Shown here: piece after piece, positions 1-64,000 of the stretch
How the letters are laid out: each line of letters opens with the position of its first letter
Position numbering within the stretch: the stretch's first letter is position 1
Assembly (NCBI GenBank): GCA_036172245.1
Contig: JAYWIR010000013.1
Location: 2,542,001 to 2,606,000 of the forward strand
DNA from: Raillietiella orientalis
Taxonomy: Eukaryota
DNA length: 64,000 nt
Direction of reading: 5' to 3'
Position numbers and translations under genes: made by a program
The notes under the pieces: generated by a model
Told to the model about the DNA's origin: nothing
Databases searched by the model: none
What the model saw: the letters and a program-made list of their open reading frames with translations, nothing else

Positions 1-1
1 A

Positions 2-1165
2 ATGGTTACCTCGCCCCCGGTGAGGACTTACGCCGCCGTTACCTCCCAAAGTCCAGGAACCTGCGATGCGGAGTTCCAGGCATATGTGTCATCAGGATAC
101 ATGCCTGCACTCCGTTATAAGGTCGGTGGGCCACTTCACGGGAGAATCGGTCGTGAGCTCAATGATGAGCTCGTCCGGATAGGCGTTCGCGAGGAGGAAC
201 TTGTTGCCATAATGCCTGCTGGCAGGATGGAATATACGAAGATTCGGTGCAAGAACGCAGCACTTTTGCAGCGCCTTCTCCGTACGCCGTTGACCATCAA
301 TGGCAAGCAAGTCCTACCTACGGCGATGGACGACTCTTTTGTCGTTCAATTGTGCGACATCGAACCGGAAATTTCCGACCGCGATGTCGTAAGTGTGCTG
401 GCGAAGTTCGCCACCGTGCACGCTCTGTGGAGGAGGCCGAACCCTTTGAAGAATTTCTCCTCTGTCCACATCGGACAAGCCTCCACGCGGATCACCGTCG
501 CGAACAGGCGTGTTGTGCCTGAGCAGCTGCAGGTGAACGGCACGGTCGTTCACCTGTGGTTCATAGGCCAGAATCGCGCGTGCGAGCAGTGCGGGAAGGA
601 GGGGCACCGAATTAAAGAGTGCCCCTCACCAAGATGCCGCTATTGCAAAGATTCCGGGCACGAAATCAAAAAGTGCCCGGTACTTGCAAAAAAAGAGCCG
701 CAGCGGAAATTCGTCGGGTTCAAGAGACCACAGCACGAAAAGCCGCAGCGGCGAATAAAAAACATCTTCCGCAAAAACTCGAAAAAAACCACGAGCGATC
801 CACGGATAAAAAGAAAGCATCCCCGCCCGCAACGCCCCGAAAGGGGATAGTCACGGCGGGGAAGCCAATTAAAAAGGAGCGCGAGGGTTTGACGCGTGCC
901 GTGCCTTCCCTCTCTGCCGAACTCGCAAGCACCTTTCCGAGCCTGGAACCAGGAAATCTCCGTAACACCCTGGAGGGAAAGGTAGGAAAACAGGAAGATC
1001 GCAACAGTGCGAAGACTTCTTGCCCCGTTCCGTTGTCCCTTCCGAGTTCCGGACAACCCCACTGCAGCGCAGGCCCCACTGCAAAGGCTACGAAAGCCGT
1101 AAAAAGCAGCGTCGCGACGAGCAAAAGCACGCTGCATGCAGTCGCCCCATCGCCGACTCGGCAGG
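2..1165 (+). pseudogene. Family B ORF1 (gag-like, zinc knuckles), N-terminal part, frameshifted near 690
   Basis: ORFs 2..850 and 619..1428 join into a protein closely matching 18940..20214(-); two CX2CX4HX4C motifs. Confidence 0.85.
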
Positions 1166-1299
1166 TTTCCCCAAGTCCCACAAGGGGTGGGGTAAGTTTA
1201 TTTTTCTATAAAAATACAAAATTTACATTCGCACCCTCACTCACTCAATACAATTATTTTGCACTTGGGAGTCCTTGGGTTGCACTAGAGTTCTGCTTT

Positions 1300-4200
1300 T
1301 CAGGGGGGAATTCCAGCTGGATGGTCCCGGGCGTCGTCCTGGATCCTCTTCAGGATGAATCGGTACGTCCAGGCGTGGATCTTCCCGCAGTTCCTGATGC
1401 CGATTTCCCTCTACAAGAGCCCTTGTAGGATCTCCATCGGTGGTGCGGCTCTCCTGGCTTTCCTCATTTTCCACCACCGCACAAGTATGGCGGTGATGAA
1501 GAGGGCTATGTTCGTCCTCACCATGGGATTGTAACAGGGAACATTACCATCCCCATGAAACATCCCGGCGAGGATCTCCATAACGGACTTGTTGGTAAGT
1601 CCTATGATCCTTTTCAGGATCAGCCAGTCATGCAGCAGTGTGGGACATGTCAAGACGTGAAGTCTTGTGTCGTCGTCTCCACATGCTGCGCAGTCTCGGT
1701 CTTCCCGTCTTCCTGTAAAGTGCTGCAATCGGGACCCACTCTGGATTCCTCCGTGATAAAACATCAGGAGGTCATCCTGGGTGCCCGGCGAAAGGTCACT
1801 CCTCCAGAGCGTCGTGCCGATCGCTAACAGGTTGAACCGTTCACTCCCGTAGCGTTCGGTGGCTTCCTGGAGGGCACTGGTGTCACGGTCGTTTTCTTGG
1901 ATAAACCTTCGGAGGTTTGTTCTGGTTACCCTCGACCATGCGAAGTCGTTGTGGTTGAACCACACTTCGCGGGTCCTGTGGGTAAACCTTCCTAACATCA
2001 TCTCTGTATACCGAAGTATACGTGTTTGATGTAGGTAGCCTCCTCGCCTCCACTCCTGGATTTGCAGTAGGGTAACACTGGACCGCTGGTAGATCCAGCA
2101 TCTCGTGTCCGGCGGGACAGGAAGCAACCAAGGGATCACCAGGATGGACTCGTCCTGCCAGAGTTCCCTGCTTCGCGGCACGATCTTGATTTGGTGCTTC
2201 CGCACCAGCCGTTGCTTCCTCCTCCAGGTCGGGTCGATTCTTATCCATTCCCCTACTTTGCCTAGCAGCGCAGTCATCAGGCCTTTCGAGTTGTTATGCA
2301 ACAACGCGTAGGCCCGCTGCGCCGCATACGGCCAGTCATCCCAGTAAGTGGCCATGTCCAGGATGTGTCGCGTATCCATGATTTCCATGGAATGTGCAAG
2401 CGACTTCATCCCGGAACCGCCTTCTTCCCTAGGACGACACAGGGGTTTTAGTCGGACTCTTGGACGATAGTGGCCCCACAGTGTTTTTCTCTGCAGCTTG
2501 TCGAACTCCCTCGTGGTTTCCTTGTTCATCCTCGCGAAGGCCGCCCCGAAGAGCACTTTCGGAAGGAGTACTCCGTTCCATATGTTGGCTTTTCGCTTCA
2601 TCCCAAGGTCCGTTCGGGTGTACTTGGCTGCTTCCTTGGCCGTTTTCCCCAGGATTTCCTTCCACAGCAGCTTCGACGCAGAGCCGTCGCCGATGTAGAC
2701 TCCCAGGTACTTGGCCGTGTCCACCGTACGGAATCCACTACCCGTTAGAGTGGAGAGATCCAGTATTCCGACGGGCAAAAGCTGGCTCTTCTGGGAATTG
2801 ATTTTTAAGCCCAAGCCCAGTTCCATCAGGTCCACCACATCCAGAAACGCACGCTGATTTTTCTCTCCCTTGATGAAGAAGAGTAGATCATCGGCGTATG
2901 CCAGATGGGTAAGACGCTGGCTATCGATGGTAATCCCGCTTAGTCGTCCGCTCTTCTCGATAAAGGACGACAACGCCTCCATATAGATGACGAACAGCAT
3001 CGGACTTAGCGAGTCGCCCTGTCGGACTCCTCGTTCCATCATGATTGCTGCCGTCTCCTGGCCGTTGATCTTGATCCGGCAGTACTGGTTCTGGAGTACC
3101 GCCCTCACGAAGTTGCTGAAGTGTTCCGGAAGCCCTAGCTTCTCCAGAACCTTCAGCAGCATCCCGTGGTCGATGGAGTTGAAGGCCTTCTCCATGTCAG
3201 TGAACACCAGCACCAGGTTCTCGCCGACGTATCGACTGAGTCCAACAGTGGCCTGGGCACACTTGACATTGTCCGACATGTGTCGTCCTGGGACTGCACA
3301 TGTCTGGACCGGAGAGATCAGCCTCGACATGACCTTGCCTAAGCGGTTGGACCAGATCTTCGCCAACCACTTGGCATCGGAGTTTATAATCGAGATTGGC
3401 CTCCATTGGGCGATCTGGGTAGAGTCGCCTCCTTTCGGCAGCAATCTCATCCGACTCTCGTAAAAGGACTGAGGCAGTCTGCCTTCTTCGCGGATGCAGA
3501 CGGTCAACTGGTGGAACAAACGCAGGTAGGCATGCAAGTACCGCTGATAGTAAGTGATGGGTACACTGTCAGGGCCAGCTGCCACGTCCTTGCGTAGTTG
3601 ACCAAACGCAGTCTTCACCTCGTCTTCGGAGTATTCCTCCTCCAGTCTGTTCCGCTGGAGATCGTCGGTCCTCTTCACGAGGTAGCTCAAGAAGGCCAGT
3701 TGACTAGAGCGACACAGCTGTTGTCGCCTGAAGTGTTTCGTGTAATGCCTGTGAAAACATGCACGATGTCCTCAGACGACTGTCGCATTTGGCCGTCGTA
3801 CTGGATGCAGAAGATATCTGTTGCAAGATTTCTCTTCTCCAGCACGCCGACTTCCCCTTTTATGTTATTGAGGACGTACCGACTCTCGTACTGATCGAAG
3901 TACTTTGAGGGGGAGCGATCTTGGATGTTCAGCTCCCGGTACGCCTCCTGCCTCAAGCGCCTATCTCCGAACTGCATGTTCGCAAACAGGTGTATCCTGT
4001 GTTTCAGGCTGTCCCAGTCGGCGACTCTTCGGATTGTTGTTGCCCTCAGAATCGCCTCCAGGACAGCCTGATGTCCGGGATGGGTTTCGAACCAGGCGGG
4101 CATGCTGATGAGCGCTGCCCTGGTGCCTTGCCTCCGCCGAGGATTCTCCGTTCTTAGGGAAAACCGCACCAGGGGGTGATCGGACACCGTAGTCATAGTG

Positions 4201-4817
4201 TCGCGAAACCCCTGGATGCGATTCCCAAGTTCGGTGCTGTGCAGGACGTGATCGATTGGCTTGTGGCTTGCTGTTCGCCAGACCAGTCCGAACTCCTCGG
4301 ATAGCCGTCGATACGCCGTCCTTCCTCTGGCGTCTTCCGAATGAATGATCTCATCCAAGATGTTGAGATCGCCAGCAACTATCACGACGTCTTTAGGGGC
4401 GACCTTTTGCCGGAGTGTTGCATGCAGCGCCTCCGCACAACGATGTTTTAGCCTGTGCGGCCCGTACACGTTCACCAGGATAAGGTGAACAGTCGCGGAC
4501 CAGGCCAGTCGCACGCCGATGATTCGTCCGGGTTGGGGACAGAACACTTCCAGGATAGTGGGGGCTAAGTGGTTCTTTATTAGCACCGCCACACCCTTCG
4601 TGTTCCGTTCTCCTTCGTTGACGAACATCTGCCCGTTGAATCGCCGTTCCATTCGCTGGCTTATCTCGAGAACCATCCTGTGGGACTCCTGCAGGCACAC
4701 GATGTCTTGTTGTGCGATGGTCCGCACAATCCTTCTTCTTTTTCCCTGGTCGACCACACCGTTTACGTTCCAGAAGGCGATGTTGATCCTCCTGGCGGTC
4801 GATAGGGAAGGCGCCAT
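1300..4817 (-). pseudogene. Family A ORF2: APE endonuclease + reverse transcriptase + C-terminal Cys motif; frameshifts near 3760 and 1420
   Basis: WNVNG, LQES, NVYGP, GDLN, SDH (APE); WRPISIINSDAK, DMEKAF, GVRQGDSLSP, YADD, YLG (RT); CAACGDDDTRLHVLTC. Confidence 0.95.
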
Positions 4818-4830
4818 AAAAGGGGAAGTC

Positions 4831-6618
4831 CTATTTTTTGGCCTTCCTGAGCTTCTTCTGTCTGAGAGAGCGTGCTCTTCCAGACAATGAAGAAGCAGCG
4901 GGTTTCTCGCTGCCGGCGTCACTCTCCGTACCTGTGAGGTCGGTAATTTCCGCCTCCTCCGTAGAGTGTTCCGCCTGCGCGATCAATTTTCGAGATAGCG
5001 CCTCTATCTCGACCTTGGCGCAGAAGTTCGCCTTCACGTCGAGAAGCTGTTCCTCTAACTTCTCGCGTTCAGCGACCTCCACCACCTGGTTGATGTTCTC
5101 TTGTGCAGTGCAGATCTTCTGCAAGATTTTCTCTTGCTGAGGACCGCTCTGCACCTTCATGATCTCCTCCGCCAGTGTTGTCAACTCCTCCGTAGTCTGC
5201 AGAGCCTCCTGCGACACTTTAGTGGCTTCCTGTCTCTCTTCCTTCGCGCCTTCCTGCGCTACCTCCATCTTCTCGCCTTCCTGCTCTGCTGCTTCCAGGA
5301 TTTGAGGAGTTCCTTGCTTTTTGACGAGCATCCTCCTCTTTCCCTTCTTTCCCACTTCTATGAAGCCGTCCGCCGACACCGGGACAGCTTCTTTCACTTT
5401 TTTCTGCCTTCCTGCCTTCTGAGGCTGTTCGGCCTCCTTGATGTTTCTCTCTCTCACGGGAGGAAGACCTCGAATCCTTCTGCAGTTTTCAAACTCCAGA
5501 CATCTCCATTTCGCATGTCTGTGTTTCTTGCAGAAGGAGCACACCTCCGGCTGCGGGCAGTTTCGGACATGATGTCCTACTTTGCCGCAGCGAAAACAAC
5601 GACACGTTGGGCAAGCGCCGGCCCTGTCGCCGAACTGCTTGCACCCGGTGCAGAATACCGGTTGTTGCCGGTAACGCACATTCACTCCCTGGGATTGTTT
5701 GTCAATAACGGCCAATCCAGGGATCACCGCTCCCTCCCTCAACTTCATCTTGGCGATCATGTCGCCAGAAAATATGTTTCCAGAGAAGTTCTGGAAATCA
5801 AGGTCCAGAACTTCCCCAAACTGCTCCAAGTAATTCCACACCGCTAGTTGCGGTGTGAGGATGAAGATGCCGTTTAAAAAGACAGTTGTGTATGGCATCT
5901 CGCCAATACCACAAACCATCCGTCCTTGTATATTGATCCCCTTCTGGATCAATCGCTCTCTAATGTTTTCACAGTCTGTAAAGACTGTGAACCCGTGGTT
6001 TGATGGAATGATCGCCTGAATGCGATCAAAGTCTATGTCCGTCTTGTCGAGGGACAAATAGACCTCCCTGATGTTATTAAATTTTCTTAGCCCCGTCTTG
6101 AAGATAATGGGCTTCACGTTGGGGCCTATTTCGACTTTTGGTCGGTCCACCTTTAGTACTTTTCCGCTAAGCGGCTTACCGAATTTCCGAGGTGGGTGGA
6201 CACTCGCCTGTCCAGCCGCCACCGACGCATAAGAAAAGGGCTGCGACGCCGCAGCCGAACAAGATGGGGTCGCTCCCTGCACCGCGTGGACGCCCGCGGG
6301 TCCCGACTGGGACGCCACTGCCGCGGGCGCAAACCTCGACGTTGCCGCCGTTACCGCCGCGGGCGGCACCCTCGGCATCGCCGCCGCAGGCGCGACCTTC
6401 CCCGCCGCGGGCACGATCCTCGGCGCCGCCGCCGCGAGCACGACCTCCGCCGTCGTCGCCGCGGGCACGACCCTTAGCATCGCCGCCGCCGGCGCAGCAA
6501 AGACCGCCGCGGGCGCGATCCTCGGCATGCCTGCCGCCACCTCGCCGTTGCCGCACGTTACCTCCATGGCTTCCATGGGGGAAGACAATCTCTCCACTCC
6601 TCTTCTAGGTGCCTGCAT
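4831..6618 (-). CDS. Family A ORF1: Ala/Pro-rich N-terminus, RRM-like region, CCHC knuckles, acidic coiled-coil C-terminus
   Basis: Open frame; CFRCGKVGHHVRNC and CSFCKKHRHAKWRC; ATG at 6618 (MQAPR), shared with the copy at 13511. Confidence 0.85.
   Translation of the reverse strand: MQAPRRGVERLSSPMEAMEVTCGNGEVAAGMPRIAPAAVFAAPAAAMLRVVPAATTAEVVLAAAAPRIVPAAGKVAPAAAMPRVPPAAVTAATSRFAPAAVASQSGPAGVHAVQGATPSCSAAASQPFSYASVAAGQASVHPPRKFGKPLSGKVLKVDRPKVEIGPNVKPIIFKTGLRKFNNIREVYLSLDKTDIDFDRIQAIIPSNHGFTVFTDCENIRERLIQKGINIQGRMVCGIGEMPYTTVFLNGIFILTPQLAVWNYLEQFGEVLDLDFQNFSGNIFSGDMIAKMKLREGAVIPGLAVIDKQSQGVNVRYRQQPVFCTGCKQFGDRAGACPTCRCFRCGKVGHHVRNCPQPEVCSFCKKHRHAKWRCLEFENCRRIRGLPPVRERNIKEAEQPQKAGRQKKVKEAVPVSADGFIEVGKKGKRRMLVKKQGTPQILEAAEQEGEKMEVAQEGAKEERQEATKVSQEALQTTEELTTLAEEIMKVQSGPQQEKILQKICTAQENINQVVEVAEREKLEEQLLDVKANFCAKVEIEALSRKLIAQAEHSTEEAEITDLTGTESDAGSEKPAASSLSGRARSLRQKKLRKAKK
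6290..6545 (-). repeat. Degenerate GC-rich coding tandem repeat (MPRVAPAAA-like units) in family A ORF1; also at ~13590-13830 (+)
   Basis: Repeated gccgccgcgggc units translating to IAPAA/VVPAA/VAPAAAMPR. Confidence 0.7.
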
Positions 6619-7461
6619 CCTGGCAGCTGGTCTTGCTTCACAAGACCACTGCAGGTCTTTTGCCGCGATCTCCTCGCCGCTTTTTTTTTTTGGTTCCGTC
6701 TGGAAAACTTCCCCTCTCCGGGCACACACGAGCACAATGAACTGATTAAGTTGTCAAGCGCACAATACTTCGAGCCGCGGAGCAAGTTCACCGACTCGGC
6801 AGGAGCGGAGCGATCTACCAACTGTCAAGAAGGTGACTCCGTTGCCGCCTTTTGAAGGCGTAGCGAAAGCAACGCCCCCAGAGAACGCAGCGAAAATCCC
6901 GGAGGTTTCCGCAACTACTGTCGCGGAAGCCTCAGAAAATCGCGAAGGCGAATGTAAGGTTGTGGAGAGGAGGGAAGAAAAATCTTCAGAAAAAGCTCCG
7001 CAACCTCCATCCCTGAGCTCTTCCAAAGGAAAAAGCAGTCGCGCGAATACGAAAACACGCGCGGCTTGTGACTCTTCCAAGGAAATAGCCAACGCCTTCA
7101 ACGCGTGCAAGTCCGCTTCTGTGACCGCCGAGAAGACCATTCCGGTGCAATCGGACGGATGCAAGCGCACCTCGATCGTGCGAGCATCAGACTCCGCAAA
7201 GGAGTCCGATAACGCAGCTGAACGACGCGTAACTCGCGCGGGAGCGAGAGCCTGTAGGGCTGAAGCCCTGAGGCGTGACACACTCGCCACGGAACGACGA
7301 GTGCTCACCCCGGAACCCACAGGTTCTGCACCCGGGGAAGAGCACCCCATTACGTGCTGCACAGTTGATGCCGGTGGCGCCCGCGCCCTCCAGCCCGTCG
7401 TGCTGCTTACTACCCGCTCGCCGGGTGAGGCGAGCACCACGGCCTCGCTTTCCCAGCCGTG

Positions 7462-10400
7462 ATGAGGGCAATCGCGTCTTCTCGTCGTGTTGCCGTAACG
7501 TCTTGGAACGTCAACGGGCTCCAACACGAGGAGAAGAGGCGACTAGTGGCTGACGCTCTGCGCGCCTTCGACTCGACGCTCCTGCAGGAGATTCACAGCA
7601 TCTCCTGAGAGCAGGCTGCCGAAATCGAACGGCGCGCGGACGGAACGCTACTTTATAGGTGCGGCTTTGCACGCACGTGCGGCGTCGCTTTCCTCGTGCG
7701 AGGCACTTTGGCGGGAGCGGAGCGCAGCGTTCGTTTGGACATGGAAGGCCGAGTGGGACAGCTTGCACTCAAGTGGTCCGACTCGATCGACCTTGTCGTA
7801 ACCAACGTGTACGCGCCGAGCGGTGCTCGACGATGGGCCGAAAGGATTGAGTTCTTAGGTACCCTTCAAAGCCAGTGGCTCACTCACCCTACTGTGGCCC
7901 ATCTCATTGCGGGGGACTTTAGCGTTGACCTGCTTTCCGAGAATAGATCCCACAAAAGGGAAAAGTTGCTAGCGGAAGATATGTGCGCGTCCGTGCACGC
8001 GTGCAACTTGTTCGCTAGCGACCCTGTTATAGCAGCAACGCCGGACCACGTAAACCTTGATGAACACTTGCTCTGTCGAGTGGGTCGCAGAGGTCCCGTG
8101 CCCTCCTTGCTTTCAGACCACAACAGGCTCGAGTTCGAGTTGCTCCCGCCAGGCAAGGGGCCTCCGAACTGTTTCTGGAGGATGCCGGGAGACTGGCTAA
8201 GCCACCCGTAGGCGGCTGAGCATCTTCGCCAGTACCTCTTCGGCTTTGCCATAAGTGAGCTCGCTGACTGCGACGATCTGAAAAGATCGGTCCGCGAGTT
8301 CTGCTGCCGGTTTCCCTTGCACCAGCTTCCGCGCGGCTTCGGAGAGGGCGTAGCCAACTGCAGAGATTTTCTGCAGGCCCGCTCCTTTTCCAGGCGCGCG
8401 GACGTTGGTCGATTATCCGAGTACAAGGCCAAGGCCGAGCGCCAGGTCTGGCAGTCAGGGGCGACAGTTCTGCTCGACGACCAGGACCGGGAATGCTCGG
8501 CTCCAGCCGACGTGCGACGGATAGTCAGGCGCTATTACTCTTCTCTGTATGCAGAGGCACCGACGGAACGCAGCCTCTCCCGGCTGCTTCTGCCGATTGA
8601 TGCACCTGTTGTAGACGAGTAGGAACGCGCGCGTCTTGATGAGCTCTTCACGGCAGAGGAAATTTCCTCGGCCATCTCGGGGCTCAAGAGACGAAAAGCG
8701 CCAGGCGAAGATGGGCTCCCCGCGGAATTCTTTCAGTGTTTTGCGGCGGAGCTCATCCCCCTGGTGCTCCAACTCTCGTCGCTGATGCGAGACTCGGGCG
8801 ATGTCCCCGCCTCGTTTTACTCAGCGAAGGTGCGTCTACTGCCGAAAGGCGGAGATTTGCGCCAACTGAACAACTGGCGTCCGATCACATTAGTGAATTC
8901 GGACGTCAAGTTGTTCTCGAAACTTCAGGTGGCGCGGATGGGTAGGATCGCGGAATCCTTGGTAAGTCCGGAGCAGACGTACGCTGTTCCTGGGCGGTCC
9001 ATGGACGCGAATCTCTTGTTCATCCGCACATGGCTGCAATTGCAGCATCGTGTGGCGGTGGATCGTCGTGCGGAAGCGACGCCTTCGATCTCTCACCGAC
9101 GGAGGCGCGTGACGCAAAGGGAGACACCGGGAGCCTTGGCGGTTGCAGTCGATCTGCACAAAGCTTTCGATTGCGTGAACCAAAAGCTTCTTCTTGAGCT
9201 TTTGGAACGTCTTGGTCTTCCGGCATCCCTGTTGGCGTACTTGCGCTCCTGCTGGCGCTACGCGATTACATCCATTGTTTTTAGTGCCTGTCGCGTGTAC
9301 GGCGTGCCGGTACGACGAGGAATTAGGCAGGGTGACAGCTTAAGCCCGCTGCTCTTCAGCATCTATTTTGAAATGGTGCTGGAGGCTTACAGGCTGACGC
9401 TAGCCAACCTGCCGAGCTCCTGTCCAGGTACGCCGGCCGTGGCAGCCTATGCCGACGACCTGCTTCTTTTGTTGCCCATGTCCACCCCGGCGACATCGCT
9501 TGAAGACTTCTTTGAGTTGATTCGTCGCGGTGCGGGCGTGAGCGTTAACAGGAGTAAGTGTATGGTTGTTCCGGTGGGTGCGACGTGGGAGGGGCAGTCC
9601 GACTGGATCGACCTGGGGATCCCCACGGGCAGGTACCTCAGGTAACTTGGCGTGCCGTTGGGCGACTTCTGCATCTCAGATGCGTGGTCGGACTGCCTTC
9701 GGAAGGCAGAGCGTGCACTTGGCCCGTTTTCAGGAGGCGAGTTCGTCTTGCCGGAACGGGCCTGCATCTGGAACACCTTCGTTGCCCCCCTCCTCTGCCC
9801 CCTGTTTTTTGTTTGTCCACCCCCCCAGGAAGTCAAAGTCTGGGCGCAGCGCCTTCTACGCAAAGCGTTGTGGGGCGCTGCAAGATCCCGTGTTAGACTT
9901 AAAGACTTGGTGGCGCCGCGTCAGGTTGCAGGCTTGGGCATCCTCGACTTAAACAGCATCGAACTGCAGGTGCAGTTTCGCATGCTGCGGCTCTGTGCCA
10001 AGCTGTGGTGTACGCCGTGGTGCTTACCCGCACGCCTTATACTGAGGCGCTGCACGGGACGCGAGGGACTGCTTTCGTTGCTACCCCACTTTCGGCACAC
10101 CAGAATAGGGTTTGGCTTCCCGCTGAGGCAGCTGTCCTCACTGCTGGAAGCCCAAAGCTGGATCTCCTGCCGCCCCATGAACATTCATGCATGGCGGCAG
10201 GAATCTTTTTCATCGTGGGCAGCTTCCGAAGGAACGCGCCCGGAAGATCTTCGACGCTTGCGACTTCTCCTCAGTCATCAAATGGACGAAGTCATGCAGG
10301 ACAAGAAGTTATCGGATCGTCTGGCCGCCACACCACTCGCCGCAGCGCCGTCTGCCCTCAGGGCAAGCAACGACGGTTGCCTACCGGCGGAATGGGAGTT

Positions 10401-11045
10401 CTCCTGCAAAATAGCGGGAGTCAGTAAGCTCCTCGGCAGCTGGACGACATAGGAGCTGGTGCATGCCGCCACACCTCAGAATCGGGCGAAGGGCCTGCTT
10501 CGGTGGAGCGAACATTTAATTCTGCCCCCCGGAGAGATAGTGGTTCCCCCCGTTTGTTTGGACAGCTCCGTGTTCCCTCCTAAGTAGAAACAAGATGTGC
10601 TGCTCTTTTTACATTGTGCATTACACTGTAATAGGCAGCGAAGCATCGTTTCCGGGGGAGCTGCTTTGCCAAACTGTTCAAGGTGCAGAGAGATCGAGTC
10701 TTTTCCGCACCTTTTGCTGGACTGCGGTGACCTCCGGGAACTGTAGCGAAGGCTCACTTCGGCCATCATGCCACAAGGAGGCACTGCCATTGATGTGCTG
10801 CGGCGCTTCTTCAGTAGAAATGGACTTTCGGTAGCGCGATTGTCGCAAACATGTGTTGCGTTCGCGCCATCGTGAAGGCCCGCTACGCCCTGGAGTTGTC
10901 ATTGCAGCGAAGGGAGGCTCACCTGCTTGCAGCTCAATCCATGGAGAAGGCTTCAAGGGGGTCTCATCTTCGTGACAAGGTGAATGAGGAAATCACCGGC
11001 ATACATCGCCGGTTTACACACCTTTGTGAACGGCGTAATCCGGAG
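7462..11045 (+). pseudogene. Family B ORF2 (APE+RT), several premature stops and frameshifts
   Basis: NVYAP, AGDF, SDH; WRPITLVNSDVK, DLHKAFD, GIRQGDSLSP, AYADD; start overlaps the ORF1 stop (TGATG 7460-7464). Confidence 0.93.
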
Positions 11046-11379
11046 ACCCCTGCGACCTCTCGCCCACCCATACCCCGTCCCCGTTCGCTCGGTAAAATTT
11101 CCGGTGCCCATGCTTTTATCCCCGTGTCTTCCAGATCAATCCCAAAGACCCTTATCCCGTCCTCCTTATTCATTGTTTTTATTTTATTTTGGTTTCTTTG
11201 TGTTTCCCGCCCCCCACACCGTTCACAAAACTGTTACTCTGGCCTGCGTGCCAGCAATATTCTCTTCATTCTTGTTCAGTCGTCGGTTGGGAGTTTGGTT
11301 CCCAACTGGTTTATTTTGTATAATTGCTTTTTTTGGTTATGTTATATGGAATAAACGCCCTGGCGTGACCGGGTGAGAA

Positions 11380-13368
11380 ATCTCCTGCGCTTGTTCTGCA
11401 GAGATCACATGGATCTCCTGCAGCAGCACTAGGTGGAACGATCCTAGAATGGAGGCCATGTCTCGTCTCCTGTCGGCGATTGTCCTGCCGTTCACGTTCC
11501 AAACGGCGATGCGCAGACGACGGCGGGAGGAGATTCCAGGCATTACTGCCGGGGAGATGACGGTGTGGGGGAACCCGCCTCTTCCGAGGCGGGTGAGATG
11601 ACCATTAGGGAGTCAGCCTCCTCAGGCACCTTGGGTACCTTTCCGGCTTCAACCCCCTCCATCTCCTATGTGTCTGTGCGTGGTGGTCTCTCGGGTGACG
11701 ATTCCCGTGATTCTCCCACGCTCATGGCACCCTCGCAGTCGGAGGTGAGCTCCACAACTTCGACCTGGAGAGGGGCTTTCCGGGGTTTGCTGGACTTTCT
11801 TCCAGCCTTCCGGCGGGGTGCCGCGGAGATGGAAACTTGGTTTCCGGCCTGCGCTTCAGAGTCGGAAGTTACCGACTCCTCGTTGGAGGCCGGACACCTC
11901 ACTGCCTTTTTGCCAGCCTTGGAGGGGTCGGGCTGCAACGATGCAGCCAGCTCCTGCGCCGCACGCTAGAAGGCGGCGTCATCGATCACGGTCTCGATGA
12001 CGGACGCTTCCGCCGGTTCGCTCCCCACGCTGTTGACATTTTCAACAGTGGGTTGCTCGTCGGTAGCAGCGATTTCTACCTTGCGGCGTTCGGCGGGACG
12101 CGTAACACGAAGACGCTGCATTCTTTTAAATTCTCGCTAACCTCCTGTTTTTTATTTTGGTAAGCGAGCTTTTTTTCGATTCATCGTTCTTTCTTAGACT
12201 TTTTTTTCTTTTTTGCTGTGACTTCTTGCCATTCCAACACCTGACCGCTTTTGTCAATCTTTTCAACTTTCGTTTCCGGGGTGTCGGCTGAGGCCTGGAC
12301 CACGGGAGTGGGTGGCACAGCTTGAGCGGCAGCCTTCGCCGCCAGTTTTTTCTGTAGCAGCCTCGCGCGTTTTTTTAGGTAGGAAATGAAACCACGCGCA
12401 CAGCGGATTGTGGAAACACTTCCTTCGTATGGCCCATTGTCCCGCATACCAGGCACTGTACGTTGGGGCACCTCCTTTTGAGGTGTCCCGACGTGTTGCA
12501 GAAGCCACAGTATTTGGGCTTCCCCACGTACCAGAGGTCGACGCTTTCTCCGCCGACCACCAGTTTGTGGGGAAGGGTAGAGCCCTCCCAAACGGTTACA
12601 CGGGCAGCTGTGAGGCCGCACTGAACTGTGGTATAGTCCTCGAAAGGACTAGGCTTGATCCATACTGCATGGACCGTGACTTTTTTTTCCAACGCGGCGC
12701 GTGACTGTTCTTTCCGCATCCGCGCGGTAACTCCTAAAAGGTTTACCACCATACTGTGGTCCGCTGTAACGTGAAGGAGCCTGCGTGTTCCCATTACCAC
12801 GGGAATTTTAAGCAGACGTTGGGCCATAACTGTATGTTTGCAGATCACCTCTACCTACTGCCCCCCGCTACGAATGGTCATAGCGCAGAGCTCCTCTTCT
12901 TTAACATCGAGAGCGCGCATCCCCTTCGGAAAGTCGCGCGCACTCTCAGCGGAATACAAATTTCCTACCTTGTAGAATAGTGATGGGTCATACCCCTCTT
13001 CCACATAGGCAGATAATTCTGCCGCGGCTGCAGGCCATGGCGCCGACACGACGGCGCTCCACGCCCGAGCTGCAGCGGGGACCGGTTTTGTGGGAGCGGA
13101 CGCCCCCACCTCCTTCGCCACTGAAGGCGACGTTGCCGCCGCCCCCTGGCACTTCACCTTCTCTAGAGGCGACGTTGCCGCCGCCACCTGGCACTCCATT
13201 TCTTCAGAAGGCGCCGTTGCCACCGCCCCCTGACACGTACTGGTGGTCGCATCAGGCATTGCTGCCTGATCGACCACCAACACACACGAAGCCTACACCT
13301 AGGAACGGTTCCCGTCACGAGGAACACCGTGGAAGCACGTCCGCTCTAGCCAACGTAAATCTTTCGAC
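11380..13368 (-). mobile_element. Family C LINE 5' part (5'UTR, decayed ORF1 from ATG 13259, start of ORF2 APE at 11543), cut by the family B insertion
   Basis: AYVEEGYDPSLFYKVGNLYS; CGFCNTSGHLKRRC; TAATG junction; WNVNG..LLQEIH; ends at agcgcaggagat, which recurs at 20332-20343. Confidence 0.85.
13100..13235 (-). repeat. Three ~40-45 bp tandem repeats in family C ORF1
   Basis: gaaggcgacgttgccgccgccccctggcac-like unit x3 (CQGAAATSP). Confidence 0.7.
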
Positions 13369-16300
13369 TGCGCTCGACAAAGTAATTAGTTAATTGTGCT
13401 CGTGTGTGCCCGGAGAGGGGAAGTTTTCCAGACGAAACTACAAAAGAAGCGGCGAGGAGATCGCGGCAAAAGACCTGCAGTGGTCCCGTGCAGCAAGACC
13501 AGATGCCAGGATGCAGGCACCTAGAGGAGGAGCGGAGAGAGCGTCGTCCCCCCTGGAAGCCATGGAGGTAACGTGCGGCAACTGCGAAGCGGTGGCAGGC
13601 ATGCCGACGATCGCGCCCGCGGCGGGCTTTGCTGCGCCGGCGGCGGCGATGCCAAGGGTCGTGCCCGCGGAGACGACGGCGGAGGTCGTGCCCGCGGCGG
13701 CGACGCCGAGGATCCTGTACGCGGCGGGGAAGGTCGCGCCTGCGGCGGCAATGCCGAGGTTGCCGCCCGCGGCGGCAACGGTGGCGACGTCGAGGGCTGC
13801 GCTCGCGGCGGCGGCGTCCCAGGCAGGACCCGCGGGCGTCCACGTGGTTCAGGGCGAGACGCCATCTTGTTCGGCTGCGGCGGCGCAGCCCTTTTCCTAT
13901 GCGTCGGTGGCGGCTGGACAGGCGAGTGTCCACCCACCAAGAAAATTCGGGAAGCCGCTATGCGGTAAAGTCCAAAAGGTGGATCGGCCGATCGTGGAGT
14001 TAGGGCCGAATGTGAAGCTCATCATTTTGAAGACTGGGCTCATCAAATTCAATAATATCACGGAGGTGTATCTATCCCTTGATAAAACGGATATCAATTC
14101 TGATCGCATACAGGCGATCATACCGGCAAATAACGGGTTCATAGTCTTCACAGACTGTGAAAATATTATAGAGCGATTGATCCAGAAGGGGATCAATATA
14201 CACAGGAGGATGGTTTGTGGTATTGCCGAAATGCCATACACAACCGTTTTTCTGAACGGCATCTCCATCCTCACACCGCAACTAACGGTGTGGAACTTTT
14301 TGGAGCAGTATGGGGAAGTTCTGGACCTTGAATTCCAGAACTTCTCTGGAAATATATTTTCTGGCGACATGATCGCCAAAATCAAGTTGAAAGAGGGAGC
14401 TGTGATCCCTGGATTAGCCGTTCTTGACGAACAATCCCAGGGAATGAACGTGCGTTACCGGCAACCGCCGATATTCTGCACCGGGTACAAGCAGTTCGGC
14501 GACAGGGCCGGTGCTTGCCCAACGTGTCGTCGTTTCCGCTGCGGCAAAGTAGGACATCAAGTCCGAAACTGCCCGCAGCTGGTGGTGTGCTCCTTCTGCA
14601 AGAAACACGGACATGCCAGATGGAGCTGTCCGGACTTTGCAACTGCAGAAGGATTCGAGGTCTCTCTCCCGTGAGAGAGAGAAACACCAAGCAGGCGGAA
14701 CAGCATGAGAAGGGAGGAAGGCCGCAGAAGGTGAAAGATGCCATCCCGGAATTGGAAGACGGCTTCATACAGGTAGGGAAGAAAGGAAAGAGGAGGATGC
14801 TCGTCAAGGAGCAAGAAGCTCCTCTTATACTGGAAGGTGAAGAGCAAGAAGGCGAGAAGATGGAGGTAGCGCAAAAAGGCGCGGAAGAAGAAATAGCCGA
14901 AGCCACTCCGGTGTCCCAGGAAGCTCTGCAATCTACGGAGGAGCTGGCACCACTGGCAAATGAAGTCCTAGAGGTGCAGAGCGGTCACCAGCAAGAGAAA
15001 ATCTTGCAGAAGATCCGCAATGCACTGGAGAAGGCCAACCAGGTTTATGAGGTCACCGAGCGCGTGAAGATAGAGGAACAGCTTCTCGACGTAAAGGCGA
15101 ACTTCTACGCCAAGGTCGAGATAGAGACGCCATCTCGAAAACTGATCGCGCGGGCCGAACACTCGACGGAAGAGGCGGAAGTAACCGACCTCACCGGAAC
15201 AGAGAGTGACGCCGGCAGCGAGAAGCCCGCTGCTTCTTCATTGTCTGGAAGAGCACGCTCTCTCAGACAGAAGAAGCTCAGGAAGGCCAAGAAATAGGAC
15301 TTCCCCTTTTATGGTCTCTTCCCTTTCGACCGCCAGGAGGCTGAACATCGCTTCCTGGAATGTAAACGGTATGGTCGACCAGGGAAAAAGAAGAAGGATT
15401 GTGCGGACCATCGCCCAACAAGACATAGTGTGCCTGCAGGAGACCCACAAGATGGGTCTCGAGATTAGTCAGCGAATGGAACGGCGATTCAACGGGCAGA
15501 TTTTCGTCAGCGAGGGAGAACAAAACACGCAGGGTGTGGCGGTCCTAATCAAGAACAACTTGGCCCCCACTATTCTGGAAGTGTTCTGTCCCCAACCCGG
15601 ACGAATCATCGGCGTGCGACTGGCCTTTTCCGCTACTGTTCACCTCATCCTGGTGAACGTGTACGGGCCGCACAGGCTAAATCATCGTTGTGCGGAGGCG
15701 CTGCATGCAGCACTCCGTGAAAAGGTTGCTTCCGAGGACGTCGTGATTGTTGCTGGCGATCTCAACATATTGGATGAGATCACTCACTCCGAAGATGCCA
15801 GAGGAAGGACGGCGTATCGGCGGTTATCCGACGAGTTCGGACTGGTGTAGCGAACTGCAAGTCACAAGCCGATCGATCACGTCCTGCACAGCACCGAACT
15901 TGGGAATCGCATCCAGGGTTTTCGAGACATTATGACCACGGTGTCCGATCACCCCCTGGTGCGGTTTTCCCTAAGAACGGAGAATCCTCGGCGGAGGCAA
16001 GGCACCAGGGCGGCGCTCATCAGCATGCCCGCCTGGTTGGAAACCCATCCCGGACATCAGGCTGTCCTGGAGACGATTCTGAAGGCAACAACAATCCGAA
16101 GAGTCGCCGACTGGGACAGCCTGAAACACAGGATACACCTGTTTGCAAACATGCTGTTCGGAGATAGGCGCTTGAGGCAGGAGGCGTACCAGGAGCTGAA
16201 CATCCAAGATCGCTCACTCTCAAAGTACTTCGATCAGTAAGAGAGTCGGTACGTCCTCAATAACATAAAAGGGGAAGTCGTCGTGCTGGAGAAGAGAAAT

Positions 16301-18970
16301 TTGGCAACAGATATCTTCTGCATCCAGTACGACGGTCAAAAGCGACAGTCGTCTGAGGACATCGTGGATGCATTTCAAAGGCATTACACGAAACACTTTA
16401 GGCGACAACATCTCTGTCGCTCTAGTCAACAGGCCTTTCTGAGCTACGTCGAGAAGAGGACCGACGATCTACAGCGGAACAGACTGGAGGAGGAATTCTC
16501 CGAAGACGAGGTGAAGACTGCGTTTGGTCAACTACGCAAGGACGTGGCCGCGGGCCCTGACAGCGTACCCATCACTCACTATCAGCGGTACTTGAATGCC
16601 TACCTGCGTTTGTTCCACCAGTTGACCGTCTGCATCCGCGAAGAAGGAAGACTTCCACAGTCCTTCTACGAGAGTCGGATGAGATTGTTGCCAGAAGGAG
16701 GCGACCTCACGCAGGTCGATCAATGGAGGCCAATCTCGATCCTGAACTCCGATGCCAAGTAATTGGCGAAGATCTGGTCCAACCGCTTAGGCAAGGTCAT
16801 GTCGAGGCTCATCTCTCCGGTCCAAACGTGTGCAGTCCCTTCACGTCACATGTCGGACAATGTCAACTGTGCCCAGGCCACCGTCGGACTCAGCCGATAC
16901 GTCGCCGAGAATCTGGCGCTGGTGTTCACTGACATGGAGAAGGGTTTCGACTCCATCGACCATGGGATGCTGCTGAAGGTTCTGGAGAAGCTAGGCCTTC
17001 CGGAACACTTCAGCAACTTCATGAGGGTGGTACTCCAGAACCAGTACTGCCGAATCAAAATCAACGGCCAGGAGACGGCAGCAATCCGGATTGAACGGGG
17101 AGTCCGGCAGGGCGATTCGCTAAGTCCGATGCTGTTCGTCATCTACATGGAGGCGTTGTCGTCCTTTATCGAGAAGAGCGGACGACTGCAAGGCATAACC
17201 ATCGATGGCCAGCGTCTTACCCATCTGGCATACGCTGATGATCTACTCTTTTTTATCAAGGGAGAGAGAAATCAACGAGCGTTTCTGGATGTGGTAGATC
17301 TGATGGATGAAGGCCTCGGTCTAAAGATCAACGCCCAGAAAAGCCAGCTCTTGCCCGTTGGAATCCTCGATCTCTCCACTCTAGCGGGGAGAGGATTCCG
17401 AACGGTGGACAAGGCCAAGTACCTGGGTGTCTACATTGGCGACGTCTCCGCGTCGAAGCTATTGTGGACCGAGATCCTAGGGAAAACGGCCAAGGAAACA
17501 GCCAAATACACCCGAACGGACCTTGGAATGAAGCGAAAGGCCAACATATGGAACGGAGTACTCCTTCCAAAAGTGCTCTTCGGGGCGGCCTTCGCGAGGA
17601 TGAACAAGGGAACCACGAGGGAGTTCGACAAGCTGCAGAGAAAAACACTGTGTGGCCACTATCGCCCAAGAGTCCGACTAAAACCCCTGTGTCGTCCCAG
17701 GGAAGAAGGCGGTTTCGGGATGAAGTCGCTTGCACACTCCATAGAAATCATGGATACGCGACACATCCTCGACATTGCCACTCACTGGGATGACTGGCCG
17801 TATGCGGCGCACAGGGCCTACGCGTTGTTGTGGAACAACTCGAAAGGCCTGATGATTGCGCTGCTAGGCCGAGCAGGTGAATGGAAAAAAATCGACCCAA
17901 CCTGGACGAGGAAGCAACGGCTGGTGCGAAAGCACAAAATCAAGATCGTGCCGAGAAGTAGGGAACTCTGGCAGGACGACTCCATCCTGGTGATCCCTTG
18001 GATGCTTCCTGTCCCGCCGGACACGAGAAGCTGGATCCACCAGCGGTCCAGAGTTACCCTTCAACGAATCCAGGAGTGGAAACGAGGACGCTACCTACAT
18101 CACACTCGTATACTTAGGTATATAGAGATGATGTTAGGAAGGTTTACCCACATGACTCGCGAAGTGTGGTTCAATCACAACGACTTTGCGTGGTCCAGGG
18201 TAACCAAAACAAACCTCCGAAGACTAATTCAAGAAGAACACAGTGATATTAGTGCCCTCCAGGAAGCCGCCGATCGCTACGGGAGTGACCGGATCAACCT
18301 GTTAGCGATTGGCACGACGCTCTGGAGGAGTGACCTTCCGCCGGGCACCCAGGATGACCTCCTGATGTTTTATCATGGAGGAATCCAGAGTGGGTCCCGA
18401 TTGCAGCACTACACCGGAAGAAGGGAAGATCGAGACTGCACAGCATGTGGAGACATCGACACGAGAGTTCACGTCTTGACGTGTCCCACATTGCTGCATG
18501 ACTGGCTGATCCTGAAAAGGATCATCGGACTCACAACCAGGTCCGTAATGGAGATCCTCGCCGAGATGTTTCAGGGGGATGGTAATGTTCCCTGTTACAA
18601 TCCCATGGTGAGGACGACCATCGCCCTCTTCATCACCGCCATACTTGTGCGGTGGTGGAAAATGAGGAAAGCCAGAAGAGCCGCACCACCGATGGAGATC
18701 CTACAAGGGCTCCTGAAGAGGGAAATCGGCATTAGAAACTGTGGGAAAATCCAAGCCTGGACGTACCGATTCATCCTGAAGAGGATAGAAGACGACGCCC
18801 GGGACCAAACAGCAGGAAACCCACCATGAGTGCAAAACTTGTGAGAACCCAAGGACTTCATAGTGGTAAAAAAAGTGCTAATGGTATGGATGAGATTGAA
18901 GTGTGAATGTTTTTATAGAAAAATTTTAGAAAAATAAATTTACCCCACCCCTCGTGGGACTTGGGGAAAA
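13369..18970 (+). mobile_element. Family A LINE, second copy (inverted duplicate of 1166-6771)
   Basis: ORF1 13511-15297 (one frameshift); ORF2 15311-18829 with stops at ~15848, 16238 and 16760; same 3' junction into family B ORF1 as copy 1. Confidence 0.93.
15311..18829 (+). pseudogene. Family A ORF2 (APE+RT)
   Basis: Same motifs as 1300-4817; YADD at ~17230. Confidence 0.93.
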
Positions 18971-20331
18971 CTGCCGAGTCGGCGATGGGGCGACTGCATG
19001 CAGCGTGCTTTTGCTCGTCGCGACGCTGCTTTTACGGCTTTCGTAGCCTTTGCAGAGGGACCTGCGCTGCAGTGGGGCTGTCCGGAACTCAGGAGGGACA
19101 ACGGAACGGGGCAAGAAGTCTTCGCACTGTTGCGATCTTCCTGTTTTCCTACCTTTCCCTCCAGGGTGTTACGGAGATTTCCTGGTTCCTGGCTCCAAAA
19201 GGTGCCTTCGAGTTCGGCAGCGAGAGAGGGCACGGCACGCGTCAAACCCTCGCGCCCCTTTTTAATTGGCTTCCCCGCCGTGACTTTCCCCTTTCGGGGC
19301 GTTGCGGGCGGGGATGCTTTCTTTTTATCCGCGGATCGCTCGTGGTTTTTTTCGAGTTTTTGCGGACGACGTTTTTTATTCGCCGCTGCGGCTTTTCGTG
19401 CAGTGGTCTCTTGAACCCGACGAATTTCCGCTGCGGCTCTTTTTCTTGCAAGTACCGGGCACTTTTCGATTTCGTGCCCGGAATGTTTGCAATAGCGGCA
19501 TCCTGGATAGGGACACTCTTTAATTCGGTGCCCATCCTTGCCGTACTGCTCGCACGCGCGAGTCAGGCCTATGAACCACAGGTGAACGACCGTGCCGTTC
19601 ACCTGTAGCTGCTCAGGCACAACACGCCTGTTCGCGACGGTGATCCGCGTGGAGGCTTGTCCGATGTGGACAGAGGAGAAATTCTTCAAAGGGTTCGGCC
19701 TTCTCCACAGGGCGTGCACGGTGGCGAACTTCGCCAGCACGCTTACAGCATCGCGGTCGAAGATTTCCGGTTCGATGTCGCACAATTGAACGACAAAAGA
19801 GTCGTCCATCGCGGTAGGTAGGACTTCCTTGCCATTGATGGTCAACGGCGTACGGAGAAGGCGCTGCACAAGTGCTGCGTTCTTGCACCGAATTTTCGTA
19901 TATTCCATCCTGCCAGCAGGCATTATGGCAACAAGTTCCTCCTCGCGAACGCCTATCCGGACGAGCTCATCATTGAGCTCACGACCGATTCTCCCGTTAA
20001 GGGGTCCACTGACCTTATAACGGAATGCAGGTATGTATCCTGATGACACATATGCCTGGAACTCCGCATCGCAGGTTCCTGGTGTTTGAGAGGTAACGGC
20101 GGCGTAAGTCCTCACCGGGGGCGAGGAAACCATTACGGAGGATGCGGCCACTTCAAGTGCAGCTGAAGTGCATCCAGTGGCTTGCTCCTCCACACTATCC
20201 TGTGTACTGGCCATGTTGCACTATGCTACTTGGCAGATTGCACAGAAACACACAAGTGCGAGCAAAAACGCAGGCACAAAGTTGCCCGATCGTTGGCGCG
20301 GATAGACTCGGAAACACGTCTGCACTGTACG
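18971..20331 (-). mobile_element. Family B 5' end (5'UTR + ORF1 N-terminal 415 aa, ATG 20214)
   Basis: ORF 18940..20214(-) matches 2..1165; bounded by the TSD agcgcaggagat. Confidence 0.88.
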
Positions 20332-20578
20332 AGCGCAGGAGATCGAGAGGATCGCAGGGGGAAGGTTGCTGTGGCAATGCGGCACCCGATACAGCTGGGG
20401 CGTCGCGTTTTTCATTAAGCCGGCGGTCGATGCTGCCGTAAAGGGCGTGCGCTTCGACGATGCCGGTCGTGTTGGCCAGCTGATTCTCAGGTGATCCGAC
20501 ACGAGCGACCATGTCGTAACAAACCTGTACGCCCCGAGCGGTCCTGGCAGGTACCAGGAACGTGCGTCGTTCCTGGAA
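20332..20578 (+). pseudogene. Family C APE fragment (continuation of the element cut at 11380)
   Basis: AQEIERIAGGRLLWQCG..GVAF..RFDDAGRVGQL..NLYAP. Confidence 0.75.
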
Positions 20579-20579
20579 A

Positions 20580-22176
20580 CAGACCGAAGAAAATAATAGG
20601 TCTACTGAGTTCAAAAAACAGTTAGGTGGAAAAACAAAGTTGCTCAGATATTGAAAGGCATATATATAAAGGAGGGAAGGGCAATCAATAAGCCAGATCT
20701 AGATAGAACAACTAGGCTGGCATACAACCTTATATTAGTATATAGTAAGGGAAAAGATTTCCGAAAGGACGTGGCAACGCCAAACCAGCGAAGGAACGAA
20801 CAACCAAGAGATAAAATGGAGTTAAAACGTGCATTAAATCTGTTGAGGGCTGTACTATGTATCATTAAATCTACGTCAAGCGTAGCACTTAATGGAACAA
20901 ATGTGTGCAAACTGTTTAATCAAAAAATTATTAGAAGGAAAACCAATTGGAGGATGGGAGACAGAATATCTGATAGCAATCGCAGGAAGACAAAAGACAA
21001 ACGGATACATCGAGATGATGGCACGGAGACACAACAAGGAACAGCACATTAATAACGGTAATATAGATCGACCGAGGATAATAGAGGACAATGTCAAATT
21101 GCATTGAGAACGGCCAGTATTAGCATGGCACCGGCTACAGACCGAAGTTGGATACTATGAGAGGACTTGTGAAGAAGTAGAAACGTATAATATCACACCG
21201 TGGGACAATATCAACAGGGTATATGTGGATAACAGTGCGACATTACACCACTGATGGCGGCAGGGCAAATCTTGGCCGCAGATAAGGAACATCACGACTG
21301 GCGAGCCTTAGGAATAAAGACAGCGCTATATGACATGCAAAATGACAAGACATGGACAGAGCCAAGTGGAAGTGACTATTGCTTCAAGACTGGTGGGAAA
21401 AGAAATACATTCAAGAAACTTAGAGTTCTAAACTCACCATACAGATACGTGGCAGTAGACATCAGCGCACTGTCATCACATATATGGAGCTATGAAGGGC
21501 TACTGGTCAATGCGGGAACACCGGAAGAACCAGAAATGGAACTGTGGCGCTTAACAGACAACAATGTTGTGGTTATTGTAATAAATGACCGGTTAAATCT
21601 AATACAGGAAACATTAGCTTTGTGGATAGTAATACATCTGCGCTATCCATTATACGACACGTATGAACACTTCACGACCTATAGAATCGGCAACAGGACC
21701 CTTAATGACAGAGAGGGTGCGCCAATAAATTAAGAGGAGATATACAGAAGGACAGCAAGTCTAGTAGATATCCCAGCAAGACCAACAGATATAGTTATCT
21801 TGACAAGTGATAAAGTGGCACGAACAAGGAACATTGGCGGGACGGACGTAGCGATAACAATTGGCGAAAGATACTACCGAGAACCGCCAGATATACAAGT
21901 TAATCACGGGACGGAATTAATAACAAATTGCGTAAGAATGACGATGAACCACGGAGGAAAGTTGACACAACTGCTGAATAACTATTTCCTGCCCATAATG
22001 GCAACGGGCATGAACTGGAGGGAGATAGAGCAGATTGTTGGAACGCTCTGTGTAAGATATCTACCCAGGGAAGAAATAGGAGTAAGCATCGACGGAAAAT
22101 ATCAATACAAGACAAAATATGACCAAGCGTGCAAAAATCCGAGAAGGCAACACATGGCGTGGACACCTAAACTGCA
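20580..22176 (+). other. Endogenous viral element: toti-like dsRNA virus capsid-like fragment (frameshifted)
   Basis: Abrupt shift to A-rich composition; near-contiguous ~500 aa frame (..ETLALWIVIHLRYPL..EEIYRRTASLVDIP..GMNWREIEQIVGTLCVRY) recalling arthropod toti-like capsids. Assigned from memory, supported by the toti-like RdRp piece at 32723. Confidence 0.6.
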
Positions 22177-23270
22177 TGCAGCACGACGGAGGACGGTGGC
22201 GACCGTGCCCTCCAGCCGGTCGTGCTGATCGCCGCCCGCTCGCCGGATCAAGCGAGCAAAGCCGCCAACTTCCCAGCAGTAATGCGGGGAATCGCGTCTC
22301 CTCGTCGTCTGTCCGTGACGTGTTGGAACGTGAACGGAATGCAGAACGAGAAGAGCCGATTAGTAGCCAACGCCCTGCGCCCCTTTGACCTCGCGCTCCT
22401 GCAGGAGATTCACGTAATCTCCGACGAGCAGGCAGCCGAAATCGAGGAGCGCGCAGGCGGAACGCTACATTGGCGGTGCGGCGGTGCACACACCTGCGGC
22501 GTCGCGTTCCTCGTAAGAGGAAAAATGGCGGAAGCGGTGCGTAGTGTTCGTTTCGATGACGACGGACGGATAGGCCAGCTTGTCATCAAGTGGTCAGAGT
22601 CCATCGATCTCGTCGTTACGAACGTCTACGCGCCGAGTGGCTCTCGCTACCTCGAAGAAAGAGTAGCTTTCTTTGGTGAGGTGCAGAGCCAGTGGCTCAA
22701 CAACTCCGGTTTCCAAGCGGCACACCTCATCGCGGGGGACTTCAACGTCCGCCTGCTGGCCGACGATTGGAGCCACCCCAGGGAGCGCCCGCTGTCCATC
22801 GAGATGTGCGCGTCGGTGCACGCCGCCAACTTGATGGTCAGCGAACCTGGAATGGAAACATCTCTCGATCACGTTTTCCTAGATGAAAACCTGCATTCGC
22901 GTGTGGGTAGGAGAGAAAGATTGTGGACTGGGCTTTCTGACCACCACAGGTTGGAGTTTGAGCTCCTTCCGCCAGGCAAGGGGCCTCCGTTGCAAAACTG
23001 GAGGATGCAGGCGGATTGGCTTAGCCATCCGGAGGCTGCAGAGCATCTCCGTGAACACCACCGAGGCTTCGCCATTCATGAACTCGCGGACTGGGACGAT
23101 CTCAAAAGATCTGTCCGCGAGTTCTGCTGCCAATTCCCCTTGTACCGGCTTCCATGCGGTTTCGAAGAGGGCGTGGCCAACAGTAGAGACTTTCTGCAGG
23201 CCCGCACGTTTTCGAGACACGCGGATGTCGGGCGTCTCGCAGAGTACAAGGCGAGGGCCGAGCGCCAGGT
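22177..23270 (+). mobile_element. Family B fragment: ORF1 end, TAATG, APE domain
   Basis: TAATG 22280-22284; WNVNG, LQEIH, NVYAP, AGDFN, SLDH, SDH. Confidence 0.9.
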
Positions 23271-24390
23271 TAGCGCGTTTGATGGCCACGCTGCACGCGT
23301 TGATTGTTGGGCGTGGCGCGACCTTTCCCTTGCCCTTCACCACTTTCGCCGGTGCGGGCGCGGTTTTTTTAACAATTTTTACTTTACGGGTGACCAGCTG
23401 CCAGCCTTCCTCGTCGGCAGTCTTTTCCGGGAGCTCCTGTACCGAGTCCCTTTCCTGCTGCGCGACTTTTGTCGGAGCCGACGGCTGATCCCCTTTTGTG
23501 GGGTTTATCACTATTTTTGCCTTCCCTTCCTTCTTTTGCGGAAGTTCCGGCGTTGGAGCGACGTTTATCGGGCACACCACTTTGGTGTGGCCCTTCGCGC
23601 CGCACGTTGGGCAAACTGCGTCCGGGCACCGCTTTTTCAAATGCCCGAACGACTTACAGTTTCCACAAAATTTAGGTTTCCCCACAAACCAAATGTCGAC
23701 GAACTCGTCGCCAATTTGGAGCTTGTGGGGAAGCTGTACGCTTTCTCGAAGCGTCACGCGCGCGCCTACTCGCCCACTAAAAGCACCGTTCACTCCGAAG
23801 GTGTTGGGCTTTCTCCACATCGCGAAAACGCTTGCGTATTTTTCCAGTTCAGCGCGGATGGCGTTCTCATCCATCCGCACTGTTGTCCCTGTTAGGTGGA
23901 CCACAATGGAGTGGTCCACCGTGTGTGGGAGTAAATTCCTGCCCTCAAATTGTACGGGCGTGCAGAGCATCTTGTGGGTAAGAGCTGCATCCTTGCAGAT
24001 GAGCTCCGCCAACTGCCCTCCGCTCCGTATAGAGAGGCAAAGAATTTCATGGTCGGCAATGCCCATCTCTTTGATGGCATTGCCGAACTTTCTCGCCCTT
24101 AACGGGGAATATAAATTGCCTACCTTGTACAGGAGGGCCGGATTGTAGCCCTCCTGGATGTAGGATTGGATTTCGGCGGCGACATCGGGCGTTTCCGCCG
24201 CTGCCACCGCGCTCCAGGCCCTCGCCGTAGTGGCGGGTTCAGAAGAAGTGGTGGGGCGTGATCCCACCTCCTTTGGCTTGGGAGACGCGGTCTTCCCGCC
24301 TCCCTCACCTGAAACTGCGGCGTTCACAGGCATTTCTGCCTGTCAACGGCCGCGAAACACACACGGAACACCAGAAAATAAAAACTCCCT
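23271..24390 (-). mobile_element. Family C 5' fragment (5'UTR + ORF1, ATG 24333)
   Basis: SYIQEGYNPALLYKVGNLYS; CGNCKSFGHLKKRC, CPTCGAKGHTKVVC. Confidence 0.88.
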
Positions 24391-24875
24391 ATTCAAGGAG
24401 CGCGCAACAATTGCGTCCGAAGTACACCGCATTGTGAGACGCTACTACTCCTCGCTGTACGCGGAATCCCCGAAGGAGGATATTCTCTCTCAGATACTCC
24501 TGTGGCAGGATGCTCTTGTTGTCGGCGAGGAGAAACGCGAACGTCTCAACAAGCCCTTCACGGCGGATGAATTTGCGTCCGCCATCGCTGGGCTGAAGAG
24601 ACGAAAGGCGCCAGGCGAGGATGGCTTCCCTGTGCTTTGCAGTGAAGATCATTCCCTTGATGTTGAGACTCGCGGCGCTGCTGAGGGAATCCAAAAATGT
24701 CCCGGATACCTTCCGCTCAGCGAGGGTGCGTCTCCTGCCGAAAGGCGGATACGCGCCAACTTAACAACTGGCGTCCGATCACCTTGGTGAACTCGGAAGT
24801 CAAGTTGTTTTCCAAGCTGTGGGTCGCGCGGTTAGGAAGTATCGCGGAATCTGTGGTGATCCCGGAACAAACTGT
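24391..24875 (+). pseudogene. Family B ORF2 fragment (linker and RT start)
   Basis: YYSSLYAE, KRRKAPGEDG, NNWRPITLVNSEVK. Confidence 0.8.
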
Positions 24876-26079
24876 GGGACAGAACCTGGTGCGTTCCAGC
24901 ACGCCGCCTGGCCCAACGAGCCTCCGGATCCGGCGGACTTTTATCGTTTCTGTTGGCGCGCGTCGGCAGACGAGCACACTGCGGCTTTCACTTGCGGCGC
25001 ATGGCTATTGTGGTTCGGTAGAACGCCTGGATCTCCTGCCTCCCCGGGAACTACTCTGCATGGCTGCACGAGTCGGTGTCCACGTGGAAAAAGATCAACC
25101 TTCCGGCGGGCACAAAGAACACTTGTTTGAAAAGGCACGCCCACTGGACACTGCAGGAGATCGTGCAGTCCCACAACCAGATTCTGTGGGCTCTGATTAC
25201 TCCCCTTGCCCCTGTGCTGCCCTTTCTTGTGAACTCTAGGGAGAGCAGCGAGAAGAGGAAGTGGACAGTGTCCTGCACATGACTGGTCAAGGCTTGGACA
25301 TCTCGGCAGCTAGCGGACGCTGCGACGCCGAGTGTCCCGCCCAACGGAATTCGAAGCTGGGGCGAGCTACTCGGACTATCTCCGCAGGAGTTGAAGTGGC
25401 CCCCAGCGTCCTGGAACAGTGTAACCCTCCCCATGAAATGGCAGGAGGTGGCGTTGCTTGTGGTACACTGGGGTTTACCTTTCAAAGCACGCCTGCATCA
25501 TTCCACACGGGGAGCTGTCGACTCCCAGTGCGACCGGTGCGGGGAATAAGAGACATTCCCCCACCTCCTTATTGAGTGCAATGCCCTCCGTCCATTATGG
25601 AATCGTCTTACGGAGATTCTGTACATCCGGGCAGGCGCCCCTATGGACGTTTTTTGGCGCCTCTTCTCTCGTGATGCCTTGTTTCGCTCTTCTGTGTAGC
25701 AGTTCTCTGTTGCATTTAAGGGATCGTTGCGGCTTGGAATGCGACCAGGCGCCAAGCCTGCGGCAACGCCTTACACTTGACTCGCCTTTTCGTGCGAAGC
25801 GTGTGCAAGTGGCGCCATTTGGGCGCAGATAGGACGCAGCTTGTGAGGATCCTAAACAGGATCTGGAGGACCTGTCCGCGCAAGCAGTGATCCCTTCCCT
25901 GCCCTCCCATCCCTAAAACATTTGTTTTTTATTCCCACCCCCGCGCGTCGGATGGATTTCACCGATTCCGCACCGGCTCGAAGCAAGCTGTCTTGGAGTG
26001 GTGAGCCACTAAGCTCGCCAGGAGAACATTTATTGTATTTTTATTATCCAATAAATGCCCCGGCATATCCGGGTGAAAA
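24876..26079 (+). mobile_element. LINE 3' fragment (family C-like ORF2 C-terminus + 3'UTR + terminal hairpin)
   Basis: Homologous to 36085-37650; CDRCG..PHLLIEC; aataaatgccccggcatatccgggtgaaaa at 26050-26079. Confidence 0.75.
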
Positions 26080-28157
26080 CGTCCTTCGTTGCTCCTCGAG
26101 CTCAATTCCATTCCGTCTTCCTTGTGCGTGGTGCCCACGTACATCCACTAGGACGTTCACGGCGCAAGCGCAGGAGAAGATGGATGTGGAGGCTGCAGCC
26201 GGCAATGGAGTTTCTACCCCGGATGCTCGGCCCGCCTCTGACGCTTGTCTCGCCACCGGCGAGAAGCTTCGCCGCCTTCGTCAAGGCGGCGGCAGCAAAC
26301 GAAGCACCGCCCGACGAAGCGGAGCTGCAGGCATATGCACCCCACTGCTACAAGACTGCACTCTGCTATCAGGTGAGTGCTGCTATCTCCGACGGGGTCG
26401 GAGAAATCCTTTGGGACGAGCTTTTGCGCGTAGGGGTCCGACAGGACGACCTCCTCGCCGTCATGCCGGTTAACGCGCTCGGACACTGGGAGGTGCACTG
26501 CAAAGAGGCATCCCTAGTCCAGCGCCTTCTCCGCACCCCGCTGAACATACGCGGAAAGGAGGTCCTCCCGTCGGCCATGGACCAGTCGTTCGTGGTCCGA
26601 TTGTCCGCTGTCCAGGTGGACATGGACATGCCCAATCGCGTGCTCGTCGGTTCACTTGATGCATTCGCCACGGTGCACGCGCTGTGGGGAGAAGACAATC
26701 CGATCAAAAGGATTGCATCTCTCCACAGCGGACTTGCCATGGCGCGTGTCACTATGGCGGATAGGAGGCAAATGCCTCCGCACTTGCAGGTGGGCGATGC
26801 GATCGTTTACCTTAAATTTGCCGGTCAGCGACCGGCTTGCGGCATTTGCGGTGCAAAGGGCCACCGTCCGTGGACCTACCCTTCACGCAACTGCCGCTAT
26901 TGTAAACAGCTCTGCCACTCCATCAAAGAGTGCGCCGAGCTGACGAGAAAGCGGCAGGCAAAAAGCCGCGAACAATCTACCCCGTCCGCGTCGAAAAGAT
27001 CCCCCGTTGTGCCACGGGAGAAATCGAGCGCGAAGGGCGGGGCATCTTCGAGTGGCGGTCCCGCAAAAAAGGGCGCGGTTGCTTCAGGGAAGCCACCATC
27101 CCAGACAGCCGAGCAGACGGGAAAGATGCCACGTCGCCCTGGGGGCACATCGCCCCCTTCGAAGCAGCCCAACAGTGCGGGCACGCACTCACTGAATGCT
27201 GCTGAACCGTCCGCGTTCACTTGCGCGTCCAGCGGAACACACGGGAAACCGTGCGCAGGCACCCTCGGAGCTGCCTCCGTTTCGCCCGCATCGGCTAAGG
27301 AGCAGGTGCAGGGCGTAACGGGGACGGAGCCGTCTCCCGTCGCGAGCGCGAAACCTGAGCCGTTATCTCCGGCCAAACAATTGAGGGAGGCGTCGGCCTC
27401 CCAGGAGGACGTCCCCGACGCGGGCTGGACTCGCGTCTCCAGGACGCCCACAAAGGGGAAGAAGAAGGTTGACCCTTCAATATTCCCCATCCTTAAGGTG
27501 GGTGGGAAACAAAAGCGAAGCACGCCGAAGAAGGTGCGTACCGAGGTGCGCACTACGGCTGCGTGCTCTCTCTGTCGCTTCGTGTGAGAGGGCGCCTGCA
27601 GAAGCCAAAGCTCCAGAAGCTGCGTTGGCGACTGCGGCGACCCCCGCGCGGGCAGGGCAAGCTTCCACCTGCCGAAACAGAAAGAGACAGGCAAAACGCC
27701 AGTTTCGTGCCAGGCACTCGGACTCCGAGGTGGAGTCCGAGTGCAAACAAATGGAGCGCGCATCCCGGGGTAAGCCGGTAGCGCGCCGGGCTGAAGTGCG
27801 AAAGCACGAGCCTGTTTCCGGAGGAGGTTCCGGCCCTTGCACGGAGCCCGAGGCGATGATTCTCGGCTCCCAGGACTCAGCTGGGTGCGATGTGGCGATG
27901 AACGGGAGCGATTCCGCTTCCCAATCCGCTGTGTTGCCAGCTGACTTCTCGCCGGACGGCGCGAGGAGCACGCCGTCATGTCCGTAGCAGTAATGCGTGG
28001 ACTCGCGTCCGCCCGTCGCGTCCACACGGTCTGATGGAACGTCAACGGACTGCGTGACGCCGACAAGAGGCGGACGGTAGCCAACGCCTTGCGCACGTTC
28101 GCTCTGGTGCTGCTGCAGGAGATACACAGCATCTCCGAACGGCAGGCATCGGATCTG
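26080..28157 (+). mobile_element. Family B-related 5' fragment (ORF1 + start of APE)
   Basis: CGICGAKGHRPW, CRYCKQLCHSIKEC; TAATG 27991-27995; LLQEIH. Confidence 0.85.
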
Positions 28158-28772
28158 GAAGAGCCCATCCGCACAGAACTCAGCAAGTTCACGGAGATTT
28201 ACGCCATATGGCACAAGCCCAACGCCTTCACTTTCAGAGGCGCATTTAGTGGGCAAGTGGCCGCTCGCGTAACACTCCGCGAAAACATACAGCTAACAAA
28301 CTGCAAGTCAAGGACGAACTCGTTGATCTCTGGTACATGGGAAAGGAGAAATACTGCGGGCTGTGCAACACGTTTGGGAATCTGAAAAAGCGATGCCCGG
28401 ATGCCACATGCCCAACATGAGGCGAGAACGGCAACACTAGCGTGGTGTGCCCGAAGAACGTCGCCCAACCACCGTAAACCCCGAAAACACTAGAGGGGAA
28501 GAAGACGGAAAACAATAAACAATGCGACCTCCAGCCATCCTCAAAAGAAGTCATGCATCAGTAGCAGATTTCTCAAAAGGAGACTTCTGAGGCAACTGCC
28601 GACGAGGACGGCAGGAAGACGGTCGTAAATAAAAGCTAAAACATAATCAAAAAAAAACAAAAAATAACTCACAAAAAACAACAAATTCGAATGCGAGTGT
28701 TGCGAAAAAACCCGCGTAAAACACAAAGAAAATTTCGCCGTACAAGGTATTAAAGGAATACCGCTTTGAAAT
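28158..28772 (+). pseudogene. Family C ORF1 internal fragment
   Basis: IRTELSKFTEIYAIWHKPN..; decayed zinc knuckles. Confidence 0.7.
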
Positions 28773-31740
28773 TCAGTGCGTTCTTTCGATCGAGAGTCGA
28801 TCGGCGAACGCGAAACCATCAGCCGGCGCTGAAGCTGCGGAGCCACGATTGGACGTCTTCAGCCGTCGCTCCTGAGTTTCCGTTTTCCCGCGTTTGTGTT
28901 GTCGGTGATGGTTTAGGCAGCAATGCCTGACTCCGTCACCAGTGAGGATCACTGGTGATGGAGTCACCTGACAGTGTACCCATCACTCCATCACCGGAGA
29001 TGGAAGTGGAGGCTCCCGCCCCCACGGATGCGCCCCCGGCCCTACACAGGGCTTGGAACGCCGTGGCTGCCGCACCTACGCCGGCGGCTATGGAAGAGAT
29101 GCACGCCTACCTGGAGGAGGGGTATAACCCGCCCCTCTTATATAAGGTAGGAAATCTGTATTCACCAGAGAGCGCGCGTGCCTTTTCACAGGCGATGCGC
29201 GCTCTTGGCGTTAATAAAGAGGAGCTTCTGGCAATGTCCGTCAGAAGCGGGGTCAATTTGCGGAAGTGATATGCAAAGAGGCAACTCTTGCGAAGAGACT
29301 TCCAAGAACCCCTGTAATGATGAGGAGCCGGAAGCTTCTCCCGGTGACGGAAGAACGGTAGGTGATTATTCACCTGACCGGCATTACGTTCCGCATGACC
29401 AAGGAGGCCGTCCGGAACGAGCTAGATAAATTCGCCACTGTGCACACGCTGTGGGGCAAGCCCACTCCGTTGATTACGACGGGGTGCTTGGCGGCATGGC
29501 TACAGCGAGTCACCATTCGCGAGGGATGCGCGTTCCCGCACAAACTGTGCGTCAACGGTGAATCCGTTGACTTATGGTACGTGGGGAAACCGAAGTTCTG
29601 CGGCTGCTGCAGCAGTTTTGGGCACCTCAAGATGAGGTGTACGAGCGTGCAGTGCCAGTAGTGCAAAGAAACGGGACACAATCGTCATCTGTGCCCCCAA
29701 AACATAGTCCCTGTCGCGTCCTCCCGAAACGCGACAAAGCGCGCGGCTAAAAAACGCAAGCTAGAAGCGCGAGCTGCAGCTAAGGAGGTAACCTCCGCCA
29801 CCAAGGCGAAGGCCATCTCCGAGACCACGGTAGAAAACGCAGAGAAGGTTCAGGGCGATGGCCAAGAGCCAGGTTGGCAGGTCAACTCCAAAAAAAAAAT
29901 TCCTAAAAAGGAAAAGAACGTCCCGAAACGGAGCGAGACCGCTCCGCGCCGCGAAAAAACAAAAGGTTGCAAACTCGTTGTTGAGCGGATTCCCATCAAC
30001 GAGTGAGGCACTCTCGAACTCGCTGCTGCCACGCTCAAACCTCCGATGACAGTCAACAAGGAGGGGAGTGAGGCGGTGGCGTCCGTCACCGAGCCCACGC
30101 TCGATGACGTAGCTTTCCAGAGAGCGGCCCAGGCGCTCGCTGACTCGTTGCAGTCGGCCCTTCCAACGCTGGCAAGACCGTAAGGCGTCCGGCTTCCACC
30201 CAGGAGTCGGTAACTTCCGTCACCGAGGTGGAGGCCGGAAACGCAGCTTCCATGTCAACGGACCCAGCCGGAAGACGGCGCAAGTCCAAGAATCCCCGGA
30301 AGATCGTCTCCCCAGTCGAAGGGGAAGAGATGGCTTCCGTAAGCGATGGTGCCAAGAGCGTGGGAAACTCTGGGGACCCGTCGCCCTAGAAACTCCCGCG
30401 CCGCGACACGGAGATGGAGGGGGTAGAAGCCGTTGTCGAGGTGCCTGAGGTGTCTGACTCGGCAGTCGTCCCCATGGACCTTCCCAGCACCTGCCCCGCT
30501 GCAGGTGCCGCAACGCAACATTCCCAGCCATAATGCTGGCAATTGCCTCTCGCCGTCTTCTGCTGACCGCCTGTAGGAACGTCAACGGGGTGAGCGACGA
30601 TGGCAAGAGACGTGACGTGGCCGCCACCCTGGCATCCTTCCATCTGATGCTGCTGCAGGAGATCCACGTGATCTCCGCAGATCATGCCCGGGAGATCGAA
30701 CGGATCTCGGGTGGGCGGCTGCTGCTGTGTCGCCATCCTCCTTCGGCCAGCCATCGAGGCCACAGTTTAGGGTGTACGGTTTGATTCCGCCGGTCGCGTG
30801 GGCCAGCTGACTCTCAGCTGGTCCGACTCCATCGACCTGGTCGTCAGCAACCTGTGCGCTCCTCGCGGTAGCGAAGCGTCAAAGGTCAAGGCAAAAGAAT
30901 TCTACCTTGCCCTGAGACGTGATTGACTGTCCGAAGCAAACGTTCGCAAAGCGCACCTGATCGCAGGTGACTTCAACCTGCGCCTGCTGTCAGGTACGCC
31001 GGATACACAGAAGGACCGCGTCAACGAGTTGTGCGCAGAAATGCGCACACGCAACTTGTTGGCCGCAGATACGGACATGGATCGCAGCACCGATCACGTG
31101 TTTCTTGACCAGCACCTATGCTCTCGCGTGGGCAGGTGCTGCAAGTTACCGTCCGAGCTGTCCGACCGTCGCCCGATCGTGATCGAGGTTCATCCGCGCA
31201 ACAGGGGTCCCCCTTGTCAGCGTGGCTATTGCCAGAGGACTGACTAAAGCTCCCGGACGCGGCGTAACATCTCCGCGCGTTCATACGGAGCTTCAGGATG
31301 CGGACACTCCAGGACTGGACCGCTTTAAGCGGTCGGTCTAGGTGTTCTGCGACCAGTTCCCTCTCAACCGCCTACCTGAGAGATTTGGGGAGGAAGCACG
31401 TAACGAAAGTTGCAACCTTCAGGCCCGACGTTACGCAAGAATCCCCGATTTTCGCAGGTTAGCGGATTATCGAGCGGGAGCCGAGAGGCAAGCCTGGCAA
31501 TCCGGGTCGGCCAGCTTGCTGGACGACCAGGGTCGAGAACACTCGCCTCCTGCTCAGAAGCAAGGGATTGTGCGCAGCTTTTACTCCTTCGTGTAGCAAG
31601 AGCGCATCCGAAATGGGATGTCGCATGACTCCTTCAGAAAGATGCTCCAGCGATTGGGGATGAGAGGACCCTCGACGAACCTTTCACGATGAGCGACTTC
31701 ATCTCGGCCATCAGAATGCTAAAGAGACGCAAAGCTCCTA
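28773..31740 (+). mobile_element. Family C LINE, 5'UTR through APE and linker, decayed, 3'-truncated
   Basis: ATG 28923; AYLEEGYNPPLLYKVGNLYS; TAATG 30531-30535; LQEIH, AGDFN; ends at KRRKAP. Confidence 0.85.
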
Positions 31741-31775
31741 GCTAAAATAATTTCCCACGGTGTCGGATGATTACT

Positions 31776-31807
31776 GCGCAATCTGGGTAATGCTGATCAG
31801 GTTGTGC
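31776..31807 (-). other. CRESS-DNA virus origin-like stem-loop with nonamer CAGCATTAC on the strand opposite Rep
   Basis: Stem gcgcaatctg/caggttgtgc (10 bp, two transition mismatches); 12-nt loop whose reverse complement contains CAGCATTAC (one mismatch to CAGTATTAC); TATA-like tatataaaa and Rep ATG (31911) downstream. Confidence 0.65.
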
Positions 31808-31996
31808 TCAAGAAAACTATGCAGTTAAACTATGCAGTTAGGCAGTATATAAAACCACCGATTACATCCGCACCAGTCCTACCTCCAGTGAATTAGCTCA
31901 TATTAGCACCATGCCGTACGCACTATTCTTCAATTTATGCCTCACTGTGTACCTACAGGGAAAAAGAATTCAAGGCCATCAAACAGTGTTGCCGAT

Positions 31997-34900
31997 CCAG
32001 GGTTTTCGCGACATTCCCCACCTGCTGTCCGATCACCCTTTGGTTCGGTTTTCCCACCGCACGGAAAATCCTCGATGGCAAAAGGACACCAGGGCAGCGC
32101 TCACCTGCACGCCCGCCTGGTTTGAGACGCATCCCTGTCACCAGAAGGTCATCGAGGCGATTCCACGGTACACCATCATCCGCAGAGTCGCCGACTGGGA
32201 CAGGTTGAAGCATAGGATCCATCTTTTCTGCAATATGCAGTATTTTAGCAAGCGACTGAGGCAGGAAGCGTACCAGGAGCTCAACATCCAAGACCACTCC
32301 CTCTCAAAGTACTACGATAAGTACGAGAGTCGGTACGTCTTCCAAAATGTGAAAGTGGAGGTCGGCGTGCTGGAAAAGAAGAATCTGGCGACGGAAATCT
32401 GTATCCAGTACGGCGGCCAGAATCGACACACGTCAGAAGACATCGTGGAAGCATTCCATCAGCACTACGAGAAACACTTCCGAAGGCAACACCTGTGTCA
32501 GTCTATGCAACGCACTTTCCTCAGCTACCTCAAGAAAAGGACAAGCGATCTCCAACGTGACAGACTGGAGGATTTCTCCGAAGATGAGGTGAAAACGGCT
32601 TTTGGACAACTGCGGAAGGACGTGGTAGCGGGCCCTGACAGTGTACCCATCACGCACTATCAGCGCTATCTGCACGCCTACCTGTGCTTGTTCCATCAGC
32701 TCACCCTCTGCATCCGCGAAGAGCAGTTGAATTCATAAAGGAAGTAACAGGCACGTATATATCAAAACATTGGAGAGTACTGAGCTATTGGGAAAGGTTA
32801 TATGGCTATCTCGAGCCTAAAAGTTCAAACGAGGTAATTGATGAAGTTGAAGATTGGCTACACACCGAAAAAGATATGGAAGCTGCAATGGGAGAGTGTA
32901 ACTTCCTTAATGGGATGTACAAAGCAACCAAGGAGATAATGATTAAAGAATTTATCCACCCAAACGAATATGTGACCCTTGATGAGTGGACAGCAAAATG
33001 TGGATGGACAAGGAGGAAGGCAGGTGACAATTTGGCACAAACAGTGGACATAGAGGGAAGAAGACATCCGCGAAGAAGGCCGACTACCAAAGTCCTTCAA
33101 CGAGAGTCGGATAAGATTGCTACCAAAAGGAGGCAACCTCACGCAGGTCGCTCAATGGAGGCCAATCTAAATCCTGAACTCCGACTCCAAGTGGTTGGCG
33201 AAGATCTGGTCCAACCGCTTAGGCAAGGTCATGCCGAAGCTCATCTCTCCGGTCCAGACATGTGCGGCGCCCGGACGCCACATGTTGGACAATGTCAAGT
33301 GTGCCCAGGCCACCGTGGGACTCAGCCGGTACGTCGGCGAGGACCTGGTGCTGGTGTTCACGGACATGGAGAAGGGTTTCGACTCCACCGACCATGGGAT
33401 GCTGCTGCAGATTCTGGATATGCTGGGCCTTCCGCAATACTTCAGCAACTTCGTGAGGATGGTACTCCAGAACCAGTATTGCCGAATCAAGATCAACGGC
33501 GAAGATACGGCAGCTATTAGCATAGAACGGGGAGTCCGTCAGGGCGATTCGCTAAGTCCCATGCTATTGGTCATCTACCTGGAGGCGCTGTAGTCGTTCA
33601 TCGAGAAGAGTAGATGCCTCCAAGGCATAAACATCGATGACCAGCGGTTCACCCACCTGACGACGCACCCGCTGACGACCTTCTCTTCTTCATCAAAGGA
33701 GAACGAAATCAGTGTGCGTTCATGGATGTGGTGACGCTCATGGAAGAAGGCCTGGGATTAGGAATCAACGCCCAGAAGAGCCTACTTTTGCCCGTCAGAA
33801 TCCTGGACCTCTCCGCACTCACGGGGAAAGGATTCCGAACGGTGGACACGGCCAAGTACCTGGGAGTCTACATAGGCGACGACTCCGCGTCGAAGTTGCT
33901 GTGTACGGAAATCCTGGGGAGAACGGCCAAGGAAGCAGCAAAATACACTCGACTGGACTTTCGGATGAAGCGAAGGGCCAACCTGTGGAACGCAGTACTC
34001 CTTCCAAAGGTGCTCTTCGGGACGGCCTTTGCCAGGTTGAACAAAGAAAACAACAGAGAAGTGGAAAATCTGCAGAGGAAAACCCTCTGGGGGAAATACC
34101 GTCCCAGGGTTAGACTGAAACCCTTGTGTCGTCCCAGGGAAGAAGGCGGCTTCGGGATGAAGTCGCTTGCACATTCCATGGAAATCATGGATACGCGACA
34201 CATCCTGGGAATCGCTACCCACTGGGATGACTGGCCGTATGCGGCGCACAGGGCCTACGCGTTGTTGTGGAACAGCTCGAAAGGTCTGATGACTGCGCTG
34301 CTAGGCCAAACAAGGGAATGGAGAACCATCGACCCCACCTGGACTAGAAAACAAAGGCTAGTGCGAAAGCACAAGATAAAAATCGTGCCCAAAAGTAGGG
34401 AACTCTGGCAGGAGTCCATCCTGGTGATCCCATGGATGCTTCCGGTCCCCCAAGACACGAGAAGCTGGATCCACCAGCGGTCCAGAGTTACCCTACAACG
34501 CATGCAGGAGTTCAGAAGAGGAGTATACCCACATCACACTCGTATACTTCGGTATATAGAGATGATGGTGGGTAGGTTCACCCATATGACCCGCGAAGTG
34601 TGGATCAACCACGATGACCTCGCGTGGTTCAGGGTGACCAAGAGGAACCTCCGAAGAATGATTAAGGATGAGGACCAAGACACCAGTGCCCTCCAAGAAG
34701 CCGCCGATCGCTACGGCAGTAACCGTTTTAACCTGTTGGGGATTGGCACGACACTCTGGAGGAGTGACCTTCCGCCGAACACTCTGGACGATCTCCTGAT
34801 GTTCTATAATGGAGGAATCCAGACCGGGTCCAGATTCAAGCACTTCACGGGAAAACGGGAAGATGAAGACTGCACGGCATGTGGAGACATCGATACGAGA

Positions 34901-35400
34901 CTACACATCTTGACGTGTCCCACTTCGCTACGCGACTGGCTGATCCTGAAAAGGATCATAGGACTCAACAACAGGTCTGTGATCGAAATCCTCGCCGGAA
35001 TGTTTCAGGGAGATGGTAATGTTCCCTGTTACAATCTCATGGTGAGGACGACCATTGCCCTCTTCATCACCGTGATACTTGTACGGTGGTGGAATATGAG
35101 GAAAGCCAGGAGAACAGGAACCCCTATGGAGATCCTACAAGGACTCATCCGTAAGGAGATCGGTATCAGGAACTATGGACGACTCCAAGCCTGGACGTAC
35201 CGATTCATCCTGAAGAGGATTGAGGACGACTCCCGGGACCAAACATCTGGAAACCAACTCTAAATGCAGAACCCCTTTGAGTATCCCAACGGACCTTCAA
35301 GTGAAGTGAAAGTGGTAATATATTGTGAATGGAAATTGTAGTATGAATGTTTAAAAATTGAAAAATACATTTACCCCACCCCTTGTGGGACTTGAGGAAA
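31997..35400 (+). mobile_element. Family A LINE, 5'-truncated, with ~19-bp TSD
   Basis: atcaaacagtg(t/g)tgccgat at 31978-31996 and 35401-35419; RT and C-terminus to 35263; same 3' hairpin. Confidence 0.93.
32723..33064 (+). other. Endogenous viral element: toti-like RdRp fragment inserted in the LINE RT with a 12-bp TSD
   Basis: catccgcgaaga at 32711-32722 and 33065-33076; stop-free frame HWRVLSYWERLYGY..EVEDWL..TLDEWTAKCGWTRRKAG, resembling the N-terminal motif region of toti-like RdRps. Confidence 0.7.
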
Positions 35401-35519
35401 ATCAAACAGTGGTGCCGATGCAACTGCATCTTTGCCTGCATTGGCAAAGAAAGAGCTCAAACTGGAACTCCGCATCTACAAGGATACATCCAACTAAAAG
35501 AACCCAGGATTCTTTCCAT

Positions 35520-36084
35520 TCAGCGTACGCGGACGAACTGCTGCTGCTGCTCTCTATGTCCATCCTGGCTTCGGCTGTCTAGGATTTCTTCGACCTGCTC
35601 AGTCTGGAAAAAAGACTAAGAGGCCGTACGGCACTAAGGCACTGCAGGACGCGAATAACCTGGAACAAGATCTTGACGGCCTCTCCGTTCTCAGCTGGAG
35701 TCAGCGCGTCGAGACCGTCTCTAAAGACGTTTCCTTGGCACAGCGTTTGACTAACACCCCGCTGAATGTAGATGGCCGCAAGATCTTGCCGGTTTCATGG
35801 ACCGCTCCGTAGAGGTCCATCTTACCGGCATGACTAACCGGATGCCTCAATCTGCCGTTAGCGCAGAATTAAAAAAATACGGGGAGGTGCACGCATTGTG
35901 GCCGATGCCCACCATCTTTGAAGGCGACAATAGCCATTCCGGGGGACAGGCCGGGACGCGTGTCACTGTTAAGGAGAATTTTGGCCTTCCCCACAAACTG
36001 GAGATTGCCCAGGAGTGCGTCGACCTATGGTAAGTGGGAAAACCAAGGTATTGCGGCAACTGTAATGCTGTAGGACACCTCCGC
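35520..36084 (+). pseudogene. Small RT fragment (AYADELLLLL) followed by a family C-like ORF1 fragment
   Basis: VHLTGMTNRM..LPHKLEI..GKPRYCGNCNAVGHL. Confidence 0.7.
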
Positions 36085-37650
36085 ACGGCGATCGGCACGT
36101 TCCGCAAAGGCAAGTTTCAGGGCAAGTTTCCGGCGAGCCGCAACGGGCCGCGGTTTGGAACGCCTTCGCGGCCCCCATCCTACGCCCCTCGCTTTTTGTT
36201 TGCCCCGCCCCCGTTGAAGTGAAGAGGACAAAGGAACTCCTCTGCATCGCCCTTTGGGGCAAGGGGAGGCCCCGAGTCCCACTGAAGGACTTGTGCGCTC
36301 CGCGTCGCGACGGCGGTCTAGGCCTCCTGACGCTGGAACGCGAGGAGATACAGCTGCGATGGCGCACCCTCGCCATCGCAGCGAAGCTGTGGAGCACCCC
36401 TTGGTGCACTCCGGCCCGTCTACTGGCCAGCCGTGTGTCCCGGTGCGAGGGACTCGCGTCATTTCTTCTGTGCCGCGGCCGGAAGATCAGAAGATGCGGC
36501 CTACTGCTCGGGCGCATGGCAACCCTGGCCAGAGAGAACAGCTGGATGGTTTGCTGCCCCGCCAACTCCCCCGCCTTGCTGGAGGAGAACATCGGAACTT
36601 GGGCAATCGTAAACCAGAGGAGTCACGAGACGTGGAATCGTCTCCGATGCAGACCCTACGCCCCCTGCACGCTGAGGAATCTCCTGGAGAGTCCAGCAAG
36701 AAGCACGTGGGCAGAGACGACCTGCCTGGCTACGGCACTGCCCTTCCTGAGGAGGGCGCTTAACAGCAGCCGGACGCCAAGGTGGCAAGTCTCCTGCTGC
36801 ATCGAGGGACGGGAGAAGATGATGAGCGGCTCGACCATGGGTGAACTGGCGGATGCCACGACCCCGAGCGTCCAGCCTCGAGGAATTTTGAGATAGGGCG
36901 AGCTGCTCGCCATCCCGTTGGATGAGCTGAAGTGGCCCCCAGTGATGAAGAAACAATGCAGGTTGCTGCCCCTCAAGTGGCAAGAGTCGGCGTTGCTCCT
37001 GTTGCACTGGGGTCTACCCAGCAACGCACGCCGCTTCCACTGGACGAGGGGAGCTGTGGATCCTGCGTGTGCCAGGTGCGGGGAGCGGGAGTCGCTCCCC
37101 CACCTTATTGTGGATTGTGCTGCCCTCCGACCCCTCTGGGAACGGTTCGGGACAACCCTCGGGCTCCCTACGGGCAGCGCCCCCAGAGACGTTCTCCGGC
37201 TCCTTTTCGTGCGGGACGCTCTGCAGCCAGCCGCAGCCCTCGCAGCCCTGTGCTGCGTCCGAGGCATCGTGGCGGCCTGGAGCGACGCCAACAGCGAAGA
37301 CCGCGACACGAACGAGAGGGAAGTCATCCTGTATGCTGTCAGCTTAATGCGGAGAGCTGCTCGATGGCCCCACCTGGAAAATATGCGGACAGACCTCGAG
37401 GGCTTCCTTCGACGGATGGGCGCTCCTCACAGCGTCCAGTGATCCCTTCCCTTCCCTCCAAACTCTTTTTGTTTGTTTATTCCTTTTATTTTTCCTTTTG
37501 TTTTTCCCCCATCCCCTTTCGCTGTCGGGGAGTGCCACGCCGGGCTGCGTACCGGTGTTCCGAGAGGTCCCGTGTCTAAAGCCGCAGTGGGGCCTTATAC
37601 CACGTATGTGAGTTTTTCAAATAAACGCCCCGGGCGTACCCGGGTGATAA
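36085..37650 (+). mobile_element. Family C-like LINE 3' part (ORF2 C-terminus, 3'UTR, terminal hairpin)
   Basis: LCAPRRDGGLG; CARCGERESLPHLIVDC; aataaacgccccgggcgtacccgggtg at 37620-37646. Confidence 0.85.
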
Positions 37651-37778
37651 CGCCCCGAATGGCGCGGACCTGACGACCAGAAGGACGAGCAGAGTTTTTC
37701 CTTGCCCTGCGGCGCGACTGGCTGACCGAGGCAGTCGTGCGGATTGCCCGTCTGGTTGCAGGCGATTTTAACGTTCGC

Positions 37779-40700
37779 AAGCCTATGTAGCCCAGGGCTA
37801 CAAGCCTACTCTCCGCTATAACGTAAGTGGGGCAGGTAAGGCTGGGGAGGAGTTCGCGGACGAACGCTACCGTGTGGGAGTGCGAGAAGAGGACCTCATA
37901 GCACTCATGCCTGTTCCAGCATTGGGCTATGTGAAGGTCCGATGCAAGCAGGCTGCACTTGTGCAGACGCTCCTCCGCACTCCTTTGTCCATCCGCGGAA
38001 AGAAAGTTTTTCCTTCAGCGATGGACGAGTCTTTTGTCGTTGTTCTCTCGGACATAGAGCCGGAGATCAACGACAAACAGTTGATGGACGCGTTGGCGAA
38101 ATTCGCAACCGTTCATGCGGTGTGGAGGAAGGAGAGTTCTTACAGAAAATTCCCTTCCGTACACACAGGATTTGCTGCGGTTAGGGTAACCGTTCCTAAC
38201 CGCCACACGCTGCCTGCCACGCTACAGGTCAACACGGCACGGTCGTTCACCTGTGGTTCGTTGGCAAAACTCGTGCGTGCGAGCAATACGGCAAAGAAGG
38301 GCATCGGGGTAAAGAATGCCCTTCCCCGAAGTGCCGCTACTGTAAGGAGTCCGGGCACGAAATTAGAAAGTGCCCGGACATAAAAAAAAAGGAGGCTGCT
38401 AGACTCCGGCGTGCCAAAGAGTGCGCAGAGGAGAAAACAGCATCCTCAAAAAAAAAAAAACAGGGAGGCTCGCGAAAGGCCGAAGATAAAAAAGGCCCGA
38501 GCGCGGTCTCAAAGTTGGCTCCCTCAGCATCAAAGCCCCAAAAGGGCAATCGCACGGCAGGGAAGCCATTTAAAAAAGGGCGAGAGGGTTCCGCGCGTAC
38601 CGTTACTGTCCCAGTAGCTGATCGCGGAAACGCTACTCGCGAAATGGGATCAGTAAAACCAGTCGCTCCGTGCGACAAGGCGAAAGGAGGACACGCGAAA
38701 GAAAATTGCGCGGTAACCGTCTCCTTGAGCGCTCTGTCCATTTCGGAGGCTTCAGTCGGAAACCTCACGAAGGCGTCTGCAGGTCCGTCGGAAAAAGCCA
38801 ACGAAAGCAGCGTTGCGTTGCCTGAAAACACGCAGCAACCAGCTGCATCCTCTCCAACAAGACAGTCGCGGAGCAATCTCCCGACTGCCGCGGAGGCCGC
38901 TCTTTCGCCGCCTTTCAAGGGTGCAGGGAAAGCTGCGCCCCAGGCGGTTGGGGAGGAACGTTCGGAGGCGTCCCTCACGAAAGTCGAGGAGCGCCCCGAA
39001 CGAACGGACGGTGGGTGGACGGTTGCGGTGAAAGAAAGAAAAATAAAATCTCCCAAAAATTCTCCGCAACCTAGTTCCAAGAGCCTCTCCAAGGCAAAGA
39101 ACAGTCGCGCGATGCAGAAGACTCGCGCGAAGGTTCCCTCTTTCGCTGCAAAGGCTACCGCCGCGGTCGCGAATGGCGCGAAAGTTGCGATCGCCAGGGA
39201 CGATGTTCCGGTGATTGCGAAAAAGGAAATGTCCGCGGTCCCATTCGCGAGCACCTCCAAACCGAAAGAGCAGGTGAGTCGCGAAGCGCCTGCGCTTCAA
39301 TCAGACTCTCAAACGGAGTCTGAGATCACCGACGCACGTCGGATCACACGCGCGGAAGCCGTAGCGCGACGGGCTAAGGCCCTGAGGCGCGCAGCGCAGG
39401 CCGCGAAGGAGCGAGAGCTCATCCCGGAGCGTCAAACGACGTTACGCGGAAATGAGCACTCGATTTCGTGCAGCACCAAGGAGGACGGTGGCGACCGTGA
39501 TCTCCAGTCAGCAGTGCTGCTCACCGTCCGCTCGCCGGGTAAAGCGGGCAAAATGCCGCCAACTTCCCAGCATTAATGCGGGGAATCGCGTCTTCTCGTC
39601 GTCTGTTCGTTACGTCTTGGAACGTGAACGGACTGCAGAATGACGAGAAGAGGCGCTTAGTAGCGAACGCCCTGCGCCCCTTCGACCTCGTGCTCCTGCA
39701 GGAGATTCACGTAATCTCCGACGAGCAGGCAGCCGAAATCGAGGAGCGCGCAGGCGGAACGCTACTTTGGCGGTGCGGCGGCGCACACACGTGCGGCGTC
39801 GCGTTCCTCGTAAGAGGAAAAATGGCGGAAGCGGTGCGTAGTGTTCGTTTCGATGACGACGGACGGATAGGCCAGCTTGTCATCAAGTGGTCCGAGTCCA
39901 TCGATCTCGTCGTTACGAACGTCTACGCGCCGAGTGGCTCTCGCTACCTCGAAGAAAGAATTGCGCTCTTCGAGGAAGTGAAATGCCACTGGTTCAACAA
40001 CTCCGGATCCCAAGTGGCGCACCTCGTCGCAGGGGACTTCAACGTCCACCTGCTCTCTGACGATTGGAACTGCCCGAGGGAGCGCACGTCGGCCATCGAG
40101 ATGTGCGCCTCAGTACGCGCTTCCAACTTGATGGTCGGCGTACCTGAGATGGAAAGGTCGCCGGATCACATCTTCCATGATAAAAACCTGCACCCTCGTG
40201 TGGGAAGAAGAGGAAGATTGTCGTCCGCTCTCTCTGACCATCACAGGTTGGAGTTCGAGCTCCTTCCGCCAGGCAAGGGGCCTCCGTCAAAGAACTGGAG
40301 GATGCCAGCGGATTGGCTTAGCCATCCGGAGGCGGCGGATCATCTCCGTCAGCACCTCCGGACCTTCGTCATCCGCGAACTCGCGGACTGGGATCATTTA
40401 AAGAGTTCAGTCCTCGAGTTCTCTGAACGGTTTCCCTTGCATCGGCTTCCGCGAGGCTTTGGAGAAAGGGTCGCCAACAGCAGGACTTTCCTGCAGGCGC
40501 GCACCTTTTCGAGACGCGCGGATGTCAGCCGGCTTGCGGAATACAGGGCGAGAGCCGAGCGCCAGGTCTGGCAGTCAGGAGCATCTTCCCTGCTCGATGA
40601 AAAAGGCCTGGAATGCTCGGCACCAGCCGGTATTCGCCGCATCATAAAAAGTTATTACTCCTCGCTATACGCGGAAGCACCAACGGAAATTATCTTTTCG

Positions 40701-43485
40701 GAGATACTGCTTTCCAGGTTGCTGCCGTAGTTAGCGAAGAGGAACGCTCACGTCTCGACGTGTCCTTCACGGAGGAGGAAATTTCCTCCGCAATAGCGAA
40801 GCTCAAGAGACGAAAAGCGCCAGGCGAGGATGGGCTGCCTGCGGAGTTTTATCAGTGCTTCGCGGGGGAGCTCGTTCCCCTGGTGCATCGCCTCTCGTCG
40901 CTGATGAGGGTTTCGGGGGATGTCCCCAACTCCTTCCGCTCAGCGAGGGTGCGTCTCCTTCCGAAAGGTGGAGACGCACGCCATTTAAACAATTGGCGTC
41001 CGGTCACTTTGGTGAACTCGGACGTCAAGTTGCTCTCCAAGATGTGCGTTGCGCGCCTAGGGAGAATCGCGCCGTCCTTGGTGAGCCCGGAGCAGACTTA
41101 CGCTGTTCCCGGGAGATCCATGGACGCGAACCTCCTGTTTGCACGCACCTGGATGCAGCTGCAGGAGCGCGTAGCGCAGCAAAGTCGATCCGTGATGAAT
41201 GCCACTGCTAAAGGCACACGGTATCGACAGAAGCGGCAAGAGGGTACGCCGGGTGCCTTGGCGGTCGCAGTCGACTTCCACAAGGCGTTCGATTGCGTGA
41301 ACCAAGCACTCCTATTGGAGCTCTTGGAACGCCTGGGTCTCCCGGCTCAACTCCTCAAGTACTTGCGCGCATGCTGGCGCCACGCGCTAACTTGCATTTG
41401 TTTTAGCGGCTGCCACGTGTACGGTATTCCCGTGCGCAGGGGCATCAGGCAGGGTGACAGTTTAAGCCCGTTGCTCTTCAGCATGTTCTTTGAGTTGGTG
41501 CTGAGAGCGTACAGGCTGACGCTGGAATACCTGCCTAGCTCTTGCCCGGGAACGCCTGCCGTGGCTGCCTATGCGGATGACCTGCTTCTTCTGCTCCCCA
41601 TGTCCACCCCGGCGTCCAGTGTCCAAGATTTCTTCGACCTGATTCGTCGGGGAGCGGGCGTGAGTGTGAACAGAGAGAAGAGCGTGGTCGTTCCTGTGGG
41701 CGCGTCGTGGGAGGGGCAGTCCGACCGGATCCGCCTGGGGATCCCCACGGCGGCGTACTTCAAGTACTTGGCGTTCCGTTGGCCGACCTCGGCGCTGCCG
41801 AGCGTGGTCGAACTGCCTTCATAAGGCCGAGTTGGCCGCCAGCCCGTTCATTAACGGCAAGTTCACCTTGCTGGAACGGGCGGCTATTTGGAACACCTTC
41901 GTGGCCCCCCTCCTCCGACCCCTCTTTTTTGTCTTGGAGCCCCCCTATGCGGCCAAAGTGCGGGCATAACGCCTGCTAAGGAACGCTCTCTGGGGTCCGG
42001 CGCGATCCAGGATCCGCCTGAAAGACCTCACTGCTCCACGTCGGGATGCTGGGCTTGGCATCCTGACGATGGAGAGAATCGGACTGCAAGTGCAGTTCCG
42101 GATGCTCGCACTTTGTGCCGAGCTATGGACTTCCCCCCTGTGTGCGCCTGCGCGCATCCTCCTGAGGTGTGCAGGCAGTGAAGGATTACTTTCTTTGGTG
42201 CCTGGCTTGCGCCACAGGAAACAGGGATTTGGCTATCCTTTGAGGAAAATCGCCACCCTATTGGAAGCCAGTACGTGGATTACCTGCCGCCCAATGAACT
42301 ATAATGCTTGGAAGCAGGAATCCATTGATTCGTGGGCTGCATTCTTAGGAATGAGCCGTGAAGATCTTCGCCCCTTGCGTCGATTCCACCCTTGGTCACT
42401 CCAAGATGTCATGCAGGACGAGGTGAAGCTTTCCTCCTTGGCCGCCACCCCCCTTGCCGAAGCACTGTCTGCCCTCGAGGCTCGAGATTACAGTAGCCAG
42501 CCGGCAAGGTGGGAGTTCTCCTGCACCATTGCAGGAAGAGCAAAACCAGTTGGCGAATGGACCATGAGCGAGCTTGCGGATGCCGCCACTCCTCTTGCTA
42601 CACCAAAAGGGTTTCTTCGGTGGGGAGAAGCTCTTGGTGTTGCCCCCGAAGAACTTATAGTTCCTCCCTGGTGTTTGGACGGTTCGGTGTTTCCCCTTGC
42701 ATGGAAGCAAGACGTTTTGCTTTTCTTGCACTGGGGATTGCGCTACAACGAGCGGCGCCACCGAGTTCCCGGTGGGGTGGCTTCTACCTACTGTGCCCGG
42801 TGCGGAGCGACGGAGTCGTTCCCACACCTTGTTATGGACTGCGGTGCACTCCAGGAACTGTGGAGGAGGCTAGCAGCAGCTCTCCCGTCAACAGGAGACA
42901 CCGCTCGAGAAGTGCTGCGACGGTTCTTCCAGACACAAGGACTTTCGATGGCTGCGACGATTTCCACTGTTGGTTGCATCCGCGCCATCGTCACGGTCCG
43001 AGACGTGCTGGAGAATACTGGACAGCAATGTTGTGTCACCAGGAAGGCAGCTGACTTCATCAGGTCGGCAGCTGGGTTGCGACACTTATATGAAGACACA
43101 ACGGAGGAGCTAACCGGTATCCATCGCCGGATCAGCAACGGCTTAGAACGACGAAATCGGTGATCCGCCCTCATTTTATTTTTGATTGGTTTTTTTGTTC
43201 TCGCGTCCTTTTCCCTATACGCTCCGCAGTCCTTTTGGTGCTAGAACTTTTGAGTTTCCCGGTGAGTGCGGAGCAATACCAAAGTTCCCTGGCCCACTCC
43301 TCCCATGTAAATTGTTTTTTTTTTTTTTTTTTTTTTGGACTCCCCTCAGTCGTCCGTGTTCTTCCGTTTTCCTGGCCTGCGTGCCAGTGTTGAATCTCCG
43401 CTGCAAGTCTACATAGTCGTGGGCTGGAAATAACTATTTCTAGCTCGTTTATATAAAGAAACGTCCCGGCGCGACCGGGTAAAAA
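37779..43485 (+). mobile_element. Family B LINE, slightly 5'-truncated, inserted into an APE fragment (GDFNVR) with a 14-bp TSD
   Basis: attt(t/c)aacgttcgc at 37765-37778 and 43486-43499; ORF1 to 39576; TAATG; ORF2 39576-43163; 3' hairpin cccggcgcgaccggg + A6. Confidence 0.93.
39576..43163 (+). pseudogene. Family B ORF2 (APE+RT+Cys motif), frameshifted near 40710 and 41775
   Basis: All APE and RT motifs present; CARCGATESFPHLVMDC. Confidence 0.95.
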
Positions 43486-43514
43486 ATTTCAACGTTCGCT
43501 TTCATGGGAGACGG

Positions 43515-43815
43515 ACGTGAATTCGTGTCGCTCCGTTGATCCGCGGTTTGGTTGTGCTTGTGCGTGCCGCTCCTCATTCGTAATGATGAGCATTGAACAA
43601 GACAATATGGAAGTCGTCGGGCCAATGGTTCCTGAACTTACTGCAGCTGAAACGACTGCGGCAACCTGTGCGAGCCCTTCGCCACCGACGAGGAGCTTCG
43701 CGGACGTGGCTGCATCTGCAGCCGTACAAGGATGCCTCCCCGACCAGGCGGAGTTGCAAGCATATGTAGCCTAGGGCTACAAGCCTGCTCTCCGCTATAA
43801 TGTAAGTGGGGTAGG
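43515..43815 (+). mobile_element. Family B 5' fragment (5'UTR + ORF1 start)
   Basis: SPPTRSFADVAA..DQAELQAYVA*GYKPALRY. Confidence 0.8.
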
Positions 43816-44559
43816 CTTAAATTAATTACAAATTAAACCCACTTTAGAAATTAGACACAATAATACAGTTGCTTGGCTAAAATTCTTAAATGCAAGTCAG
43901 GAAAATTAATGCCAGAATCATGTAACCACTCACATCTTTTTACCAATTCAATCCTCGATGGCTTCGTCTAAACATTACGATATGCAGACTGCAACTTTAG
44001 TGCTTGCAATGATACCAACTATTATGAACTTTCCATATGTGCCAAGCTGTGGAATTTCGAACAGAATACTCCAAATCAACACATCAGCTTCCTCATCCCC
44101 TCAGATCCGGACTGGGAATTACCATGCAGAATTATCTATGTTGTCAATCATTCACCACACAGCAGTCTTAAACAAGAATTCCAACCATTAATATAATAAA
44201 CCGCATGCACTTGCGTAGATAAAGATTGTATATATATACAACATTATGAAAGTATATGTTGTTTTGTTTCCACATGGAATAAAAAGGAATATTCAATAGG
44301 TTTGCAAATTCCGAATTCGAAAGGTTTCATGAGAGCATCAAAATGACTCAAATAAAAAAAAAAAAAATTTGACTCCATTAGACTTTCTCATTTTCATTTC
44401 GTGCAAAACATGGATGGTTGGTTCGACAGATGCAGGGCCTAACAGGCAGCTCAAGAATCACCCATCCTTCTGCAAAAGCACCAATTCGCGAATCCTACGA
44501 AAACATGGAGTTATTAGAATCCCTACTGGTACACGGACTCCATGTACTCTTTGCATACG

Positions 44560-44960
44560 GCGCCATAGCCTGGCTTCTCTCCTCTCTTCCCTCCTCGTTC
44601 CTATTTTGGCGTCCTCCTCTGCCTTGCGGAGCGGAGAAAGCCACCTACTAGTAGACTGCTATCTTTCGGACACTGTGGAAACACTTCTTCATTAACCCTC
44701 AAATCGCTTAAACTATGAGAACTCTGGCGGAGCTCCTTTTCACTAGGAGAGGCCACCTACCTCGGCGATCGTAACCGTTGCTACAGGGGCATAATAGAAG
44801 TTTGCCTCCCACCCTTCCCTGTGAATCTCGCATCACAACCTGTTCGCGACCAGTGGTCCCTTCTGGACTGTAATCGAAGAAATAATTCCACAACGAATGA
44901 ACACTGTTTTCTAGTGACTGCTTTTCTAATGACCTTACAATAAATGCCCCGGCGTGACTC
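44560..44960 (+). mobile_element. Highly decayed LINE 3' end
   Basis: ESHLLVDC remnant; aataaatgccccggcgtgac at 44939. Confidence 0.55.
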
Positions 44961-45379
44961 ACTGGACATAAAACTCGTTGTTAGTAGGTATATTTAGTGC
45001 ACACTACTATCAAGCCATCTTCATTTTCTGGTGCATCAATTCTGAATAACCTTCCCTGAAAAATTCCCGTATCGAATGGTACACTCCTAGCCTCAGTGAT
45101 CATACGATAGAAGCTCGAACTCAGAAACAAAAATAAAGCAATACAAGCAATGTACGAAAAAATGCATCACTCAAAGAAAGGTGCACGAATGAGTGGAGGA
45201 GCTTACGAATGACACAATGAGTGCACCAGACGCAGACAGTCCAGACCACCTGACTGTGGCAACAGTAAACCATGTCGAAAAAGTAAATCCTCTCGTTCAA
45301 TGCAACAAACGTACGCTGCCACTACTGAAGCAGTTTACACAGTCTACATATTGCACATAATGCGCACCACCATAGAGAA

Positions 45380-46360
45380 CACTGGTGGAGAACCTATGGC
45401 ACGCGTGCCAGTAGTTCCACGGACGAAAATTTTCGCGGCATGCCATTAAGTAAAAAAAAAAGTTAATCACAAAACTAATTTGAATCCTATCAGTCGACCA
45501 ATTTGCTTAGAATTCCAGGACTTCCCCTTGTGGAATCACACGTGTTTGTCATGCATTTTCGACTGTACTATCGCCAGTGTGCACAAATAAAGTGCGGCAC
45601 TTGTATTATTGTTGTGAATGCGACGACTTTCTGAAGTTTTTAGTGAAGGTGTGTATTATTCTTTGATATTTCTTCTTACCGTACTAAATAACATGGATGT
45701 TCAACATATAAAACAAAAACTATCGGAATCCAGCAATTTTGACTTCCAAACCAGGTGGACTGCAAATTATGGCATGACCAACAAAGATAATACAGCTGTA
45801 TGTGTCGTACGTTCAGAAACAGTTGCATGTAGGACGTCGTAAGTAAATCGGCATTATAAGAGGAAGGAAGCGTAAATCGCTCCTTGAGATAAGACGAACA
45901 GAAAAAATTCATTGCTCAGGCAATTGAAAACAGAAACATTCAATCAAACGCCTTGACAGAGTTTATCGGAAATCGTTCAAATATAACCCCCGCTACTTTT
46001 TTTGTTTCAAATGAAATTGCCAAACATGGAAAACCTTTTAGTGATGGTGACTGTGTTGAGCAAGCATGTTTAAAGTGGGCAAGTGTTTCCAGATTTTGAG
46101 AACAAGGAAAACATCATTCCAAGAATGATATGCCATTGGCCAGAAACTATGAAAGACAGAATATTGGAAATGGCGAAAATACAGCGTATAAGCAAAAAAT
46201 TGATATAAGAATCTTCCGGTTGAATTTCTCTTTGCATTAAAAAAAGTACCAGCGTGGTAAGGATGGCAGCAGAGAACCCTTGGCACAATATGTATTGGCA
46301 TAGCAATTTTCCGCTACCTCACGAATGTTTCTTTGCCGAGTTGATATTTCCCTCTCCGGA
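45380..46360 (+). mobile_element. hAT-superfamily DNA transposon 5' remnant (GTF2IRD2/SCAND3-like transposase N-terminus)
   Basis: TIR-like cactggtggagaacctatggcacgcgtgcca at 45380; FQTRWTANYG..AVCVV..; VSNEIAKHGKPFSDGD; TMKDRILEMA. Confidence 0.75.
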
Positions 46361-46744
46361 GAAGCATTGATAAGACTTTTCATCACAATTGATTCGATTC
46401 TGTAAAATGTATAGTGATATGCAACTCTTGTCTTCATGCAAGATTGTCACCCACAAATATTTCCTTACTAATACATCACTAAACATTAGTAAGCTATGGC
46501 AGCCGTATGGCTGTAGAGTCGGGTAGCCGCTATCTCCAGGTAGCGGCGTAACGACACAACCCGGAAATGCACTCTTTGAACGGTAACATACGGTTCTACA
46601 CTGAGGAAAAGTGGAGTCGTTTAGAAACCGCTCAAGAGTTGCACCACTATGCCTGGGGCACCGAGGCGGTAAAAAACACACAAATGTGAGTGTTCATTTC
46701 GTGCTACTCGCTGTGGTTACCGGTTGCTCCACAATGTAAGTGCA

Positions 46745-47670
46745 GCAATGGGCTTCTGAGAAGCTTCAGGGTGATGAAATTTGATGGTGAAAGCACTTGC
46801 AAGTTAATACATAATAATAATGAGTAAATTTCATTTGAAATGGCAAAATAGTAACTCCAACCAGGCTCAAACACTGTTTAAGTTCCTTCATGGACACAAA
46901 ATAACCATGGAACCAGATATCCTCCAAAGAATAAATCTACTGAAATTTTTGCTTCATTTTGTGCTCCAGCATCAAATTTTTCATTGTTTTCTTATTCCAT
47001 ACTGCTTCAAGAGCTCTCTCTAATGGCACTGTTTACCTGTAAGGCTTGCATTATTCCCTAGAAGAAGGATACCAACAGGGTACTCAATATAATTCGCAGT
47101 TCAGTAGGATAACTAAGCAACAGCTTTCCAACTTATGATTAGAAGCACAATGCTTAGCAAGAAGGAAATATTGGCTTTACTGCATGGAAATAAATGTGCG
47201 CTCAACTTTCAAAGTGCAAAGTATGTCACAAAACACCAAGAAGAAAAGATATTAAATCAGCATAGATACAACACATCATGTTCAAAAGGATGCACTTTAA
47301 GAGCAAAAGACTTTGATTTTGCTTCAAACATTCAACAACTGCAGTCTTTCTACCATCATAATAATCATGAGAATAATTTCAATAATTACCAGCAATCAAT
47401 TGAAAACTTGCAATTTGAAATTTTTTTGTGCAACAATCTTACAGTACACTTGTTTCTTCAATGCATCAAATTCTACTCAAAACTATAGTGCTGCATAAAA
47501 TGCTGTACTGAGATACAATCATGGAAAACTCCGTAGTACTCTCTTGTTTCCAAACTATCCAGAGAGCAGTGGAAACAACAGAATAAGAGCAATGCAATCG
47601 TTAAAGAAATCGTCGAAATCAGAAACCATAGAAGTACTTCAGTGATATCAATTTCAATAAAAAAACGCAT
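46745..47670 (-). pseudogene. Decayed AT-rich ORF divergent from the phenuivirus N gene (ambisense NSs-like or M-segment start)
   Basis: ATG 47670 lies ~30 nt inside a terminus-like inverted repeat; hydrophobic N-terminus; many stops; product not recognised. Confidence 0.4.
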
Positions 47671-47755
47671 TTAATTTTCAAACTGAAGATGTTTAGATAC
47701 ACACACAAAGATCTCTCAGTTTTGAAATATTGCAGAGACTGAATTATTAAGAAAA

Positions 47756-48542
47756 ATGGACAAATTGAACCCGGAGGAAGTAGAAAAATTAGTCAAAGAA
47801 ATTCAATCAACTTTGGTGTTTAATGATGAAATGGTAACTTCCATCAGACAAAATATAAATGATTTTGTTTATGAAAGTTTTGAGCCTAAAAGAATGGCTG
47901 TTATGATATGGCACACGATTCAGGGGTATGCTCTTAAATCTAAAAAAGAGGATATCTTGATAATGATTATGTTAGCTTTGGAAAGAGGGAATAATTTAGA
48001 CAGCATGAGAGAAAAGATTAGTGAGCTGGTCTTGATGCTCTTTTTAAAACATACAAGTTCGTGTCTAACCCCGGTAAGAGCAAGGATGCAACAATGCTTT
48101 CAAGAGTGTCATTGTTCTTTCCTTGGTTGACTTGTGAGATGTGTTCTCACATATTATCACATACAGTTTCTGCCTATCTCTTAGACAACTTAATATCTGC
48201 CATTTACCCTAGGCAAATGATGACAAGTGCATTTGCAAATAGGATACCCATAGAAACTGACAATGCAGAAAAGAGCACTGGAATTGATAAGATAGATCTG
48301 CTTATCTTTTACAACAGCTTGAAGTTACCCAGACAGTTTCAAAGATATTCCCAAATACAACCAACACAGATCTAATCTCTAAAATTCGGGTTTATACAGA
48401 TTCAGGTGAAGCAAATAATTACATTCCCAATGCTGACAGAGTACCCTATATGATTAAGTGAGGTATTTTTGACGAAAATTGGACTCTGTCTACTGATGTG
48501 GTCAAAGCAGCATCAGCTTCAGAAAACGAACTTGCATTTTGA
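47756..48542 (+). pseudogene. Endogenous viral element: Phenuiviridae (phlebo/tenuivirus-like) nucleocapsid N, full length but frameshifted
   Basis: DFVYESFEPKRM, DILIMIMLALERGNN, TMLSRVSLFFPWLT, YPRQMMTSAFA, GIFDENW..VVKAA match phlebovirus N motifs; genome-terminal ACACAAAG at 47703-47710. Confidence 0.85.
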
Positions 48543-51099
48543 GCAAATATGACAGGGCTTTCATCCCTTCTTGTATTCTGTTTGTCTAGAGTGATAAAAA
48601 ACTATCAATGAATGTCCTAAAACATAAAACATGCCACATCATTACTAATTCCATATTCGAATTTCAAAGCACTTTCTTTGCCTTGGCACCTCCAAAAATA
48701 GGCAGTCACTCTTAATAATAACAAACCTGCTGCATTATCGATTAACCTAACACGAATACCAGAATGTCAAAAGTAAATTACAAATACCAGAATTTACCTT
48801 TTTCACATTTTTATGACAAAACACATTAGTACCTAGTCTGTACAGAGTTCACTGAGCATGTGACTTCCCCACTGTTACCCTCTCATCTTTTTGTTTTTAC
48901 TCTTTGAATACTCTTCCTAACTCTACTTTTACCTCAGCAAGAACCGAGTCTTCAGATTAAAAGAGAACTTCTCACTTCCATAAATCCTCGTTTAATTCAA
49001 TCTTAATTGTTTGGAGATTTTACTTTTTTTTATATTGATATTATCAGAATGCACTGAAGCAATTCTGGGGCTATAGGCAGAAAACCAGCAACCTATTTTG
49101 CTGACATCCAAAGTTCCCTATTAGCAATCATTTACAACAGTCCAATCAAAGTATACAAAAATTCTGTGTTGAAGTGAATGTTGCATAGATTTTTGTAACC
49201 ATTATCTACCAAATTCCACAGATACAGAAAGGGTACGGGTTGACGAAATCCATGGGAAAAAAAAGTGAATAAAACTCCTAAAACGACACAACCCATCTTA
49301 GGAGCGCGTTCTTTCAGGAGACACTAATCAAAAGTACTAAATCAAGTACTTCCCTTGTAACCAATTATGCAATAAATTAGCAACATTAACATGTATGGTG
49401 TCGGGGCACCATTCTTGTTATCTACTGTCAATCCCACTGAATCGTTTTAAAATACGGAATATCATGAAATGACGTGCTATCAATCAAACCCTTTTCACAA
49501 ACCTGCGAGTCTTCATCAGTTTCTTCCACTGCCGCACTCATAAGGTTTTTTTTTTCCCCTCTCTCTCCCGTTCTGACTTGCGAATACGCACGCTTGAAGC
49601 TTCTCACGAATCGAGCGGATGCACAGCACATACTGTGCAATTACAACAGCAGACACTCGCAGAGCACTAATGCACGAAGTGACACAATTCCACAAAATCA
49701 GTTTGCTGCCAAACGGAGGGAAACACCCAATTTACACGGCATATGGACGACGGTACACTCCCAAAGGAGAAATCCGAAGCACTCTGCACCGCGCCTTCGC
49801 GTGGCAAAAATCGCTCCATCCGCTCTCTCACAAAAAATGACGAACGCTCACTTGAGTACGCAGGGTTGCCAGTAGTGGTTTATGGAATCCCGCTAGAGGC
49901 CTTCCAAAATCGGCTATTTTCCAAAGAAGGGAACTCCTGATTTGAATACCTAGGAATTTATTATTACTATTATGCAATCATTTGATGTCACTCAATCTCG
50001 AATCCCACAGTACAAACATGAAATGCAAGCTGACGGTATGTGCGGAACGAAGCAAAGTTTCTGTTCATTTCGTGATATTCATATGGACTCCTCAGCTTCC
50101 TCACCTATGATATGAGTGAATTCAAATAATCAATAATCAACAAGAAGGTGCAGCTATGGGCAAAATATACCTCCGTAAGTAATGAATTCGAATGAATCGA
50201 GCCATGCATTCGATAGGAGTCAGGATCACTACATCCGTTTATTCGAGCGGTGTAATTCCTTTCCACGAAAAGAGATCGCTCAATGGCTCCGAAGAGCCGA
50301 TGATTAACTCTCGTATATGTGCTGCAATGAGCGAGAAAACACTTGCGCCAGAGCAGATGAGGCGACGGAAGCAGCTGACTTCTGTAACGACTTCGCTGAA
50401 AAGAACCATGGCAATTACAAAATCCAGGAAAACCTCTTGTTCGCATTGTGAAAATTCCAATTTCTTCCTAATTTGGTTACTCTTGCTGAGGCACAGGAGA
50501 TTCCCGTAAGTCTCGGCAAGTTGGCATCGACAGTTTCGAACCCCCATTCTTTTCTGCATTTCAATCGAAGCACTGCTTGCAGGTGCGCTGGTTGCGGTTT
50601 CCCCTTCCAACGCTACTGCCAAAAAAGGGAAAAATCGACGTAATATGCAGGCATCCGTCAGGACATGCTGAAGTTGGTTTGAAATACTCCCTAACTGTCG
50701 TGTTTCCGCTGTGAACGAATGCTCGACTTAAAAGGCAAGGGAATGTCATTCATCAACAGACGTGCATTCAGGTTTCCAGCTTCCGAAACATCAGGACTTC
50801 TCGGAATCGCAGCCTGTAACCATACTTCTCGGGAAAAGCATCTGCGTCCCATGGTCACACAAATAACATACAATGGCCACATTTGATATGCGCATATCCC
50901 ATACTGGCTTACCTGTGACAAGTGGAACTGGTTACATTTATCGCTCTTCACGTTGTCTCACTTGGCCAGCAATAAATGTTGGTACCTGACTTCCAGGGGT
51001 CCGGATGGAAGTGCAGAAGTCAGCATGGTCTTCCGAACCTAGAATCGCATACTGCAATGGCTAACCAAGGACCGAATTTTCACTTCCGTGCCGAACGCC

Positions 51100-52250
51100 A
51101 GCGCCGTTTGGAACGCTTGGATCGGAGAGTCTTTCTTTGTCGCCCTGGTTACACGCATGGCGTTTGAAGTTCACGGGAAACATCTTCCGTAGCGCTCCAT
51201 CGTCAACATTCAGGAATCTCTCAGAAAAAAAAAAAAAACAATTCGGAAATCTCTCACGGTGCCTTAGAGACCAGCTCTCTGGATGTGCATCCAACAAACG
51301 TTCCAACCAATCTTTGCGCAAGGACAGAGGAGGAGCCATCCTTGCTAGTCGAAAATCCTGCCTAGGTAGCGTGCAACACCGCTGCGGCAGCGATTTTTGC
51401 GTGTCCTGATAAGGCAAGTATCTTAATAGGAACGCCATTGCAGTGGGCGTGCAGTACACTCTGGGAACTCCCAACCTTCCCGGTCCGTCGCATGGTGAAG
51501 ACAAAGTGGAGAGCATGGAGCTGGAGGCAGAGGCATCGTCAGAGAAGGCAACCAATACGACGGCTAAGCACGCAGAATGGGCAGCATTTTACAAATGCCA
51601 ACGCTCCGAGACTGAAAAAGAAGAAACCCAGAGGAAGGCGCTCCTTTCTCTCACCGCGCATGCAATCCAGCCCCTCTACCCCATTCCTTCCTTCCAGGGC
51701 AAAAAAACAAACGGAAGTACCGAAGGAATCCCCACAGTTGCGCGGAAGTACGTTGCCAGCAACACACTTTGGCTGCCTACGGAGCAAGTGTCCACCCGGC
51801 AGTAGTAAAGCCGATGGAAACTGCCCACACAGAGGAGCCCGTTCCCCCTCCCTTCCCCCCCCCCCCCCCCCCGAAGAAGCTGAAGAGCAGACCGTCCCTA
51901 CAGAAACGCGCGTGAGGATAGAGCATCTGCGCGTGAGGGAGACCGAGAAATCTATCCCGGAAGAGAGGGGAAAGCTCGTCTTGGCCACCGACGACGTGCT
52001 CGCGGAGCGGAGGGAACAGTCGATTGCCTCGCAGATGGGAATCCATCTTGGAACGGAAAGCGCTGCTCCCAATGGAGCGGAAGAGCAAAGACACGCTCGC
52101 GCTTCCGTGGCTCAGCTCGAGAACTTTGCCTCCATGGATACACCCACCGCAACGGAGAGCCAGAGCAGCACAACATTAGACACCTCCAAAGACGACAGCC
52201 TTGAGTGAAGACGTCAGCGGAACAGCACTCTGGCAAACAACCCTAGCAAA
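51100..52250 (+). pseudogene. Possible very decayed LINE ORF1 remnant
   Basis: Low-complexity Lys/Glu/Pro-rich frames directly upstream of ORF2 remnants; no intact motif. Confidence 0.25.
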
Positions 52251-52479
52251 GTCCAAACAGAAAAGGCTGGTGCTCTCACGCTTGCCACTACATCTTGGCG
52301 CAGTTTCTGTCGTCTGTAAGGGAAATCAGCGTTGCATCCTGGAATCTAAATGGGTGCGGCCAGCCGAGGAAGAGGCAGCAAAAGTGGCTTCTTGACCAGG
52401 AGATTGCCTGATGCCTATATGAAACCGACCAGAAGACCCCAGAAATAGAGAGAGAGCTCAGCCAGCAGTTGGTAGGCGC

Positions 52480-53700
52480 ATCTTCTCGTCAACCAGAGCG
52501 AATCTCGTTGAAAATGGGTTGTCATCCTGGTGAAAAACAAACCCATCGCCGACCATCCTGGACAGGACTTGAGGTGAACATGGCGAAGTCGTTCGTACTG
52601 ACGACTGGCTCGAAGTGGAACCGACGGTCAGACTGCATTCGCTTGGGGGTCCCCACGGGCGGGTACATCAAGTACCTTGATGTTCCGTGGGAAGACTTCT
52701 GTGTAGCAGAAGTCTGGTCCAGTCGTCTCCAAAAAGTAGAAATGGCACTCGGCCCATTCTGGGACGACAAGCTCTACTTCCCAAAACGGACCGCGGTGTG
52801 GAACGCGTTTGCAGCTTCCCTCCTCCGCCCCTTGCTTTTTGTTTGCCCCGTCTCAGCAGCAATTCTCAAAAGGACCGAGTACCTCCTCAGAAAATCTCTA
52901 CAGGGAAAAGGGGGGTCCAGGGTTTGTTTAAAAGATCTCCGTGCTCCGCGTAGGACTGGGTCTCGTTACTCTGGAGTGAATGGAGAGACAGCTCCGACTC
53001 TGCCTACTCGCCCTTGCGTCCAAGCTGTGGACCACACCCTGGTGCGCTTCGGCAAAGAATCGTCGCCAAGCGAGCAACCGGCTGCGAGGGACTGACTTCG
53101 GTCATCGTGGCCAACGAGCGAAGTTTGAGCCATCTTGGCTATCAACTTCCACAGTTGAGAGCCAAGATGGCTCGAACTACGCTGAATGTTTGTCTTGCAT
53201 GAGAACCCCTGGATCTCCGTCCTCTCTGGGAACTGGAGGGCCTGGCTGTAGGATTCCCGTTTTCTCATGGGGAAAGATCCACTGCTCGAGAGAGGGGAGT
53301 GCAGCTGCCTACGGAACAGCAGATACGGGCTCGCCGGCCGCTGAAGGAGTTCCTGGGGAACACCAGGAATCTGCTGCGGACCATGGTCAGCCCCCTCGCC
53401 CCAGTGCTGCTTTCCTTGAGGGGAGCAATGGACAGACAGCTGCAGCGAGGTGAAAAGTGAGGTGTGAAATCCCAAATAAGAAGAAATATCTGGGTGCGTG
53501 CACAACTCGGGAGCTAGCGGGTGCCGCGATCCTGAATGTCCCACCATAAGGACAGCTACACTGGTGAGAGCAACTGGAAAATCCTCTGGAGAAGATAGAG
53601 TGGCCCCCAGCTTGTTGGAACAGTGCAACCTCCCTCCTAAATTGGCCGAGTCGGCGGCCCTGCTGCTGCTGCTCTGGGGCCTTCCGTCTTCCTGCGTGAC
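52480..53700 (+). pseudogene. Decayed family B/C-like ORF2 C-terminal half
   Basis: LEVNMAKS..YIKYLDVP..AVWNAFAASLLRP..KLWTTPWC..LLLWGLP. Confidence 0.75.
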
Positions 53701-54589
53701 GCCCTCACTTTATGAGGATAGCTTTAAGATGGTCCCATCTGGGACTCTTGAAACAGGAATTCGCCAGCATCCTGGCAAGGATGCAGAGGACACGTTCAGC
53801 AAATAGTGATGCGTGTAATTCTTCAAGATGGGGGCTACTTCGGAAGGAGTACGCCCGTGAATCCGAGAAGGGTTCGAAGTCCGTTCCTCTTACGCCTGTG
53901 AAGGTATCCTGAAGGGAACCCTCTCCCTAGTTGTATCCGAAGGGGAACCCCGAAGGAAATCTCCTTCCTAATTCTCTCCGGAGGGACAGAGCCCGTGACG
54001 GGTTCGCTAAATCGAATCTTCTTGGAAGAGAACCGGAAAGGTTCCGTAGCAGGAATTTCTTTTCCGAAGGGAACCCACAAGGAAACCGCTCCTGTTCACT
54101 CCTCTGGAGAGGACCTGGAAGCAATGCTCCCCTAATTCAGAAGGGGCACTGCTTTCCTGGAGGGATCGCTTTCGCTTTCTTGCACTCTCCGGAGGTGTGG
54201 CGACTCATCTTCTCCGTCAGCACGACTTGGAGGGTCCTCACCCGGAATGGGTGAGGGTCCGCTCCTTTAGCAGCTTCTGGAGAGGTGCCTTAACGCACCT
54301 ACTCCATCTGAACGAACCGATGGGTCCCTCAGGTCTAAGAGATCTCCTCTTTGCTGCACGACCGGAGGAGAAGCTATCCACTCCTTGATTCCTGGAGGGA
54401 ACCGAAGGTCGACTCCCATTGTTTTCGCCTTCACAAGGGTCTCCGGTCATAATCGTTGCCACGCCCGAATGTTTGTTGGCCAACCAGCGCCATCTTGCAG
54501 GAGAAACTCGGAACCCAACGATGTAGTGGCGTCATCTTCCGCCGGAGTATTCGATCCCGCGACCCGTGGTCCCACGCGCGGAAGCCGTA

Positions 54590-54914
54590 ACCACAAAGCC
54601 TCCGACGCGGACTTTCTTCCTCTGCTGCCGCACAACCCACATAGGGGGACTGAATTTGGCTACTTCCTGAGGCATCTGTCCTCACTTTTGGCAGCTCACC
54701 CGTGGATCTCCTTCCGCTCCAAAAGCTGGAGAGCATGGAGGCAGAAGGCGCTGGAGTCCTGGGTAACCGCTATGGAAGCGCGTCCATCTGCGCTCCGGCT
54801 CTCGGCAGGTTCTTTCTGTACATTTTGTAACCTGGCAGGATCCCATATGCTACCGCTGGGATCTATGTTTTATTTTTCAATAGATAAATGTCCTGGCACG
54901 ACCGGGTGTCAAAA
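54590..54914 (+). mobile_element. Decayed family B-like 3' fragment with terminal hairpin
   Basis: FGYFLRHLSSLLAAHPWISFR..WRQ; gataaatgtcctggcacgaccgggtg at 54883-54908. Confidence 0.65.
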
Positions 54915-54939
54915 CCTTCCGGGAAGTATTCCAAGGATG

Positions 54940-56312
54940 GGCCTCCGGAGGCGTTCACCTGTTAGTGGAGAACATGTACGGACCGCTATTAAAGAAGCAA
55001 ACTTTTGCAAGGGTCCACATGGACCTTATCAAGAGCAAGATGACGGTGAAGGACGTTCTTATGCTGGTGATGGACCTCGACATCAGCTTGGACGGTGATC
55101 GGCACCACGGAGTGCTCACGGGCATCTGACGTCGGCTGGCAGAGGAGGTCGCTCTCACGTGCGCGGGGTAAACTTCATCCCAATCGACTACGTGGTGAAC
55201 CCGAAGCGCCTGAGCAGCCGTATGCAGAGGACCCGGAAGCTGGACACTGGAATCCATCCTAAGTTCCGTATGTAGGCGAAGAATCTCAGAAGGGAGCACG
55301 CTAAGCCTCGGGAGGTACTCATCTGCATGTCCGAATGGTGCGAGTGCTATCCTCCGTCCCAGCGCTTCGTGGAGATCATCCTGTCCACGACACCTTCGAG
55401 CGTGTGGTTGACTGGGACACCTTGAAGCATAGAATCCACATCTGTTCAAACATGGAGTACGGCGAAGGGAGGGAGATTCACCATCTCAACATATCTCCCA
55501 CTCTGAGATTAGGAAGTGTATCAGAGACGATCTTTCGATGTCAGCGTGAATAAGGACGTTTGCAAAAAAACGACCTCCAAACCCACATCTCTGACGTCCA
55601 TTGCTCAGACCGTGACTGCCAATTTTCAAAGGGGATGAAGGAAGCCTTCCCGTGCACCGAGCGGTCCCACAGAAGGAGTCAAGAGTGGCAAACGGTCACT
55701 CACCACGGAACCACATCTCCGTCCTAAACTCGGATGCAAAGTGGATGGTGAAGATCTGGAACAAAGGAATGAGAAGAACCATGAACTTCGTGATCACTCC
55801 TGCACAGATGTGTGCCATGCCTGGCAGACGCATGTAGAATAACGTCAAGTGTGCCGAAAACATCAAGATGAAAAGGTGTCCACCAAGAGGTTCAGGGAGA
55901 TCCCCTGAACCTTACGCTTTTCGTCATCTACATGGAGTCCTCATCACCTAAGAAGGCCGGCCATTTTCCAAATCTGGAAGAGCTGCTGCAACTCATCTAG
56001 TCAAAAGAGTTCGAAGATGAGTTTCCAACACATACCTCCATGCTCAGAAAGCAGTTCGGGAGCGTGGCAGGAAGGTGGAAGCTTCTGAAAAAGTTCCTGA
56101 ATGTTTTCGTCTCTCCTTCGTCGAATCTGTCACAGCTGGATCAGATCTGCGATCATCTGTAGGAAAAAGGACTGTCCCTTGGGAGCCGCTGCTGATTTTC
56201 AAGGGTATAACCCTGGAAGAAGAAACCATCACTCACCTGACCTACGCCGACGATCTACTGTTGGTTATGTCCCACAAACAGGAGCTGGTGGATCGAATCT
56301 CGAGTGTGTCCT
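54940..56312 (+). pseudogene. Decayed family A-like ORF2 (APE to YADD) containing a foreign insert at 55972-56194
   Basis: ENMYGP, VVDWDTLKHRIH, ISVLNSDAKW, FVIYME, KGIT..THLTYADDLL. Confidence 0.75.
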
Positions 56313-57221
56313 AGGAAGAACCGCAACCCTTGCCTGTAGTTGGAGGTTTCCTGAAGATCCTCTTCCAATCCTTTTTTAAAAGCACGTCATCCAGCTCCGT
56401 AGGTTTTGAAGACCAGTGCCTATTGAGGAATGCGGAACATGCATTTCGTCGGTGGTGAGATATTAGGATGACGTCCTAAGAGGATTCATGTGCGATTCGG
56501 GAATATAGGTTTCCACCGACCCGAATACCAATGAAAAACTCCTTGTTTCCTATAGTGAAGCTTCCATAGTTGAGGTCATTTGAGTAACGGACAGGAGCTA
56601 CAGCTAATCTGTTAAAGCAGTTCTCTGACAAGCATCACAATTTTGCAGTGTAGTACATGCGTTCCTTGTGGAATGGTAGCAACACATATATCAGTGGATT
56701 GCTTGAAGAAGGTTGGAGCAGAATATCAGAGATTTCACGCAATGCCTGCTTCTGCTTTCAACGGAATTATGAGCAGAAAATTTTCCACAATGTGTACATT
56801 GAGGAGAGCGACATGGCACTGACGTGCTTGTTTTCCACCATTCGAAGGGCTCGTGTGCCGGATTCCTCCAGTGTATCCATTTCTTGTTTGCTAGTGGGCT
56901 ACACAAAAATGGTAGTCACTTTACTCTGAAAGGATGAAGGAAAAGCATCTGCCAACTTTTAAGGTGCTTTTAGATATGCGCAAAGTGTTTAGCAGCAAGA
57001 AGACGTGTGTCGTTTTATTACTTCCGGTTTGCATCATTTGCAGCTGTACTGTCACCAAGTGAAAGAAAGTTTTCCCTGCAGACTGAATGGCGTAAATTTG
57101 TTGGATGCTGTTTCGATAGCGACAGATTTTCCATCCGACTCTGCCATGGCATTTGTTAGGAAACCAAATAATAATGAAAGTCCACTAGAGTGTTTGATTG
57201 TGGCGCCACACTTGGTTTCAC

Positions 57222-57790
57222 TACGAGAAACATTGCCACCGATGTCTTCCGCATCCAGTGCCAAGATCGAGTGCTGGACACGTCGGAAGGAAAGCAACAC
57301 TACGCTTCCCACTTCGAACGAGAGTAGCTGTGCTCGGAAGAGCAGGAAAGTAAGCTCGGACATGTGAGAAAGAAGCTGAGCACCGAGCAGCAGGTGCAGC
57401 TCGAAGAGGCAGCCCCCGCGGAAGTAGGAAGCGCGTTCGCAGTGCTGCGGAAGGATGTGGCGTGCCCATCTCCCACTGTCAGCGGCATCTGAGCGCCTAC
57501 AGTTGCACGAGCTGAAGCTCTGCATCCAGCAAGAGAGGAGACTTCCGGAGTCGTTCCGCGGGAGCAGGATGAGATTTCTGACGAAGCTTACCCAGTGGAG
57601 GCTGATCTCCATCCTCAACTCGGACTCCAAGCGGATGGGGAAGATCTGGGCAGAACGTTTGAGGAAGATCGTGACATCGTCCAGCTTCCTCACCCAGACT
57701 TGCGCGCTGCCTGATCGGCTCCCGAATAACAACGTAAAAGTGCGCCTTCGGATACAGCTGCTGCGTTGGTTCTCGGAAACCTCCAGGGTC
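57222..57790 (+). pseudogene. Decayed family A-like ORF2 fragment
   Basis: RNIATDVFRIQ; RLPESFRGSRMR..QWRLISILNSDSK. Confidence 0.7.
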
Positions 57791-59126
57791 AAAAGGTGAA
57801 GGTCACCTCTTGCAAGAAACGAGCATCACTCCTCATGGGAGTTTCTTTCGAGACGACTTCCTCCAACGTTCTCAAAGTGTCGCTCATCCGCTGCTCGAAA
57901 TTTCATAGAGAAAGCTGCTTGTCATTTCAGAGTGGAAGGATTCGTTCGCTCACAGCTTTTAGCAGGAGCATACGAGATGCATGCATGATGCTGATCTCCT
58001 GCTATGAGACTTTGAAAGCTCTTCCCCAGGTGATCAGCATTTCCATTAATGCTTTGGAGCTTTTAACGAATTGAAACCGTACGTGAAGCTCGTCCTTCTT
58101 TCGCTTTGCCTCTTACGCCGCGCAAGTCCGATCCCCGGTTTAGGACAAACAGAGCTCTTCCAAAGCCTCGGCATGCAGTGAGGAAACTGAAATCATCGAG
58201 AAGCTCTGCGCTCTCCCCCAAACCCCAAGTTGTGCGAATGCCAGCCTGTGCGTGATGCTTCAATCGAAGACGGACAGCAAGCAAAGAAGCGGAGCCACAC
58301 GTTATTTGCACTGCGGTCATCAGCGGCCAAGGGAGCTCGTGCACTCACCAGATAGAGCGCCTCCGAAATCTGGATCCAGATTTCTTCCGGACGAAAAAGG
58401 CAAGGAGCGAAACGACAAAAACACAGGAGCGGGCGGTAACATCTTTTGCGAGCATTCTTTGAGCCTATTCTATACGAACGGTGAGTGTCAGCTGCTTTCC
58501 TTTTCGCGAAGGCGTTCGGGCGTGAAGGCTGAAGCGCACAGGAAAATCAGAAGTGAATCGCCAGGCTTTATTGCGGATTTGCTGTTCTTGTCATGCACAC
58601 ACGGGAACACCGAACAAGGGGACAGGGTTATGTTCGGGCCAAACATGGAGGCCGTGAGCGAGTCGTGAAGCGGACGGATGAGCGGCAAACGCGTCATCTG
58701 AGGCCTGCGTTGTCTTCTGAGCTGGGGATGGATCACTTCACTTCCAGGAGCATGCGGTATTCGTCGTCGGTGGGATGAGTGGCCAACTGTTTTGCTGGAA
58801 TAAGAAAGAGAATGTTCTACCAGGCAACGTGCGCCATCTTTCTTCTGATTGAAACCCTCCGCCCTCAGCGAATGCTCGGCGCTCGAGCATTCGTTGCCCG
58901 CTTTGGCTGTTCGCAGCACGCATGCTCATGCGAGTTCTCCGGAAATGGAGAGCCTAAGGGCGCGGTGACAGGAACGGGCGACCGCCTCGCAAAAATCGCA
59001 GACTGGAAATTTGGTCACGTCATTGCTGTTGCACGTCCGCGCCATCCAACTGCTTGTATGGGCCGCCGTGCATTTGCACACAACTCTTCTTACTGTTCGC
59101 AAGCGAACCTCGCCGCAGGAAGATAA

Positions 59127-62100
59127 CTACCGGGATTGTTCCCATGCTGCTGAGGCGGGATGGGAGCGCGCATTGGAGTTTTGCACTCTGCCTGCGGATT
59201 CGGCGTCGAAGGTGGTCGGGCGCGCCAACACACGCTGAACGCACTTTGGAGCAGAGCGGCATCCCCGCCGCGACGGGATGGTGTTCCTTCCTACCTGTTC
59301 CTCGCACGGACCGAGCATGAAGGCGCAACGGGAATGACAACAACAAACCTTTGGGGATCAGGAACCATATGCAACCAGCGAGCAGTAGCAGCAGGAGGAG
59401 AGAGGAGAGCACACCGAGGATTATCAGGGTGAACGTGTCCAGTTCTGAAAAGCACGAAATCCTCAGCAACGAGTCTCCTGAAATGTCCTGAAACGTCGTC
59501 CGATGGCCGCGTGCGTTCCTTGCCAGGGCAGCAAATCCGTCGCGCGACGGACGTTGGGAGTTCGCAAATGGGAGCATTCTGGTTTACTCACTCCATTTCC
59601 TCCATTCGCATAGTGGTCCCTCGAACGCCACTGGGCAGGAACATTGCACTTGCTTATCGGACTTCAGTTCGCATTTTCCACCGTTCATGCACGGACATCC
59701 TGAAGCGAGACGAACGAGAATGGCGGAGGAACGTTCCTCGTGTTGGCGAGCGATCCGCCATGGTGCTTAGTGATTTAGCGGAGCAATATCGGATTTTTGC
59801 GCGGCGAGGGCTTCTGCAAAGGGGACAGGGATACCAAGCTTTCCTTCTTACGAAATGCAAAGCCAGGTTTCCAGCTGTTCTCTTCGCCCGAGGCGGATAG
59901 GTCGATGGGCGGATAGTCACACCCGATTTCCCCTCGGTGGAAGGTTGCGGCGAGAGTGACAAGCAAACAGATCTTGCAGCGGTCCACTTACCGCACACGG
60001 AGAATCCCGTGCTCTCGTCCTTCATGCAAAGGTTTTTGCAGTCTGAAGTCTTCTTGCATCCGCAACCGTCCGGATAGGGTGCTCGTCGACACTGAACTGG
60101 CAAGGATAACGGCTTACCATTCCCGTATCCCCTTTTGAGGCGAGTGCAAGCAGCTGTGGAGGTCATTACCGCACTTCCTGAAGCCCGTAGAGGGAACCAG
60201 TAAGCAGATACGGCTGGCGCACTGATCGTTCGACTCGCAGGCACAGCCGTCGGGGAGATGCGATCCCGTGCACCCACCTAATTGCGGTGGACAGCAGAAT
60301 AAGAAAAAGTGTAGAAATCCTTTCTCTACGAGGCTTTCGCAGACACACCCTCAAGGGAAGCCGAACTCCGCACGCGGAAGGTTTGGCAAAGACACGGTTC
60401 ACGCAGCGAAGAGTCCGTGAATCACGCATGATTCACGGACACCTCGCTTGCGCATCCCCCAAAAGAGGACTTTCGCATCCTTGCGACGGATGCGTGCGCT
60501 GCTGTCAGCTGCGAGGTGCTTTCGCTTCCAGCTCCATGCTGACCGCCAGCAACTCCGACGGGCAACCACGCAGGGAGCATCGGCTCACCCGCTCTGCCGT
60601 CCGAATGTGGATCCACACGCGCGTTGCTGTGTGGATTTTCTCCGGGCGCGCGAACCATCGCATCGGTAGCGTGGATCGGCGCGCGAAATCTCAGAAAGAT
60701 GCGGACGACAACCGACCCCGCAAAACCGGGCGGCCGGGTTCACTCCTGACTTCGATCTCCTTCGTTTGAGGTTTGCCTCTGGGCAGTTCGAATCACGCCG
60801 CAAACACCCCCGAGTCCACTTACTTGAATCACAGAGTCCTTTGATGCATTGCTGGAAGCAGTCCCCGTCGTCTTCGCAGGGACATCCCGTAGACTTTGGA
60901 ATGGAGCTGCAGTCCTCTGCAAATGGCCACCCATCAGGGATGAGTGCGTTCCCGAATCCACCGAGTTCACGGAGTAGTGAAACTTTCGCGCGTCAGAAGC
61001 CCGCTGGATGCGACCTTCTTTCATGAACCCAGTGAACCCCTCGGTGCAGCGAATTGTCATTGGCTGCCTGTTTGCTCGTGTTGTCCGCATGACCTCAGAT
61101 GAGAGCCTCTGGTTCCTCCTCATTGTGCGGCAGCTGCGCGCTCACCAGCTCGAGGTTGCGCCTTCTTTCGAGTACGCGGTTGCTACTGCAGCAGAAGCGA
61201 ACAGACCCTCTTACGGAAATGGGTGCGCAAACTCGGCAGCCACGGATCACACGCTGGGGGCGTGAGTTTGCATCCGGAAGCGCCTGCATCGTGGAGACTT
61301 CGGTTGAGTAGCTCTTTCCGGAGAAAAACGGGGTTCAAACCACACGTTCAAACACGGAAGAAGAAACCGGGAGGGAGCATCCGTAAAATGCCGAGATTTA
61401 TGCCGGAATGCTCATTCGAGGACCGAGAACCTGGATCGCAATCAACCGCCAGATCACCCCACGGCTGTAGTTTGCTGTCCTTCCTGCGCGTGGAGGATTC
61501 CGCATGTGGTGGAGCTCCGCTCACCGCGGCAAACGGCGGCAGCGCAGAAGTTTCCGATGCGTCCTTCCACCAGTTTGTTTCGACCCGGGCCCCAGACTGC
61601 GGGCTGGAACCTCGAGGCCCGGCTCCCAGCCACTCACCCCCGTCGCGTGAAACACCCAAGGGATCGCGGAGCAAACGGAACTCCCGGACCGCTGATTCCG
61701 ATTGCCAGGCTAGCACGAATGGTTTCCTCCGGGATGCGATCTGGCGGAAGACTCTTGACTCCGGGATGCTTCCGGAGAGTCCCAGACGGAGGGCTCTTGA
61801 ACAGCACTACGCGCGGAAATCGATCAGAGGGAGTATTCTTGGAGCGTGAAGCTTCCAGGACCAGACGTAATCTCCAAACAGGCCACCGAATCCACGCAGG
61901 CGCGGCCGAGCTGCTCCTTTGGTGGGTTTTCGACTCCCGGGATCAGAGCCGCCGTCGAATACGAGAAGCGTCCCAAGCAGAACAGCCAAGAAGACGGTGT
62001 TCTCCCCTCTGCTTAAGGGAGAAACGCCCTGACCGTCCGGGGGTGATCTGACATGCAGACATTGAGAGAAGAGCAACGCGTACTCATCGATTCGATGTTG

Positions 62101-63635
62101 TCGGCCAACTCGCTGTTGAACCGAAGGCCACGCAGAGTCACCGCAGCATCCGCAACTCCGGACTTGCGAACGGAAGTGGAAACCTCGGATTTCACTGGTT
62201 GGCCATCGGCTGTTCCGTGCTTTGCTGATGCCCGCAGAAGGAGCGAATCAAGCGGCGAGAAGAGCGATGGAACGTGGAATTTCCTTTCCACGGACGCTCC
62301 AGTCGTGGTGGCTCCTTTTGCCTTGCTCCGCTCTTTCCCTCCCGCGGCCTTACCGCAAGTTCCCGTCTTGTTGTGGCACTTCAGCCATCCCAGGCACTGG
62401 ATGTTTTTTGAACACGGACACCCTTCGGCCAGTAGCCCGGACAAGGACACTGTGACTTTGAAGCAGAACTCTGGAACATCACGTGATGCGATGGTGAGCA
62501 TCCTTCCCGGAACTCGGATCCCAGAGGGCGGTCGTCGATCGATCGCCCTGCGCATTGTACCTGCACAACTCAAGCCTTTGGCGGACTCGCTGGGGACGCA
62601 TTTTCGGGAGAAGCACTCGTCGGATGTGGTGCAGGGACAACCGCTCGGCCGCCACTTGCGCTTCGAACACCCGTCATCTGGAACGAGGAAGCGGTCGCTC
62701 GACCTCCCGTGTTCGTGGTGAGGAAGCGAACGCAATGCAAGGCGTGGCGGCAGCGTGAGCGTGAAGCTCTCCCGGAGGCATTCGCGGCGAGATGCAGGCA
62801 GCAGCCAAGATTTCTCAGGTGGCACCCCAAGTCTCCCTCTCTCTTCCTTACAGGTCGTGAAGCCACGCCCGACCCACTGCGGGTGCGGGATGCATGGAGT
62901 CGAAAGATACTTCCCAAAAGCAGTCGGCGAAAGCACACTGAAGCGATCCCGTCCTCCGTACCTGTGCAGTGGCGTCTCCTGCAGTGGTGTTTGCAGTGTG
63001 CATTCGAAGAACACGGGCAGCCAGGAAGTCGTGGTGCGACGGCGCAGTCCACTAAAATGGAGGGCGTGAACAAGTGTGCGGGACTCCCATGAGGACTGGA
63101 AGACCACTCCATTCTTTCAGGGCAGAAAGACGGGCGTGATCCGCCTATTCCTTCCATGCGAGGAAAGGGGTGGAAATTCCGTACCGCAAATCTTCTTCAG
63201 CAATTTCCTCCCGCATACGTTGTGTACGCAATCCTGGGGGTACTTGCACTTGCAAAAGGGAGCCTTGGGGAAGACATCGCACTTTGGATCTGCAACATCG
63301 TTTTCGAGTCAGGCGGGCGGGCAGCACACATAAAGTGACGCATCTTTGGAACTCGACACGGATGAATCGGAACCGGAAACCCTCCCGAGGAGAGTCTGAG
63401 CGCGACAAGGATTCATTTATCAGACGAAAGGAACTGATTGGTGCAGCGGAGCAGTCTGTCTCTACCCAGCCCTCTGTGCACACTTCGTGCACGCGTGCAC
63501 CACTACGGCCGGGGTCGTGCTACTCACAGCATGTTCCGTATACGGACTTCGTTTCCCGTTTCACACAGGAGCCGGAATCGCACTCCGCGTTGGATACGCA
63601 GGAGCAGCCATGCTTTTTTTTTTTTGAACACTTGT
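59127..63635 (-). CDS. Host multi-exon gene: single-pass membrane protein with tandem 6-Cys modules (start probably beyond the window; exon set incomplete)
   Basis: Phase-1 AG/GT-bounded exons with lengths divisible by 3: 63528-63635, 63185-63289, 62962-63051, 62561-62677, 62354-62470, 60824-60916, 59992-60096 (each C..GCxC....C...C..C). TM exon 59349-59444 (LIILGVLSSLLLLLLLAGCIWFLI). Possible last exon 59127-59191. Confidence 0.75.
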
Positions 63636-64000
63636 CTGCAAGAAAAAGAAAGGAAAGGGGAAGAGGGGGAGGAGTGCACCATTGCGGATTATTCGTGCAA
63701 CTCCCTTCCGTGCTCGGCACGCACCTGCATCGCCGCAACCCAGAAACCCCGTTTTCTTGTCCCTAACGCAGACGTTGAAGCACTCCTCAGGCGTGGAACA
63801 CGCGCACCCGTCTGGATAAGGAGGAGCGCAACCTGGAGAGTTGTCATGAGCCAGCCCGCGTGAGCAGCAGCAGTCCCCACCGCATGCTTTGCCGCTGCAG
63901 TACTTCTCCTCGCATTCGCCGGGCTGCGCGCAGGGGCATCCCGGAGGCTTTATGTTCTGCTCGCAGACCCCTGCACAGGACGAGATTGCGGGTTTGGAGA

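Follow-up and report, generated by a model that had tools for sequence, protein, structure and literature searches.

The DNA analysed here, referred to as the window, is a stretch of 64,000 nucleotides from Raillietiella orientalis (contig JAYWIR010000013.1, positions 2,542,001 to 2,606,000); all positions given below are those of the window. The 38 kb between 20.3 and 58 kb are, almost throughout, a nest of decayed LINEs of the L1/Tx1 type, which hosts at least five decayed or tiny virus fragments from three unrelated virus groups. The self-nesting LINE cluster proposed in a preliminary description of this DNA was recovered both by Pfam domains and by tblastn with the window's own LINE ORFs. 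The latter search, with fragments merged by hand, places 17 LINE fragments on the plus strand and one on the minus strand (20.3-57.8 kb), counts that are not independent if several fragments belong to one broken element; all five viral pieces lie on the same plus strand. Dense transposon fragments in a single prevailing orientation, as found here, are a feature by which unidirectional piRNA clusters are recognised. LINEs are the only transposons recognised in the window. Pfam analysis covered all 136 ORFs of at least 100 aa in 18-60 kb, 141 short ORFs of the non-LINE intervals, the six-frame read-through of three AT-rich stretches, and 48 of the 93 ORFs of this size beyond that interval. The ORFs and the read-through of AT-rich stretches gave no LTR element, and no host gene was recognised (136 of 136 ORFs in 18-60 kb, 48 of 93 outside).

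The LINEs belong to the L1 superfamily, as indicated by an APE-type endonuclease (EN) followed by a reverse transcriptase (RT) in ORF2. LINE C (37772-43163, plus strand; identified by Pfam and tblastn) is near full-length, with ORF1, EN, RT and C-terminal part, and contains frameshifts; it matches Exo_endo_phos (E 3e-14) and RVT_1 (E 3e-22), the latter domain being found also in copy A2 (E 2e-26). Of three ORF1-type ORFs, one passes the zf-CCHC cut-off of 20.8 bits, with 24.0 bits (20.1 and 19.6 in the other two); zf-RVT, carried by many of 67 relatives, is weak in the window LINEs (E 0.004, below cut-off). The closest relatives are 28-33% identical to the window LINEs. The sole minus-strand LINE fragment of the region (23569-24342), found by tblastn with the window LINE ORFs, is ORF1-like and features CCHC knuckles. 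There are LINE pieces that are out of order or rearranged, and different families are fused: at about 28165, for example, the start of an EN is joined to mid-ORF1.

The toti-like capsid gene previously noticed was confirmed, at 20.6-22.2 kb, by ORF1 homologues, found both by phmmer and by a profile. This fragment, T1 (20585-22175, plus strand, GC 0.42), has 39 homologous proteins at E<=1e-3 in an exhaustive phmmer search (best 2.7e-25); two of them, from Totiviridae sp. and Bactrocera minax totivirus, are labelled "hypothetical protein 1". The ORF1 profile matches three ORFs of the fragment (20886-21104, 21233-21730 and 21734-22225; E 5e-11 to 3e-29), as well as PDB entry 9thi_A, subunit A of Omono River virus (E 2e-6). 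T1 is decayed, with 8 stops in 520 codons of one frame plus a frameshift; the profile supports two blocks of it, 20898-21071 and 21272-22102, which are not collinear, as some 250 positions of the profile are absent between them. Its outer limits were set by the end of EN homology, a shift in composition and the start of LINE D homology. A second ORF1 fragment, T3 (46399-46690, plus strand), is added here to the earlier description: it is found by six of ten ORF1 queries in tblastn (best E 4e-5) and by the profile (E 4e-10), and spans the same conserved ORF1 block as 20886-21104 of T1. Since T1 and T3 share no nucleotide similarity beyond chance words, when compared by blastn, they are considered independent. 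Homology to both ORF1 (capsid gene) and ORF2 (RdRP_4 polymerase, see below) indicates a toti-like dsRNA virus of the arthropod type.

T1 is enclosed by LINE pieces on the same strand. On its left lies an endonuclease fragment (20330-20581, about aa 87-168 of the EN domain; tblastn with window LINE ORFs, 50-52% identity, E 1e-20), while the 5'-truncated LINE D (22176-23271; 85.7% identity to LINE C 39469-40567; Exo_endo_phos E 7e-12) directly adjoins it on the right; no target site duplication (TSD) was found around T1. Direct junctions without TSD between segments, the orientation common to all of them, the fused families and out-of-order domains described above, and an 11-bp word, ACAGACCGAAG, present at the EN/T1 junction and again inside T1, would all be compatible with mosaic cDNAs: the EN fragment, T1 and LINE D, as well as the LINE-flanked insert U1 described below, may have been made at once by a reverse transcriptase that switched between LINE and viral RNA templates, and integrated as chimeras. 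Such an origin is nevertheless improbable: deletions between neighbouring same-strand copies give the same patterns, chance alone would give about 0.4 11-mers of this kind in 1.8 kb (an estimate) where two are seen, and a search for the outer TSD of a chimera found none. Such mosaics would resemble the hybrid DNA of transposon and virus that is described in infected insects.

A CRESS virus piece, comprising origin and Rep, had also been proposed; the Rep part is supported, while no canonical origin is present. Pfam Viral_Rep matches ORF 35362-35616 with 27.3 bits (cut-off 26; E 4.3e-6) over only 27 residues; a custom Rep profile, built from sequences chosen for the same motif, gives E 6e-14 over 47 residues. 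The match falls in the right half of the fragment (35420-35580, plus strand; Pfam-supported part about 35431-35511), which carries the HUH endonuclease motif II of CRESS Reps (GTPHLQGY). The left half (31745-31977, plus strand), weakly supported when taken alone, is formed by presumed intergenic DNA and then by the beginning of Rep, read from a putative ATG at 31911; by itself it matches no profile. Only about the first 70 codons of Rep are contained: motif I is frameshifted and ill-defined, motif III and the SF3 helicase were not found in the fragment, and no Walker A motif of a Rep helicase was found anywhere in the window. A stem-loop with a NANTATTAC loop was not found next to rep; NANTATTAC occurs once in the window, at 49960, versus 1.68 expected, and folding of 31735-31915 gives a z of -0.96. 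A 13-nt tandem repeat at 31814-31839, in the left half, is the sole origin-region feature seen. Immediately before the Rep motif, the AT-rich DNA at 35.29-35.40 kb is 3'UTR of LINE A and not a viral origin.

The two halves are separated by LINE A3 (31997-35400, plus strand), a family-A element with about 84% identity to copy A2, whose 3' end was set by alignment to two sister copies. In line with the 5' truncation and the TSDs of variable length that mark L1-superfamily LINEs, A3 is truncated within EN and flanked by a 19-bp TSD, ATCAAACAGTGTTGCCGAT at 31978-31996 and a right copy at 35401-35419, with 18 of 19 bases the same. A3 split the Rep fragment, leaving this duplication; in this one mapped LINE target no sign of site specificity is seen. 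Of the two, the LINE is the younger, so that here a LINE entered a virus fossil (the CRESS piece), and not the reverse. The source of the CRESS piece is a DNA virus, for which a reverse transcriptase is not needed.

Inside A3 lies a 342-bp fragment of a toti-like RdRp (ORF2; 32723-33064, plus strand, GC 0.41), free of stops in its 114 codons. Seven of eight ORF2-type ORFs from toti-like contigs of IMG/VR match it (best E 3e-14), as does a profile (E 6e-26), in agreement with the polymerase fragment reported earlier; the same queries are themselves recognised as Pfam RdRP_4 in seven cases out of eight. The insert corresponds to ORF2 sequence that precedes the catalytic palm motifs: these motifs are absent from it, and it has no RdRP_4 match in Pfam. 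The perfect TSD already described is indeed there: the 12-bp CATCCGCGAAGA is found on both sides (32711-32722 and 33065-33076). CATCCGCGAAGA is present once in each of the sister copies A1 and A2, where the site is empty, and in two contigs of DNA run X1 position 32710 is followed directly by 33065, 12 letters at the joint fitting either side. Because A3 splits Rep and the RdRp piece lies inside A3, the order of events is CRESS first, then LINE A3 with its 19-bp TSD, and the RdRp piece, with its 12-bp TSD, last.

The RdRp piece shows the marks that LINE-type integration at a staggered cut leaves, here within a LINE. It is the only one of the five viral pieces to show the TSD of a LINE-made processed viral copy, of the kind of endogenous bornavirus-like N elements (EBLNs); the poly(A) or mRNA-like 3' end of such copies is lacking, as the insert, internal to ORF2, ends in GGGAAGAAGA. 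Transcripts of toti-like dsRNA viruses are not polyadenylated. Given the missing poly(A) and the internal position, DNA inserted by repair of a staggered break would look no different. These junctions also bear on an assembly artefact or contamination, with viral reads wrongly joined to host repeats. The region is repeat-rich, and only one public run has even 6% of the words of 43.2-52.5 kb; yet the precise TSDs have matching empty sites in the same window, the viral pieces show decay and are broken up by LINEs of the host, and the window contains no N letters, so that this origin is hardly credible.

The phenuivirus nucleocapsid gene suggested earlier is borne out by Pfam, above the curated cut-off, and by solved phlebovirus nucleoproteins. 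The gene (N; 47756-48372 from its ATG, plus strand, GC 0.35) contains at least one frameshift and covers profile positions 2-154 of 224: Tenui_N (cut-off 25 bits) matches ORF 47726-48127 with 26.3 bits (E 6.9e-6) and ORF 48025-48372 with 29.0 bits (E 1e-6), and the PDB matches are phlebovirus nucleoproteins 4j4x_A (E 2.4e-7) and 4csf. For the C-terminal third, Pfam analysis of the short ORFs in the non-LINE intervals gave no confirmation. N and T3 both lie in an AT-rich island of 7.5 kb (43815-51350, GC 0.40) without recognised transposons, more than 2.5 kb from any recognised LINE, and no TSD was found for either. The statement that most inserts abut or lie inside LINEs holds for three of the five pieces, but not for these two. 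Of the further coding-like inserts listed in the preliminary description, U1 (56582-57364, plus strand), located between two family-A-like LINE fragments, is stop-depleted (5 stop codons versus 15.1 expected); none of these inserts was recognised as viral, and U1 has no match in Pfam, Atlas (best 0.81), a word-indexed protein search, the toti profiles or elsewhere in the window.

Similarity to proteins of non-retroviral viruses, significant for all five pieces, their joining to host or transposon DNA and their decay (LINE junctions, TSDs, stops and frameshifts, the RdRp piece being without stop) are those of non-retroviral endogenous viral elements (EVEs), and the homologies show the pieces to be viral. 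Toti-like viruses account for at least three separate events (T1, T3 and the RdRp insert), a CRESS DNA virus and a phlebovirus-like N gene for one each. Viral fragments of such kind are rare in genomes, and the label "hotspot" rests only on this general knowledge.

The reading that we consider probable, if not strongly so, is a one-directional graveyard of L1-superfamily LINEs, with repeated uptake of virus pieces, which may serve as a source of antisense piRNAs. RNA-virus pieces would have been copied and inserted in trans by the LINE endonuclease and reverse transcriptase, by target priming and possibly with template jumps, generating LINE-virus-LINE mosaics; the CRESS piece would have come in as DNA. 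We propose that pieces accumulate here because insertions in such a locus are tolerated. Unidirectional EVE clusters in Aedes, and clusters bearing EVEs in ticks and mammals, suggest by analogy that transcription from the minus strand would probably yield precursors of antisense piRNAs here.

The same decay might reflect a neutral junkyard: LINEs, and now and then viral cDNA or DNA fragments, would build up unselected in repeat DNA poor in genes and in recombination, with no small RNA and no defence role. Every piece is decayed or tiny, the LINE fragments are rearranged and out of order, no host gene was recognised, and the CRESS piece was itself destroyed by a LINE. This is still somewhat unlikely: the strong single-strand layout of LINE and viral pieces is the pattern reported for transcribed unidirectional clusters (PMC7161354), and such fragments are described as enriched in piRNA clusters in every animal group studied (PMC6580184, PMC4574747).

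At the opposite extreme, a dedicated acquisition may be imagined, in which LINE target-primed reverse transcription prefers the cluster and, much as CRISPR acquires spacers, adds new viral RNA to a small-RNA locus that is inherited. The RdRp piece, inside a LINE and with a LINE-like TSD, would fit, as would T1 and U1, sandwiched by same-strand LINE fragments, the lack of LTR elements in the Pfam analysis, and the sharing of one strand by LINEs and viral pieces, as in unidirectional piRNA clusters. We regard it as quite improbable, however, as a TSD is found for one piece out of five, poly(A) is lacking in the RdRp insert, the CRESS piece came from DNA and was there before its LINE, and N and T3 are far from LINEs; moreover, the two known targets (Rep gene and LINE RT) share nothing convincing that would be a sign of self-targeting, and nothing shows a preference over other loci. 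There is similarly little likelihood that L1/Tx1-type LINEs, and not LTR elements, are the writers of a viral archive, placing fragments preferentially in a same-strand nest read antisense as piRNA precursors. Non-polyadenylated viral RNA fragments would then be captured by poly(A)-free priming and template jumps and, if this were true, a LINE family would at the same time supply the acquisition step for an inherited memory of viruses.

The graveyard favoured here may be compared with several known systems. L1-mediated chimeric retrocopies arise by template switching; the junction at 22175/22176, where a copy of foreign RNA would be joined on the same strand to a LINE truncated at its 5' end, is similar, but no outer TSD or poly(A) of a chimera was found. 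EBLNs are whole-mRNA copies with poly(A) and TSD, whereas the RdRp piece is an internal fragment, without poly(A), from a dsRNA virus. What would be shared, according to the account of Parrish et al. (2015, PMC4574747), is the LINE-dependent capture of RNA-virus sequence: EBLNs are there made by L1 and located in mammalian piRNA clusters, and a heritable, CRISPR-like, retrotransposon-dependent RNA memory is already proposed. For Ixodes scapularis NIRVS, Russo et al. (2019, PMC6580184) report a location in piRNA clusters and a two-fold enrichment of I, R1 and L1 elements nearby, an association established statistically over flanks of 5 kb. In both cases viral fragments stand close to non-LTR elements, and one Ixodes scaffold is described with three virus groups; here the footprint is at base level, as a TSD lies within a LINE and the events can be ordered by their nesting. 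In Aedes, as reported in the same paper, the EVE partners are mainly LTR elements. The flamenco-like EVE cluster of Aedes aegypti, for which a single antisense transcript and phased piRNAs are shown by Aguiar et al. (2020, PMC7161354), differs from the present candidate locus in that only LINEs and also a ssDNA (CRESS) fragment are found here. The two are alike, as far as that report describes, in being repeat-rich and intergenic, in carrying transposon-virus hybrids on one coding strand, and in holding several virus families side by side. A viral-fossil hotspot is of an already known kind; a role as a small-RNA immune archive would be plausible, and this idea is in print (Parrish 2015; Russo 2019; Aguiar 2020).

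At least five real integration events, involving three unrelated virus groups, fall within a 28-kb portion of a LINE-only, one-directional nest. The window is eukaryotic, without any N, and its GC content lies mostly between 0.52 and 0.61, with AT-richer patches at 20-22, 44-50 and 56-58 kb. When 13 of its own LINE ORFs were compared with it by tblastn, almost the whole of 1-43160 proved LINE-derived, together with parts of 52.5-57.8 kb. At least three families (A, B/C/D-like, others) are present, each with an ORF1 carrying CCHC knuckles, an APE endonuclease and a reverse transcriptase. All 136 ORFs of at least 100 aa (stop to stop) overlapping 18-60 kb were analyzed by Pfam, which found LINE domains and a viral nucleocapsid domain only: RVT_1 is matched in three ORFs, Exo_endo_phos in two over the cut-off and in two more weakly, and zf-RVT weakly. 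A six-frame Pfam analysis of raw stretches, with X at stops, returned Tenui_N and weak RVT_1 only. The Pfam scans, which outside 18-60 kb covered 48 of the 93 ORFs of at least 100 aa, those lying outside LINE bodies, revealed neither LTR elements nor an integrase or a DNA transposase; Rfam and tRNA searches gave no matches. All 67 relatives found for the family-A ORF2 are distant, with 28-33% identity for the top ones; the set consists of L1-type elements from fishes, plants and a lizard, many with zf-RVT, so that "L1/Tx1-like", as the elements were called in the preliminary description, is a fair label.

Between 20.3 and 57.8 kb, 17 LINE fragments lie on the plus strand and one (23569-24342) on the minus strand. 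The count was obtained by merging tblastn matches by eye, includes a LINE 5' fragment at 43430-43812, and was corrected for matches from the antisense tail of the "D" ORF, which are in truth plus-strand ORF1 pieces. Upstream of 20 kb LINE orientation is mixed. Here, a 6.8-kb inverted duplication (1-6762 and 13369-20134, 90.5% identity), made of LINE A and about 1.2 kb of common flank, brackets a family-B LINE; it is clipped by the window start, may extend further, and could form a long hairpin transcript. At 27945-28633 the start of a LINE endonuclease domain runs, around 28165, into the central part of a same-strand LINE ORF1, an out-of-order fusion of a kind that template jumping produces, as do deletions joining adjacent copies. 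The GC-rich segment 58100-64000 contains many long ORFs on both strands, with no Pfam family and no likeness to the window's LINE ORFs.

The first viral piece, T1, is a 1.6-kb AT-rich segment on the plus strand (~20585-22175), recognized by exhaustive phmmer and by an ORF1 profile. In one frame, 520 codons contain 8 stops where 34 would be expected. T1 has no match in Pfam, in a PDB sequence search or in a word-indexed protein search (286-910 aa range); exhaustive phmmer alone found relatives, 39 proteins at E<=1e-3, 14 of them at <=1e-10, the best at 2.7e-25. Pfam assigned no family to the 25 of these 39 that were analyzed. Ten relatives were looked up and four are named: "hypothetical protein 1 [Totiviridae sp.]", the same title for Bactrocera minax totivirus, a Hermetia illucens genome protein and a "hypothetical protein" from JGI. 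A profile built from 16 toti-like ORF1s (profile A1, distinct from the LINE copy A1) matches the PDB chain "Omono River Virus AK4 strain Subunit A" (E 2e-6), and ORF1 is therefore the capsid gene of this virus group. The profile matches the ORFs 20886-21104, 21233-21730 and 21734-22225, and pulled 10 toti-like contigs from IMG/VR, whose ORF1s in turn match the window by tblastn at 21233-22105 (8 of 10, best E 1e-21) and at 20988-21218 (4 of 10). The two ORF1 blocks of T1 are non-collinear, about 250 profile positions being absent between them. T1 directly adjoins LINE sequence on both sides, an endonuclease fragment to the left (20581) and the 5'-truncated copy LINE D to the right (22176), on one strand throughout; no target-site duplication (TSD) was found around it. 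A perfect 11-bp direct repeat, ACAGACCGAAG, occurs at 20579-20589, exactly at the LINE endonuclease/T1 junction, and at 21137-21147, in the gap between the non-collinear blocks. It could be a TSD, a microhomology from a separate event, or chance, its frequency being near chance expectation.

A second toti-like piece belongs to the polymerase gene. Of eight ORF2-type ORFs from the IMG/VR toti-like contigs, seven are Pfam RdRP_4, and seven match 32642-33118 by tblastn (best E 3e-14); our own ORF2 profile reaches E 6e-26. Pfam is blind to this piece in the window ORF because the match is confined to sequence ahead of the catalytic palm, and an RdRp motif scan gave nothing usable. Two further tblastn matches, of the L004 ORF1 on 32771-33040 (E 0.001) and of an antisense ORF of L004 on 62183-62389 (E 0.008), were taken as chance. 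The piece lies within A3 (31997-35400), a family-A LINE copy which can be aligned to its sisters A2 (13369-20134) and A1 (1-6762, inverted); a block of 342 bp, 32723-33064, is the exception. The matches on the two sides of this block share 12 bases, in A1 as well as in A2: CATCCGCGAAGA stands on either side of the insert and once each in A1 and A2, and has only these four copies in the window. The perfect TSD claimed for one viral insert is thus borne out. The empty site is also found in two contigs of X1, a public sequencing run of DNA, which join 32710 to 33065, the 12 letters fitting either side; these contigs most likely represent other family-A copies, and what they confirm is therefore the empty site rather than a polymorphism. 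Poly(A) is absent from the insert, whose GC content is 0.41 versus 0.53 for A3. A 293-codon open frame (32639-33517) spans the whole insert and continues into out-of-frame LINE sequence; insert and TSD together measure 354 bp, a multiple of three, and the LINE frame stops at 32736.

A3 also splits the remnant of a CRESS virus. Pfam Viral_Rep recognizes ORF 35362-35616 (E 4.3e-6; 27.3 bits, the cut-off being 26) in a stretch of 27 residues surrounding the HUH motif. With a profile made from 63 environmental Reps, gathered by motif scan, the match lengthens to 47 residues, at an E of 6e-14 that is inflated because these Reps were selected by that very motif; a protein search of the Rep ORF in IMG/VR gave one dubious locus only, and a Walker A motif scan nothing usable. 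The 3' end of A3 was fixed by alignment to A1 and A2. Right after it, and right before the truncated 5' end, stands ATCAAACAGTG[T/G]TGCCGAT (31978-31996 and 35401-35419, 18 of 19 bases identical). The Rep frame enters this 19-bp duplication from the left (31.94-32.0 kb) and leaves it on the right; the Rep fragment was therefore already present when A3 landed in it, and the sequence of insertions is CRESS fragment, LINE A3, RdRp piece. The preliminary description had assigned both an origin and Rep to this virus, of which only Rep stands. What immediately precedes the Rep motif, the AT-rich 35.29-35.40 kb, is 3'UTR of LINE A and no viral origin. The true upstream DNA of Rep, 31745-31910, contains a perfect 13-nt tandem repeat, with neither a canonical nonanucleotide nor a significant hairpin (z -0.96).

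The 12-bp TSD around the RdRp piece and the 19-bp one around A3 are alike in kind. The footprint may come from a DNA fragment inserted at a staggered break; the best explanation is that LINE endonuclease and reverse transcriptase acted on a viral RNA lacking polyadenylation. Such an event agrees with the acquisition role proposed for the LINEs. The CRESS piece, in contrast, is older, derives from a DNA virus and was broken by a LINE, so that LINEs are not simply "writers": the locus takes up DNA-virus sequence too, and LINEs destroy older viral pieces.

Two more viral pieces, T3 (toti-like ORF1) and N (phlebovirus-like nucleocapsid gene), lie 1.07 kb apart on the plus strand of a 7.5-kb AT-rich island (43815-51350, GC 0.40). 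T3 (46399-46690) is matched by 6 of 10 ORF1 queries in tblastn and by the profile (E 4e-10). It is the same conserved ORF1 block as 20886-21104, with different residues, and blastn between T3 and T1 gives chance-level short words only (best E 1.4); T3 is therefore a separate event. Toti-like capsid and RdRp pieces, as originally reported, are both present. For N, Pfam Tenui_N (224 positions, cut-off 25 bits) is matched at positions 2-76 by ORF 47726-48127, with 26.3 bits, and at 84-154 by ORF 48025-48372, with 29.0 bits; phlebovirus nucleoproteins of solved structure are further matches of the former ORF (4j4x_A, E 2.4e-7; 4csf), in agreement with the phenuivirus N gene first suspected. The gene opens with the ATG at 47756 and carries one or more disrupting frameshifts; its last third obtained no confirmation, and no relatives were found in IMG/VR. 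The rest of the island, quasi-ORFs included, gave no identification by Pfam or by similarity within the window. Among public sequencing runs the island returned no RNA run and a single DNA run, X1 (share 0.06); its contigs give good coverage of the LINEs, poor coverage of the island and zero in the N bin, and are uninformative on presence or expression.

Within the island, ~45141-45411 shows a very high summed X1 contig depth (347 in bin 44880-45543 versus 0.4-4 in its neighbours), with many loose contig ends starting at 45376; a short repeat of high copy number is the probable cause. Unrecognised retro-copies, lying on opposite strands, may have left as their tails a stretch of about 25 T and two stretches of 14 A at or near the island edges (43313-43337, 44350-44367, 51222-51238). 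At the right edge, a K/R/E/S-rich ORF of 280 codons (51366-52205), with a long C-run inside (51845-51875), is possibly a LINE ORF1 tail, with no detectable similarity to other ORF1s.

Among the additional coding-like inserts, one is depleted in stop codons. U1, a 1-kb insert between two family-A-like fragments (56270-57294), has 5 stops in 261 codons of a plus-strand frame against 15.1 expected, as few as in 0.15% of shuffles before six-frame correction. It has no match in Pfam, the toti profiles or the rest of the window, nor in a protein search of the 130-415 aa range; its plain 124-aa ORF scores at best 0.81 against the Atlas, a lead only. The GC-rich "coding-like" ORFs outside U1 are LINE ORF1s or antisense LINE frames. 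No convincing TSD was found around T3, N, U1 or the island edges.

The locus records past infection of the host lineage by toti-like, phlebovirus-like and CRESS viruses. It brings dsRNA, negative-strand RNA and ssDNA virus types together in one LINE-only, one-directional cluster, whose order is legible base by base, and its poly(A)-less, TSD-flanked RdRp fragment is a rare direct footprint of dsRNA-virus sequence entering a genome. If small-RNA data were obtained for the host, it would make a compact test case.

That piRNA clusters rich in transposons contain viral fossils is established for mosquitoes. A flamenco-like EVE cluster of Aedes, as outlined in PMC7161354, features a single-strand arrangement of transposon and viral pieces, and here likewise LINEs and viral pieces share one strand. 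Because of this match, minus-strand transcription and antisense piRNAs may be inferred for the locus, by analogy. Bornavirus N copies made by LINEs in mammalian piRNA clusters are described, along with an explicit CRISPR analogy, in PMC4574747. The general idea, linking viral fossils, small-RNA loci and retrotransposon enzymes in a CRISPR-like manner, is thus published, and the gain is an example and detail of mechanism, not a new principle. Compared with these systems the locus is a new example, uncommon for its LINE-only context, the CRESS fragment in the same nest, the readable nesting order, and the TSD-flanked internal fragment of a dsRNA-virus polymerase gene.

Follow-up and report, generated by a model that had tools for sequence, protein, structure and literature searches.

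How did a piece of a CRESS-DNA virus, together with a region resembling its replication origin, come to lie inside a retrotransposon, and in which order were the layers around it laid down? The question is raised by a locus in a 64-kb stretch of DNA from Raillietiella orientalis (the window, that is, the whole stretch that was analysed; all positions refer to it). The locus is a decayed CRESS-DNA virus fragment, consisting of an origin-like region and ~63 Rep codons, that sits within one LINE (LINE-B′) and is split by another (LINE A). The nesting has four levels: a toti-like insert inside LINE A, LINE A inside the viral piece, and the viral piece inside LINE-B′. On balance, we lean towards the complete reading in which a CRESS-DNA fragment with its origin would derive from viral DNA, came to lie in LINE-B′ and was later split by the RdRp-bearing LINE A.

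The viral piece spans 31757 to ~35518 and measures ~340 nt once LINE A is removed. An initial annotation had set its edges at 31745 and 35505, but the non-LINE stretch begins at ~31757 and the Rep similarity runs to ~35518. The features listed there (stem-loop, duplication, TATA-like box, ATG, target-site duplication and resumption of Rep) are all present at the positions given. No part of the viral locus works nowadays.

The Rep fragment

The Rep remnant consists of two pieces, one on either side of LINE A:

31911..31996, plus strand: Rep N-terminus, reading MPYALFFNLCLTV, with motif I decayed, and TYREKEFKAIKQCCR after a frameshift near 31950; recognized by the gain in profile score on read-through
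35420..35518, plus strand: Rep motif-II segment, ending in CNCIFACIGKERAQTGTPHLQGYIQLKEPRILS; recognized by Pfam Viral_Rep, PDB 7kii_A and our own profile

As judged from its database matches, the right piece stems from a CRESS-type Rep. It matches Pfam Viral_Rep (PF02407) with an E-value of 4.3e-6 and 27.3 bits (cutoff 26), as well as PDB entry 7kii_A (E 3.1e-6), which PMC9973303 describes as the Rep nuclease domain of Muscovy duck circovirus. It is also the sole match of a 65-sequence Rep profile, built from genomes selected via their GTPHLQGYI motif, among the 2319 six-frame pieces of the window (48 bits). Motif II (HLQG) is intact, in GTPHLQGYIQL, which places the segment in the context of the Viral_Rep-like HUH endonucleases. 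The resumption of Rep after the LINE, which had been read from the sequence ending in GKERAQTGTPHLQGYIQL, is thus verified by significant Pfam and PDB matches. A word-based protein search with the Rep piece returned no match, and a related-locus search with its 85-aa frame returned one locus, matched only over residues 10-28. Many unrelated CRESS Reps, among them Reps with either nonamer arrangement, share 46-64% identity with the piece. At 40 aa it is too short to be assigned to a genus or family, its best matches being spread over Reps of either arrangement.

Support for the left piece is weaker. The Rep ATG lies at 31911, as annotated initially; what had gone unmentioned is a frameshift near 31950, which follows from the difference in frame between the ATG (MPYALFFNLCLTV) and the stretch ending in YREKEFKAIKQCCR (IKQCCR). 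Taken alone, the left piece has no Pfam match in either frame. The check proposed for it was to excise the LINE and compare the join with Rep profiles. When the left and right pieces were joined with an X as read-through, the Rep profile score rose from 46.4 to 53.0 bits, a gain of 6.6 bits that was equalled or exceeded by two of 400 random controls, one of which scored 80.7 bits and probably drew the Rep piece itself. A motif I candidate, NLCLTV.TY, may be aligned to rwcFTlNNY, but only across the frameshift.

In total, Rep extends over only ~63 codons. Neither motif III (YxxK) nor the SF3 helicase was found with the Rep profile among the 2319 six-frame pieces of the 64-kb window. What is present is a truncated fragment and no gene. 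The minus strand has a motif-III-like sequence, NTAYCRKDGSYA, at 32244-32179 (E about 0.9), which is taken as chance because it falls within LINE A.

LINE A and its target-site duplication

The two Rep pieces are separated by the following elements:

31978..31996, no strand: left copy of the target-site duplication (TSD), 19 bp, ATCAAACAGTG[T/G]TGCCGAT
31997..35400, plus strand: LINE A, 5′-truncated, lacking the endonuclease part and degraded by stops and frameshifts; recognized by two other copies and RVT_1
35401..35419, no strand: right copy of the TSD, 19 bp, same sequence with one mismatch (G for T)

LINE A is a non-LTR insertion: it contains an RT domain (RVT_1, E 1.5e-13), is truncated at its 5′ end, shares its 3′ terminus with two other copies and is flanked by a TSD. 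It is 78-84% identical (17-23% diverged) to the copies at 15911-18970 (plus strand) and 4217-1166 (minus strand), in which an Exo_endo_phos domain lies upstream. A protein-cluster lookup with the LINE A tail returned generic zf-RVT/RVT_1 LINE clusters only. The TSD copies match at 18 of 19 positions and exactly abut the ends of LINE A as set by the two other copies. This confirms the initial claim that Rep is interrupted by this LINE family with a 19-bp TSD carrying one mismatch. Because LINE A splits Rep with this TSD, the Rep flanks must formerly have been contiguous. The target was Rep codon ~23-28, of which 19 bp were duplicated, and LINE A entered by target-primed reverse transcription after the viral piece had arrived.

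The toti-like RdRp insert

Within LINE A, a second viral sequence was found:

32711..32722, no strand: left copy of a 12-nt repeat, CATCCGCGAAGA, flanking the RdRp insert
32723..33064, plus strand (sense): toti-like virus RdRp fragment, 342 nt, open frame, no poly(A); lacking in the two other LINE A copies and recognized by protein matches
33065..33076, no strand: right copy of the 12-nt repeat, CATCCGCGAAGA

The insert derives from a dsRNA (toti-like) virus, as had been suspected initially. It matches 48 proteins at E<=1e-3 (best 9.4e-18), its named relatives being Hubei toti-like virus 20 and Totiviridae sp., and an RdRP_4 domain is present in 11 of the 15 matches scanned. The matched proteins are ~790 aa long and lie on contigs of 6.7-8 kb; the insert covers their residues ~105-220 and is thus internal to the viral genome. 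The insert itself has no Pfam match because it covers only the part N-terminal to the catalytic domain. A word-based search among longer proteins gave no match and a protein-cluster lookup gave no lead (best score 0.77). Fusion to THAP or DUF4806 domains, which is expected of endogenous copies, is seen in some of the database relatives.

The flanking 12-nt repeat is perfect and is a duplication of LINE sequence. Presumably, viral RNA was copied by the LINE reverse transcriptase, which would have switched templates twice, be it when the present LINE A copy inserted or earlier, in one of its ancestors. For the order of events, it had been proposed that the viral DNA came first, then the LINE and then the totivirus RNA. 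The split of Rep and the TSD bear out the first step, namely viral DNA before LINE A. The totivirus as the last arrival is not established, as the insert may have been gained before or during the retrotransposition that placed LINE A in Rep; the comparison on which the timing rests comprises just two other LINE A copies, both in the window.

Embedding in LINE-B′

The viral piece is enclosed by parts of another LINE:

29257..31756, plus strand: 5′ part of LINE-B′ with ORF1, endonuclease, linker and RT start, ending in KRRKAPS*NNFP (KAPGEDGLP in other copies); recognized by tblastn and alignment to three copies
35519..35610, plus strand: resumption of LINE-B′ at the YADD box of the RT (AYADELLLLL); recognized by blastn, alignment to two copies and tblastn
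35621..36084, plus strand (sense): foreign LINE ORF1 fragment with RRM-like region and CCHC knuckle; recognized by tblastn against ORF1 of other copies
36082..37418, plus strand: post-RT part of LINE-B′, collinear with the reference copies, with 40% aa identity to the one at 41973-43133 across 400 aa

Past 31756 there is no collinear LINE similarity: the score was 2 against one copy (reached or exceeded by 46 of 300 controls) and 0 against two others. A continuation of LINE-B′ through the stem-loop was considered, as one local alignment reached 31779; it was rejected when the anchored extension found nothing collinear beyond 31756. On the other side, the junction between Rep and LINE-B′ at ~35518 is tight and without filler, and blastn aligns 35523-35597 to 41567-41641 at 78.7%. 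The viral piece takes the place of ~727 nt of the LINE-B′ RT, between collinear LINE parts on the same strand. The foreign ORF1 fragment stands in for a further ~218 nt of the RT, its best aa identity being 50%, to 23919-23689. One set of reference copies, themselves 80% identical to each other, matches both flanks of LINE-B′ at ~40% aa identity. A search for a TSD around the entire LINE-B′ found none, so that its reading as a single element is unproven. Differences rich in G-to-A were seen on the LINE-B′ side of two junctions but given no weight, the reference copies being too diverged.

Origin-like region and capture route

Upstream of the Rep ATG, the viral piece contains the following features:

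31757..31996, plus strand: left part of the viral piece, with origin-like and promoter-like region and Rep codons 1-~28; unlike every LINE copy in the window and joined to the right Rep piece by TSD logic
31776..31807, minus strand: origin-like stem-loop, 10-bp stem and 12-nt loop holding the nonamer CAGCATTAC; the sole such site in the window
31814..31839, no strand: iteron-like perfect 13-nt tandem repeat, two units of AAACTATGCAGTT; the sole perfect tandem duplication in the window with a unit of at least 10 nt
31846..31854, plus strand: TATA-like box TATATAAAA, read off the sequence, 57 nt upstream of the ATG

The nonamer occupies 31787-31795 on the minus strand. The stem pairs at eight of its ten positions, and both mismatches are transitions. 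A rule that allows one mismatch in the nonamer and two in a 10-bp stem, fixed only after the stem-loop had been seen, finds this one site on both strands of the window. The same rule gave 33 matches in 100 Markov shuffles of the window (0.33 expected per window), and the chance of a stem plus nonamer within 2x170 nt upstream of the ATG is about 0.001. A looser search with a 6-bp stem yielded six sites where 3.9 were expected. A chance origin of the stem-loop is thus unlikely. As for the repeat, the window holds four perfect tandem duplications with units of 8-20 nt. Direct repeats of at least 8 nt were found in nine of 42 real CRESS origin neighbourhoods, compared to ten of 210 controls and 15 of 457 window tiles; they are ~6x commoner beside real origins than elsewhere. 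The distance from nonamer to ATG (116 nt) lies within the range of the 42 real CRESS genomes (31-310 nt, mostly 33-161). Taken together, the stem-loop with its nonamer, the iteron-like repeat and the TATA box appear to resemble a real viral origin and promoter, and this resemblance is moderately supported.

If the origin is real, the nonamer lies on the strand opposite rep, which is likewise the case in geminiviruses. The arrangement had been called cyclovirus-type. This agrees with the ICTV Circoviridae profile (PMC5656780), where Cyclovirus has its origin on the cp-encoding strand and its nonamer strand opposite rep, whereas the genus itself is beyond what a 40-aa Rep piece can give.

By which route was this piece captured? 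As both the origin and sequence upstream of the TATA box are part of it, a viral DNA source is inferred over normal Rep mRNA, and capture as DNA is mildly favoured over capture as RNA. The viral DNA may have been captured when a break in LINE-B′ was repaired; alternatively, a template-switching polymerase may have copied it during the integration of LINE-B′. The earlier statement that the piece does not come from Rep mRNA is likely for the same reason, but unproven.

Capture as RNA is the strongest of the alternatives, although we consider it the less probable route. In this case, the LINE-B′ RT would have switched at the YADD region from the LINE RNA to a Rep-sense viral transcript, which it entered at codon ~63 and followed in the 5′ direction, before it rejoined the LINE RNA near the RT start. 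The ORF1 piece in LINE-B′ and the RdRp piece in LINE A would have been acquired by the same process, and the origin-like features would be chance or would have lain on a read-through or upstream-initiated transcript. Such a route is consistent with the sense orientation of the Rep, foreign ORF1 and RdRp pieces, each relative to its own LINE, with the tight junction at ~35518, and with the RdRp piece, which was necessarily reverse transcribed anyway. The Rep and RdRp pieces also interrupt their LINEs at sites that differ by only 62-73 nt when homologous LINE coordinates are compared, a proximity expected by chance about once in 20-40, when judged post hoc. LINE-associated endogenous circovirus Rep has moreover been published (PMC6372831). 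However, the piece extends 154 nt beyond the ATG on its upstream side, which is ~90 nt past a good TATA box, and this stretch holds the unusual nonamer stem-loop and the iteron-like repeats, which are foreign to an ordinary Rep mRNA.

Should only the Rep coding fragment be viral, the upstream 154 nt would be unrelated filler and its stem-loop, repeat and TATA box coincidental. This appears unlikely, although several observations point in its direction. The proposed fold check gave a divided answer: the stem-loop and nonamer are present, but the minimum free energy fold of 31765-31815 omits them (z -0.37; 71 of 200 shuffles fold equally well), and the hairpin itself, at -0.8 kcal/mol, is thermodynamically negligible as it stands. 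The nonamer is one position off the consensus NANTATTAC, and the iteron pair had no match in the viral contigs searched. Against this stands the joint chance of finding a stem plus nonamer and a unique 13-nt repeat within 100 nt of each other, at a distance from the ATG as in real genomes, which is estimated at 1e-4 to 1e-3 with the post hoc choice allowed for.

It is very unlikely that the flanks are two separate LINEs, such that a fuller viral genome integrated, a 5′-truncated LINE hit Rep at codon ~63, a deletion took the 3′ part of the upstream LINE along with the cap side, and the remaining Rep has disappeared or is located beyond the window: the region is indeed a dense mosaic of truncated LINEs and no TSD was found for a single LINE-B′, but the flanks share one strand, follow each other collinearly (the upstream part stops short of where the downstream part starts) and are equally diverged from the references, no TSD, including one of duplicated Rep sequence, was found for the downstream LINE part, and no further Rep piece was found in the 64 kb.

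Comparison with known systems

Rep EVEs, LINE nesting and toti-like EVEs are each already known phenomena, and the locus, though neat, is an ordinary case of junk DNA that contains viral fossils. As a nested LINE insertion, LINE A is typical in its 5′ truncation, 19-bp TSD and common 3′ terminus, and unusual only in its target and cargo. Virus-retrotransposon chimeras formed by RT template switching are known mostly from LTR elements. The RdRp insert resembles such chimeras and other toti-like EVEs in being an internal piece of an RNA-virus polymerase that is joined to a retrotransposon on both sides and has no poly(A). Here, in contrast to the LTR chimeras, a non-LTR element serves as carrier, and 12 nt of this carrier are duplicated on either side of the insert.

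The Rep fragment itself is best compared to the endogenous circoviral and CRESS Rep elements of eukaryotes, such as those of vertebrates (CVe). In carnivores, endogenous circovirus Rep copies are reported to be embedded in LINE-1 (Dennis et al. 2019, PMC6372831). These elements are likewise rep-derived, degraded, fixed in host DNA and LINE-associated. Here, unlike in those elements, only ~63 N-terminal codons are present, the origin region is seemingly kept, and an internal part of the LINE RT was replaced rather than adjoined. With the arrangement given for Cyclovirus in PMC5656780, the locus shares a nonamer stem-loop upstream of the rep 5′ end, on the opposite strand and with iterative sequences nearby. 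It differs in that CAGCATTAC has C at position 4, where the family consensus has T, in two mismatches of the stem and in the loss of the cap gene.

Implications for the host and its viruses

At 47.7-48.4 kb, ~12 kb from the viral piece, there is a phenui-like nucleocapsid fossil. The 64 kb thus contain fossils of three unrelated virus groups, all on one strand. A strand bias of the LINEs (29.6 kb on the plus strand compared to 8.3 kb on the minus strand) was considered as a mark of a uni-strand cluster and dropped, the elements being too few.

That two viral pieces occur at a near-equal position in two LINE families hints at capture by template switching. We regard it as improbable, yet worth stating, that reverse transcription or second-strand synthesis of the host LINEs is prone to switch templates shortly past the beginning of the RT domain, and that toti-like RNA was copied there in one family and CRESS DNA in the other. 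The LINEs would then be a recorder of infections by RNA and DNA viruses, and this TE-rich locus could be a piRNA-cluster-like archive. The CRESS template would in that event possibly be the virion single strand, which would explain the orientation.

Few endogenous CRESS fragments are known to keep the origin beside rep. Provided that the origin is genuine, the locus supplies the iteron and nonamer of a virus that is extinct or unsampled. The nesting dates the layers, from LINE-B′ to the CRESS piece and on to LINE A with the toti-like piece aboard, and the host once met a CRESS-DNA virus, a toti-like virus and a phenui-like virus.

Rep coding sequence split by a LINE

The viral piece, an origin-like region plus about 63 codons of a CRESS-type Rep, is split by LINE A, a LINE copy carrying a toti-like insert, and is flanked by the two parts of a diverged LINE, LINE-B'. 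The features are:

29257-31756 and 35519-37418 (+): LINE-B', upstream and downstream parts
31757-31996: left part of the viral piece, with the origin-like stem-loop (31776-31807, -) and the Rep ATG (31911)
31997-35400 (+): LINE A
32723-33064 (+): toti-like RdRp insert
35420-~35518: right part of the viral piece
35621-36084 (+, sense): foreign LINE ORF1 fragment, RRM-like region and CCHC knuckle, at best 50% amino acid identity to another family
47726-48372 (+): phenui-like nucleocapsid gene fossil, Pfam Tenui_N in two overlapping frames

Judged by its sequence, the right piece is a genuine Rep fragment. In Pfam, the frame 35362-35619 matched Viral_Rep (PF02407; E 4.3e-6, 27.3 bits, curated cutoff 26), with its residues 24-50 aligned to profile positions 25-51. 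The 42-aa stretch from 35401 matched a single PDB sequence, 7kii_A (E 3.1e-6), described in PMC9973303 as the Rep nuclease domain of Muscovy duck circovirus. A profile made from 65 Rep ORFs of at least 200 aa, drawn from 128 IMG/VR loci selected by their motif-II peptide, gave the right piece 48 bits; selection by this motif biases the profile towards it, and the Pfam and PDB results do not depend on the profile. Motif II is intact (GTPHLQGYIQL). Rep similarity ends around 35518, and both motif III and the helicase are absent. Of 2319 six-frame pieces of the window, the profile flagged none besides this one as a credible Rep piece. The runner-up, a 12-aa string within LINE A, had an E of about 1 and was not credible.

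By blastn, 31995-32722 and 33065-35401 align with two other copies, at 15911-18970 (+) and 4217-1166 (-), with 78-84% identity. LINE A is 5'-truncated here, because the other copies continue upstream into the endonuclease domain. Such truncation is the usual outcome of target-primed reverse transcription. The 19-mer ATCAAACAGTG[T/G]TGCCGAT lies directly outside both ends (31978-31996 and 35401-35419), which bears out the 19-bp target-site duplication (TSD) with one mismatch described in the initial annotation. As this duplication is Rep coding sequence (IKQ[C/W]CR), the flanks were contiguous before LINE A inserted, regardless of any similarity in the left flank.

The ATG at 31911 begins MPYALFFNLCLTV, and the frame leading into the TSD, which reads ...TYREKEFKAIKQCCR, is a different one; a frameshift near 31950, unnoted in the initial annotation, separates the two. 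Taken singly, neither frame of the left piece displayed Rep similarity in Pfam. With both joined into one reading, X standing for the frameshift and the LINE break, the score against our Rep profile rose to 53.0 bits, compared to 46.4 bits for the right piece alone. Here, NLCLTV.TYREKEF aligns with the motif-I region of the profile (rwcFTlNNYteee) and stands at the expected distance from motif II. Among 400 random 135-nt stretches treated identically, two scored as high, and one of these (80.7 bits) probably sampled the Rep piece itself. We read the left piece as belonging to the same Rep, of which it would be the N-terminus, now decayed. A 276-codon frame also runs from the Rep ATG into the 5' end of LINE A (31911-32738, +), probably by coincidence of frames.

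The origin-like region

A stem-loop with a nonamer had been proposed upstream of Rep. The minimum free energy fold does not use this hairpin (z -0.37), which on its own amounts to -0.8 kcal/mol. In the stem (GCACAACCTG / CAGATTGCGC), 8 of 10 positions are paired; both mismatches are transitions, one being a CpG-to-TpG change. With criteria set after the site had been seen, a nonamer with at most one mismatch from NANTATTAC in such a stem was found only here on both strands of the window, and 33 times in 100 shuffled windows; for the 170 nt preceding the ATG, this amounts to an expectation of about 0.001. Across the window, just one perfect tandem duplication has a unit of at least 10 nt, and it lies 6 nt from the stem-loop.

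For comparison, IMG/VR Rep loci with no less than 150 nt upstream were examined, 88 in all. A canonical nonamer stem-loop no more than 400 nt from the ATG is present in 42 of them, on the rep strand in 37 and opposite in five. The nonamer-ATG distance in these is 31-310 nt, mostly 33-161; here it is 116 nt. Direct repeats of at least 8 nt occur in 9/42 origin neighbourhoods, compared to 10/210 control stretches and 15/457 window tiles. Overall, the origin is probably real. The nonamer is indeed opposite rep, but this arrangement, earlier called cyclovirus-type, is not confined to Cyclovirus, and Reps of both arrangements resemble the right Rep piece to the same degree (46-64% identity).

The surrounding LINE-B'

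The upstream part of LINE-B' comprises ORF1, endonuclease and linker, ending in ...KRRKAPS*NNFP, the counterpart of KAPGEDGLP in three other copies. Past 31756, an anchored extension test detected no collinear LINE similarity. The similarity restarts around 35519 at the YADD box (AYADELLLLL), which leaves out about 727 nt of RT. Some 90 nt later the foreign ORF1 fragment begins, replacing about 218 nt of LINE-B' RT, and is followed by the post-RT part up to 37418. Each flank shows about 40% amino acid identity to one common set of reference copies; among themselves, these copies are 80% identical. The simplest reading is a single element with two internal replacements. This would imply four nesting levels, with LINE-B' as an outer level around the three noted initially (CRESS piece, LINE A, toti-like piece). 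A TSD was found neither for the whole of LINE-B' nor for the downstream part by itself.

On the LINE-B' side of two junctions (31737-31756 and 35598-35615), most differences are a G in other copies and an A here (e.g. AGCTAAAATAATT vs GGCGAGGATGGCT), the reference copies being too diverged to judge editing from them.

The toti-like insert and other virus fossils

LINE A contains 342 nt (32723-33064) that both other copies lack; they are flanked by the perfect 12-nt duplication CATCCGCGAAGA. Word-based protein searches and the Atlas gave no match for this insert; a full HMMER search gave 48 proteins at E<=1e-3, ten of them at E<=1e-10. The top match (E 9.4e-18, 41% identity) spans residues 115-218 of a 791-aa protein, whose named relatives are 'Hubei toti-like virus 20' and 'Totiviridae sp.'. 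Fifteen matches were scanned: 11 carry RdRP_4, two DUF4806, one only a sub-threshold RdRP_1 and one nothing. Because the insert is internal to the viral genome, sense, open throughout and without poly(A), two template switches by reverse transcriptase fit better than classical retroposition. A toti-like origin of the insert is supported. The order LINE-then-totivirus does not follow from the window: the insert may predate, accompany or follow the insertion of LINE A. Its frame stays open for 293 codons (32639-33520, +), well past the insert on both sides, although stops interrupt the LINE's own frame close by.

The window is eukaryotic and LINE-rich. Pfam returned RVT_1, Exo_endo_phos, zf-CCHC and two Tenui_N matches in 179 of 191 stop-to-stop frames of at least 110 aa; the other 12 lie in 31842-36893, and five of these were scanned separately. 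The Tenui_N (Tenuivirus/Phlebovirus nucleocapsid) matches, both above the cutoff of 25, have E 6.9e-6 (profile 2-76) and 1e-6 (84-154). This fossil contains one frameshift and lies in AT-rich surroundings (32-37% GC), where no LINE similarity was found. Over the whole window, similarity to LINE proteins spans 29.6 kb of the + strand vs 8.3 kb of the - strand, and the three virus-derived pieces are all on the + strand. With 52 toti-like RdRp queries, tblastn also gave weak matches of C-terminal parts at 5924-6046 (+) and 38758-38997 (-), E 0.002 and 0.004, probably by chance.

Source and route of the viral piece

The initial annotation favoured capture from the viral genome over Rep mRNA. The piece holds the origin and extends about 90 nt beyond the TATA box on its upstream side, which argues for viral DNA as its source, and we lean towards viral DNA captured into LINE-B' by break repair or by template switch onto it. 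An RNA template, set against the same upstream sequence, seems a less likely source. The route may be linked to LINE synthesis. The three foreign pieces in LINEs (Rep, ORF1 fragment, RdRp) are all sense. In homologous LINE coordinates, only 62-73 nt separate the site where Rep interrupts LINE-B' (31756) from that of the RdRp piece in LINE A (32711-32722), both shortly past the beginning of the RT domain; this is a post hoc observation with an estimated chance of about 1 in 20-40. In carnivores, according to PMC6372831, endogenous circovirus Rep copies are embedded in LINE-1 and amplified with it, which likewise suggests such a route.

Overall, the initial observation is confirmed and its interpretation partly supported. 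Every component is of a kind already known; only the near coincidence of the break points hints at anything more general.

Follow-up and report, generated by a model that had tools for sequence, protein, structure and literature searches.

A toti-like virus RdRp fragment flanked by a 12-bp target-site duplication within a LINE copy

The route by which non-retroviral RNA viruses enter non-mammalian animal-type genomes is still debated. For mammals, the accessible text of PMC2987831 treats LINE-1-mediated integration of mononegavirus mRNAs (EBLN and filovirus-like elements), with a target-site duplication (TSD) and poly-A, as established. Endogenous viral elements (EVEs) of insects and crustaceans are stated, in the available portions of two sources, to show no TSDs, and other routes are favoured for them (PMC2987831, PMC4231630); in the isopod, no obvious TSD was seen at any of 54 EVEs, and the involvement of retrotransposons was judged unlikely (excerpted text of PMC4231630). 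The locus described here, which lies in a 64-kb window (the whole stretch of DNA that was analysed), raises this question again. It contains a 342-bp stretch related to the polymerases of toti-like viruses inside a LINE copy, and we ask what this stretch is, where it begins and ends, and by which route it may have arrived.

The borders of the insert can be drawn to the base. A 12-mer, CATCCGCGAAGA, is present on the + strand both at 32711-32722 and at 33065-33076 and flanks the insert, which occupies 32723-33064 (+). The local order is ...ctctg CATCCGCGAAGA gcagttgaattc ... gagggaagaaga CATCCGCGAAGA aggccgac..., and the repeat search and the MAFFT alignment agree on both copies, that on the left being LINE-derived. 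The copies match at 12 of 12 positions and their length falls inside the ~7-20 bp span of LINE-type TSDs. With up to one mismatch allowed, CATCCGCGAAGA occurs four times in the 64-kb window, every time exactly, compared with 0.35 expected, and none of 100 shuffled sequences attained four. The remaining two occurrences, at 16633-16644 (+) and 3485-3496 (-), mark the homologous position in two LINE paralogs, where the 12-mer is present as a single copy each time. In a self-BLASTN of the window the alignment of the host LINE splits precisely at 32722 and 33065, giving two parts that share 12 nt on the paralog (31995-32722 with 15911-16644, and 33065-35401 with 16633-18970). When the host copy is aligned with both paralogs using MAFFT, a single gap of 354 columns appears, made up of the 342 of the insert and the 12 of the duplication. 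LINE sequence alignable to the paralogs adjoins the insert on either side, base-exact, and neither filler bases nor deletions occur at the left or right junction. The 12-bp repeat is a true target-site duplication, observed far above chance.

A sequence-only reading of this DNA had already described a perfect 12-bp TSD and had claimed that removing the insert and one copy restores the LINE RT. Both statements hold: the paralogs are uninterrupted at the site, where they encode C-I-R-E-E-G-R-L-P, and the alignment to empty family A copies which that reading had suggested places the same gap against each of them. These empty copies (copy 2 at 16633-16644 and copy 1, its inverted segmental duplicate, at 3485-3496) belong to an inverted segmental duplication that is 6.8 kb long, with 90.5% identity. 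They therefore represent one LINE insertion that was copied, and provide one independent empty site rather than two. Two smaller features of the junctions can be mentioned here. A GAAGA motif terminates the repeat as well as the insert. A 10-nt match between the right junction and 32435-32444, within the LINE, was treated as chance.

The identity of the insert was addressed with HMMER (phmmer), using the insert protein P0001 as query and a library of 1.84 billion representative proteins. The search returned 50 matches at E<=1e-3, ten of them at E<=1e-10, with P0002 (791 aa) at the top (E 2.3e-18). Pfam RdRP_4 (PF02123) was found above its curated cut-off in 17 of the 20 matches scanned; the other three include one protein with a sub-threshold RdRP_1 only and two DUF4806 repeat proteins. 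The six top matches correspond to ORFs without a name, 783-803 aa long, whose contigs measure 2.6-8.0 kb; four of these contigs lie in the range 6.7-8.0 kb, a typical toti-like genome size. The relatives of P0002 that bear names are "hypothetical protein 2 [Hubei toti-like virus 20]" and "Totiviridae sp.", and the cluster of another match, P0015, contains the Hermetia illucens toti-like virus 1 RdRp. By BLASTP, insert residues 1-113 align with residues 100-218 of P0002 at 41% identity (E 2e-27), and the insert shares 32% identity with protein 2 of Hubei toti-like virus 20 (E 5e-17). Viral homology spans the insert from its first codon to its last, on the + strand. On these grounds of homology the insert is confirmed as derived from a toti-like RdRp gene, and it is very probably a genuine endogenous viral element.

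Other searches added no relatives. A word-index protein search gave 29 candidates, none at E<=0.01; tblastn of the insert against phage records gave no match; a scan of IMG/VR produced 18 pattern matches, none of which was confirmed; a PDB sequence search found no match below E 0.38; and the top score in the ESM Atlas, 0.75, was uninformative. Within the window, tblastn with 58 fetched relatives yielded 59 HSPs, of which 56 fall on the insert, one overlaps it and two weak ones (E 0.002 and 0.004) lie in LINE ORFs. No second toti-like piece was thus found by tblastn in the 64 kb. For three relatives the tblastn alignment runs up to 72 nt to the left of the insert; this was rejected as over-extension, the stretch concerned being alignable to the LINE paralogs. 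Two non-viral identities were also discarded. A DNA transposon or SINE is out, since the insert lacks terminal inverted repeats, is unique in the window and shows viral homology, and a component of the LINE family itself is out, since the insert is missing from the paralogs.

The sequence-only reading had called the insert an internal, sense and stop-free fragment, and this description stands. Its reading frame, from 32723, stays open over all 342 nt (114 codons) and differs from the ORF2 frame of the LINE. In the relatives the RdRP_4 match begins at about residue 290-390, and the counterpart of the insert (100-218) lies upstream of the catalytic palm. The catalytic palm motifs are not within the insert, which is a gene fragment and not a working polymerase. 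A Pfam scan of P0001 itself gave no RdRP match even at E<=10, and its two sub-threshold matches (E 0.069 and 0.42) are attributed to chance. Aligned with 19 relatives, the insert retains 9 of the 11 invariant columns and 16 of the 19 near-invariant ones, and its identity to these relatives is 28-43%, compared with 25-82% among the relatives themselves; six residues present in all 19 are missing from it. The frame of the insert, continued into the right TSD and the LINE, gives a basic stretch, and a basic stretch is found at this place in 19/19 relatives too. The GC content of the insert, 40.6%, is below the 53.7% of the window and the 50.7% and 54.4% of the kilobases on its two sides, and both blastn and tblastn find it as a single copy there. 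Its 3' end is GAGGGAAGAAGA, of which all but maybe the last three bases align to viral residues. An A-run at this end is absent and a search of the insert for a LINE-like 3' hairpin was negative, as had been remarked from the sequence alone. The insert encodes no catalytic portion of a polymerase and no protein function is evident; any present-day role, for instance in supplying antiviral small RNA, is a matter for speculation.

The element that received the insert is a family A non-LTR retrotransposon of the APE endonuclease and RT type, 5'-truncated, at 31997-35400 (+). It is bordered by a 19-nt TSD of its own, with a 5' copy at 31978-31996 and a 3' copy at 35401-35419 (both +), which are identical at 18 of 19 positions. 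The family A 3' terminus, at 35374-35400 (+), combines a conserved hairpin motif with 3-4 A downstream of it; family A copies end in GAGGAAAA or GGGGAAA(A), long poly(A) being absent, and the hairpin motif has three matches in the window against none expected. The host copy carries the RT domain and is 78-84% identical to the two paralogs, and its ORF2 is broken not only by the insert but also by a frame change and an in-frame stop, at least one of each; ORF2 is in fact broken in every family A copy of the window. The TSD of the full-length paralog, copy 1, measures 15-16 nt. A search for relatives of the LINE RT gave 67 matches, none above 34% identity, the best being 28-33% identical and including L1-like vertebrate and plant entries.

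ORFs for APE endonuclease and RT occur in at least five elements of the window, nearly all on the + strand. The TSDs of a second family, B, could not be delimited; a repeat of ~60 nt (37775-37835 and 43755-43815) was considered as such and set aside, and looks like the terminal part of an element. No Rfam family and no tRNA turned up when the window was scanned for them. A second EVE of the window, a phlebovirus-like nucleocapsid element, lies at 47756-48372, and no TSD was found around it. Nearly all LINEs of the window and both EVEs are on the + strand.

What process could have placed a viral gene fragment between two copies of a 12-bp LINE sequence? On balance, we consider that the LINE endonuclease and RT probably acted on viral RNA, by endonuclease-dependent TPRT, and that this is the best reading of what is a single event. 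The source would be 342 nt from the interior of the plus strand of a toti-like dsRNA virus or from a viral transcript, and a host retroelement polymerase would have reverse transcribed them. The cDNA would have entered a LINE copy that was 5'-truncated and already in place, through two nicks with a 12-bp stagger, in a form of TPRT resembling processed-pseudogene formation minus the poly(A) tail. Nicks and cDNA would both have been made by the LINE endonuclease/RT; priming may have been internal or on broken RNA, and short hidden microhomologies may have assisted both junctions. A few bases of the TSD could be common to the viral RNA and represent such a hidden microhomology, given the basic stretch that 19/19 relatives also have at this place. 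The purine-run end of the insert, GAGGGAAGAAGA, resembles the LINE terminus GAGGAAAA, and these two features may explain initiation.

Staggered nicks of 7-20 nt are a signature of LINE endonucleases, and LINEs that form TSDs, of 15-16 and 19 nt, are present locally. Other observations count against TPRT by family A in particular. The insert bears neither poly(A) nor the family A hairpin, and in general neither a 3' poly(A) nor a LINE 3' recognition element, a criterion for TPRT, is seen on it. The hairpin and 3-4 A of family A suggest that its RT may recognise its own 3' end; if so, a viral RNA devoid of the hairpin would be a poor template, and another family or another mechanism may have acted. 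The nick contexts of the insert and of two independent family A insertions show no clear common motif, in a sample too small for a consensus. The sequence-only reading had likened the length of the duplication to TSDs of 12-19 bp in the neighbouring LINEs. The TSD is real, but at 12 nt it is somewhat shorter than the two verified for family A (19 nt, and 15-16 nt). The same reading had proposed trans-mobilisation of viral RNA by these elements; the viral origin, the type of fragment and the TSD all stand, while the action of the family A endonuclease/RT is what we infer from them, and the absence of the hairpin tells somewhat against it.

Two explanations, both of them unlikely, would produce an identical footprint and compete with TPRT on viral RNA. 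According to the first, an RT copying LINE RNA jumped to viral RNA, copied 342 nt of it and then returned to the LINE RNA, 12 nt downstream of its point of departure. The 12-nt repeat would then be a LINE stretch copied a second time and no target-site duplication, and the event would date from the retrotransposition that created the 5'-truncated copy. Such copy-choice has been put forward to explain a nodavirus-like EVE within an LTR element (available sections of PMC5177903) and also U6/L1 chimeras (available sections of PMC4476161). The GAAGA at the ends of both repeat and insert is a short homology able to guide jumps, and the six-residue gap relative to 19/19 relatives could be a further, intramolecular slip of the RT. 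Timing bears on this explanation as well: as a rough estimate, the absence of mismatches in the 12-nt TSD and of stops in 114 codons fits the age implied by the one difference in 19 between the LINE TSD copies and by the two changed invariant columns. On these figures the ages of insert and LINE copy are indistinguishable, and the insert may therefore date from LINE integration. The explanation nonetheless requires two switches, with a return no more than 12 nt from the point of departure; the length of the repeat would fall near the range of LINE TSDs only by chance; and at the left junction no homology is visible between the first bases of the insert and the LINE bases that follow the repeat.

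The second, which we hold to be improbable to the same degree, is capture by end joining: double-stranded viral cDNA, of the episomal sort that retroelement RT produces when arthropod cells are infected, would have been ligated into a staggered break, with fill-in of the 12-nt overhangs. The fragment starts and stops within the viral gene and carries neither a tail nor a LINE part, as would suit such a donor. Studies of insect and crustacean EVEs see no LINE hallmarks and invoke non-homologous recombination as one alternative route, as far as the accessible text of both extends (PMC2987831, PMC4231630). Random breakage, however, does not usually give 12-nt overhangs, the stagger lies in the range left by LINE endonucleases, and the junctions are free of the filler bases and deletions noted as absent above.

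It is distinctly improbable that the donor was an older toti-like EVE or a related host gene elsewhere, a fragment of whose transcript was retro-copied into the LINE. Stretches related to the insert do occur in proteins of insect host genomes (Scirpophaga, Arctia, and Anopheles, the protein of the last having DUF4806 repeats), the presence of a second EVE in the window indicates that the locus or the genome accumulates them, and 2 of 11 invariant columns are altered. Against this, the best matches are full-length polymerases (41% identity), four of the top six on the 6.7-8.0 kb contigs, compared with 28-33% for the host-genome entries, and the 64-kb window holds no further toti-like piece. An assembly chimera, or a contaminating viral read joined to LINE sequence, has next to no probability, though on indirect grounds: a chimeric join would not make a perfect 12-nt target duplication with exact restoration of the LINE on removal, and a DNA library should contain no dsRNA-virus RNA.

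Returning to TPRT on viral RNA, a more specific and rather unlikely version of it can be formulated from the termini: a hairpin-tailed LINE nearly devoid of poly(A) might be able to start TPRT on the tail-less cytoplasmic RNA of a dsRNA virus, with an internal purine-rich stretch serving as a mimic of the LINE 3' terminus.

How the locus compares with known systems can be considered in four cases. Toti-like EVEs (ToEVEs) are common in arthropods, examples being those of planthoppers (PMC10636211) and of the isopod (PMC4231630), according to the available text of each. The present insert is like them a toti-like RdRp fragment fixed in host DNA, in a repeat-rich region, and its relatives, as in the ToEVE context, are invertebrate toti-like viruses together with EVE-like proteins of insect genomes. 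It differs in that its borders are base-exact through paralogous LINE empty sites, whereas the accessible portions of PMC10636211 and PMC4231630 give no TSDs. With the mammalian EBLN and filovirus-like elements it shares the combination of a non-retroviral RNA virus sequence and a TSD, which is there read as LINE retroposition (PMC2987831, in the text available). Those elements are whole viral mRNAs with a 3' poly-A; the insert is an internal, tail-less stretch of 342 nt from a non-polyadenylated dsRNA virus.

Capture by copy-choice is described for LCMV and IAP in mouse cells and for a nodavirus-like element in an LTR retrotransposon of Bursaphelenchus, in the accessible part of PMC5177903. 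There, as here, viral sequence lies within a retroelement whose own RT is presumed to have done the copying. Those are LTR elements, with recombination in the course of reverse transcription, for which the same portion of that source (PMC5177903) reports no duplication of the flanking element, whereas the present insert lies in a non-LTR LINE with a 12-nt duplication. Finally, L1 mobilises the tail-less U6 and other snRNAs by template choice or switching (PMC4476161, from its available sections). The resulting pseudogenes resemble the insert in being tail-less RNA, copied by a LINE and flanked by TSDs, insofar as LINE copying of the insert is what we infer (PMC4476161, same sections). U6 inserts are, in the text of that source at hand, usually full-length and often fused to a 3' part of L1, whereas the present insert has no LINE part and both of its ends are internal to the source RNA.

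A TSD-flanked toti-like EVE was not described in the full-text literature searched, to the extent that its text was available. Toti-like EVEs themselves are known; new here is an EVE that combines a LINE-type TSD and the lack of a tail with an origin from an internal fragment of a dsRNA-virus gene. It is a single event, and the weight it can bear depends on further cases in the same genome. The paralogous empty sites fix both junctions and thereby provide a testable footprint of the kind expected if a tail-less transcript of a dsRNA virus is retroposed with the help of an endonuclease. If LINEs of the hairpin-tailed type can indeed start TPRT at internal purine-rich sites of such RNAs, LINE machinery would constitute a general route for short viral fragments into invertebrate-type genomes, beside LTR copy-choice and end joining, and this route would cover fragments that enter same-strand arrays of transposable elements and EVEs resembling unidirectional piRNA clusters.

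The insert, a 342-bp fragment of a toti-like RNA polymerase gene carried within a LINE, lacks six residues which are found in all 19 of the toti-like relatives aligned with it. The gap is located at window positions 32741-32746, between codons 10 and 11, and may already have existed in the donor virus, or may reflect a slip by the reverse transcriptase or a later in-frame deletion.

The insert also matches an insect host protein, Anopheles moucheti XP_052894207.1 (P0011), in which Pfam identifies eight DUF4806 stretches. The phmmer match (E 1.3e-11) includes four stretches, and two of the DUF4806 repeats are also matched by BLASTP (E 4e-8 and 1e-6). The repeats align with insert residues 32-111, which correspond to the N-terminal region of toti-like polymerases. 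DUF4806 may be a viral domain which has been domesticated or is shared with viruses.

A second non-retroviral endogenous viral element (EVE) was observed in the window, a frameshifted phlebovirus-like nucleocapsid gene on the + strand (47756-48372, with the adjoining upstream sequence at 47700-47755). Two of its ORFs match Pfam Tenui_N (E 6.9e-6 and 1e-6), covering positions 2-76 and 84-154 of the 224 in the profile, and phmmer against PDB retrieves phlebovirus nucleoproteins (best E 2.4e-7). About 50 nt 5′ to the ATG at 47756 is cacacacaaagatc, which is similar to the conserved phlebovirus segment terminus. The start of the copy may thus coincide with the terminus of the S-segment antigenome or of the N mRNA. 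Neither a target-site duplication nor an A-tail was found for this element. It is located within an AT-rich block (43800-51000; 33-45% GC compared with ~55% elsewhere in the window) in which a scan of 75 ORFs of at least 50 aa revealed no other Pfam match. This block may belong to the host background or to another element, or it may consist of viral sequence in a more advanced state of decay.

The window also includes an inverted segmental duplication of ~6.8 kb (1-6762 and 13369-20134; 90.5% identity), whose cargo is a full-length LINE of family A (the non-LTR retrotransposon family to which the copy with the toti-like insert also belongs), together with the LINE 3′ flank; its breakpoint adjoins the LINE 5′ end. 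A direct repeat of ~60 nt, including a perfect stem (GTAGCC..GGCTAC), is found at the 3′ end of another LINE, located at ~38200-43800, and a second time shortly before the 5′ end of this LINE (43755-43815 and 37775-37835, respectively). Either a neighbouring copy of the same family, arranged in tandem, ends in this sequence, or the element itself has terminal repeats.

Excluding the inverted duplicate, the Pfam-supported LINE ORFs (8623-9645, 13394-18829, 22171-23895, 33171-33593 and 39543-41824) and both EVEs all lie on the + strand, a strand bias across the window. This arrangement of LINEs and EVEs is reminiscent of the unidirectional piRNA clusters which are reported to hold EVEs in mosquitoes (PMC7161354).
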